A DNA stretch of 64,000 nt from Chrysomallon squamiferum. Taxonomy: Eukaryota; Animalia; Mollusca. The DNA is taken from the NCBI GenBank assembly GCA_012295275.1, contig CM022672.1, positions 10,416,001-10,480,000 on the forward strand. Reading direction: 5' to 3'. The stretch's first letter is position 1. Every line of letters begins with the position of its first letter. A program made the translations under genes and the position numbers. Positions 1-64,000 of this stretch are shown here, in pieces. The notes below the pieces were generated by a model. The model was not told the origin of the DNA. It did not search any database and saw nothing but the letters and a program-made list of their open reading frames with translations.

Positions 1-20
1 TTCCTTGCCAAAAAAAAGAG

Positions 21-22
<2 letters not shown>

Positions 23-60
<38 letters not shown>
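23..60. repeat. (TG)n microsatellite
   Basis: Direct reading. Confidence 0.95.
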
Positions 61-63
<3 letters not shown>

Positions 64-1289
64 ATCATTAATAAAGTCACATTTATCATATTGTCTGTAT
101 TTCTGTTTCAGGCTGTATAATCCAAGTATTTTCGTTTTACTAAATATTTCATTCAACCTTTCAGTCATTATGTTTTACTAAAATGGATTGCATTGTTCTG
201 TATAATCGATTACCTTGCATCTCTATTTGAATATTGATCATGTTTGATCTTCATTTTGAACATAATAATAAATAAATAAATAAATAAATAACATTGACAT
301 TTTGAATTTATTTTCAATATCTGAGAACTTCTAAACCAACTTTAACTCAGGAGAAAAATAAACCTTTGTTTATAATCCATCATATTTATCTAAACACTCA
401 TTAACTCATTATACATGGACTTGATAATGTTTTCCTATTTTTTTCAAATTCTGAGCCGCTGTTCTTTATAAGAAATCGAACTGAATCCTGTGTTCAGGAA
501 TAACCACATATACCACAAGGTTGATTAAGGCCTTTATCCCCTTCACCTGGCCTTATTACTTGTCAGATAAGTTGTCTGACTGAACTGTATACTGAAAATT
601 ATCTACCTTAGTAATAAGAACATGGCGATTAGTGTAGCTCCAAAAAAAAAAAAAAAAAAAAAAAAGATGGGGTATAGAATTAAGGTATAACTGATTACAG
701 GATCATCCCTCAACAGAACATCAAATTGGCTATTTTCTAATCTAGATAATGTCAAATATGAGCTTCATCAACAAACAGGCACATCAAGATGCATGTAAGA
801 GATTTTTTATTGCCTGCTATATAGATTTTTCTTATTATCTTTGTGGTTCATCACATGTATAATGTCATAAAACTGCACATTAGATATGTGCTAAATATAT
901 TGTTAAATAAAACATTTTTTTCCACAATTTGTTTCTGGTTAAATGAAGATAAATCAATGAAGGAACATTTGTTAAACAGTCCTTTGTCATGTATTTGTTA
1001 ATAATTTAAATAAGAGACCAGGTTTTGAATATTTGATTTTTGAATGGTATGAGAGAAGAAGCCTATTTTTTTGCTTAATTTTGTTAATTAGCAGCAGTGT
1101 ATGTTTGTTTATATGTCTAGACCAACAGACAGAAAAGCAGGTAGCATTCAATTATTGAATCAATTAGTGTACAGGGTGGAATTGGAAATATCCTTAAGCT
1201 TACATTGAAGAGGATTGTTCCTTTGACTTTTCATGCCTCAGGCAATCACTATACCACCGAGTTCAAGCCTTAACCTTCTAGTTACAATA

Positions 1290-1522
1290 CTTTGAATATT
1301 TAAAGACAGCTTAAGCTACAGCTTCACTGATTTGTTTACAATATTTTGTATGTTTAAAGATATCTTGAGCTATAGCCTTATTGTTTGCAGTATTTTGTAT
1401 ATTTAAAGATATCTTGAACTATTGCTTTATTGTTTCTATTAAATTATTTTCTAATTTTAAAGATATCGTGACCTATTGCTTTATTGTTTTTCTGATAATG
1501 TTGGGGGTATTTAGAGATATCA
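1290..1522. repeat. Degenerate ~50-bp tandem repeat (about 4-5 copies)
   Basis: tttaaagatatcttga.cta..gc.ttattgttt recurs at roughly 1300, 1353, 1402, 1456 and 1510. Confidence 0.75.
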
Positions 1523-3133
1523 CACTTTCTGTATTATTAATCAACTGAGAATGACCTCTCAACTGAGAATGACTTTGTCAGTCAGTTTTTGTAGAGTTTT
1601 TACATCCCGTATTACTTTGCTCCAGTCTGGTTTGGTGCTGCGTAACTACATAGCTCAGTATTATCAATTATCCATTAGTATCATGAGCAGAAAAAGAGGT
1701 GTGCATATGTGTTTACTTATGTACATGCATGCACATGTAATTCTTTACATGTGTATGTAATTTTATTATTAGGTAAATGTGAGAATATTTTCACACTTTT
1801 TTATGTTAAAATACATAATTAAAAATGTGTATGTATGTAATGTTAATCTTGCATAAGTATGTGTCTATATTTTTATTTACGTATATATAAATAAGAATAG
1901 ATATTTGTATATGTGTCATTATATGTATTGTTTGCATGCGTGTTTGTGTACATGTGTGCATGCATGCATGCATGGTGTGTGTGTATGTGTATGTGTATGT
2001 GTGTGTGTGTTTGTATGTGTGTGTGGCCAGATATCATTAACAGTATCTTGCTAGTTAAATCCAGTTATGTGATGATCTGCATTAAATGTTAATCAGTGTT
2101 GTAAATTATTAATTATTTATATTAACAGCAGATGTCTGTGAAAGTAATATATCATATATTGCTATGAGTAAAGAAAAAGGCCCATTGTCTTTACATGTAT
2201 ATCACAACTTGCCAAACTACCAGTCTCTGCATCCAATAAAATGGTGGTTATATCATACCAATAGTGTATGCTAAGTTTATCAAAAATCACAGTATGAGAT
2301 ATTCTACACACATAAAGATGTATTATACTTGTTACTTCGTTGATGACTGGAAAAGAATGACTTCAGATGATTTCCTTTCAAAAACTGTTATTATAAAACT
2401 ATGAGTTGTCATCAGAAATTTTCATTCATCCATGAAACATGGCTATGGTCAATGTCAGAATGTTCTTCTTAGGTCATCATGGTTTCAGTGATTCAGTTGT
2501 ATTGCAGTTTCTACCTGACCATTTACTTTCTCATGTATGCCATGAGTCCTCTGTCAAAGGTCATCGTATGTGATTTCCTGCTTTTGTATAAAATCATTTC
2601 AAAAAAATAATTCCTGTTTCATACTGTTTCATATTAAAAATAAATATAATATGCAGAAAAACAGTCTGATCTAAAATTAATTACAATGTATGATATTAAA
2701 TTGTTTGAACAAAAAAAAAAAAGGTCGCTCATCATTAATGGCAAGAGAGTTTTCTTTGTTGCTTGAGTTTACTGAACTGTTAATCACAGAATATTTACTT
2801 TAAGTTTAACTTGAGTGTGTTTTTTGTTTGTCAGCTGTAACATCAGTTATAGTAATTATCTTTTCATCACATGGTTATGTTTTTGATTAGTTAATTTCAC
2901 TCTCATAGAGGCACAACTATTATACACAGATACGTTCACCTGTATATGTTTTGTTTGTTTAGGATAATAATATTAAAAATAAAAAGTTTATAAAATATTC
3001 CGTGTTTGTATATCAGTAAGGATATTTCTGGTATCATCACCCCATACTTGTTGTTGTCTGTTAAAGTAAATATAGAATTGATGTTTGCTGCAGAGATATG
3101 AGTTATAATAAATATTCTGAAGCAGAAGTATTT

Positions 3134-3162
3134 TATATATATATATATATATAAGAACACAT

Positions 3163-3206
<44 letters not shown>

Positions 3207-3403
3207 GTATCTATGTAATATATAACACACACACATTTGTATATACATATATATTTATAAAACATATGATTAAATTATTAATATTTTTAAATCTGATAGT
3301 AATACAGTCATTTTCTTTGGAAAATATCTTTATTGGTTTTAATAATGCTTATAACACACACACACATTATTAATGTTGTTGCTGATATTATCATCGTTAT
3401 TAC

Positions 3404-3449
<46 letters not shown>
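3134..3449. repeat. (TA)n, (CA)n and (ATT)n microsatellite cluster
   Basis: Direct reading. Confidence 0.9.
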
Positions 3450-3452
<3 letters not shown>

Positions 3453-3499
3453 CTTGCTTTCATTAGTTTTATTTGTTATTATCAATAATTATTTTTAAT

Positions 3500-3536
3500 C
3501 TAATGTATGTATGTTTTTGTATATTTTCAGGTAAGT
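3500..3536 (+). other. Candidate recursive splice site (3'ss immediately followed by a perfect 5'ss)
   Basis: ctaat (branch-like, 3500) ... gtttttgtatattttcag|gtaagt. Confidence 0.6.
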
Positions 3537-3974
3537 GTTCCAAAGTATTGGATGGTTGTTTTCTTGGTAAATGACACAATGTGATTAGAGAGAAGGTTCA
3601 AGTTTTTTTAATACTGATAAGAGGATCGAGGTAAAATAACACATAACACTGGTAAATATCACTGCATGTGATAAGGTTAAGATGGAATACAGAAATATAT
3701 TAAATGACAAAGTGCAAAAAGGTTCGTCATAAACAAGAAAATGATAAAATATTTATGAAAGTGTATTTATCTAAGATGAAAATAACAAGGATCATTTAAA
3801 AAATAATTATCAATTTTGAATTGTAACTTAGTAGTTTCAATGCTTAGTAGTCTCATTATCACAGTCTTAGTAGACTTTTTCCAACTCTGACTAGAGCAGT
3901 GATTCTCAGCCTTGATGGCAGCACCTCCTTCAGATGCTATAAATATATAAGGGATGATTGTAAATGATGTATAA

Positions 3975-5490
3975 TATACATGTCAGACTATCTGTCCATC
4001 TTCTCACTGTATAACACAGGTATCCCCTTTCTCACTGTATTATGTAGGTTCCAGATCATTTATCCCCTTTCTCACTGTATTAAATAGGTACCAGATCATT
4101 TATCTCCCTTTTTACTGTATTCTGTAGGTACCAGACCATTTATATCCCTTCTCATTATATTATGTAGGCACCAGTTCATTTATCCCCATTCTCACCATAT
4201 TATGTAAATACCAGACCATTTATCTCCATCCTCACTGTATAATGTAAATACCAGACCATTTATCTCCATCCTCACTGTATAATGTAAATACCAGTTCATT
4301 TATCCCCCTTCTCACTGTATTGTGTAAATACCAGACCATTTATCCCCCTACTCACTGTATTGTGTAAATACCAGACCATTTATCTCCCTTCTCACTGTAT
4401 AATGTAAATACCAGACCATTTATCTCCATCCTCACTGTATAATGTAAATACCAGACCATTTATCCCCCTTCTCACTGTATTATGTAAATACCAGACCATT
4501 TATCCCCTTCTCACTGTATAATGTAAATACCAGACCATTTATCTCCCTTCTTGCTCTATTATGTAATTACCAGTCCATTTATCTCCCTTTTCACTGTATT
4601 ATGTAAATACCAGATCATTTTTCCCCTTTCTCACTGTATTAAATACGTACCAGATCATTTATCTCCCTTTTACTGTATTCTGTCCAGTCCATTTATATCC
4701 CTTCTCATTATATTATGTAGGCACCAGATCCCCATTTATCTCCCATTTATCTCCACTGTATTATGTAAATCCATTGATCCCCTTCTCAGATCATTTCATT
4801 TATCCCCCTTCTCGCTGTATTATGTAAATACCAGTCCATTTATCCCCCTTCTCACTGTATTATGTAAATACCAGACCATTTATCCCCCTTCTCACTGTAT
4901 AATGCAGATACTAGACCATTTATCCCCCTTCTCACTGTATTATGTAAATACCAGATCATTTATCCCCCTTCTTACTGTATTTTATAGGTACCTGACTATT
5001 TATTCTCATTTTCACTTTATAATGTAAGGACCAGACCATTTATTCTCCTTCTCACTGTATTATGTAAGGACCAGACCATTTATTCCATCCTCCTTCCAGT
5101 TCATTTATCACTGTATTATGTAAATACCAGACCATTTATTCCATCCTCACTGTATAATGTAAATACCAGACCATTTATCTCCCTTCTCACTGTATAAATG
5201 ACCATTTAAATACCAGACCATTTATCTCCATCCTTTATCTCCATCCTCACTGTATAATGTAAATACCAGACCATTTATCTCCATCCTCACTGTATAATGC
5301 AGATACTAGACCATTTATCTCCATCCTCACTGTATAATGTAAATACCAGTTCATTTATCCCCCTTCTCACTGTATTATGTAAATACCAGACCATTTATCT
5401 CCCTTCTCACTGTATAATGTAAGAAACCAGACCATTTATCTCCATCCTCACGGTATAATGCAGATACTAGACCATTTATTCCCCTTTTTC
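3975..5490. repeat. 40-bp minisatellite (ctcactgtattatgtaaataccagaccatttatccccctt), more than 30 copies
   Basis: Direct 40-nt periodicity, with scrambled or partial units near 4680-4800 and 5090-5240. Confidence 0.97.
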
Positions 5491-5645
5491 TGAAACCTGA
5501 TTTAGAAGTGTATTTATTTGGTTAAATGCAAATTCATCTTTTGCTCTTGTTTTCTTTAGTTTATATTTAAAATACAATATTAAATAGTTGTCCAAAAAAC
5601 AAACTGGAAAATTTGTAAATGTTTATAACTTCACTACATAATTCA

Positions 5646-6373
5646 GTATATGGACATAAGTCCTCCAGAACAAAAAGACCCCAGTCCAAAAATGCACAGG
5701 TGGATAAAAGCAAGGTAGGATCACCTCTCTCCAGTGAAAAATCAAGGAAAGAGAAAAGTTCCCTTAATGAGAAAACAAGATAGGACAAATGATCCTAAAT
5801 GTAAAAATAAACTTTTTTAACATAGTTTAATAATTTCGCTTATCAAAATCATGGAATGTATCTATTTAGATATTTGTTAAACTAAATTGTGGGTGCTCAG
5901 CTTCCATAACTGATTAACTTTAAAAGTAATCCACATAATTAGCATAAAAGTGACTTAGCACACCTTAGAAAATACAAAATGTCATGTCTGGAGTTTTTGT
6001 CATGTTTTGATATTATTTTTGGAAATTATATTCATTTTTCAAAATGGTGAAATTCCCAAAATATGCTACAGTATATTATCTCATTTAATTCCATATGATA
6101 GAAATCTGCTTTGATAGAAATTGCATCCTTCATTTTAATTGTGATTATTATAACAGTTATTTTATAGTAGTAATTAATTATGCTGATAAAAAAAAAAAAT
6201 GATGATCATGCCATTATTATGCTGATTTTGATAAAGCTATGTCGTAGGTATGCTTTAATAAAGTGATTGTTTGCAAAATCTTCTGTGAGGAGGATCAGTC
6301 TTACTATATATTTCATTGGACGGCTTTTGTCCACCTGTGCATTTTTGGACTAAGGAGCTTATGTCCTACATTC
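5646..6373. mobile_element. Non-autonomous DNA transposon (MITE, probably Mutator-like), ~730 bp
   Basis: Inverted termini: agtccaaaaatgcacaggtggataaaagc (~5682-5710) vs gcttttgtccacctgtgcatttttggact (~6323-6351), 1 mismatch; ggacataag vs cttatgtcc further out. No TSD recognised. Confidence 0.7.
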
Positions 6374-6464
6374 ACATTGTACTTCTGTGACCAGCATAAA
6401 ATTTAACCCTCAAAATGATCAGAAAAGGGGAGCTGTGAAAAAGGGTTAAGAAACACTGACCCAC

Positions 6465-6635
6465 AGTGGTTTTTGTCAAAAGCTGTGGTATACAATTTTC
6501 TGTTTATGGAACAAATAAAAGATCTCATGCTGCTAATGAAGAACCCCTTGAGTGGCAGCAGTGGGTTTCCTCTCTTGTTGCCATGGTCCTTAAGCATGTA
6601 TAAGAGTCAGTACAAGTGAGATTATAAATGTGTTA
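6465..6635 (+). mobile_element. Old dispersed SINE-like repeat copy (related diverged copies at ~780-925, ~32340-32550, ~35105-35250, ~41300-41440, and minus-strand ~1060-1290)
   Basis: Shared motifs among copies: (g)catataaaagat...tgctgctaat, gggtttcctctc, gtggtcctt, and terminal ttaaataaaacattt. It resembles, from memory and unverified, an abundant gastropod short retroposon. Confidence 0.55.
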
Positions 6636-6896
6636 TGGGCCAAGTATTTTCACAAAAGATTGGATACTGAATTTTGATAACGTAAAGGTTATGGAATCAA
6701 GGTGATAAGGTATTTGAAATTTAGTTCAAAATATCCACAAAATAATGTTGATATTATAGTAACATGAAGGTAACCAGAAATTATATTATTCTGATTTTGA
6801 CTGAATGATAGCATTAGATCTATAAATTTATATAAATGTGTTATTTATTTCTATATTTTCTGAATGCCCCATTGTTTTTGTAAATCTCAAATCTTA

Positions 6897-6916
6897 GTGT
6901 GTGTGTGTGTGTGTGT

Positions 6917-6960
<44 letters not shown>
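6897..6960. repeat. (GT)n(GA)n compound microsatellite
   Basis: Direct reading. Confidence 0.95.
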
Positions 6961-9540
6961 TGCTAATTAATGACAAAAAGCCAGAAGGATAGAACAAATC
7001 TTAAAATGTATTAATAAAAAACTACATATATTTTTCTTTTTTAAAAGCCATATGAACAAAAACAAGAAATAGAGAAAACATAAAAGTATGATGAAACACA
7101 CAGCGGCACATATTTTATAGAAGAAAATTAATTACGAACTTTAAGTGCACATAGGCTGTACACTCACATAAGATATTGATTTGTATTATAAAATATTTAG
7201 TCACACAAAGCAAAACTAATCTGTATGTCTTTATCCATATATTAGAGCAGAACTAATGAAAAATTTAAAAATATATTATAAATAAAAGAGTTAGGAGGAG
7301 TGGGGGGTGAAAGACATTTTCTGAAAAACTTAATAAAGCTTATTTGTGATCTACTTTACCATCGTAACATTCAGATCTACCGAATTGGCACTGTGTGTTT
7401 GTTTTTCCAACTGATGAATTTTTCTTCATAATAAAACTTTTTTTTTTTTTTTTTCTCTACTTTTCCGAATTCCTGATTATAGTAATAAACATTTTAGTTG
7501 TAATGAATTTAAATATAAAAGTATTTTTAGATTAATTATTTTTGTTTCATTGTCAGTGTATGGGTAACAAAATTTACAATTCAGCAGCAGTCAATTTTTT
7601 TCTTGTCTTGTTGGGATATTTTGGGGATATATTTTTTTGTTTGTTTGCCAGTGTCATTTCAAATGTACCATAGGAGATAAAAGAAGCAGTTTAAATATAT
7701 TGTGCATGCTGACAAGTTTTATTTTATTTATTGGTTTTCTTTTGGGGTGGGAGTACTGTCCACATTTTAATTTTAATTAACATCAAAGTTAGAAATAATA
7801 AAGTAATGTTGCCATTTTTTTGAATGATGGGATATCACCACATACTGATTTGACTTTTTCTATTTTTCTATTGTTGTCATACAAAATAAAGCTATCCATC
7901 CACCAGACAGACATGAGATCTCTGATATCCAGATACATTCATGATCCCAGTTACAAAGAAGTAAAATAGCAGCCATTAAGTATTTTGTAACAATATTATT
8001 CTATTGTTACATTTTGTTATGGGCTGTGACAAAGCTGAGTTAATGTGTTGCAGAGAATTATGGTTAAACATCAAGTGCTTGTAGTCCTTTTAAGAAAGAC
8101 ATATATAAATCTGTGTGTGTGTGTGTGGGGGTGCACATGCATGACTGTGTGTGAGCATACAGTGGACTGTGCAGAAACCAGCATTTGACTAATCTGGATT
8201 TCTGAATAAACCCGCACCATTTCAAAGTCTGGTCCAGCTATTGTTAATCTATTATGAACAAAACCATGTCTAATCCAGATGTTATTTACTTCAGATTCTG
8301 AGTGCAAATTCCTTAAGAAAAGAACAGTTTATATAGTAGTTAGCAATGTCAACAACAGCACACACTTTTACAAGAACAATCACTTCTTACAACAGTTATG
8401 GCAATTTGCACTTAATTAGACTACTGCAGGAGCTGAAATGAGCTCTTCTTTGAAGACTTGATGCCATTGCTTCTTGTAAGTACTATGTGCAGCTAGATGA
8501 ACAAGATTATTATTAGTGTGTATTAATACCCAAGTGAATTAACTCATTCACTTTGGCACTTTTTATGTTGTCTTGCCTTATGGAATTCATATTAATGGCA
8601 GAGCAACCTAAAGATAAAAAAAAAACCCATCGAACTTTCAATGCAATCTAAAGTGAAATTGATAGAATAATTTTCATCAAATCCACTGTGTAAACGGAAA
8701 TTTAAAACACAGTGACCATTAAGAGAAAACTACAGTGAAACAAAATAAGTAATGACCAGCAATTTCAAAAATCTGAATGGATTGGCAAAACCTCAATCAG
8801 ATGTTTGTACACTGACTGAACTTTCATGCACCGACATTCTTAAAATGACAACACAAATTAAATCTTTTGCTGCTACTACTACTGAAAGCATGGAGGCCAT
8901 GACAGAGTAGTTTGCTTTGGAGCAAAATGTGAAGAAAAAAAACCCCACAGTCATCAGTGACAAATTATTTGATAGATGTAACATTTATAAACAAATATAT
9001 TCCAGTTTCATTTTTAATCTTTATGTACCGGCACTCTGTCTAAAATGGTGTATCTTGCTGATGTCAACTAAATCCAGTTTTGACAGTCTTGTGTCGGTGT
9101 ATGTGTTACTGTGTGTGTGTGTGTGCATGCAAAAACAAATTCATTTTTTTATTTTTTATTTTATATTTGTTACCAGTAATTATTTAAAATACTTAAAGTG
9201 AAAAGTAATTATTTAAAATTTTAAAGTGAAAAAGCAGGTTATACTATGCTGTTTAAAGGTGTTAGTCCAATATTAATTTTTAATTTGTTTTTCAGTGGCC
9301 CCGGTGTAACTTTAACCACCTTAAAATGCATTCGGATTTCAAACATATCGAGTGAAACTACAATGTAAACAAATAATAATAAAATTTAATTCATTAAGGG
9401 CAATTGTTGCACTTTCACAATTTCTTCAAACTCAGAATATCCTGAACAAATGTGAAGAACACTTATAAATTCTAATTCTTTCTTGTATTTTTCAAAGTTT
9501 TAGTGTTTCAGGTATTTAAAAATGCACATCAGATCATCAT

Positions 9541-12500
9541 CATGGAAATGTCAGTTCAAGAGTTCTTGAACAGCACAATTGAATATTGTGGGAGATATTT
9601 CAAAGGAAATCTCCCAGTCCCCTGTTTCCATCAGCAAAAACCTACTTTATATCTGCTGAGTGAACTCTTCACCTTCTTCTTGAACTCATCAGAATGAGCC
9701 ACTCACATCGGTTTGGTCAAAATAATTCAACAGTTTCTCTAGATTTTTAATATCAGGGATGTTGTCAGCTAGGAAAGCCATACCATCCTTTACCTGGTCC
9801 AGAGGTAGAAAGGCCACACCATCTATCATCCCTATCAACCTCTTGACTCCCCTTTCAAACAATTATAGGAACCTCAAAACCTTCAGCTAAGTGAACTGTG
9901 TAATTAACACAACTTTGAAGTTGTTTCTTTACAAATTCTGTGTTTTATGTGTTGTTGTTTTTAATTAACAACAAATTCTGTTATTTTTTATTAATAAAAT
10001 ATTAAGTAAAAATTTTATTAATAAAAAAACCTAAAGGTGAGCAGTTGTCTTGTTTCTCACTTCATTGGTGAACAGTTGCCCTTGTTTAATGATTCTGAGA
10101 AATTCCACTCAGTCATAGCTCAGTCAGTTTTCTAGTATCAACATTTACTATGCAATTTTTTTAAGCTTTTAATTTTAGTCTAACTGGTTATGTCAGTATC
10201 TCATTTTTTAATTTTTGAAAGTGCTTGAAAGAACCTGATGTATTGGAATTATGTAATTATTGTGATACAAATGCACTGTCATTATGATACTGTGTAACTT
10301 AATACACTAATGTGCGTGTGTGTAAATGTTTACCTAATGATTCAGTGCCTTTTTCAGCTATAGAAGCTAAATGAAAATATTTTCTCTTCTCTTATTTAGA
10401 CTGAATATAGAGGATATGGCTTGCTCTTTTGTCAAAATGATTAAAAAAAAAAAATTAATTATTAAACTGCTGGAATATTTGTCACTGGTTTATTTGATTA
10501 TTCGTTCACTGTTATCATTTTCACTGATGTATAAACAATTTATTTTCATGTGTACAAAAAGAAAATAACTTCCTTGTTGAAAATTTAAATAATTGTTGAT
10601 AGGAAGATATTTTAATTAAATCTGTTGACAATGAAATATTCAGTTACAGTTACCACTGTTAACCCCTTTAACTCACACCTTGATTTTCATAGATTTCAGG
10701 AAATCCAGACCAAATCTGGCAAAATCTTAAAATCTCATTACTGGATTATAACATAGCTGTTAAGTGTACTAAAGTTCAGTGTTCTGTAAATTTCATGTTA
10801 ATGTTTGTCTGGACTTTTGCATTTTCCAGACTAGTGCTGCCCCCTACTAGTCAAGTGTCAACAACATACACTGTATATGTTATGGATGGAGAAAAGATAT
10901 TTTCCCAATCTAGAAATGCATGTCTGTGTTTGAGACCACAATTTTAATTTCTTTTATTTTTTTAAATTAATGTTTCTTTGTTTTTATTTCTTTTATTGGA
11001 AGAAATTCTGAATCTTTCCATTTTGTCTGTATCTAATACCAACCTCTTTGTACCTGTTCAAATATTAGCAAATTTTACTATTAAACTAATTTGGTTGTGT
11101 CTTTCCTTTGTCCTCCGTAGAGTAAGTCATAAAAATATCTTCCATGTCACTGAACCAGGATTTTAAACTAGTGAGAAAATTAAAAAAATTAATAAAAACA
11201 ACAGATTACAAATAGCTTCAGTCTGTTTCCGGTCAGTTGAAGAAAAGGTTATTGACTTGTATCTGTCAACAAGTCTTTGTCACAAATAGTATTCTTCACT
11301 TCCACCCAAATCTGCTAAGCTCAATACAGACTGTTCATCATTTATCCAAATCTTAAAATCTTAAAATTTCAAATACAGTGATGATGTAGTGATGATTTAA
11401 TTGCCACCACAATTGCTGATTTGTTTATCACAAAACTTTTATTTTATTTTAGGTTATGGTATGTGTATGTAAATGGTTGGGTAAGAGTGGCAGTCGTAGT
11501 TAAAAAAATTATACAAAAATTAATCCTATATCAGCTGTATTTTAAACAAATTCACATCAGTTCACCATGGAAGTGTCAGTACAAGAGTTCTTGAACAGCA
11601 CAACTGAATATCGTGGGAGATATTTCAAAGGAAATCTCCCAGTCCCCTGTTTCATCAGCAAAAACCTACTTTATATCTGCTGAGTGAACTCTTCACCCTC
11701 TTCCTGAGCTCATCAGAATGTGCCACTCACATAGGTTTGGTCAAAATAATTCAACAGTTTCTCTAGATATTCAATATCAGGGATGTTGTCAGCTAGGAAA
11801 GTCATACCATCCTTTACCTGGTCCAGAGGTAGAAAGGCCACACCATCTATCATCCCTATCAACCTCTTGACTCCCCTTTCAAACAATTGTAGGAACCTCA
11901 AAACCTTCAGCTAAGTGAACTGTGTAATTAACACAACTTTGAAGTTGTTCCTTTACAAATTCTGTGTTTTATGTGTTGTTGTTTTTAATTAACAACAAAT
12001 TCTGTTAATTTTTATTAATAAAATACTAAGAAAATTTTTTATTAATAAAAAAACCTAAAGGTGAGCAGTTGTCTTGTTTCTCACTTCATTGGTGAACAGT
12101 TGCCCTTGTTTAATGATTCTGAGAAATTCCACTCAGTCATAGCTCAGTCAGTTTTCTAGTATCAACAAAGACTTTGCAGTTTTTTTAAGCTTTTAATTTT
12201 AGTCTAACTGATTATGTCAGTATCTCATTTTTTAATTTTTGAAAGTGCTTGAAAGAACCTGATGTATTGGAATTATGTAATTATTGTGATACAAATGCAC
12301 TGTCATTATAATACTGTGTAACTTAATACACTAATGTGCGTGTGTGTAAATGTTTACCTAATAATACAGTGCCTTTTTCAGCTGTCTGTATCGAAGCTAA
12401 ATGAAAATATTTTCACTTCTTCTCTTACTTAGAGTGAATGTAGACTATATGGCTTGATCTTTTATAAAATCTTTAAAAGAAAATTAATTATTAAACTGCT

Positions 12501-15500
12501 GGAATATTTGTCACTGGTTTATTTGATTATTCGTTCACTGTTATCATTTTCACTGATGTATAAACAATTTATTTTCATGTGTACAAAAAGAAAATAACTT
12601 CCTTGTTGAAATTTAAATAATTGTTGATAGGAAGATATTTTAATTAAATCTGTTGACAATGAAATATTCAGTTACAGTTACCGCTGTTAACCCCTTTAAC
12701 TCACACCTTGATTTTCCTAGATTTCAGGAAATCCAGACCAAATCTGGCAAAATCTTAAACTCTCATTACTGGATTTTAACATAGCTGTTAAGTGTACTAA
12801 AGTTCAGTGTTCTGCAAATTTCATGTTAATGTTTGTCTGGACTTTTACATTTTCCAGACGAGTGCTGCCCCCTACTAGTCAAGTGTCAACAACATACACT
12901 GTATATGTTATGGATGGAGAAAAGATATTTTCCCAATCTAGAAATGCATGTCTGTGTTTGAGACCACAATTTTAATTTATTTTATTTTTTTAAATTAATG
13001 TTTCTTTGTTTTTATTTCTTTTATTGGAAGAAATTCTGAATCTTTCCATTTTGTCTGTATCTAATACCAACCTCTTTGTACCTGTTCAAATATTAGCAAA
13101 TTTTACTATTAAACTAATTTGGTTGTGTCTTTCCTTTGTCCTCAGTAGAGTAAGTCATAAAAGTATCTTCCATGTCACTGAACCAGGATTTTAAACTAAT
13201 GAGAAAATTAAAAAATTAATAAAAACAACAGATTGCAAATAGCTTCAGTCTATTGCCGGTCAGCTGAAGAAAAGTTCATTGACTTGTATCTGTCAACAAG
13301 TCTTTGTCACAAATAGTATTCTTCACTTCCACCCAAATCTGCTAAGCTCAATACAGACTGTTCATCATTTATCAAAATCTTAAAATTTCAAATATAGTGA
13401 TGATGTAGTGATGATTTAATTGCCACCACAATTGCTGATTTGTTTATCACAAACTTTTAATTTTATTTTAGGTTATGGTATGTGTATGTAAATGGTTGGG
13501 TAAGAGTGGCAGTCGTACTTAAAAAAATTATACAAAAATTAATCCTGTATCAGCTGTATTTTAAACAAGTTCACATCAGTTCACCATGGAAGTGTCAGTA
13601 CAAGAGTTGTTGAACAGCACAATTGAATATCGTGGGAGATATTTCAAAGAAAATCTCCCAGTCCCCTGTTTCCATCAGCAAAAACCTACTTTATATCTGC
13701 TGAGTGAACTCTTCACCTTCTTCCTGAGCTCATCAGATTGAGCCACTCACATAGGTTTGGTCAAAATAATTCAAGTTTCTCTAGATTTTCAATATCAGGG
13801 ATGTTGTCAGCTAGGAAAGCCATACCATCCTTTACCTGGTCCAGAGGTAGAAAGACCACACCATCTATCATCCCTATCAACCTCTTGACTCCCCTTTCAA
13901 ACAATTATAGGAACCTCAAAACCTTCAGCTAAGTGAACTGTGTAATTAACACAACTTTGAAGTTGTTCCTTTACAAATTCTGTGTTTTATGTGTTGTTGT
14001 TTTTAATTAACAACAAATTCTGTTAATTTTTATTAATAAAATACTAAGAAAATTTTTTATTAATAAAAAATCCTAAAGGTGAGCAGTTGTCTTGTTTCTC
14101 ACTTCATTGGTGAACAGTTGCCCTTGTTTAATGATTCTGAGAAATTCCACTCAGTCATAGCTCAGTCAGTTTTCTAGTATCAACAAAGACTTTGCAGTTT
14201 TTTAAGCTTTTAATTTTAGTCTAACTGATTATGTCAGTATCTCATTTTTTAATTTTTGAAAGTGCTTGAAAGAACCTGATGTATTGGAATTATGTAATTA
14301 TTGTGATATAAATAAGTCATTATAGCATTGTGTATCTTAATACATGTGTGTGTGTAAATGTTTACCTAATAATACAGTGCCTTTTCCAGCTGTCTGTAGA
14401 AGCTAAATGAAAATATTTTCACTTCTTCTCTTACTTGGAGTGAATGTAGACTATATGGCTTGATCTTTTATAAAATGATTAAAAAAAAATTAATTATTAA
14501 ACTGCTGGAATATTTGTCACTGGTTTATTTGATTATTCATTCACTGTTATCATTTTCACTGATGTATAAACAATTTATTTTCATGTGTACAAAAAGAAAA
14601 TAACTTCCTTGTTGAAATTTAAATAACTGTTGATAGGAAGATATTTTAATTAAATCTGTTGACAATGAAATATTCAGTTACAGTTACCGCTGTTAACCCC
14701 TTTAACTCACACCTTGATTTTCCTAGATTTCAGGAAATCCAGACCAAATCTGGCAAAATCTTAAAATCTCATTACTGGATTATAACATAGCTGTTAAGTG
14801 TACTAAAGTTCAGTGTTCTGTAAATTTCATGTTAATGTTTGTCTGGACTTTTGCATTTTCCAGACGAGTGCTGCCCCCTACTAGTCAAGTGTCAACAACA
14901 TACAGTGTATATGGTATGGATGGAGAAAAGATATTTTCCCAATCTAGAAATGCATGTCTGTGTTTGAGACCACAACTTTAATTTCTTTTATTTTTTTTAA
15001 ATTAATGTTTCTTTGTTTTTATTTCTTTTATTGGAAGAAATTCTGAATCTTTCCATTTTGTCTGTATCTAATACCAACCTCTTTGTACCTGTTCAAATAT
15101 TAGCAAATTTTACTATTAAACTAATTTGGTTGTGTCTTTCCTTTGTCCTCCGTAGAGTAAGTCATAAAAGTATCTTCCATGTCACTGAACCAGGATTTTA
15201 AACTAATGAGAAAATTAAAAAAATTAATAAAAACAACAGATTACAAATAGCTTCAGTCTGTTTCCGGTCAGTTGAAGAAAAGGTTATTGACTTGTATCTG
15301 TCAACAAGTCTTTGTCACAAATAGTATTCTTCACTTCCACCCAAATCTGCTAAGCTCAATACAGACTGTTCATCATTTATCCAGAATTTGAAAATCTTAA
15401 AATTTCAAATATAGTGATGATGTAGTGATGATTTAATTGCCACCACAATTGCTGATTTGTTTATCACAAAACTTTTATTTTATTTTAGGTTATGGTATGT

Positions 15501-15990
15501 GTATGTAAATGGTTGGGTAAGAGTGGCAGTTTCTGCTTAAAAAAAAAAAAAAAAATTATACAAAAATTAATCCTATATCAGCTGTATTTTAAACAAATTC
15601 ACATCAGTTCACCATGGAAGTGTCAGTACAAGAGTTGTTGAACAGCACAATTGAATATCGTGGGAGATATTTCAAAGGAAATCTCCCAGTCCCCTGTTTC
15701 CATCAGCAAAAACCTACTTTATATCTGCTGAGTGAACTCTTCACCTTCTTCCTGAGCTCATCAGAATGAGCCACTAACATAGGTTTGGTCAAAATAATTC
15801 AACAGTTTCTCTAGATTTTCAATATCAGGGATGTTGTCAGCTAGGAAAGCCATACCATTCTTTAACTGGTCCAGAGGTAGAAAGGCCAGACCATCTATCA
15901 TCCCTATCAACCTCTTGACTCCCCTTTCAAACAATTATAGGAACCTCAAAACCTTCAATTAAGTGAATTGTGTAATTAACACAACTTTGT
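9541..15990. repeat. Tandem array of ~2.02-kb units (~3.2 copies), plus a deleted/diverged partial copy at ~16390-17215
   Basis: The same catggaa.tgtcagt.caagag anchor occurs at 9541, 11566, 13585 and 15613 (periods 2025/2019/2028); near-identical ORF-track hits at 10978, 13006, 15013 and 16840. Confidence 0.97.
11690..11910 (-). pseudogene. Mutator-like (MULE) DDE transposase fragment, repeated in every 2-kb unit (also ~9670-9890, ~13715-13930, ~15740-15955)
   Basis: Translation GVKRLIGMIDGVAFLPLDQVKDGMTFLADNIPDIEYLEKLLNYFDQTYVSGTF** matches the MULE 'LAFLP...YF..TY..G' segment; the TGA TGA stops are consistent with CGA CGA decay. Confidence 0.8.
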
Positions 15991-16077
15991 GTATTTTAAT
16001 TTTAATTATTTATTGATTTATTTATTATGTTTTATCCCTTATTTACATTTACAAACAAAATTAATGATAAAAGATTA

Positions 16078-16115
<38 letters not shown>

Positions 16116-16473
16116 TAATTTATCTTTTTTTATTCCTTTCATGTTTCATGCACAACTTTTAATACTGTTAAATAAAAGGATTGCTAAATAAAATTACTAC
16201 ATATATTTCTGAATCACAATTACACAATCCCAGTATAAGTAAAAATCATTTTAAATTATCACTGCTGCAGTATAAATGCTTTAAATGACAAATCATAGTT
16301 AAACACTTAAGTTATTTAATTCTTACATTAAGTGTGACAGTACTAATTTCTATTACATATATCCTTTGTTTTAAAATCATGTTATGAAGATGCTTGAAAG
16401 AACCTGATATATTTGAATTATGTAATTATTGTGATATAAATGATAGTCACTATAACATTGTGTATCTTAATAC

Positions 16474-16520
<47 letters not shown>

Positions 16521-17089
16521 ACCTAATAATACAGTGCCTTTTTCAGCTGTCTATAGAAGCTAAATGAAAATATTTCCACTTCTTCTCTTACTTGGAGCAC
16601 ATGTAGAGTGTATGGCTTGCTCTTTTATAAAATGAATAAAAACAAACAAAATTAATTAGTAAACTGTTGGAATATTTGTCACTGGTTTATTTGATTATTC
16701 GTTCACTGTTATCATTTTCTGTGATGGATAAACAATTTATTTTTGGTGTGTACAAAAAGAAAATAACTTCCTTGTTGAAACTTTAAATAATTGTTGATAG
16801 GAATTTTAATTTCTTTTATCCTTTTTAATTCATGTTTCTTTGTTTTTATTTCTTTTATTGGAAGAAATTCTGAATCTTTCCATTTTGTCTGTATCTAATA
16901 CCAGCCTCTTTGTACCTGTTCAAACATTAGCAAATTTTACTTTTAAACTAATTTGGTTGTGTCTTTCCTTTGTCCTCCGTAGAGTAAGTCATAAAAGTAT
17001 CTTCCATGTCACTGCACTGGGATTTTAAACTAATGAGAAAAATCTAGAAAATAATAAAAAGTAATAAAAACAACAGATTGCAAATAGCT

Positions 17090-17644
17090 TCAGTCTGTTT
17101 CTGGTCATTTGAAGAAAAGTTTATTGACTTTTATCTGTCAACAAGTCTTTGTCACAAATAGTATTCTTCACTTCCACCCAAATCTACTAAGCTCAATACA
17201 GACTGTTCATCACTGATCCAAAATTTCCAAATCTTATTGTATCTAAGAGAGTGATGATTTAGTGTACATAAAATTGATTTCTTGGACAAAATTACTAAAA
17301 ATATTATATAACACTGCATGCAATCTATTTGTTTAGTCTTTTGTTTTTAGATTTATATCATATTCTCAGATATCTCCTTTTATTTCAAAATCTAAAACAT
17401 TTCCATGTGTAAGCACTTTGGATAAGCCATTTTCAACCTATAGCTTTAAAAGTCACCATATCCCCCCACCCAGCTGGTTTCACAGTCACATTTACCTGTA
17501 CCACCATATTTACAGCATCAAGTCATGGAGAAGGATATTTGCAGCTTTGTAATTAATATAATTTACAATGTGTATGTAAATTAAGGATGTGTGTCTCTTG
17601 GAATTCAATTATTTTTATGTTTGTTCCCTAAGAAAATGTTTGCA

Positions 17645-17676
<32 letters not shown>

Positions 17677-18478
17677 GCAGCTAATGTTTTATTACATTAT
17701 TAATTTGTACCATTTAAAATATCTACAATTTTTTAATATCTGTTCAAACATTAGCAAATTTCATTTCTAGACAAATTTGATTATGTCTCAGTGTTTTGCT
17801 CATTACAGTCAGTCCTAAAAGTTAGGTTCCATGTCACTGAACCGGGATTTTAAATTAATGAGAAAAAAAATGTAGAAAATTACAAATATTAATAAGAATA
17901 TAACTGTTTACCACCAGCATCAGTCTTTTCCCAGTCAGATGAAGAAAAAAGTTTATTGACTTTTATCTGTCAACAAGTCTTTTTGTCACAAATAGTATTC
18001 TTCACTTCCACCCAAATCTACTAAGCTCAATACAGACTGTTCATCACTGATCCAAAATTTCCAAATCTTATTGTATCTAAGAGAGTGATGATTTAGTGTA
18101 CATAAAATTGATTTCTTGGACAAAATTACTAAAAATATTATATAACACTGCATGCAATCTATTTGTTTAGTCTTTTGTTTTTAGATTTATATCATATTCT
18201 CAGATATCTCCTTTTATTTCAAAAATCTAAAACATTTCCATGTGTAAGCACTTTGGATAAGCCATTTTCAACCTATAGCTTTAAAAGTCACCATATCCCC
18301 CACCCAGCTGGTTTCACAGTCACATTTACCTGTACCACCATATTTACAGCATCAAGTCATGGAGAAGGATATTTGCAGCTTTGTAATTAATATAATTTAC
18401 AATGTGTATGTAAATTAAGGATGTGTGTCTCTTGGAATTCAATTATTTTTATGTTTGTTCCCTAAGAAAATGTTTGCA

Positions 18479-18514
<36 letters not shown>

Positions 18515-20130
18515 GCAGCTAATGTTTTATTACATTATTAATTTGTACCATTTAAAATATCTACAATTTTTTAATATCTGTTCAAACATTAGCAAATTTC
18601 ATTTCTAGACAAATTTGATTATGTCTCAGTGTTTTGCTCATTACAGTCAGTCCTAAAAGTTACGTTCCATGTCACTGAACCGGGATTTTAAATTAATGAG
18701 AAAAATGTAGAAAATTACAAATATTAATAAGAATATAACTGTTTACCACCAGCATCAGTCTTTTCCCAGTCAGATGAAGAAAAGTTTATTGACTTTTATC
18801 TGTCAACAAGTCTTTGTCACAAATAGTATTCTTCACTTCCACCCAAATCTACTAAGCTCAATACAGACTGTTCATCACTGATCCAAAATTTCCAAATCTT
18901 ATTGTATCTAAGAGAGTGATGATTTAGTGTACATAAAATTGATTTCTTGGACAAAATTACTAAAAATATTATATAACACTGCATGCAATCTATTTGTTTA
19001 GTCTTTTGTTTTTAGATTTATATCATATTCTCAGATATCTCCTTTTATTTCAAAATCTAAAACATTTCCATGTGTAAGCACTTTGGATAAGCCATTTTCA
19101 ACCTATAGCTTTAAAAGTCACCATATCCCCCCACCCAGCTGGTTTCACAGTCACATTTACCTGTACCACCATATTTACAGCATCAAGTCATGGAGAAGGA
19201 TATTTGCAGCTTTGTAATTAATATAATTTACAATGTGTATGTAAATTAAGGATGTGTGTCTCTTGGAATTCAATTATTTTTATGTTTGTTCCCTAAGAAA
19301 ATGTTTGCACACACATACACACACACACACACACACAGCAGCTAATGTTTTATTACATTATTAATTTGTACCATTTAAAATATCTACAATTTTTTAATAT
19401 CTGTTCAAACATTAGCAAATTTCATTTCTAGACAAATTTGATTATGTCTCAGTGTTTTGCTCATTACAGTCAGTCCTAAAAGTTACGTTCCATGTCACTG
19501 AACCGGGATTTTAAATTAATGAGAAAAATGTAGAAAATTACAAATATTAATAAGAATATAACTGTTTACCACCAGCATCAGTCTTTTCCCAGTCAGATGA
19601 AGAAAAGTTTATTGACTTTTATCTGTCAACAAGTCTTTGTCACAAATAGTATTCTTCACTTCCACCCAAATCTACTAAGCTCAATACAGACTGTTCATCA
19701 CTGATCCAAAATTTCCAAATCTTATTGTATCTAAGAGAGTGATGATTTAGTGTACATAAAATTGATTTCTTGGACAAAATTACTAAAAATATTATATAAC
19801 ACTGCATGCAATCTATTTGTTTAGTCTTTTGTTTTTAGATTTATATCATATTCTCAGATATCTCCTTTTATTTCAAAATCTAAAACATTTCCATGTGTAA
19901 GCACTTTGGATAAGCCATTTTCAACCTATAGCTTTAAAAGTCACCATATCCCCCCCCAGCTGGTTTCACAGTCACATTTACCTGTACCACCATATTTACA
20001 GCATCAAGTCATGGAGAAGGATATTTGCAGCTTTGTAATTAATATAATTTACAATGTGTATGTAAATTAAGGATGTGTGTCTCTTGGAATTCAATTATTT
20101 TTATGTTTGTTCCCTAAGAAAATGTTTGCA

Positions 20131-20162
<32 letters not shown>

Positions 20163-20956
20163 GCAGCTAATGTTTTATTACATTATTAATTTGTACCATT
20201 TAAAATATCTACAATTTTTTAATATCTGTTCAAACATTAGCAAATTTCATTTCTAGACAAATTTGATTATGTCTCAGTGTTTTGCTCATTACAGTCAGTC
20301 CTAAAAGTTAGGTTCCATGTCACTGAACCGGGATTTTAAATTAATGAGAAAAATGTAAAAATTACAAATATTAATAAGAATATAACTGTTTACCACCAGC
20401 ATCAGTCTTTTCCCAGTCAGATGAAGAAAAGTTTATTGACTTTTATCTGTCAACAAGTCTTTGTCACAAATAGTATTCTTCACTTCCACCCAAATCTACT
20501 AAGCTCAATACAGACTGTTCATCACTGATCCAAAATTTCCAAATCTTATTGTATCTAAGAGAGTGATGATTTAGTGTACATAAAATTGATTTCTTGGACA
20601 AAATTACTAAAAATATTATATAACACTGCATGCAATCTATTTGTTTAGTCTTTTGTTTTTAGATTTATATCATATTCTCAGATATCTCCTTTTATTTCAA
20701 AATCTAAAACATTTCCATGTGTAAGCACTTTGGATAAGCCATTTTTCAACCTATAGCTTTAAAAGTCACCATATCCCCCACCCAGCTGGTTTCACAGTCA
20801 CATTTACCTGTACCACCATATTTACAGCATCAAGTCATGGAGAAGGATATTTGCAGCTTTGTAATTAATATAATTTACAATGTGTATGTAAATTAAGGAT
20901 GTGTGTCTCTTGGAATTCAATTATTTTTATGTTTGTTCCCTAAGAAAATGTTTGCA

Positions 20957-20988
<32 letters not shown>

Positions 20989-21783
20989 GCAGCTAATGTT
21001 TTATTACATTATTAATTTGTACCATTTAAAATATCTACAATTTTTTAATATCTGTTCAAACATTAGCAAATTTCATTTCTAGACAAATTTGATTATGTCT
21101 CAGTGTTTTGCTCATTACAGTCAGTCCTAAAAGTTACGTTCCATGTCACTGAACCGGGATTTTAAATTAATGAGAAAAATGTAGAAAATTACAAATATTA
21201 ATAAGAATATAACTGTTTACCACCAGCATCAGTCTTTTCCCAGTCAGATGAAGAAAAGTTTATTGACTTTTATCTGTCAACAAGTCTTTGTCACAAATAG
21301 TATTCTTCACTTCCACCCAAATCTACTAAGCTCAATACAGACTGTTCATCACTGATCCAAAATTTCCAAATCTTATTGTATCTAAGAGAGTGATGATTTA
21401 GTGTACATAAAATTGATTTCTTGGACAAAATTACTAAAAATATTATATAACACTGCATGCAATCTATTTGTTTAGTCTTTTGTTTTTAGATTTATATCAT
21501 ATTCTCAGATATCTCCTTTTATTTCAAAATCTAAAACATTTCCATGTGTAAGCACTTTGGATAAGCCATTTTCAACCTATAGCTTTAAAAGTCACCATAT
21601 CCCCCCACCCAGCTGGTTTCACAGTCACATTTACCTGTACCACCATATTTACAGCATCAAGTCATGGAGAAGGATATTTGCAGCTTTGTAATTAATATAA
21701 TTTACAATGTGTATGTAAATTAAGGATGTGTGTCTCTTGGAATTCAATTATTTTTATGTTTGTTCCCTAAGAAAATGTTTGCA

Positions 21784-21817
<34 letters not shown>

Positions 21818-24260
21818 GCAGCTAATGTTTTATTACATTATTAATTTGTACCATTTAAAATATCTACAATTTTTTAATATCTGTTCAAACATTAGCAAAT
21901 TTCATTTCTAGACAAATTTGATTATGTCTCAGTGTTTTGCTCATTACAGTCAGTCCTAAAAGTTAGGTTCCATGTCACTGAACCGGGATTTTAAATTAAT
22001 GAGAAAAATGTAGAAAATTACAAATATTAATAAGAATATAACTGTTTACCACCAGCATCAGTCTTTTCCCAGTCAGATGAAGAAAAGTTTATTGACTTTT
22101 ATCTGTCAACAAGTCTTTGTCACAAATAGTATTCTTCACTTCCACCCAAATCTACTAAGCTCAATACAGACTGTTCATCACTGATCCAAAATTTCCAAAT
22201 CTTATTGTATCTAAGAGAGTGATGATTTAGTGTACATAAAATTGATTTCTTGGACAAAATTACTAAAAATATTATATAACACTGCATGCAATCTATTTGT
22301 TTAGTCTTTTGTTTTTAGATTTATATCATATTCTCAGATATCTCCTTTTATTTCAAAATCTAAAACATTTCCATGTGTAAGCACTTTGGATAAGCCATTT
22401 TCAACCTATAGCTTTAAAAGTCACCATATCCCCCCACCCAGCTGGTTTCACAGTCACATTTACCTGTACCACCATATTTACAGCATCAAGTCATGGAGAA
22501 GGATATTTGCAGCTTTGTAATTAATATAATTTACAATGTGTATGTAAATTAAGGATGTGTGTCTCTTGGAATTCAATTATTTTTATGTTTGTTCCCTAAG
22601 AAAATGTTTGCACACACATACACACACACACACACACACACAGCAGCTAATGTTTTATTACATTATTAATTTGTACCATTTAAAATATCTACAATTTTTT
22701 AATATCTGTTCAAACATTAGCAAATTTCATTTCTAGACAAATTTGATTATGTCTCAGTGTTTTGCTCATTACAGTCAGTCCTAAAAGTTAGGTTCCATGT
22801 CACTGAACCGGGATTTTAAATTAATGAGAAAAATGTAGAAAATTACAAATATTAATAAGAATATAACTGTTTACCACCAGCATCAGTCTTTTCCCAGTCA
22901 GATGAAGAAAAGTTTATTGACTTTTATCTGTCAACAAGTCTTTGTCACAAATAGTATTCTTCACTTCCACCCAAATCTACTAAGCTCAATACAGACTGTT
23001 CATCACTGATCCAAAATTTCCAAATCTTATTGTATCTAAGAGAGTGATGATTTAGTGTACATAAAATTGATTTCTTGGACAAAATTACTAAAAATATTAT
23101 ATAACACTGCATGCAATCTATTTGTTTAGTCTTTTGTTTTAGATTTATATCATATTCTCAGATATCTCCTTTTATTTCAAAATCTAAAACATTTCCATGT
23201 GTAAGCACTTTGGATAAGCCATTTTCAACCTATAGCTTTAAAAGTCACCATATCCCCCACCCAGCTGGTTTCACAGTCACATTTACCTGTACCACCATAT
23301 TTACAGCATCAAGTCATGGAGAAGGATATTTGCAGCTTTGTAATTAATATAATTTACAATGTGTATGTAAATTAAGGATGTGTGTCTCTTGGAATTCAAT
23401 TATTTTTATGTTTGTTCCCTAAGAAAATGTTTGCACACACATACACACACACACACACACACACAGCAGCTAATGTTTTATTACATTATTAATTTGTACC
23501 ATTTAAAATATCTACAATTTTTTAATATCTGTTCAAACATTAGCAAATTTCATTTCTAGACAAATTTGATTATGTCTCAGTGTTTTGCTCATTACAGTCA
23601 GTCCTAAAAGTTAGGTTCCATGTCACTGAACCGGGATTTTAAATTAATGAGAAAAATGTAGAAAATTACAAATATTAATAAGAATATAACTGTTTACCAC
23701 CAGCATCAGTCTTTTCCCAGTCAGATGAAGAAAAGTTTATTGACTTTTATCTGTCAACAAGTCTTTGTCACAAATAGTATTCTTCACTTCCACCCAAATC
23801 TACTAAGCTCAATACAGACTGTTCATCACTGATCCAAAATTTCCAAATCTTATTGTATCTAAGAGAGTGATGATTTAGTGTACATAAAATTGATTTCTTG
23901 GACAAAATTACTAAAAATATTATATAACACTGCATGCAATCTATTTGTTTAGTCTTTTGTTTTTAGATTTATATCATATTCTCAGATATCTCCTTTTATT
24001 TCAAAAATCTAAAACATTTCCATGTGTAAGCACTTTGGATAAGCCATTTTCAACCTATAGCTTTAAAAGTCACCATATCCCCCACCCAGCTGGTTTCACA
24101 GTCACATTTACCTGTACCACCATATTTACAGCATCAAGTCATGGAGAAGGATATTTGCAGCTTTGTAATTAATATAATTTACAATGTGTATGTAAATTAA
24201 GGATGTGTGTCTCTTGGAATTCAATTATTTTTATGTTTGTTCCCTAAGAAAATGTTTGCA

Positions 24261-24294
<34 letters not shown>

Positions 24295-26232
24295 GCAGCT
24301 AATGTTTTATTACATTATTAATTTGTACCATTTAAAATATCTACAATTTTTTAATATCTGTTCAAACATTAGCAAATTTCATTTCTAGACAAATTTGATT
24401 ATGTCTCAGTGTTTTGCTCATTACAGTCAGTCCTAAAAGTTACGTTCCATGTCACTGAACCGGGATTTTAAATTAATGAGAAAAATGTAGAAAATTACAA
24501 ATATTAATAAGAATATAACTGTTTACCACCAGCATCAGTCTTTTCCCAGTCAGATGAAGAAAAGTTTATTGACTTTTATCTGTCAACAAGTCTTTGTCAC
24601 AAATAGTATTCTTCACTTCCACCCAAATCTACTAAGCTCAATACAGACTGTTCATCACTGATCCAAAATTTCCAAATCTTATTGTATCTAAGAGAGTGAT
24701 GATTTAGTGTACATAAAATTGATTTCTTGGACAAAATTACTAAAAATATTATATAACACTGCATGCAATCTATTTGTTTAGTCTTTTGTTTTTAGATTTA
24801 TATCATATTCTCAGATATCTCCTTTTATTTCAAAAATCTAAAACATTTCCATGTGTAAGCACTTTGGATAAGCCATTTTCAACCTATAGCTTTAAAAGTC
24901 ACCATATCCCCCACCCAGCTGGTTTCACAGTCACATTTACCTGTACCACCATATTTACAGCATCAAGTCATGGAGAAGGATATTTGCAGCTTTGTAATTA
25001 ATATAATTTACAATGTGTATGTAAATTAAGGATGTGTGTCTCTTGGAATTCAATTATTTTTATGTTTGTTCCCTAAGAAAATGTTTGCACACACATACAC
25101 ACACACACACACACACACAGCAGCTAATGTTTTATTACATTATTAATTTGTACCATTTAAAATATCTACAATTTTTTAATATCTGTTCAAACATTAGCAA
25201 ATTTCATTTCTAGACAAATTTGATTATGTCTCAGTGTTTTGCTCATTACAGTCAGTCCTAAAAGTTACGTTCCATGTCACTGAACCGGGATTTTAAATTA
25301 ATGAGAAAAATGTAGAAAATTACAAATATTAATAAGAATATAACTGTTTACCACCAGCATCAGTCTTTTTCCAGTCAGATGAAGAAAAGTTTATTGACTT
25401 TTATCTGTCAACAAGTCTTTGTCACAAATAGTATTCTTCACTTCCACCCAAATCTACTAAGCTCAATACAGACTGTTCATCACTGATCCAAAATTTCCAA
25501 ATCTTATTGTATCTAAGAGAGTGATGATTTAGTGTACATAAAATTGATTTCTTGGACAAAATTACTAAAAATATTATATAACACTGCATGCAATCTATTT
25601 GTTTAGTCTTTTGTTTTTAGATTTATATCATATTCTCAGATATCTCCTTTTATTTCAAAATCTAAAACATTTCCATGTGTAAGCACTTTGGATAAGCCAT
25701 TTTCAACCTATAGCTTTAAAAGTCACCATATCCCCCCACCCAGCTGGTTTCACAGTCACATTTACCTGTACCACCATATTTACAGCATCAAGTCATGGAG
25801 AAGGATATTTGCAGCTTTGTAATTAATATAATTTACAATGTGTATGTAAATTAAGGATGTGTGTCTCTTGGAATTCAATTATTTTTATGTTTGTTCCCTA
25901 AGAAAATGTTTGCACACACATACACACACACACACACACACACAGCAGCTAATGTTTTATTACATTATTAATTTGTACCATTTAAAATATCTACAATTTT
26001 TTAATATCTGTTCAAACATTAGCAAATTTCATTTCTAGACAAATTTGATTATGTCTCAGTGTTTTGCTCATTACAGTCAGTCCTAAAAGTTACATTCCAT
26101 GTCATTGAACCGGGATTTTAAATTAATGAGAAAAATGTAGAAAATTACAAATATTAATAAGAATATAACTGTTTACCACCAGCATCAGTCTTTTCCCAGT
26201 CAGATGAAGAAAAGGTTATTGACTTTTATCTG
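17090..26232. repeat. Satellite array of ~826-bp near-identical units, 11 copies
   Basis: Anchor aatctactaagctcaataca at 17181, 18015, 18846, 19669, 20493, 21320, 22149, 22974, 23797, 24626 and 25451; units differ mainly in (CA)n and homopolymer lengths. Confidence 0.98.
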
Positions 26233-26902
26233 CCATGAAATGCTAGAAATGCTATTCTTTGCTTGCACTCAAATCCACAAATGGATTTTGTTTCTAGATT
26301 TATATCATGTTCTCGGCTATCTCCTTTTATTTCAAACTCCAAAATATTTCCAGCTGTAAGCTTTTTGAATAAAGATTCTCACCCTATACCTTTACAACTA
26401 TCTCCCTTTTCAATAGTGATAAAATGTTTTAATGTTTTTTAAAAATAATTGATCAACCTCAGAAACATGTATAATAGTGTCAGGGTTGGGGACCCTGAAT
26501 TCACTGTCTTACAGTCAGCTTGTTCTCTGTGTTTATAAACTCAACATTGCATGAAATGAAATCAGTTTTGATTAGGCAGTAAAAGAGAGAAGTGCAAGAA
26601 GAACAAAAGAAAGGACTAAACAAAGGGAATATAAAAATTGTGCAGAATTAATACATTTAAAAGTAAAAATAGTGTAACAATTAATTTGTCTATAAAATGG
26701 TAGGAAAAGACAAAGAAAGACTTCATCATCACAAGAAACCTGTATTAAATAAAACAGTTTACTGATAATGTCAGACATTGTCTAATCACCTTTAGAATAA
26801 ATTGTTGACTTGTACCAAAATTATATTTATATATAGATATATATATATATAAGTAAAAAAAAAAAAAAAAATTATATTTATATATGTATCTGTATATATG
26901 TA

Positions 26903-26933
<31 letters not shown>

Positions 26934-28777
26934 CTTGGGGGGGTTTTGGGGGGTTTGTTTTGTTTTGGTTTGTTCTTTTGAGTAAAAAAACAATTTAATG
27001 CATTATCACACAAAGTATTATAAAATTCAAGTGATGAAATATGTATAGTCAGCCTGCCTTAGCCATGGATTTGGCATGCATAGTTTGTCCAATTGCAGCT
27101 GAAAAAGATTTTTCAACATTACACTTCAGTAAATTGTAATTTTTTCTAAAATACTGTAGTCAGTGTGATTTACATGGGTTTTGATGGTTCTTAGTGGTAC
27201 CTCTTGTATGGTTTTAAGCGATGAATACACAGAAGGTAAAATTACATCATTTTGTGTAAGTATCCTGACATCTAGAGGTTTCTTGGTAGAGCTCTTGAAC
27301 CTCTGGATAGGGAGGGCAGACTTTAATCACCATGTAACTGTTTATCTTAGGAGATGACTTTCCAGTGTTCTTAGAGACTGTCTCAAATCATCACTTGTTT
27401 TGTTTCTGGCAAGCAAAAATTTAATTTGCTGTATATTAAATATTAAAATACAGATAATAATATGTAGTTCATTTGTAAACTGCATACTTTGTTTGAAATC
27501 TCACTGTGAAATGAATAAAGCTAACTAGATTGAAAATAATTAGATTATTTCAGTAAGGACAGAAGAGAACATTTAGATAATTACAGCTGACAGCAGCATT
27601 TAAAACTTAGGTGATTTCCCAAAAGCAAATTATTAAATAACTAAAATTTGAAAATATAAAAATACAGTAAAACACCTTTTTTAATAAAATATATTTTTAT
27701 TAAATGTGCAGTCGTGAAATATTGATTTTATATTTACTTACTAGATATTATGTAACTATGTTAAAGATGGAAAACAAATATTTTCTCAGTCTAGAACACT
27801 ACAATAGGTTGGGGAATATTAAATTAATGTTAGTCTTTCTTTTAAGTCATTACACTTTTAAACATCTGTCCATTCTTACTATTGAAAGAAATTTTGAATT
27901 CCCTATTTTTATTTTTATTTTCAAAATAGCTAATATAAAATATTGTAAGGTTTACACATTAATTGCTCATATTTAATTAATTTATTATTTACATTTTTTT
28001 AAATTTCATGATACAGGTAGAAATTTCACTGACTCTACTAACTGTCAGATTTTAATTTAAATTTTATTACTATGTTTAATAAAAGAAATTACTAAACACT
28101 AAAAGGTCATATTTTCAGTAAATTTTAATTATTTGTTTTAAAATGCTGGTAGAAAAACAATTATCCAGCTTCTAGAAATATATTAATCTATTAATATAGT
28201 TTTGTACATAACTATTAATTATTTTTTTTTATATTAAACCTTAGACTGGAAAAGTGAAAAAAGAAAGAAAAAAAAAAAAAAAAGTTTGTGAATGTTAATC
28301 ATGCTGCATAAATTGTCTGAAACCAGTATTTTAAAATCATTACATCCATATGGGGGGGGACAAAAAACCTTTATGAGAAGATCATTTTCAATATCAGTGA
28401 TAAAAACTTATTTGACAATTTTGTTGTTGTTGCACATTCAGTTACATTCATAATTCAAAATTCAAAATTTACCAAAATAATTTATTTGATACCGTACCAA
28501 GCAAACAGCCCAATTGTGAGCACTAGTTTCAGCTGTGGTTGGTCATACTACCAGTTCATTTTTTATGCACCTTTATTTTATACAAACCATTGTCTTGTCC
28601 TAACTCCAGTAGTGAACATATGTTAGTGTTTTCTGTCATGTATAAGCATTAAACCAGTCATTTCTGCCCTTCAGAGGTCCTTGTAGATTTGGTCTTTAAA
28701 ACTCTTAAAAAGTAGTTCTGTTGAAATGTTTTGTGTTGTATATTATCATATAAATTTACATATGGTAACTTTAGCAT

Positions 28778-28812
28778 ACTAAAATGTATTTTCTTTTTCT
28801 TTTCAGGTAAGT
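28778..28812 (+). other. Candidate recursive splice site (3'ss immediately followed by a perfect 5'ss)
   Basis: actaa (branch-like) ... ttttctttttcttttcag|gtaagt. Confidence 0.65.
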
Positions 28813-29247
28813 TTACTGAAACCTGGGTCTGTTGTGTGATGTTTTGATATGAGAGGATTTTTCTGCACATCAAAAACCCCACAAAAAAACCAAAGAAGTA
28901 TTTCTAGTCTTCCAGTGATAAGATTGTCTGTCTGCCCACAGAGACCATCTTTAAAAAGTGTTCAACAAATTTATTTCCCTAATAATTATCATTCTTCTTA
29001 TTCCCGACATAATATCAAAATAATCTGGGGGCAATGGCCTTATTTTAAACAAAATTTTAATTTTTTTTTTTTTTTTTTTTTATTAGTTAATATACATGTG
29101 CAATATCTACTGGTTTACATTGTGTTGACATTCCCAAATAATATTCTTTATTTTATTTTTTAAATTACTGTTACTATTCACAAAACCATACCATATTTTT
29201 TTTTTTTTTTTTTTCATTTTTTTTTTAAAATTAATAACACACACATA

Positions 29248-29248
<1 letters not shown>

Positions 29249-29290
<42 letters not shown>

Positions 29291-29356
29291 TCCATTTTTA
29301 TTTGAGTGAGAATAATTTATATTATTCATTTATACTGATACATTTATTAAAATTAA

Positions 29357-29410
<54 letters not shown>
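29249..29410. repeat. Two (ATT)n tracts
   Basis: Direct reading. Confidence 0.9.
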
Positions 29411-32400
29411 CAGCAATATTAAATTAAGATATGATAAATTACTATTGTATTGAATACTGTGTATATTAACAAATTTAAATATTGTTATTTTCTACATACA
29501 ACAGTAAGTTCTACTGATTTTCAAAACTATATTCTTTTCTTTTTATTATTTTTTCGAAACATTTTCATATTTTGGGGATATTATTTCAATATGTTTATTC
29601 AGTAAAATGAAAGTGAAATTTATACGTTTATATATTTTTTTATAATGGAAAAAAAATATGTTTAAAATTTTTATTTTTTTTTTTTAATTTTTTTAATTTT
29701 TTTTTTTTTTTTTTTTTAAGTCAAGTGATTGTAATATCATTATACCTAAATGTAATCAAATTTACAAATGCTGTATACACTTTGGGAATGTAGGTATTAA
29801 CCTGTTTATTCCTATATAATGCATTATTAGCAGATAGTGCACTGAGCCAGCTCTGAAAGGGTTAATCTTGTATATAATAAAAGGTTGTGTTTTGACAGTG
29901 TTAGTAAACTACAATTATAACATTTCACAGTTCAAAACCATTTGCCAGATACTCTCAACAGTTAGCTATGAATATCCACAATATCTGCTTTGGGCAGAGG
30001 ATTTTGTTTATCTGGGTAAGCATATTTTATTTAAGAAAACAAAGGGAGGGAGACATATTTTTTTATATTAAATAAAACAATGTTATAAATTGCAGATTAG
30101 TGTCATCTTGTTACCTCATCATGGAATTTCAACATTCAGTACAGTTCTAATACTTTAAATCTGTTTTATGAAGTATTTTTAAATAATAATAATGATAACA
30201 GTAATTGCATAAACTGTATTTTAAAAAACCCACAACAGCAACCATTTGCTATTAGTGAAACAAGATGACTATTTTTTATACTGAAGTGAAATTTATTTTT
30301 GTTATATAAAGGGTTTTTAACAGACCATTTATTTTGGGTTGCTGATATGTAAGTTTTAATCCCTGTTCTCCATCTTTCTACCATATTCAGAAGTGTGTTG
30401 GCATGGCTGAATCCAGCTTCAACCATACATCAGCATGATAAAAATAAAAGGATTTGGGAATATCTAGTTCTAAAGACCAATTTTCTCTCACCAACCCCTG
30501 ACAACCCTATAGTTTTCATTGACCTTCTGACTGAGAGAATAGCCAATATACCACAGGGAGTCAGTATCACCCTTTTTTGGAAACCCCTGTTCTAGAATTT
30601 CTTGAAGTGAATTTCTGTTTTTTAAAAGTTAAATTATTGGTATGTAAAACTTAACTATGAAGTGAGCTGAGGTTTATCTCTAAACTCTGTGGTTGTTATT
30701 CATGTAACAACTCTGCAGTGATTGACAACCTGCTCAGTAGCACCACCTTTCAAGAACAGCAGCTGATATTAAAGGTACATATTTATAATGTAAATGCTTA
30801 TAATTACACTTTATAATTCTTCATAACTTCTGTCACAGTACAAAATATAACTTAGGAGCCCCAACCTTGAAAACAATTTGCAATGGGGTGCTAAAAAAAT
30901 AAAAATGTATGAACTACATCTTGCACTTTCATTAACTCATTTTTAACCAACAAACAGTTAAAAACCACAGAGATGATGCTATGGAATGGTTTTTTCTTTT
31001 GTATTAGTTATGAAGAACTGTTTTTTTTGGATTGGAAATAATGAAATACCAGCACTGAAAGGGATTTGTTCTGGTTGCAAAAAATGCTTTAATTCAGTGC
31101 CCTTCTCCTGAGTTACTGTTTTAGATCAGTTCTGGGTCACTGATTAGAATGGTTAATAATGACAAATCAGCACTGAAGAAGATTTGATCTGGTTGCTAAC
31201 AGTTCTTTAGTTCAGTGCTATAGCCGCTAAGTTGCAGCCAGTCTCTGCAGACATCAAACAGAAAGAAACATTAAGGTTTGTCAGAGCATGAACTATTGAA
31301 ATAAACAGATTTCAAAGATTTGAATTATATACTCGCACTGTTATAAAGTGCTCAGAAACAACACAGAAGATAGATAGATTTTCAGATGCTTTCTGCAAAT
31401 TAATATACAAACAATTAAAAGTTAAATGTGAAAGACTAATAGGACCCTGATGTATTGTTTCAATGTCTGTCACACTATTATCCATTTGCTTTTTGTATTA
31501 GATCTCAAACCCACAGTTACTGTATGGATAATGAAGACTAAAAATCATGACAAAAATGCAGATTTTATTTATTTTTTATTTATTCAATTTTTTAAATTAT
31601 TTATTATTATTTTTTTTTTTTTTTTTTCAATTCATTCAAACAATCATATCCTAACCCAAATGGTGTGACTATGAAATTTCTGTTTGCAGCATGCAGCATC
31701 TCTTCAGCATAAATATTAATTGCCACAAATACATTGAATGTTTCTATTCATAATATCCAAATATCTAAAACATTGCACAAATGCTGGATGATACAACAAA
31801 TAGAATTTTACTGAAAAGCATGGTTATAAATCTCAATGACATCATTTTAATTTGTTCACATCAGTTAAAACAGTAATTGCTATTTCTCCAAACACAACAC
31901 ATTAACTGACATTTTAGCACATCACAATAAAGTTTTAAACATTAGCAATATGTTTTCACATTGCTTTTGATTTTGTGAGGAAACAAAAGAGGAAATTAAT
32001 TGTTTAATCCTTCAGAGCTCACATTATTTTTCATACAGGAAAAATTGCACAAAATCATCACATAATTCTTTCAGTAAGAAATTTAAACCAAAAAATATGC
32101 TTCAGTATCTCAGTCCCACTGTGAGCCCTGAAGGGTTGTGCTTAGGTATTTTCACAGCTGGAGAACTTTAAACAGTATTTTAAAACAATTCATAACTTAA
32201 TTTTTATCAAATGTTAGCAAAGTAAGGTGTGTATTTCAAAAGCTTCTTCAACACAACTCATTTCTGATCTTTTGAACCAACAAGTATGTTATTTTTACCA
32301 TGGCAGATTGTATATGACACATACATTAGTTATTACGAATTTAGTAACTTGCTAAGATATCAGATTAGTTCATCCCTTGTCTGTGGTCCTCTCAGGGTAT

Positions 32401-32631
32401 TTCTAATTCAGCCATTGTCCCATGACAATGTGTATGAGAAAGTGCATATAACATATCCCATGCTACTAATTGAAAACAAGAATCTCTTACAGGTTTCTTC
32501 TTTCACTATCTATGCAGTCCCTAGCAATATATATGATGTCATATAGCCAAAGATTTCATCCTTCCAAGACTAATGGCATACAAAGTTTGTGGCATCTTAG
32601 TAGCCAAGTTGCTGCCATGTTATTTATTTTT

Positions 32632-32662
<31 letters not shown>

Positions 32663-35600
32663 TTATTAGTAGTATTAGTAGTATTTTATTAAAAAAAAAT
32701 TAATTTATTTTAAATTATTAACAAAAAATCATATAATGATTTATTGATTTAGAAATTACTAATCTGAAACAGTTAATAACATCCGATAAGAAGATGAGTA
32801 AATCAGTGATTACATTTGTGACCACCATCAAACAAGGGAATTTACAGTACTCAGCCTGTAAAGACTATTTTTAATTTGTAGAATGATTTTATTTTTTTTT
32901 AATTTTTTTTTTTTTTTACTCGAAATTGGTGATTTACAAATTTTCTGTTTCTGTTTTTTATGTTTAACTTAAAAAATGGTCATTATTTTATGGAGCTAAT
33001 CCACTTGTAGGATAAAATATCAATAACACAGAAATACGTCCAATAAAATATTTAAAAAAAAAAAAAATTAATAAACTAAAAATATATTCTTACCTAAGGC
33101 CACAGTTTTTCATTAGCTAGATTACCAATCCCACCTACAGTGATTATGAAGAAAAACCAAGGAGGAAATAAAATTTTCTTCTAGCCAAATGATTGTAAAA
33201 TGATGCCCAAAACTTATTTAAAGCTTAGGGGTTTCTTTAGCATTTTTATTTTTTATTGCTAATTTTTTTTTTATTCACCTCTTTTCATAATGATTTAGGT
33301 GTCACTGCTAATATAGTGACTTTTGCTGAACTGAAATGTATTCTAGAAAAATGGCTTGAAGATGAATTTGATGTAGACCAAAATGACAAAATGTACAACA
33401 ATAAAGACTTCAGTCCTGTAACATACTTTTTACAAGCAAATCTAATTTTCTGTTTTTCTTCTTTTTAAAAAAAAAAAAATTGAATGAATTTTAATTTGTT
33501 TGCCTGAAGCATTTGCACATATATGTAGCTCTCCCAAGCATTAAATGAGCACACAAAAAAATTAGTATATTTCCGCACACATCCATAACAAAACCAGACT
33601 TATATTGTGTATACACATACAAACACATACACACATACATTTTATGAGAAGGAAAATATAATAATCATCTATACACATGTATGTCTTTGAATGTGTGTGT
33701 ATTTGACAGACAATGTAGTGTAATGTTGCATGTGTTAATGATGCAGTTGACTCAAGTTTTCTTCCATTTTCCTCTCATCAGAGTGGATCAGGAAGTTATA
33801 CAGGTTGAACATCACTAATCGAGCAAGTTGGAACCAGACAAGTGCCAGACCAATTGATTTTCCAAATCAGTGAAGCTTCGGGGATAAAATAGCAAAATAA
33901 TGCATGTAATGTACTGTTAAGAAAAGGTTAAATCTCTATCTGTATAACAGCATCAAGCACTTTTGGTCAGCTGTGGCAGATAAAAACAGCTTCAGGTGCT
34001 AGTGGTGTCACAGGTGGCCAAGCAGCACGTGTGCAATCTAATGACCACAAGATTCATATCACCATCCAGAACCATCGAAGCTGCCAGACTAGGCAGGTTC
34101 AACTTACATGTTGAAAATTTCCTCATTTGTATTTTGTATGATGATTTTAACTCGATCACATACTGTTGTCATTGTTTAGTGTTACCATGTTATGTAGTTT
34201 ATTTATTATTATTAATATTCATATGTACCCTTCAAGTCATCTTTGTTTCTTCAATTATCTGCAAGGAATGAATGTAATTCTTGAGAAACATTCAGTAATG
34301 ATATTTACACATTTTAACCATTGACTAAATGCAAGTACACATAAATACAAACAAGATTAATGATAACAGTATTTTAATTCTAAAATATTTGAATAATACA
34401 TTTTTAATATTATAAAAAATATTTGATTTGGAGACATAATTCAGTAATTGCATGGAAATAAGTTTAGTGTGGAACACAAGTACAAAACATTTTTTATTAT
34501 TATTTTTCTAGTTTGCTATGTTATATTTCAATTAACAGTTTTCTCATTTCAGATTTGTTTTACATTTTTCATTTAAAGCCATGTCAATTTACATGCATGT
34601 TTGTATATTCTGCCACAAAATTATTTTATCATCTTTTGCTAGGGACTGGTGACTGTTTATTGGGGGTGAATGAGAGATCACAGGATTGGTTTTTCACAGT
34701 ATACACACTGAGGTGTTTTCATATGCACTTTATCAAGCCAGTTGAGAGGAATCATGTTGTATGAAAGATCTCCTGGCTTAGAATCAGTCATCAGTGTACT
34801 ATTTGACCATTTCTCAATTTGTTAGTGTTCCACAGCTTGTCAAACAAAAGCCCTGTTATGTACAGTTCTGCTGGAATAATGATGAAGGCTGTAATGAAGT
34901 ATTTCCCTGATATGCTTTTGGTTCAGGATGAATCATTAATGGGCTCGTTAGGATCTTTCTCATTCTGCTTATGTTTCAAAACTTTGTGAATCAAAGGACC
35001 TGATCTGTAATATAGTGCTGGGGATCTGTGATATGCTATTCTCAAATTGCTAGAGTTTCACAATTTGTGAATCAAAGACCTGGTAAGTACTGCCTCACTG
35101 GAGGAATGATATGTATAAAAATATATCATATACAACTGACAGTCGTATTTTCCCTCCTGCATTATTTTAGTGGTCCCTGTCTATGTGTAACTCATGTAAA
35201 TTAAAAATGAATTATGTGTATCATTAAATAAAACATTTCTTTCTTCTTTGGACCAGTGGAACTAATGACTGATGACTAGTTACACCTGAATGAAAAAGAA
35301 TGATTACTTGTTTCAGAGGTGACTAACAGTATCTGATATAGGGGTCCTGTTACAAGCATATATGGAAATATACTGTTTAGGATAAAGACTGGTGGTGCAG
35401 ATTACAATTGATAGATTAATGTAATTCATTAATGTAATTCAGTAATGCTAGGCAGCTTGTAAATGGATACTGCTTACCACTAGTTCATAATGATTTTCAT
35501 AAATAACTCGACAAAGAAAAATCCTTTGTTAAAGAATTGATAAAAAGGAAGAAAGACCCTAACTTTTTATACAGTTGACTGGCATCTGAGATTTTTTCCC

Positions 35601-35979
35601 ATTCCAAACATCAATCCCAAAATCAAGACCTGGTTATTTATTTTCCTTGAAGATTATTCTGACTTACACACAGTTACTGCTTACCACTAAATGAAATGTT
35701 CATTGTGGATTTTCCTAAATAACTCAATAAAGAGAAACTGTCTGTTAAAGAACTGATAAAAAGGAAGAAAGACCATCACTCTTTTGTACTGTTGATTGGC
35801 ATCTGAGATTTTTTCCCATTCCAAATGTTGATCCCAAAATCAAGACCAAGTAAGTTATTTTTCTTGCAGATGTTTGGATAACCAGAGTTACTATATTTGT
35901 AATTGCCACCTGGACAAGCCATTCTTCTTCCAGTATACCATTCAAAATTATTTTCAAGCAACATTCCAATAAATAAGTC

Positions 35980-36177
35980 AAAGCTAGCTAGAGTCAGCTA
36001 ATTATTGTAACATCTTATAAAACAACACCTAGCATCAAAGTTAACTAGAGTCAGCTAATTATTGTAACATCTTATAAAACAACACCTAGCATCAAAGTTA
36101 ACTAGAGTCAGCTAATTATTGTAACATCTTATAAAACAACACCTAGCATCAAAGTTAACTAGAGTCAGCTAATTACT
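35980..36177. repeat. 57-bp tandem repeat, ~3.5 copies
   Basis: aaagttaactagagtcagctaattattgtaacatcttataaaacaacacctagcatc at 35980, 36037, 36094 and 36151 (partial). Confidence 0.95.
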
Positions 36178-36710
36178 AATGATGAAGTAACAGCAGCTTT
36201 TGAAGAACTATCAGAAGCTGATGAAGATGACTGTGTTACCAATACTGGAGTACTTTGAGGACAGCTTCATCGGTCATCAGTGTGGCATAGATGGTTGCAG
36301 ACGTGATTCATTTCACAATGTTGGATTATGGAATATGCACCAGCGAGTGGAATTTGCTGTGGACTAACAACTTCATGGAAGGGTGGCAAACATTGGGGCC
36401 TAACATCCAAATTTCTGGAAGTTTATAGATATTTTAAAGCATGAACAAGCACTGAATGAATTGGAAATAAAGCAGATGACTGGTGGGGAAGCACCTCAAA
36501 CACTTTGTTGAAAAAAATACCTAGAAGCTTCAATGTGTTCTGTTGACTCTGGATAGACAGACTATTTGTAAACAAATAAAAGTTGTCCAGGGGGGGGTTG
36601 TCTGGGGTAAGTTGTCTGTGGGGAAGTTGTTGTCTGGAGGGCAATTGTCCTAGAATTGTCTGGGGGTGAAGTGTTTGGGGGATTGTCTGGGGGTATCTTG
36701 TCTGTTTGTC
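36178..36710 (+). mobile_element. Decayed MULE (Mutator-like) transposon 3' end: transposase C-terminal relic plus G-rich terminal repeat block
   Basis: Frameshifted translation DEVTAAFEELSE...PILEYFEDSFIG...LWNMHQRV...TNNFMEGW...HPNFWKFIDILKHEQALNELEIKQM (MULE 'RTNN..EGW' and 'HP..W.FI..LK.EQ' motifs), followed by repeated ttgtctggggg motifs at 36580-36705. Confidence 0.85.
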
Positions 36711-39700
36711 TTTTTTTTTTAAATTGTTTTGGAACAACCTTTAGAAGATAGTAGGAAGTGTAAGAGGAATTTAATTTTCTTTTTCTTTTCAGCTTTCTTT
36801 TCTTTGAATTTGCCATATTTAAACAAACATTATTAGATGTTTAATTTCAGAAATTTATTTTATTTTTTTTCAATAATAGATGAGTTTTGTAATTTCAAAT
36901 TGGTTTTATTAATTTGAAATCAATTTTTTTTTTTTTTTTTTTAATATTAGTTTTAAGAATTTCAAATTCAGTTTTATTAAACATTTTAAAAAGGGGTTTT
37001 CTCTTTTTTTTTTATTAACAAATTAAAAATTCCTGCTGCAATTCAGTTAGCAAATTAGAGATGTTTTAAAAAGTTGTCTGGAGGGATTGTTCTAGAATAA
37101 CAAATATATTATTGTGGTTTTTAGTAAATTAGTGATGGAAATAAGCTAGAAAGGAGAATTAATGATTCCAGGGAGGAAGATTTATCCTTATTAATTAATG
37201 AGTTCAGGATTCAAAAAAAAAATATATATATATTTTTGTACATGTTGTATTTAATTTTTTTTTTTGTATATTATTTTTTTATATATATATGCTTTTATTT
37301 TGTTTTTGTTTTTGTTTTTATTTCATTTTCAATTTATTATTCATAAGTTTCTTAATCCACTTTTATAAAACTATTTCTTTAAATTCAGAGAATACCTTTC
37401 GTAGTAATATGAACACATACATACAAACTGTAGTGTCTAAGCTATTAGACAGGTATATAATTAAGTCAGTGCTGTAAATAAATGCATAATTAGCATTTTT
37501 GTAATTTCAGCTGTTGTTATGACATCACCACTAGTTCAGTGACCACTCAATTCTATCATGTTCTTTTGTTGTTGTCAAGAAAAGAAAAATATTATGTTGC
37601 TTGAAGGGGATTATTGGAAAAAACTAAAAAATAAAATAAATGAAAAGTTTAAGCCACTGTAAACTGATTTTCAAAAAAAAAAAAAAATTTAAAATAATAT
37701 AAAAGAATTTTTTTTTTTTTTTTTTTATGTCTGTGATATAATAAGATCATTTATGTTTCATATTTTATTGTATTGAGTAATCCATCACTAACACACTATG
37801 ACAGTAATATAATATACTGTTACAAAATACCTGAATACCTGTATTTTACCCCTTCACAACTCGATATTGTGACACTATACATGATGATGAATGATTGCTT
37901 GTTGTGCTTGCACTAGAAAAACATGTTTTTAAAAATGATACACTCTCTGTGTGTGGTGATACGACAATTACAGAAAAATCATATTTCAAAACTGTACTCT
38001 TTCATTGATAATTTTGTTATTATTTATGACAGGACAGCAAAAAGATAATTAATAAAATAAAATAATTGAATAAAGAATAAATAAGTAAACAACTAAATAA
38101 CTTAGAAATAAGTGAAATATATATTTCTTCATATCACCAAAGATACAGTTTTCACTTATAAGTTTCATATATAAAATTAGGATGTTACTGGACAATTTAA
38201 TTTACTTAACTTTTTATTTTTTTATTCCTTATTATGTTGGGAGTGAGATGTTTTTGGATTTTTTTGTTATTATTATTATTATTACTTTAATATTTTATGA
38301 ATCCAGACAATATTTACAGTCGGTGTTTCTGACAACTGAGTTTTAGGACATTATTTGTTATTCAGTTGCCTTCTTCTTTCCAACACTTTTCCTCATTTTA
38401 TTTCTTTTATACATCAGATCTTTTAAATGTAACTGAACTTTCAAATGATGTTACATCAATGTGAAAAAACAAATTCACATTTCTTTCAAAAATTGGTAAA
38501 TACATTTATAATATAATCAACACTAGATACAAGAATGTTTAGATTTATAGTTATAAACATTTCACATTAACAAATATTCGTTGAATATTTGCAGGAGTTT
38601 AATCAAATAAATATCATTTCCTTCATTCTTTTAATTTTTGGGGAAAGGGATGTTACTGATTATATAATTTGTTGTCAACAAAACATATTTTTAACAAGTA
38701 AAAACTCATAAAAACTGAAATACAATTTTGCACAGAGATTCTACACAAATTGATAAAGTCTCTCGTGTGAGAAACAGTTAAGGATTAAACAGAATACAGT
38801 TCGCTGTGTAATAAACACAGTATATTAAACACTGACTCTCTCTACTGCTGTATCACTCATTTTTCAAACAGTGGAAAGCTGGAATGTCCACAAGAGTGAC
38901 ATGATTTTAGAATTACTGGATTAAACAAATGGTATTTATTAAAGTTTAAATTAGAGACGTATATGATAGGGTGCAGTATGACGGTGATCTCCGTCATACT
39001 TTTAAAATTGCCATGCATTAGTGACGTGACTTCCAGTGCTGACATAGGCAAATATTGATCTACTATGGGCTTCCCCAGCAATCAGAAATTCGTGGTGAGT
39101 ATGAGCAGAAATTTGTTTCAATTTGCAAAAATCCAAAAAATGCCCAGCACCGAATATGTTAACGATTATAGATTTAGTTACAAACATTCTGAATAAAGAT
39201 GCAAGAAAAACAGAACTCTTTCCTTGCATTTGATATCCATTTGTTTATGAATTACAACATACACTTTGTATGGAAAAAACTAAGCACACAAATCTTATGT
39301 TATTTAGTGTGTTACCTCAACTTTATGGTTTTTTAGCAAGAGCCAAAACATGAAATTAATGGTTTAAAAAATTTTTTTTGTACATTGATTGAATTTTAGG
39401 AATATCTAATACTTTTGAAATCTGTTGCATGCATGTGTTTCTTATTGAAAAGTTTCAAAATTATTTTTCATTAAGGGTTGATATAGTTGCTGTGTCTACC
39501 TATAACAATGTAGCTTACACTGGCATAACTAGTGAAGCACTTTGTGTCATTAATATAAAAATGTATTTTTTATGTTTTGTTTTAATTTAATTTTAATTTA
39601 ATTTTTATAATTATTTTTATATATTTTTTATTTTATATGTGTGTGTGTGTGTGTATATACATTTTTTTTATTTATTATTATTTTTTTTCCATCTCTGGTT

Positions 39701-40569
39701 ATGCCTTCATTAACTTCAGTATTTTAGATATGTTTTAATAACTTTTCACATACCATAAGGTTCCACAGACACTGTCACTTCTAGCAGTGTATAATTAGTG
39801 CAAAGTCAAATAACGAAACATCTTTTAATAGCTGACGTATGAATATTCATTATTTCCATCTGGCATTCATTTAGTCTGGGTGGTTTTCTGTACCAGGAAA
39901 ATAGAGGTTTTCTTGCATCGGTGGTTAAGGAAAACTAAAAACCTTGCAGTACTTCCATCTTTTGTCCACAGTCTTGTACCTATTTTGTAGTGTATCACAT
40001 GCTATCAGAATCAGCTTGTCATGATTTGATTTCACAGAAGTGAAAAAGTGTGAATACCATAAAATGTGAAATCTCATTTCTGTGTTCATCAGACTTATTT
40101 GGCTGAACAAACGTTTGTGTTTTGGAAACAGCAATAATATAGGTAGTTAAAAATTCCTTGTGGCTATTTGTGTCACTTTTCTTTCTTTTTAATACAGACA
40201 TAAAACAGAAATAAATAATCTGAGAAGTGCTAGTAATCCCTTTCTCAACAAATACAGTAAGTTGTAGAACCACTTATCCAGCAGATTCCAGAAATGCAGG
40301 AAAAAAACAAAAAACAGCTGTTTTTGAAAGTGGCTACTTTTGAATTAGGTGCAGTTTGTTTTAGTTCTGCAACACCAATTCATATCTACAGATGGTTCTC
40401 TCACAAGAACTTGTTATTTACTTGATCTACTATCATTTTCATTTATTACCATGTCTAAGAAAATAGCAGAAATGTGACTTGCTAATGAAAAGTATATTTT
40501 ATTCAGGCATTTTAAGAATTTCAAGTGAATCAATAAAAATCAAACAGATCCTGCTTTAGAAGGATATCA

Positions 40570-40780
40570 AGCTATGTAAGAGGATAGACACAGTCTATGT
40601 AAAAGAACAGACACTATGTAAGATAGACATTATGTAAGACTACAAAGATTGTGTAAGTCAGTCTGTGTAAGCAGACAGACATTGTCTATGTAAGCAGACA
40701 GACATTGTCTGTGTCAGAGGACATGTGCTATCTCTAAGTGGACAGACATTATTTATGTAAGAGGATAGATACTATATTCA
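40570..40780. repeat. Degenerate ~20-24-bp minisatellite (tatgtaagcagacagacattgtc)
   Basis: Repeated tatgtaag..ga.agaca motif. Confidence 0.75.
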
Positions 40781-41021
40781 AAGTTCAGTTTTTGTTATAT
40801 CACTTTTTTCTTCCTCTTTTTTCAAGAGATTGGTTAATATTAAAAAAGATCATCATATTAATAGTTCAAACAATATTCCTGAATTAACTAATATCAAGTG
40901 ATTTTTAGTTGCCGTCACTGACCATGTTACACAGTTTCTGATACACACATTCAGGAATCAGTCTTCTGTCACAGAAAGCTGTGTGTTTGCATTGGTTTCA
41001 GAGATTGTATTGAAGCCTTTT

Positions 41022-41272
41022 TTCTACACATTCCAAACTAAATCTGAGCTCTACACATTCTAGACTAAATCTGTGTTCTAAACATTCTAGACTAAATTTG
41101 TATTCTGCACATTCTAAACTTAATCTCTGTTATACACATTCTAGACTAAATCTGTTCTACACATTCCAAACTAAATCTGTGTTCTACACATTCTATGCTA
41201 AATCTGTGTTAGCAAATTCTTGACCAAATCTGTGTTCTGCACATTCTAGACTAAATCTGTTCTATATGTTCT
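41022..41272. repeat. ~27-bp minisatellite (ttctacacattctagactaaatctgtg), about 9 copies
   Basis: Repeated acacattctagactaaatctg motif. Confidence 0.85.
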
Positions 41273-42149
41273 GGGAAAAAATGGAAAAAGATATAGATCA
41301 GTAGTCTTTTGGTCAACCTGTTGATCTGTTTCTCTCCCTAGCCAGTGCTCCAGAATTAGTATGGATGGTGCCTATAAAAGATATGTTACTGCTAATTAGA
41401 AAGAACAGCTGAGGGTTTCCACTCTCATTAACAGTTTGTTTCTACTTTATTTATGTTGTGATGAAAGGGTTTCAACCTTGTAAATTCATATTAGATGTTA
41501 CTGTAACGAAAAAACTGAAACAGCCTACATATATATATATACACACAGACCCATATACATACACACAAATATATATATATATATATATATACTCATTCAC
41601 ATGTTTACACATATACATACACATATACACACATACATACATACACACTAACACACATACATACATAAACACTTACACAGACATATTCACACACAAAGAC
41701 AAGCTGAGAGGCTAAACTCTAATAATATAGCATAATTATGATAATAAACCTTTAAAAAATAATAAATATAAATTATTTGAAATTTTAATTGAAGACAAAT
41801 AAAATAAAAGTAATTCATGGAATTTAATAAATTGGTGTATTTTATACTGTAAATATTGTTGTTTATTTTTGTTTTGTTTTTTAATATTTCCAATGTGACA
41901 AAATAATTATGAAATAAGTATAGAGACGAAAATATTAGCTTTTTTTTTTTTTTTTTTTTTTTAATGAGAAAAGCACCTGAATTAAATTAATGTGGGTTTT
42001 TGTTGTTGTTGTTTTTATTATTTTTCATTAAAGTGGACTGAAATCAATCATTAAAGAAAGTTCAGTATAAATTTAGTAAAATCAAAACTAAAACGATTAA
42101 TCTGCAGTGTAAATGTTATGAATATACTTAGTGTTTTAGTCAATACTGA

Positions 42150-42871
42150 CATTGTTAATGAGAAATGATTTGTTGGCACAAATACCACGAAATCCGTTTT
42201 CCGAAATAGACTATAAGATTGGAACTCTTTTTCTGAGGAAGAGAAGTAAAGTAAAACCAAAATGGCCGAAAATCAATAGAAGACTGGACGAATTTTTAAT
42301 TTTTGACAGCAAATTCTCATGAGTAAGGCATTTTCAAGAAGTGATACTGAGGAGGAATGTAAGACAGAATGTCCCAAGACGTCAGATGAAGCAGAGACAA
42401 GTTAGTACATATGTAATATGTAAATATGTCCAGAAAAATCGGTCACGCGAAACGTTGTATATCTCGTAAACGAGTTTTGTATAAACAATCCACCGCCCAC
42501 TCCCACCCCTACCCTAGATTAATGTACTGTTGTGTTTGTAATGTTTTAGGATATCTGTCATATCTTCAGTTGATGACTAACTGTTTATTTTTATAAAATA
42601 AACTCGAACGTTCATAGGGGTTTTATTTCATTATCGCCTGTACCTATTGAATCCTTGTAAATTTATTAAATTGTAATTGTGACAAGTTAATAAGTCACTC
42701 GCCAAAACGTCTTTTAATATATTTCATCATTTATTAAAAAAAAATAACATTCACTTATATTTACAGTAGGTAATTTCAAATATAAAGACATCTTTGTTTA
42801 ATAGGTGTCAAAAAAATGGTATAAAATCAAAAGGCATGATTGTTTTCTGAAATCTTACTTGATTTTGATGT

Positions 42872-42928
<57 letters not shown>

Positions 42929-44330
42929 CTGAAATTTATATAATATTAAACATTATGAGAATGGATTAAAACTACATTATTTACCAACATTTGAGTAAAA
43001 CTGCTGTTTTTTTATTATTGCTGTCAATGGTGACAGTATCAGAATGGCAGATTCATGTTATAATCACACACAGACACACACACACAACACACAGGGTCAT
43101 TATAAAGTCCTTGTGCAATTTTAAATTTTTATACTTTCTAATCTAAGGGTTATAAAAAGGATAGAAGATAAAACAAATTGGGCTATATATGGCATTGAGA
43201 TTCTTAATTTCCAACATGTCCACTTTCATTATGTAGGTATGTGGATAAATTTTTCAAACCCCACTAATCTGAAAATAAATAAGACAGTTGGGTAGAGTTT
43301 GTAAACCACTTTAAAATGATACCAAGATCAAGTGAATATGTAAAAAATTAAGGAAGTAGCAGCAATTTTAACCCCCCTGAAAAGCAATTTTTTTCTTCCG
43401 ATTAAACGCTATATAAGTCATTAGAGGTTTGTGACCAAAAATAGTAATATTTTAACATTTTCCCCTCTATCTTTGTTAATAAGCAAGCTTTCTTGATGAA
43501 ATTTTCAGTGAAGACCAATGCCAATCTCTGCTATCGATTATATTTGTAAAAATTAAAAAGAAGTTATTAATTAAGGTACCAGCAACCTAACAAACAATAA
43601 TTTATGTGGACAAAAATTCTACCAACTTCAACACTACCAACTTCAACATAAATAACATTGCTGAAAAGAACTCTAAAACCCTATAAAAGACAACAAACAT
43701 CATGTGATTCTGTTGAGTATTAAGGAAGTTACAGCATTTTAACGTTTTCAATTAACACTAATTAATTGTCCTATTATTTATTATTTCAGCATTACAATGG
43801 CGTATCCTATTGTCTTTCACTAAAATGCATGTAACTTTCTTAATAATGAAATTTTATTAGTTTTGGACTGAAGATAGATGGTAACTAGTCCTCTCAAATC
43901 AAGCTATTAAAAATCGAGGGTAGAAATCACTTCAGTTTCACTCAATTTTCATCCGCCATGTTTGATTTTGAAGCCATTTCGATGTTACAGCTCCTCTGTC
44001 CGTGCGCATTTTTTTTTTCAGCTGTGTCAGATTTCAATATAAATTCACATATAATAAAATTAAATATTGTTCTTTATCTATCTTAGATTATCCTCCGATT
44101 ATCGAAAACGATTTTAACGTGTTGAATATTTAAATTTTCAACTTTATTGACCGGAAAAATTCCGAGTGAGTATAATAGAATTTCCGCTAATTTTCAGGGA
44201 TAACCGAAACTCCCAACCCCTGAGTAATAAAGAGATTCGGGGAAATCCCGAGTTTGGCAGAAAAAATCACGAAGTTCCGCAGAAATACACATACCTACAT
44301 TATGGATACGAATTATGATATGATTCTAAA
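42150..44330. promoter_or_regulatory. CpG-enriched patches (42150-42720 and 43910-44330), candidate unmethylated promoter region
   Basis: Many CG dinucleotides compared with the CpG-poor 1-38 kb; GC box ccgccc (~42494) and CACCC boxes; YY1-like aaaatggccg (~42259) and ccgccatgttt (~43954). Confidence 0.4.
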
Positions 44331-45069
44331 GTTCTAGAAGTATCTTTTGTAGCTGATTTCAAGTTAATGATAATTAACAGTAGGCTAAATATGTCAGTTT
44401 CTTGCATTATTAAATTATTGTTAAGCAGAAGAAAAGTGTTTCACAATAATTTTAACTTTTTGTTTTTATTAATGTATTCATCATTTTATCATTTATTATT
44501 ATTTATTTTTTCATTTATAGAAATTCACATGCATTTAGATTTACAGTTTTATTAGGAAATCCTGTCAGTATGAAAGTTTTAAGCAGTAATAAATATTCAG
44601 TGAAATCAACTTCGGCCATTCTTTATTCAAATAACGTATGATTCTGGATTCACTAACAGAAACAGTTATAGATTTGATTCATATTTTTCTGCTACATAAA
44701 TGATTCACACAAGTTTTGGCAACTTACAGATATTTGAAATCTTGATAAATTGTCATTTCAAAAAGGTTAAAATGTATTCCATGAAAAAATAAAAAAGCAT
44801 TTTAATGTTTGATCCCAAAAGAAGAAAATCCAAATATTTACTTTAAAACATTTTGCAGGAAGGATTTTTTAATTAATTTTTTAGTTAAGAATCTCAACGC
44901 CATATATAATCCAAAAATTCTTATCTTTTATCCTTTTTATCACCCTTAGATTAGAAAGTATAAAAATTTAAAATTGCACAAGGACTTTATAATGACCCTG
45001 TGTGTTGTGTGTGTGTCTGTGTGTGATAATAACATGAATCTGCCATTTTGATACTGTCACCATTGACAG
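43021..45069. mobile_element. 2.05-kb segment bounded by ~185-bp inverted repeats (probable non-autonomous DNA transposon or inverted duplication)
   Basis: 43021-43207 is the reverse complement of 44885-45069. The inner boundary cagggtcattataaagtcc (43092) / ggactttataatgaccctg (45000) resembles Tc1/mariner-type ends. Confidence 0.8.
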
Positions 45070-47240
45070 ATATTTATACTACTATTCAGTGTTAGAAATG
45101 GACAATTGAGACAATTCATGTCAAATTGTATTTGGTTTTTACTTCCAGTGCAAACGTCCTTACCACTACCACAATAAATAATCAACAGAGTTTTGGAAAT
45201 CTCATTTTTGAGTTTTGGAAAAGTTATAGAAATTAAAGTTTTCACATATGGATGAACCATGTACATTAGACAAGAGACCGAGCATGGTCTGTCTGTTTCT
45301 GTTAAAATAAATGGATAACATTGAAGTATCTTTGAAACAACAGTATGAATTTGTTTGTAAAGATAGCACCTATCTGTATTTACCTAAGAACCACAAATTA
45401 AATATTGATAAGATGTGAAGCAGATTCTTTTTACATGAACATTATTTCCAAAATTCTATGAAATTGAATAATCAAAAGGTAAAATGTTAACATATTAAAA
45501 ACAAAAGTAGTCTGGTTATCAAGCATCAGTTTAAACTTGTTTAAAAAACATTAGAATCTGTGTATGTTCAAAACATCGTGGTTTATCAAGACTAGTCTGG
45601 CCTGAAGCCAAGCAGTGGTTGATCCATTTCTGTGAACCAAATTGCCAACAAAGAGAACTGAAAGGAACATGTTTATTCAGTTCATTCATAATAACAACAT
45701 ATAGTAATTTAATGTGCCAAATTTAGTATTACATCAGATATTACTATGTTATTTCATTGATATTATGTTCCTTACCTTCAATTTCCTGCTCTTTTTAATC
45801 CATAATTTTTTCTCTCTGATTGTGGAAATGTGCTTCAGTAATATCCATATAAACATCAAATCAGTGGCAATGCGCAAAAAAGTATTACATGTGCTGTTTA
45901 TAAATTCTGTGTAACTAACACTGTTGATAAAGCTGTTCTCTGAAACTGTTGAAAATCCACATGAATTCTTGTGAAAAAAAGCCGAACCTTTAGTCCTGTA
46001 ATAGCATTTGACCTGTACAAACCTCAAAACACACATACAGACAGTTTAACTTCAGCCATTTGCATCTGTTAATTTCAGATTGGTTAATAATAAAAGTTTA
46101 GTTTTTTTCTTCTCTAATATATGTCATTAAATACATTTTCATATACATGTACATATCTGTATGGCATATTTATGTCAAATTCATTTGAGCTGTGTCTTAT
46201 TTACTTGTTATTTATTTAGTTTACGAAATATGCAAAAGTTTGTTTCTTAGAATATAAAATGTATATTACTTATCTATCAGAACTGTAGTATGTATTTGAA
46301 ATTCAAATAGCCTTAGACTTGAGCTATATTTGCTAACCACTTCATCTTGACTTACAAATTTTGATTGTATATAAATGTTGAATATGGAAATGGACATTAA
46401 CAACTATCTTTGTATTTCAGTATTACCATTATTAAACTTCTTTAGTAAAATTGTAAATAATTACAATAAATTCTGTAGTGAAACAAATATCTGGTGAAAA
46501 TTCCATTGATTAAAACAAGGAAAGATTTATGTTTTATCAAATAAAACTGACTTATCCTTGTCCAAAGTCAGCTGGTGTAAATTACCAATACTGCCTGAGT
46601 TTGTATGTTTAGCACTAAGTGATTGCTCTTTAACCAATAGTCTTGATAACAGACTATGAAAAGATTCTTTTTAAGCAAAACATTCAGTGCAACTTTTATA
46701 AAAGTAATTATTTAATACTGGTTTTAAAGTGAATTATTTACTTAACTCATGACTAAGACAAATATACTATTCACAGTATTATCAAATATACTTTGTTCCA
46801 GTCATGCATCATCACATTATTTTCATTTAGTTATTATTTCACTGGATTTTATTTGATAATATTCTGACTGATCAATTATTCAAATATCAAATAGCAAAGT
46901 GTACAAAAACAGTATTCATAATAAACAACATATTATATATAGATGCCACTGTTTTAGAAAAGCTTGTAAGTTGCCAAGTAACTACCAGCATAATTATAAC
47001 TGTAAGAGTTGTCATGGATGCCAGGATATTTGTAAATTGTTTGACATATCTGTTTCTTCGTCATCTCTTGATTTAATCTTCATGTGATAAAAATAGAGAA
47101 CTGTTGATTTTCTGTGGACTTGTAACTGTTAAAAACTATTTGCGTTCACTAAATTGTTGTGTTCACTAAATTGTTACTACAGACCATACTGACTTAAATT
47201 GGATCACTAATTTTGAATACTTCGTCATCTTCATTTTCAG

Positions 47241-47276
47241 ATATTGCTTATACAGAGGGTCCTCAACTTTGTGGTG
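47241..47276 (+). CDS. Candidate 36-nt upstream microexon of FTZ-F1 (xIAYTEGPQLCG)
   Basis: tcttcattttcag|ATATTGCTTATACAGAGGGTCCTCAACTTTGTGGTG|gtaatc; phase 1/1, open and in frame with exon 48479 (G+CT = Ala). Confidence 0.55.
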
Positions 47277-48030
47277 GTAATCCCATAAATAATTTTAAGA
47301 AATAAATTTCAACTTGAATTAGCACAATGTAAAATTCAAATGTCGCAGGCAAGCTTGTTTGTGAGCGCTGAAGAACAAACAATATGCAGTGTTTATTTGG
47401 GAAAGGTGGTGTCACTTGGGTCCCAGAATATGGTCTTTGGGTATTGCGTGCTTTGTTTGCATCCACTCTTTCACTTTAGTGTTTGTGTTTTTTGGTGACT
47501 TTTTACCCTTCATTATAGCTCCCAAATTTAAGGCAGACTTTTCCTGTGGTCTAGTTCTAATTTGTGATTTATACGTATGAAATTAGGGTGTTTTAGGTTA
47601 GATAAGTGACTTGCATTGAAAATTGCCTTATGTTGGTCCATAGGAACAGATATTCCTGTATCTTTATAATTTTTTTTTTTTTTTTTTTTAAATTCGTTTT
47701 TTTTTTTACTGAATTTGTAACATTCAGTAACATATCTTAAAATTATTCGCTTTATTTTTTTATATATATATATATATATATTTTTTTTTTAAATACCTTC
47801 AGAATTGTTAAGATCATTTATTTTAAAGAATATATCTTTACATTAAGAAAAGATGCAACTTTGATTTGTATATGTAAATACATGCAGCGCTTCTTTTTCA
47901 GGCTAAATTACTAAAACCTGTCATTTTAATTATGTTACAAGCAAAACAACAGCAGTTTCTTTAATTTTTTTAATTCTATTTATATTACTAAATTTGTAAT
48001 TAATATATTGAGTGATTGACATATCAGAAA

Positions 48031-48062
48031 CCAATCCTTTAGCGTCAGTGAAGCCTATATAA
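48031..48062 (+). promoter_or_regulatory. Candidate proximal core promoter (CCAAT, CGTCA half-CRE, TATATAA)
   Basis: CCAAT 48031-48035, CGTCA 48043-48047 and TATATAA 48056-48062 are clustered about 170 nt before the ATG at 48235. Confidence 0.4.
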
Positions 48063-48234
48063 GACGGGATGTTTTTCTGCAATGACATAAATGATTACTG
48101 ACTTCAGAACACAGAATCATTCCAAACATCTCTGAAAACTGTTCACATCTGACTTGGTATTTTTATAGCAAAGACGTTAAACAATACTTTGGTTTTGTTT
48201 AGGTCTTCTTTTTATTGAAAAAACAACAAAATAT

Positions 48235-48364
48235 ATGAAACAAAACTGTAAAATGGAAAATTGGTGGATGGATAAATATTTGTTTGAAAATGAGGATAAA
48301 TATTTGTTTGAAAATGAAATTGAAGAAATGAATTCATCGTGCAGGATGATCACTCGGGAATTAA
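48235..48364 (+). CDS. Candidate alternative first coding exon of FTZ-F1 (MKQNCKMENWWMDKYLFENEDKYLFENEIEEMNSSCRMITREL)
   Basis: ATG-led 43 codons + 1 nt, then donor |gtatgt at 48365; phase 1 matches acceptor 48478 (114-nt intron); lies downstream of a TATA box. Confidence 0.45.
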
Positions 48365-48478
48365 GTATGTACATTTTTATCTGTTTTATTACGGTTACAA
48401 TATAAGCATTATTTAATGCTGACAATTCCACTGTATTAAAGTTTAAACTATAATTAATTTCTTTTGTTGTTTTTACAG

Positions 48479-48607
48479 CTTCTACCTCTGGAGGTGATGG
48501 TCAGTATCCTCCTGACATTAAAATAGGATTTGATGAACTGTGTCCTGTTTGCGGAGACAAGGTTTCTGGTTATCATTATGGTCTCCTTACCTGTGAAAGT
48601 TGTAAAG
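48479..48607 (+). CDS. ftz-f1: FTZ-F1 exon: first zinc finger ([44 protein letters not shown])
   Basis: Acceptor ttgttgtttttacag| and donor aaaG|gtacgt; phase 1 at both ends; too short for the ORF track. Confidence 0.95.
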
Positions 48608-51195
48608 GTACGTCATCTTCTGTTGTTTATTCACATTATAAACAGATGTAAGAGTTCTAGTGATTTTAAACAAATCCTTCCATTTTTGTGGGTTATTTTT
48701 TAAATTTCCATGTTAATGTTCATTTATATCTATAGGCAATGACTTCAAAATGTTTAAATCTTAATGTATAAACAACAATTGCTGATTTTGGTTGGTTTCT
48801 CTCTGGTTTATGAAATTGATAGTAAGCAGATAAATTTTGCTTTATTGTTCATTAGAGCTGCAGTGTTAATTTATTTAATTTACTACTGGAACTTCTGTTT
48901 GAAGTAGCAAAAATATTTCCAAACTTAAAAAAGGTGAAAATTATTTTGTAACAAACAATGCAAACATCTCTTCAGACAATTAACCATAGAGACAAAAGGT
49001 AAATACTGATTAGTTTTCACTTTTATTCAGTTCACTTTCATCTGCATAAAAAAAAAGTAAAATTTTAAGTAATATAAAAAAAAAATGAGTCTCTCAAAGA
49101 AGCATTTTACTAGAAATCTGATTTTGTATTTTGAAATAGCAGTTGCTTCTTGCTCAGTTCAGCTTATTTCACAATATGTTAAATGAAGTATCTGTCAACA
49201 CTTCTACCTATCCCGTAAGAAAATAAGAATTGCTTGAAAATATGCATTAAGGTTATTTTCAGTTTGCTATTAAGAACATGTAAACATTTATATTACCTTT
49301 TTGTTAAAGTTTAGTTTATTTTATTTTACTTTACTTTTTAATGTATTATATATATATATATATATTTATTTATTTCTAAAAAAAAAAAATTTAATGTGTT
49401 TTCTAGCAGTTTTGTCAAAAGTAATTAAACAATCTGAATACTTTTACAAGACATTCATATCCTGAAATCATCCAATTTAAACTAATTTATTATGGATTTT
49501 AGATTGCCAGATAATGAAAGTAAAAAAAATCCCCAATAACTTTGAACTGTTCTGGTTTGCCAGGCCTGGAAAATTTAAATGTAAAAACAATATAGATATA
49601 CAGTATGTATGGGTGTACTTAAGGTTGTAATTTCATGCCTATCACACACATTGTTCTGTTTTAGGGTTTTTCAAGAGAACTGTTCAGAACAAGAAAGTGT
49701 ATTCTTGTGTAGATAATAGAAGCTGTCATATTGATAAAAGTCAACGGAAAAGGTGTCCATACTGCAGGTTCCAGAAGTGTATCAGTGTCGGCATGAAGTT
49801 GGAAGGTAAATTTATATTCTCTTTCCTTCCATGTTTGACATTTTACTTTCTTGTTATTTTTGTTTGTTTCGGAGTTGAAATATGTGACTGGGGGGAAATT
49901 GTTTTAGATTTGTAATAATATATTTCGAATTATTCAGTAGCTTAAATTATAAATTTATGCATTACGAGTTCAGTTTTAAATAAACAAAACATTTTTTCTT
50001 ATAAATAAACACAAAAAGGACAATAACATAGGACGACATGTGAAATTTAACCACCAGTCATGTTTCAGTTTTCACTGTCTTGTACAATAAACAGTTGAAT
50101 ATCTTTGTAATGTATTCTGTGATTGGTCATGCATTCACCACACAGGGTTTTTTTTAGCTTACTTGTTTGTACTTGAAATGATGGTCTATTTGTCCTGTAC
50201 AAGAAGGCAAGTGTTAATGAACTCTGTACAAATATTTTCATGAACTTTAAATTTATTAAATGAAAATATATATTCATAAGATCAAGGTAAGTAATTATTT
50301 CCTAAATTAACTGTCATTGTTATATATAGTCTTGATCTTTTATTTAAAGACAAAAATAATAATATAAACTGTGTTGTGTGTACTGATGAATTTATTGTTA
50401 CTGTGATAGTGAAGACAAAAATTAGATCACATGTTCAACATATATATTTGCTTTCTGCAGCTGTCCGATCTGACAGGATGAGGGGTGGAAGAAACAAATT
50501 TGGGCCAATGTACAAACGTGACAGAGCTCTAAAACAGCAGGCACTTCGTCAGCAACAGTCCCTGGTGGCTCACTGTCAGCTGCGTCTTGCCAATGGCATG
50601 TCCCCAGTTCCAGGCTCACCTGAGGACATCAAACCTGATCTGATGTTCATGCCAACCAACTCCAACATGTCCCATCACAGCATGAGCTCGTCCCTGGACC
50701 TTTATCGCAGCCACTCAACTGTCCCTCCCCTTCTAATCATTCTGGCCTGGGCAGCAATTCCCCTCCAGTGTCTGGTCTGTCAGGATCCCACAGGAGCATC
50801 CAGTCACACCATGATTCCTATTCCCACAGCACAAGTTATCCTACAGTGATCGATGCCCTGAGAAATTATCAGAGCTCTACATTTCACCAAAATCAGCCGT
50901 TCATGGCCATCATGCCTCAACTGGTGGCTGACCTCAAGTCTGGACTGGTAGAAGAAGGAGAGGTCAAACGCAAACTGATGACATTTTTTCACAATGAGTT
51001 TGGACATCTGGACATTGGCTCTCACCCCATTCAGTTTCTGCACATGCTGTGCAAAATGGTCGACCAGTTGCTCTTCCTTATGGTGGAGTGGGCTCGCAAT
51101 TCATGTGTGTTCAAAGAATTAAAGGTAAAATACTGTTCAGTTAAATGTTAAGTATCCTTTCACAAACATACAAATACACAGAAAGAGAGAGAAAG

Positions 51196-51253
<58 letters not shown>

Positions 51254-53427
51254 AAAGGATATTAGATATTGTTTATACTTGTGGAATCTGATTTGACATA
51301 GAAAATAAATCTTACAGATACATATGCTTGTTATTTTATTATCATTAAAATATGTTCAGATTTCATTAAATAATCAATCATTTACTCGTTAACAAATTAC
51401 TTTTGATGTTACATATTCTGAGAATCGTATGTGCCACAGAGTCAACTTTTGTTAAAGGAAAAAGTAATAAAAGCATTTCAGTATTGTTTCTACTCATACG
51501 CAAATGATTTGAGTTTGCGAAACAGGTAATATCATTGCTGAAGGTGAATTTTGTTTTTAATTTTTAAAATTAATGATATTTGTTAATGCTTTCTTACTTA
51601 CAGGTCTACACTAATTAACTGGAAATTTTTTTTCTTTAATTAATTAATTCACCTTACCATTGTTACACTGTTTTAGAACTGGATAAAAGAGTTGTTAACC
51701 CATATGGTCATTTAGTAAGAATAAAGTTTTAATAATTGGACCTTTTGCTTAGATGAGAGTACTTGACCTAGATTGTTATAATTATATATTAAACACACAG
51801 TTTGGATTAGGTTTTTAGAATCTTCTGTATCAAGAATTGTTCTTTCTTACATCAGATACCAAAGAGAGTATAGTTTTTTTTTTCACTTGACTTGTTGAAA
51901 TGTTTTTATATAAATATGTCTTCTTTCAGGTGGAAGATCAGATGAAACTTCTTCAGAATTCCTGGAGCGAGATTCTTATTTTAGATCTAGTGTACAGACA
52001 GGTACAGGACAGCTGGGCTAGCGAAATCATACTGGTAAGAACTTGAATCTAAATTGGTCATCATTTGAAACTGAACTTTTCACTAAAAACAAAAACGGCT
52101 TACTGCCATCTGGTTCCCAGTGCAGAGTGCTGGTCATTTCACTAACACACAAGTGTGAACCTACTTTAATAGTGTTTCTGTGTATCTCATTTTCTTCTTC
52201 TTCTTCTTCTGCAGACCTTTCCAAATATAACTGGCAGTGCTTTCACTGGCAAGTAAATGGAAGTAAAGTAAATCTTTTTTTTTTTCCAGGAAACACATTA
52301 ATTGGCACATTTTTAATATATATTTTTTTCCAATAAAGAATGATATGATACTGATCATCTGAACTGTTTTGTAAAAGACTTTGGGGGATTTTTTTGTTAG
52401 GCTTTTTGTTAATTTTATAATTCAGAGTTTTGAATTATTTTTGTGCAAGGAAGAGTAAAGGCAGTGTTATTAGTAATGATCTTGTTTTCTCTGGGTTTTT
52501 TTTTAATCATTACTGATGTCATGGTTTTTGGGATGGGCTTTAAAATAATTTTTTATCTTTTTTTTAATTTTAATTTTTTTCTTATTATTACTGTGGGGTT
52601 TTAATGATGTTGTTAATGGTTTTGTGCTATGTTTCACCAGACAAATGGTCAGAGAATAAACTTCGATATCCTGGACAAACTGGGACTAAGCGATGTGAAG
52701 GCTCGTCTGTATGAGCTTATAAAGAAGATGAAGGAATTGAAAATAGATGTCTATGAATATGCGTGCCTTAAATTCCTGATTTTGCTCAACCCTGGTAAGT
52801 AAACTGATAATGATTTTTTTTTTTTTTAAATGTCAGTGATAATAACCAAAATGCTTGTCTAGAACGTTTATAAAAAAAAATTGGAAAAGCTTGAATTAGT
52901 TTTACTGAGTATATTTATCCTAGAAAAAACTAATTATTTAACTATTTTATTAATTTGGCTAACTGAAATTAAGTTGCAATTAACAGAGGAGGATGATGAT
53001 GATGAAGATGATTATTTTGATTACTATTATTATTTTTAAATTACATTGCCACAAAGAAGATAATAATCTTTTCTATTGTGTTTTTTTCATCTCAATTACA
53101 TTTTTCATTTTTTCATTTGTTACAATTTTTTTTTCAAATAATTATTAACACATACTTTTATTTCAATCTTTTTGTACAGATGTCTCAGGTCTCGACAATC
53201 GTCAGTACGTGGAGCAAAGTCAAGAGAAAGTGAATGCTGCCCTACTCCAGTATTGCCTTAATTTTTACCCAGACATGAAAGACAAATTTGGGCAGATTCT
53301 GTTGCGGTTGCCTGAAATTCGTGTAATCAGTATTAGGGCTGAAGAGTATCTGTATTTCAGGCACCTCAATGGCGAGGTTCCAGATCAGACATTGCTACTG
53401 GAGATGCTTCACTCAAGGAAAAAATAA
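48479..53427 (+). CDS. ftz-f1: Nuclear hormone receptor FTZ-F1 / NR5A family (spliced, 6 core coding exons; N-terminal exon(s) uncertain; apparent 1-nt frameshift in exon 50461-51124)
   Basis: Spliced translation gives ...[27 protein letters not shown]|[46 protein letters not shown]|[27 protein letters not shown] (C4 zinc fingers, ESCKG P-box, FTZ-F1 box diagnostic of NR5A rather than NR5B/HR39). The LBD ends in AF-2 [11 protein letters not shown]. All introns are GT-AG with compatible phases. Confidence 0.96.
49665..49805 (+). CDS. ftz-f1: FTZ-F1 exon: second zinc finger ([11 protein letters not shown]...CISVGMKLE)
   Basis: Acceptor ttctgttttag| and donor gaaG|gtaaat; overlaps ORF 49697-49915. 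Confidence 0.95.
50461..51124 (+). CDS. ftz-f1: FTZ-F1 exon: FTZ-F1 box, hinge and start of LBD (…[26 protein letters not shown]); frame changes within the exon
   Basis: Acceptor ctttctgcag| and donor AAG|gtaaaa. The 5' part is in ORF 50376-50849 and the 3' part in ORF 50768-51151, which is the -1 frame. Confidence 0.9.
51198..51251. repeat. (CA)n microsatellite in an FTZ-F1 intron
   Basis: Direct reading. Confidence 0.95.
51930..52034 (+). CDS. ftz-f1: FTZ-F1 exon: LBD ([35 protein letters not shown])
   Basis: ttctttcag| ... CTG|gtaaga; 105 nt, phase 0/0; [12 protein letters not shown] is the NR5A LBD signature. Confidence 0.95.
52641..52794 (+). CDS. ftz-f1: FTZ-F1 exon: LBD ([51 protein letters not shown])
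   Basis: gtttcaccag| ... CCTG|gtaagt; [13 protein letters not shown] motif. Confidence 0.95.
53180..53427 (+). CDS. ftz-f1: FTZ-F1 last coding exon ([23 protein letters not shown]...[11 protein letters not shown])
   Basis: tttttgtacag| acceptor; ORF 53209-53427; [19 protein letters not shown] and AF-2 motifs; TAA stop. Confidence 0.95.
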
Positions 53428-54479
53428 TGATCACTGTTTTGTTTTATTGTGTGTATATATTGTGGCCACCATGAAGACTAGAGAACAGCAGCCTGTTTTG
53501 TTAATTTTATTTTTATTTTTATTTTTATTTTTATTTTTTTTTTTTTTTTATTTTTTTTTTTTTTTATTTTTTTTTTTTTTTTTTTTTCCAACTGCTTATG
53601 GCTGTTGTTAAACAAAATGTTTTGATCAGCTAAAGTTGAGATGGTATTTGTACTTGATTTCAGAAAATCCTTTTGTGTATATACTGTTTATATGCTGATG
53701 ATAATGACACTACTTGTATTAGAAATCTTTCAAGATTATAACTGGGCAGGTGCAGTAAAATTCCAACACTTAGTTGACAGCCAGAGCATCTTTATCCCAA
53801 CTAAATATATACTTAAAGTATAATTGCAAAATAAAATAACCATTTTATCTCCCTATCTCATTCTCTCCTCCCAATCTGATCATGAAGAACAGCTATACAT
53901 TATTTTTCTGTAAAGAGTTGAGTAATGTAGACATAAACAAGACGGGAAGAATTGACAGGTAAACTTTCTGTTTTCACATAACTACCACAGGACTGATTAC
54001 TACTGATTACTACTGATAACCGTTAGTCCAGGTGTTTACACTGATGTCAAACACAACAGTCTGGTTATGAGTCAATGTGATCATACTAAATTGATTAGAA
54101 AAACAAACACAATGGCTGACTTTAAAAAAAAGAAAAAAAAAAAAAAAGAAGTAATTTTTTTTAAACTTTAATACACATATGATTATTATCATTATCACAA
54201 GAAAATAGTGACCATTTGAAAAGAAATCAGAGATGACCTCTTTAGTACAGATGTAGATCTAACTTGTTGGTAGGTTGCAAGACAATATACTCAGCAGTTA
54301 AAAAAAATGTAGTAAATCTTTTTTTTTAGTTTGTGTCGAGGTGCACAAATTGTTTCATCACAGAAGGCAACTTTTATCTTGGTATTAGAAATGTGACTGT
54401 TAATATTTGATCTGTACATGACATGTACATAGCGATAAATCTGTACATACATTATCTTATACATAGATATCTTATTATT

Positions 54480-54513
<34 letters not shown>

Positions 54514-54811
54514 CTTATTATATAAAAATTGTTAAATCACAGTCATGGAAGTATGAAAAGCTTTTTATGTATTCTTGTTGGGTCACTGAATTTTATAAAT
54601 ATATTTATCCAAGAGCCTTATAGCTCAGGGATTGCGTTTTAGGTCTGTGGATTTTACAGAGTGAAAATAATTTCATATTTTTGTATAATCAGTCAATACC
54701 ACTAAATCAAACATGTCCTCTGTTTAGTTAGAGCTTTTTCATTCCTTGTAAGATTCAGGAAAATTATTTTTCTTTTTAATTTATTTAAAAAAAAAATTTG
54801 TTTAAATTATT

Positions 54812-54846
<35 letters not shown>

Positions 54847-55147
54847 GTTTTTAGTTGTTTAAGTTGTTTTGCACATCAATTTTGAGACAAAGATTTAATA
54901 TGTTAAAAGAATATGTATTGTTTAAATATTAAATATTAAATTAAAAAAGAAAGAATTGGTACACCTGTAGAAGTCACAGGCCTAGGAGACCAGGTTTTGT
55001 TTTGATATGAGAACTTTAAGCAAGTTTGTTAATGTTATCCAGCCAGTGTCTATATCAGTTCCCATATCTTTTATTTGAATATTTATTATCAACAGTGTCT
55101 TTTCTAAATAATATCTACTCCCCAGTTTTTAAATGTCAATGGAATCT

Positions 55148-55178
<31 letters not shown>

Positions 55179-58100
55179 ACTTTCTTAATAGTTGTTTTTC
55201 GGGGGGTTTCCTTTTTTTTTTTCCATTTTTTTTTTTTTTTTTTTTTTTTTTGAACAGAGATGCATTGAGGGAATCTTACTGCTTTTTTGATACATATTCT
55301 TTTTTAGAATGATACAAATAATATTTTTTTAAAAATTAAATAAATGTCACATACTTACATGCACAGTTTATATACAATCAGTGCTTTGTCAACAATTTTA
55401 CTATAATTGTATTGTTTATGTTATGTTGTTAATTGTTAGCGATGATTACCTTTTACAAAAAGATAAATGATGATCAATTTTGTGATGATTATTATTTTGG
55501 GGGTAGGGATTGTTGATTTTTTTTTTTTGGAGAAAATGCAGACATCATGCATCATATTATATCACAGATTTTTACAAAATTGAAAAAAGAAAAACATATA
55601 TATATATATTATACATATATGTGTATATGTATATATATATATAATTTTAAATCTTTCAGGTTGAAACTCTGGAAGTTTTATTTTACATTTTAATGTCAGG
55701 CCATCTCATAAATATTGTTATAAGTTCCTAATTTTAGTTGTTTTGTTTTATTTTATTGAAGAAATGAAACTTTTACTGTTGTCTTTTAATTCTTTACTTT
55801 TTTCTTTTTTTTAATGAGATATACAAGAATTTTTAAAGAAAAAAAAAAAAAAAAAAAAAAAAAAAAGATTAAATTAAAGACTTTTTTATGTAATTCATTC
55901 ATTTAATGAATTATGATCTGAACAAATATGATCAGGATAACTGAATGTTGACAAGTTATTTAATTTTTCTGAAAATACATCCATTTAAAAAAACAAAAAC
56001 AAATTGAGTTCATCACAGCAATTAAATTTTATAACAGTATATTCAAAAATAGTAACTTAGAGTACATACTGAAATTCACAAAATTGTATAATGGTAATCA
56101 GGAGTACAAATATATTAATTCATAAATCTTTATAATGGTAATTGAGAGTACATACAAACTGAAATTTACAATATTGTCTATATTTTTTAATTTTAAAAGC
56201 ATTCTACATTCATGTGCACTCCAAGACAGAAACTTTGGAAAAAGCAAAACCAATATTTGTTTAGCAAAGTATCTTTATAGTGCTATAAATAAAATATAAT
56301 CGAATGTGTATGGGTTTATTTTTCTAGGAGCTGATAATCATGCAACTGAAAAATATAATGATAACATTACTTGTGGGATGGCCTTATAATTGTTGACTTT
56401 ATCATTTGTTCATGTGAGTTTGAAGGAATAGTGCTAAATCTAAATGAAATGTTGAAATTATGTTTTCAATTTGTTGTCTAAAATAATATTTAGACAGGGA
56501 TTTTTCAGTTTAAATTAAAGTGCTAAACACTGTTAATAGTTACCTGGCCAAGTGCCTGTATTAAAACGTTTTTACCTTTTTGTTATAATAGCTGGTGCAT
56601 TTTATAATTATGTATGTTGTGTTTTATGACAAGACTCTGCAAACCCACATTCAGCAAATACTGGTCTTTTTTTTTTTCTTTTTTTTTTTTTTTTTTCAAT
56701 GCTTGTTGTTGACTGTCAATTTCTTTCTTGTTTAAATTATTTTCTGTTAACTTAATCAATTCAGTTCACCAGCAGCAAGTAATTAATATTACTTAACATT
56801 TTGGTTTTCCTTTTTATTTTAACTTGTTTTTCGTTTCTTTCTAATAATAGCCATTTTTTTATTTTTATTTGATTTTTACTTTTTTTTTTTTTTGATTTAT
56901 TTTTATTTTTTTTTTATTTTTTTTTTTTTCTTTGTTTGTTGTTTTTGTTCATTAAGAAAATATAAAAAGTGTTTTTGAATTATTAAATTATATTTCCATG
57001 TGTTGACCACACTTTTTAAATCCAGTTTTTTGTTGTATAAAGTCAAATACTGTGTTCACTTGTCATTAAATGTACTGATAATAATTAGAAATACACTTAA
57101 TATATCTGGTTTCAAACTACAAACTTTTGCCAACAAACACATGGCTTGGCTCTCTAAATGGTTTGTAGACTATTGTTTTTTAAAAATCTTAATGTCTGTG
57201 ACCACTCCTCAATCAAATGAATAAACTTTGTCAGAGAAGTAATCACTGATTTTCATCTTTTGTTTCGGAGGGGGTGAGGTTTGTTGTGTTTTTAATTTCT
57301 GTTGTAAATGTATACAGCTTGGTTAATGTATACAGTAACAGTCTCATGCTTACATATTCTAAGGAATGTGTTTGATTATATCTGAAAACTTGACACCAGC
57401 TTTTGATAAATACCAGACGATGTGCCTAGAGTTTTCTGTACTGCAGATAAAACATGGAACAAATATTTTAAAATGATGGTTATAAATAAATCGTTTTCAT
57501 ATTTTGTTAGCATTTTTGATCTTTTTAATATAGAATGTATTGAACACAAATAACAAAAACAAAAATTATATTTGTATGACAGTGTCAAAACTTGTCTTGA
57601 CAATGAATTCCAAGTTGTTTAAACAGATAATGACATCTTTTTCTATTTTTTTATTTTTATTATTTATTTATTTATTTATTTTTTGGGGTTAGATGATTGG
57701 TCATTATTCAACATATGCTGTCTATGATACTTTTAAGATTATATTGTTTTTAAAAACAACAGCATTTCATATCCTGAAAGCATAATCCTTATACCATCAA
57801 TTTAAAAAAATAATAATACTAAAAAATATAAAAAATAAAACTTATAGTATAATGCACATAATATTGTATATTCTACAACTGAAGCTGCCATGATTGTGCC
57901 CCTAAAAATCATAGAGTTCTTATTCTGTGAGCAGTGATCCAGTTCAATTACATATAAATGTCATTTTAAAAATAAATTAAAAATCAATATTTTGATAAAA
58001 TAATTCAAGTTAAAATACTGAATATCCAAACATAATTATTTACGTAGAAGATAAAAATAATCTGATTTGTGGTTCTCTGTTATTTGTGATGAGGTTCAAA

Positions 58101-58873
58101 GCACACTGAAGTATAGATAGATGATTATGCTTTCATATTCTGTGTTGGAGGATTTGTTTCTTTTTTTTTCTTTTTTTTCTTTTTTTTTTTTTTTTTTTCC
58201 CCACCCCTCTCTACTGTTTCTCTGAGGTTTGTCTGAGATCATCATACAAGATGTAAGAACATTTTACTGTTACTAAATTTGTTTCTTGTTTTGTGTTTCA
58301 ACATATGTGATGCAGTGTAAATTTTCTTGCTTGTAGACATTGTTGGTTATCTTTGTCAATTTAATAAAAAGAAAAAATATATATAATCTGTGATTTTTCA
58401 GTCTTGGTTCTCTTTTAATAATTAATTCTCTTTGGTTTGTTTGTTTTTTGTTTTGTAAAATAACTTGGGTGTTATTTTATTCTACATTCATGTTCACTAC
58501 AAAGAAAGAAATGTCATCTTTATTTATTTATTTATTTATTTATGAAATTAAGTAATTGAAAATTCATGTGTATCAGACTTTTCAAAATAACCTTTATGTG
58601 TAATGAATAACAGTAAATCATTTAAGTATATTTTACTTTCCACAGCAACATATGTCCTTAATGATGGGTTATTTTCTAAATGTCTATAATAAGGTTACAG
58701 TTTTGAAAATAATCTTCCATTAGATTCCAGCTGAAACAACACATTTCTGTTTGTCTACTTGCTATGAAACTGGCAGTTGTAAAACAAAATGTAAATTAAA
58801 AAGGGACAGAAGACTTTTTTTTTGTTGTTGTTTTTAAATTATACTCTTGAACATAACTTAACAATTTTAATTT

Positions 58874-58908
<35 letters not shown>

Positions 58909-61304
58909 TTACAAAATAAAAGATTCATTTTCATTTTTGTTTAGGATCCCAAAGTGATTTTTTTTTCATTTTTAAAATTTGTTCAAAATCAATAAGTAAT
59001 ACATTCATCATCATCAAAATGGCCAAGAAAGGAAGTGTACTGGGTATTTAGCAACACTGAAATTTTAGCAAACAAAAACAATCTTACAACTGTTTATATA
59101 CACTAAGGAATGAAAAATGCAAACTGTTTTTAGTTAGTGATTAAGTAGCCCAAATCTAATAAACTTTTAAGATTTAATTCATCCCTTATGATATATTTTT
59201 CCTTTATCACACACACACACACACACATTTAAGTATTTGATGTATTCCAATACAATTTTATTTTCATAGAAAACCATTGTTACATATACCTAAAGATTCA
59301 GCTAATAACAGAATTATATAACTATTTACTTTTGTTGTTTTTTATTTTTTTATTTCTGTAATTTTTTAATTTTTAATTTATTTTTATTTTTGATCATTAA
59401 ATATGTTTTTCTACTTTTTCTTTGTGTGAAATATTTTATACCATGGCACTGTTTATAATTCTATTATAAATTTGTCTTTTTGCTCTTTGCATTGTCATAC
59501 TTTGGTGGTTTAAAAAGTTCTGTTTTTATTAAAAGGTGAATGTTTTGTAGTCTTTTGCAAACCTATCTTTTTCATTATTCATTATTTATAAACGGTGCAT
59601 GTTTTAAATATATCAGCAGTTTTATATATGTTAAGGATAAAGATGTTTCATGCAATGTGAATGGGATGTTTGTTTATTTCTTTTATTTTGCACACACACA
59701 CAGACACACACACACACACACAGACACTTAAGTTTCTTAACATGAATCAGATACTTAGTTTTTATACGTCATGCTGCAAAATCTTGTTTCATCTTTCTAG
59801 AGGGTGTGGGGAAATAATTCTTAAAACTGTACTGGTCTCAAGCTTTCATTCACAATTGTAAGTGAGAAATAACTCAGACCGTTGAATATCCACAAATTGT
59901 ATTGTAAAAATAACTCGGAGTACGTACACACAGAAAGTCACAGTATTTTATAACAACTGAAGGTAAATGTACATTAATTTAAAATTATGTACAAGCATAA
60001 ACAATATTAATACACAGTCAATCTTGAAACAAATTCATATTTTGTATTGAAACACAACCAAACAAATGGAAATTATTGAGAAAAACTTTTATAACTAACA
60101 AGATGTATGATTACAAATTTTTTAATTTTTTTTGTTATTTGAAACAAACATATTATTTAAAATTTTGGACGAAGGCCATATCGTATGTTTTCTAAATGTT
60201 CTAAAATATTTTTGGATGTTTGAAACAGAAACTGGATGCTACATGTTATTGAGCTAATGTGTGTACATCAGATACATTTCTAAATTTACCTGACGACAGG
60301 TTCAGTGATTACAATATTGCAGTTGCTGTCAACATACTGGAACCAAGTTACATATAACATTTCATTGACAGTCTGATCAAAACAATTTTTTTTTTTTTTT
60401 TTTTTTTTTTACTTCTTTGAGTATTCATAAAATGTTACATTTTTTGATAATTATAATCTATGTATATTTTGCTTAAAAGATGAAATGTTAAAGATACTTA
60501 GCTGAAAAAAAGTTTACAAAAACCAACTATGTTTTATCCAAATAAGTAATGCAAGTCTGTCTTTTCCAAAGATTAATTAAAACTGTGATTTTTATAGAAG
60601 TAGAGTTGTTACTGACATGAAGAGACATATTATTATTAAAAAAAAAAAATACATCAATCATGGGTGTAGCTACTCACATAAAGACATTCATGTCTGAAAA
60701 AAGATACACAGTAAATGACTGAATGGAAGCCTGCCAGTGGTTGGTTAGATGCTGATTTTCAAAACTCCATTTCATACATGGCTTTCATACATTTGAAAAT
60801 TTCTTTTTTTTCTTCTTTAAAACAATCCTTGTTTGGTTTTTTTCTGATAATTTTAATAATGTCTGTAAGATTTTACAAATGTACTTATTTGAAACTACAC
60901 CTTTAACTTATCGGTGCTACAGTGAATATTAGAAATATATGTTCTAAACACAGAAATGAATTCTGTTCACATGATTTTAAACTTTGAAACAAGATATAAA
61001 AATTGCATCATTTCTTATTATTTTTTTATCAGAGTTATTTATTTAAGCAAACCAACAGAAATACAGTTTTAAATGAATTTTCCATACTAATATTAAGTCG
61101 GATATATATAAAACTACCCTAATTTTAGACAATAAAGTAATGAATAAAAGTTACAGTTCTTTTAACATCTTAATTTGTAACTAATTTAAGTTACTAGCTC
61201 TTTGTGTAAGTCTGAAACCTGAGAGAGTTTCTGCAAAGAGATAGCAACATTTCAAACAATTGCACCACACCTCAAGAATAGTTACCATACATATTATGTA
61301 CAAA

Positions 61305-61329
61305 TTATTATTACTACTACTACAGTTGC

Positions 61330-61386
<57 letters not shown>

Positions 61387-61540
61387 TATTATTATTATTA
61401 CTACTGTTATTGGGGTTTTTTATGTTTATTATTATTACTATTATTAGTATATATTATTATTTTTGTTGTTGTTATTGTTGTTATTATTATTATTAGTAGT
61501 AGTAGTAGTAGTAGTATTTATTATTATTATTATTATTATT
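61305..61540. repeat. (ATT)n/(AGT)n trinucleotide microsatellite
   Basis: Direct reading. Confidence 0.9.
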
Positions 61541-63579
61541 ACCACTGATCACTGATGACATTTTTACTATAGTAAGAAAAATTTATTCACTAGAATTTGT
61601 ATCGCATTATACTTCTTTACCTAATGATTTTTCTTTCACCAGTTTATTATGTAGCAGTTTCTCAGTTCATTATCATTTGTCTGCATTTCATAAATAGGAG
61701 TAGAATTATTTTTGGAATGAATACTGTAAATAAGGAATGTTTTTAAAATCTACTAAGAGGTTGTGTACATAATAACAGAACTGTATTATAATATTTTTGA
61801 TCTCCTTTCTGAGGCAGGGATTTCCTCTAATTTTGTTTTATTATTATCATTTTTTTTTTTTTTTTTTAAATTTGTCTAATTTTTTTCCCATTGTATTTCA
61901 TTATATTTTGGTCATTTAGAAATGTTACTAATACTGTGGTTTGAAGTGCGTTTGTCTTTAAAAGGAGTTTTCTTCTTACTGTTGTTACAGCCTTCGAGTA
62001 CACAAGTTGTAAATTATGCTTATGCAACATGATCAGTATTCTGCTGGCAGTTAAATGAGTGCAGTAATATACTCTACAGTGTTGTCAGTATGGCACATTT
62101 TAGACACTGAAACTTTTAAACTGTGGATTTTGTTGATGTTACAGGGATTATGACCCATTTGTTTTTAACTGTAATTAGTACTCATTCAGAAAACATAGAT
62201 CTTGTATTTACTTGAATTCTTTTACATATCTTGTTCTTTGAAGAATTTAAATTCTGCATTTTCTTTAGGTGAAAAGGGCTATTGCCCATTTAATATTGAT
62301 GATTCACATACCTTAAAAAAGTGAAGAATTTAGGTTCGAATTTTGCTAAAATGATAGACATCGTTATCTGCTTACATTAAAATGAAAGCCACAAGTGCCT
62401 TTTTGGGGGGTTTAAAAAAAATCAGTCTTCTTATTCCTTGAGAAACAACTTGGAATGATACCTAGCAGATCTGTAATTTATCATAGATTATTAAATACTG
62501 TGGCATTTTGGTTGTTCTTAAATAAAAATGGACTGTTCTGATTCAAGTTCTCGTCAGATTTCTTAGAATATATAAATACATACATCTATGCATTATGGAT
62601 GCGTTTTCTGTTTTCTTCTCCCTATCTTGTTGTTTCTGACAATTTCTGATTAGATAATCATAATGGTATATGAATCTGTACAAAATAAACAATACAAAGA
62701 GGGAATCAGAAATTGTTAAAGATTGTTTTCATATAGATTGGTACTCGGATTCAAATGGATTGGGGTGTAACTTGTCTTGGAAGGTTTTGAATGACTAGTT
62801 CATTTTTTTTTTTGTAGTCTATTTTATCATTCTAAAATGGATATTATTTAACATCCATAACAAATAGTAGGATAGTATGGTTGTTTTTTAAATAAATAAA
62901 TAAAATATGTATGTGTAGGGTTGACTGTGCTTGTTACCTTCTAAAGCTAAAGACAATTCTTTTTCAACTTGTACAGTGGACATATCTTGTGTAGTGTTTT
63001 TGCTTCAATCAAAATCTTCATCAATGTCTGATGCAGGTGTTTTGTTAAAAAAATAAGTCTTTTTAATTTTGCTACTTATACATGCATGTGCAATTACATT
63101 TTTACCATTTATATACATTTTTGATGCCATATTCAAATCATTTGTAATTAATTATAGGTACATTTGGAAGCATTTTAGTTACTATACTCACATTTTTGTC
63201 TTTATCCAAAAATGTGTATTAACAAAATGTGGAATTTTATATTTAAATTTTATAGCAGTATTTTTTTACAGATATAAATCACTTTTCGGCTATACAACTG
63301 TTAAATATATGTAGGAATTAACAGTTGGATTTTTTTTTTTTTTTTTTTTACATTAGTTAATAATTAATATTATTTTACTTTGAGAAAATATCTGTTTCTA
63401 GAATTTACTAAACTTCATAATTATAATCAGTCCAGAGTAAAAGTAGCTCTAACAAAACATAAAAAGAAGTGGACATTGAGAAAGTATAGACTTGCATATT
63501 TCTTTACTCCGTTTTTTTTTTTTTCATCTTTTGATTATTTGCCTGATGATTCATATGATAAATAATATTGATAATCATT

Positions 63580-63672
63580 TTTATTTTTATTATTATTATT
63601 ATTATTATTATTTTTATTTTTATTATTATTATTATTATTATTTTTATTTTTATTATTTTTTTATTATTATTA

Positions 63673-63720
<48 letters not shown>
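63580..63720. repeat. (ATT)n microsatellite
   Basis: Direct reading. Confidence 0.9.
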
Positions 63721-63721
<1 letters not shown>

Positions 63722-64000
63722 AACTACTTCTATGACTACAATTTCAGTGATGATGCTAAAACTCGTACAGAAGTATAAAATGTATTTGTCAGAAATAAAT
63801 GATAAGAGCAAGTTGATTCCATGTGGCCTGTGATACAAATGTACATAAAAATGAAATGTTGTGGAAGAAATAAAAACTGCCAGTCGGTTGTTGTTCTTTG
63901 TTTTTGCTTTTTCATTTAAATCTTTTTTCTTTTATTATTAATACATGTATTTCTTTTTGTAATTTGTTTTGTTTGTTTGTTGTTTTTTTTTTTTTTTTTT

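Follow-up and report, generated by a model that had tools for sequence, protein, structure and literature searches.

For flies, mice and humans, recursive splicing has been reported at the RNA level, and it has been put to a test in lungfish; for invertebrates other than flies the reports give motif counts only. The Drosophila ratchet points (Ubx, kuz, osp, luna and Bx), as described in the reports (10.1101/006163, PMC6110457, PMC8605326), consist of a strong acceptor-donor pair with TT at positions -6/-5, placed deep in a developmental regulator's long 5' intron and dividing it into segments of about 20-25 kb. The annotated 5' exon is joined to the intronic AG|GT, the protein carries no trace of the event, and in Bx the sites are confined to the distal-promoter isoform. 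TT at -6/-5 was found in 196 of 197 fly ratchet points, and the mean length of fly segments is 18 ± 9 kb. According to PMC8605326, a cryptic exon about 50 nt long is described as a requirement for ratchet points in flies (the Joseph/Sibley model). Vertebrate RS-exon sites (Sibley et al. 2015, as relayed in part by PMC8605326 and PMC13149111) also combine a 3' splice site with a donor rebuilt after the first splice; most of them start RS-exons that are defined and often expressed, and complete skipping is rare. From DNA only, Shepard et al. (PMC2773006, in its available part) found fused sites in excess on the sense strand of invertebrate introns longer than 50 kb (insects and sea urchin), their 13 species including neither a mollusc nor any other spiralian. 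Fly ftz-f1 is given as in_duff = 0 in the available part of Pai's table (PMC6110457), and no report of recursive splicing in molluscs or for ftz-f1 was found in a search outside which most subscription literature lay.

The window analysed here, 64 kb of DNA from a gastropod mollusc, contains two AG|GT sites in the long 5' intron of NR5A/FTZ-F1, with cuts before 3531 (first site) and 28807 (second site). The strong acceptor-donor pair, the position within the gene, segments of about 20-25 kb, the 5' exon joined to an intronic AG|GT, the confinement to distal-promoter isoforms and the proposed absence of a trace in the protein are all shared with Drosophila. TT at -6/-5 is present in both sites and the segments fit the fly mean, which counts for a recursive-splicing reading. 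Unlike Drosophila, the host is a gastropod, the second site has no clear cryptic RS-exon donor and the case is known from motifs and one RNA junction contig; unlike the vertebrate sites in those sources, no inclusion was seen and two sites occur in a single intron. Overall, our analysis suggests, with a rough probability of 0.78, that the distal exon is spliced to 28807 and likely re-spliced to 48479, and that the intron of more than 48 kb is likely removed stepwise, probably in three steps. The snail thus likely removes this intron as flies do, and the initial annotation, which had proposed stepwise removal via ratchet points, is supported.

Host gene and the long 5' intron

The gene proved to be NR5A/FTZ-F1, and the snail it comes from is close to Gigantopelta aegis. 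It was named through its homologs because a Pfam scan of two partial ORFs gave no families. A tblastn search with the G. aegis NR5A2-like protein P0001 (Pfam PF00105 and PF00104) mapped all domains, and the cleanly aligned exons were 85-100% identical to that protein. The C4 zinc-finger DNA-binding domain, the FTZ-F1 box after it and the ligand-binding domain that characterize NR5A/FTZ-F1 members were all found, the box being presumably a stretch of 15 residues. The exons are as follows.

42031..42400, + strand: proximal alternative first exon, ATG at 42319, spliced 42400->48479
48479..48607, + strand: first common coding exon (ASTSGG...CESCK, carrying the first zinc finger); the long intron ends at its acceptor
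49665-49805, + strand: NR5A/FTZ-F1 coding exon
50461-51124, + strand: NR5A/FTZ-F1 coding exon with the FTZ-F1 box; frame break near 50690
51930-52034, + strand: NR5A/FTZ-F1 coding exon
52641-52794, + strand: NR5A/FTZ-F1 coding exon
53180-53427, + strand: NR5A/FTZ-F1 coding exon

The N-terminus of G. aegis isoform X3 matches at 42319 (score 132), and 25 of 27 amino acids of the proximal exon are the same as in that isoform. This first exon, which the initial annotation did not include, skips past both sites. Only distal-promoter isoforms would therefore depend on them, and the sites could set the timing or isoform output of a nuclear receptor that is central to development. For G. aegis isoforms X1 and X2, by contrast, the N-terminus gave no match in positions 1-48478 (scores 35 and 27, within shuffled levels). 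As two of the three G. aegis N-terminal exons are absent from the window, they are likely to its left, and the intron then exceeds 48 kb; we infer that the distal exon lies there in cis. The distal promoter left of the window and the intron of more than 47 kb postulated by the initial annotation agree with these absences and with the exon found joined to 28807 in RNA. With the distal exon outside the window and the next used acceptor at 48479, the intron of this expressed gene is far longer than 11 kb. Proteins of Haliotis, Pecten, Pinctada, Mactra and Ruditapes conserve the distal coding exon ('MIQ...E|AS'), which in them runs directly into the ASTS exon; no source-species protein with this N-terminus was recognised among 60 hits (27 N-termini examined).

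A microexon at 47241, the intron's end according to the initial annotation (acceptor 47240), was rejected: no listed joint uses it, and two RNA contigs, from runs X1 and X3, cross it unspliced. Since the acceptor in use is 48479, the last segment is 19.7 kb and not the 18.4 kb claimed. Tandem arrays occupy 68% of the segment between the two sites:

4021..26232, no strand: three tandem arrays (40-bp, ~2.02-kb and ~0.83-kb units)

Two AG|GT motifs and their expected frequency

The 13-mer TTTTCAG|GTAAGT occurs on the + strand at 3524-3536 and 28800-28812 and never on the - strand of the 64-kb window. Both copies are on the FTZ-F1 strand exactly where they had been placed, with a measured spacing of 25,276 nt in line with the 25.3 kb given before, and the branch-like ctaa and T-rich tract described upstream of each were identified as well (CTAAT at -31 in the first site, CTAAA at -28 in the second).

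3500..3536, + strand: candidate ratchet point 1; CTAAT (3500), T-rich tract, CAG|GTAAGT, cut before 3531
28779..28812, + strand: ratchet point 2; CTAAA (28779), pyrimidines 16/17, CAG|GTAAGT, cut before 28807; acceptor for the distal exon

Both sites thus have the ratchet-type arrangement, a strong acceptor and a consensus donor on the gene's strand. Among 1308 + strand YAG acceptors in 1-48478, a simple pyrimidine score ranked the second site 1 and the first site, with its weaker pyrimidine tract, 78. In 100 dinucleotide shuffles the mean count of the 13-mer was 0.01, and no shuffle contained two or more copies. Because the 13-mer was chosen post hoc, the looser class TTNYAGGTRAGT was also tested; in positions 1-48478 it was observed twice on the + strand and never on the - strand, against 0.04-0.10 copies expected (Markov orders 0-5), giving P(>=2) of 0.0007-0.005. 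Shuffles and Markov models agree with the earlier view that two copies are improbable by chance. The loose core YAGGTRAG was not enriched (5 observed vs 4.3 expected), and the signal therefore stems from the full acceptor plus donor.

An RNA contig joined to 28807

Analysis of RNA contigs revealed one that starts within the second motif:

28805..28888, + strand: footprint of a 112-nt RNA contig (run X1, depth 9.54, no mismatch)

From the AG of the motif onwards, 84 of 84 letters match the window. They are preceded by 28 foreign letters, which mismatch every stretch of the window at 11 or more positions and translate to ADLEDNAV, identical at six of eight positions to ADQEDSAV, residues 28-35 of G. 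aegis isoform X2; the probability of this match at a fixed register is about 1e-6 to 2e-5. Residue 36 (E) of that isoform directly precedes the ASTS exon, and the contig's phase suits the 48479 acceptor. By this comparison the foreign letters code for the final part of the conserved 'MIQ' first coding exon, with frame and phase both correct. The junction from an upstream exon to 28807, which the initial annotation had offered as a check, is present in this contig, found in one of the three RNA runs examined at the second site (X1, X3 and X4; all four runs X1-X4 are from a single study). Runs X3 and X4 have no cover there and count neither way. The trust threshold for a joint was 30 letters per side, and the foreign side has 28.

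A 2152-nt contig of run X5 (depth 45, considered to be DNA) passes through the motif unbranched, and the junction is therefore not seen as a genomic copy. An exon joined to 28807 in RNA where probable DNA is unbroken makes the second site an acceptor in use, at which a perfect donor is restored; in recursive splicing such a joint is called a ratchet junction. RNA cover begins at 28805, which fits a coverage reset, the contigs themselves carrying no strand, level or sawtooth. No RNA contig was found on 28430-28804, the 375 nt upstream of the junction contig, and the joints listed for 28650-48649 include none that starts at 28806 or at a donor shortly downstream. The motif as the 3' end of an ordinary exon, named earlier as a refuting case, was on these grounds rejected at the second site. 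The same list has a single GT..AG joint, 42400->48479; the other 13 of 14 were set aside as repeats, without GT..AG ends and with sides of 20-38 letters. The rows given leave out 279 loose ends, and the mature joint from the distal exon to 48479 is not among them.

Since the distal exon ends in AAG, the rebuilt donor is AAG|GTAAGT, with 9/9 consensus matches vs 7-8 of 9 for the six other donors of the gene. No GT or GC donor with at least 6/9 matches occurs within 320 nt of the second site, the best by this crude count being 5/9 at +20, +91 and +108; 10% of random intron points also have no such donor. No clear cryptic donor thus lies about 50 nt downstream of the second site. The first site has weak donor candidates at +36 and +50, at the background rate, the nearer of which could close a short exon:

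3531..3566, + strand: possible cryptic RS-exon of the first site, 36 nt, donor TTG|GTAAAT (6/9)

This stretch is in frame and free of stops in phase 1, whereas phase-1 read-through past 28807 reaches a stop once 12 codons have been read. None of 68 homolog N-termini contains a peptide resembling what either stretch would encode. As to site-derived sequence in mature mRNA, no listed joint leads to 48479 from the sites and no insert appears in the 68 homologs, with the limit that contigs drop rare forms.

In the proposed mechanism, the distal first coding exon is joined to the AG|GT at 28807, after which the rebuilt donor would be re-spliced to 48479, leaving no trace in the mRNA. If the candidate site at 3531 is used on the way, as we infer, removal would take three steps of >3.5 kb, 25.3 kb and 19.7 kb; the junction at 28807 reads alike either way. 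Splicing would presumably be co-transcriptional, from 5' to 3'. The rebuilt AAG|GTAAGT would outcompete any downstream cryptic donor and thereby keep the stop-containing read-through out of the message.

Alternative explanations and wider bearing

The exact position of the joint, at an exon end and at the strongest acceptor within 48 kb, makes an artefact very improbable, whether reverse-transcriptase template switching at a shared AG|GTAAGT or an assembly chimera. A lone contig from a lone run with a 28-letter foreign side would suit such an origin, and the distal exon's own donor could have several letters in common with the motif; however, the depth of 9.5 exceeds that of the listed intronic X1 pieces (2.8-6.2, as rough depths), and no unspliced RNA contig crosses the second site. 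The junction by itself reveals only step one, and 28807 might instead be the start of a cryptic exon, poison or terminal, to which the distal exon is sometimes joined as a dead end or for regulated decay, with most transcripts going to 48479 in one step. The stop after 12 codons fits such an exon, as does the contig's end at 28888 within an A-run, from which the transcript could continue beyond the contig. Such an exon would nevertheless start with a perfect GTAAGT, as does a second site in the same intron, for which chance is inadequate; no listed joint leads from the region to 48479, the best donors downstream reach only 5/9, the nearest AATAAA/ATTAAA is 540 nt off, and a contig halting after six of seven A's is likelier to reflect a homopolymer-length branch than a poly(A) tail. 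This explanation is accordingly judged improbable.

That the second site is the sole ratchet point, the first being unused or the start of a sometimes-included 36-nt exon like the Ubx microexons, seems rather unlikely. The acceptor rank of 78/1308 and the in-frame, stop-free 36-nt stretch with its weak donor speak for it. Against it, the first site is the identical 13-mer on the same strand of the same intron at a fly-like spacing, and the 12-residue insert occurs in no homolog. Stepwise removal, probably with both sites in use, is preferred.

A junction in snail RNA would carry recursive splicing into Spiralia, the large protostome branch to which flies do not belong, and is relevant to whether fixed ratchet points are ancestral. 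It is possible, though doubtful, that fly-type, fully skipped ratchet points are routine in molluscs and a shared protostome (or bilaterian) trait, with the second site perhaps a true zero-length exon; if true, this site without a cryptic RS-exon would be a case for which the current unified model makes no room. Having no evident cryptic donor, it allows the RS-exon model to be tested directly. Ratchet junctions can be present in public total-RNA contigs from non-model animals, as short contigs fronted by an exon end, which makes a cheap genome-wide test.

An exact scan of metagenomes gave no matches and no orthologous intron, and the motif was absent from either strand of 80 NR5A loci with up to 10 kb of upstream sequence. 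Comparison of the X5 contig with the window revealed nine listed differences in 28475-28759 and none in 28760-29042; the skew (p about 0.004-0.02), from one haplotype, is a weak hint of conservation around the second site.

Frequency of the 13-mer motif

Two copies of the motif TTTTCAG|GTAAGT were found on the + strand, which is that of FTZ-F1, and none on the - strand of the window:

3524-3536, + strand, site 1 (cut before 3531)
28800-28812, + strand, site 2 (cut before 28807)

Positions and strand agree with the initial annotation, and its view that two copies are unlikely by chance is strengthened: shuffled sequence contained a mean of 0.01 copies and, for TTNYAGGTRAGT, a looser motif class that was not fitted to the hit, 0.04-0.10 copies were expected in 1-48478 under Markov models of order 0-5 built from the window after removal of repeats (P for at least two copies ≤0.005). 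The bare core YAGGTRAG occurred at chance level. The two sites took the top two ranks among 64 + strand YAG|GT sites when scored by donor match and pyrimidine tract, and the acceptor of site 2 was the strongest in 48 kb (rank 1 of 1308 + strand acceptors).

The gene and its alternative N-termini

The closest protein was an NR5A2-like receptor from the vent snail Gigantopelta aegis (85% over the query), for which three N-termini (isoforms X1, X2 and X3) are annotated. Sequencing data comprised four RNA runs from one study and a further run of unrecorded kind, X5, from another, all as contigs. Exons within the window are as follows:

42319-42400, + strand, proximal exon, matching the N-terminus of isoform X3 (25/27 residues)
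48479-53427, + strand, six common coding exons, mapped by tblastn

The proximal exon is confirmed by the joint 42400->48479 (RNA runs X1 and X3), the only one with GT..AG ends among the 14 joints listed for 28650-48649. N-termini of isoforms X1 and X2 scored no higher than shuffled controls across 1-48478. Exons of the X2 type ('MIQ...E', continuing into A-S of the common exon) also occur in Haliotis, Pecten, Pinctada, Mactra and Ruditapes; Patella, Littorina and Dreissena have the X1 type. Because these N-termini are conserved in relatives yet unmatched here, protein comparison suggests that two conserved 5' exons are likely situated to the left of the window, in which case the intron running from them to 48479 would exceed 48 kb; a distal FTZ-F1 promoter left of the window and a >47-kb intron, as initially proposed, are therefore likely. 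In RNA run X1 the common exon had a depth of 60.6 vs 8.8 for the proximal joint (contig depths are rough), which leaves room for further upstream partners.

The microexon acceptor proposed earlier at 47240 found no such backing, as 47241 appeared in none of the 14 joints listed; 47221-47240 scores highly as an acceptor (rank 6 of 1308) and has a branch-like CTAAT, but RNA contigs showed no use of it. Inside the 42400-48479 intron, 43260-44500 reached a depth of 132 in RNA run X1, where loose ends and indels were frequent, and is probably a dispersed repeat. The large hinge/ligand-domain exon (50461-51124) shifts frame near 50690 relative to G. aegis P0001; the RNA runs contain 0.81-0.88 of its words, compatible with a small indel in the assembly.

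Proteins P0001, P0014, P0015, P0018, P0020, P0022, P0034 and P0040 showed that molluscan NR5A genes of gastropods and bivalves retain two or more conserved alternative exons at the N-terminus ('MIQ' type and 'LTLDAI...VVVDYIL' type). This pair resembles the alpha/beta isoforms of insect FTZ-F1.

A distal exon joined to site 2

RNA runs X1, X3 and X4, together with X5, were analyzed across 28430-29170. X1 gave a single contig of 112 letters (depth 9.54), in which letters 29-112 equal 28805-28888 with zero differences and 28 foreign letters stand in front; X3 and X4 gave no contig on this stretch. The foreign letters are absent from the window (at least 11 mismatches everywhere, longest common word 9), and one of their six frames reads ADLEDNAV, best matched among eight homologs by ADQEDSAV, residues 28-35 of G. 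aegis isoform X2. The AG at 28805-06, common to contig and acceptor, completes a Glu codon (residue 36) and leaves one G, the phase-1 base required by the Ala codon at 48479. Since match, Glu codon and phase all fit, the contig represents the distal MIQ exon's 3' end joined by splicing to 28807. An upstream exon joined to 28807, the check named in the initial annotation, is thus seen in one contig from one run of one study, with a short foreign side (28 letters). Pai et al. (PMC6110457) regard a read of this type as direct evidence for a recursive event. X5, treated as DNA since a single 2152-letter contig of depth 45 covers the intron, crosses the motif unbroken and the exon-28807 joint is absent there. 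X5 differs from the window at nine listed positions upstream of 28760 (from 28475) and at none in 28760-29042, which hints weakly at constraint near site 2.

Among the 14 joints listed for 28650-48649, none leaves 28806, which speaks against the motif of site 2 being simply the 3' end of an ordinary exon, and none links the stretch after 28806 to 48479. The X1 contig stops at 28888 after six of seven A's, an end best read as the assembly branching at a homopolymer; a dead-end or terminal exon beginning at 28807 is a less likely reading, and no poly(A) signal occurs within 500 nt. In the current model (PMC8605326), a ratchet point is defined by way of a cryptic exon ~50 nt long and its downstream donor. 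Within 320 nt of site 2 no donor exceeded 5/9 matches, which is a lead and not a result: scoring was crude, and such a donor is also missing at 10% of random points.

Site 2 is best read as a recursive site (probability about 0.78), on RNA evidence that is direct but thin. The joining of the distal exon to the acceptor of site 2, the observed step, recreates a donor, AAG|GTAAGT, that matches the consensus in full, whereas the six other donors of the gene match at 7-8/9. The recreated donor would then be spliced to the acceptor at 48479, and the product would carry AVE|AST, the junction present in relatives' proteins. Failure of this second step would be costly, since read-through past site 2 meets a stop after 12 codons. 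Site 1, a probable recursive site held with slightly less confidence, would work likewise in the preceding step; whether or not it did, the junction at 28807 is identical.

Comparison with other animals and segment length

In motif, position and junction, site 2 behaves as the intronic ratchet points of Drosophila do. The snail segments (>3.5, 25.3 and 19.7 kb) lie within the fly range (2.6-64 kb, mean 18 kb), and both snail sites carry the TT at -6/-5 present in 196/197 fly sites. Recursive splicing is named for flies, mice and humans in a 2026 review and tested in a giant genome in a lungfish preprint; the motif count of Shepard et al. (PMC2773006) spans four insects and a sea urchin. Targeted literature searches found no report for molluscs, and site 2 constitutes RNA evidence in an animal group with no earlier report found. 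We take FBgn0001078 to be fly ftz-f1. The table of Pai et al. (PMC6110457) contains one medium-confidence candidate in a 33.7-kb intron of this gene, with zero junction reads. This candidate is too weak an argument for shared ancestry of the site.

Tandem arrays occupy 68% of the segment from site 1 to site 2, and its length may therefore have grown through repeat expansion.

Tandem arrays between sites 1 and 2
4021-5492: 40-bp minisatellite, ~35 copies, starting 490 nt after site 1
9504-15989: long-unit array, unit ~2.02 kb (~95% identity)
16913-26232: long-unit array, unit ~0.83 kb (~11 copies, ~98%)

The two long units have a segment of ~360-460 nt in common, and neither contains a stop-free frame >85 aa. 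A strong donor that looks unused, AAG|GTGAGC, is present in every 2-kb unit (10037, 12061, 14079).
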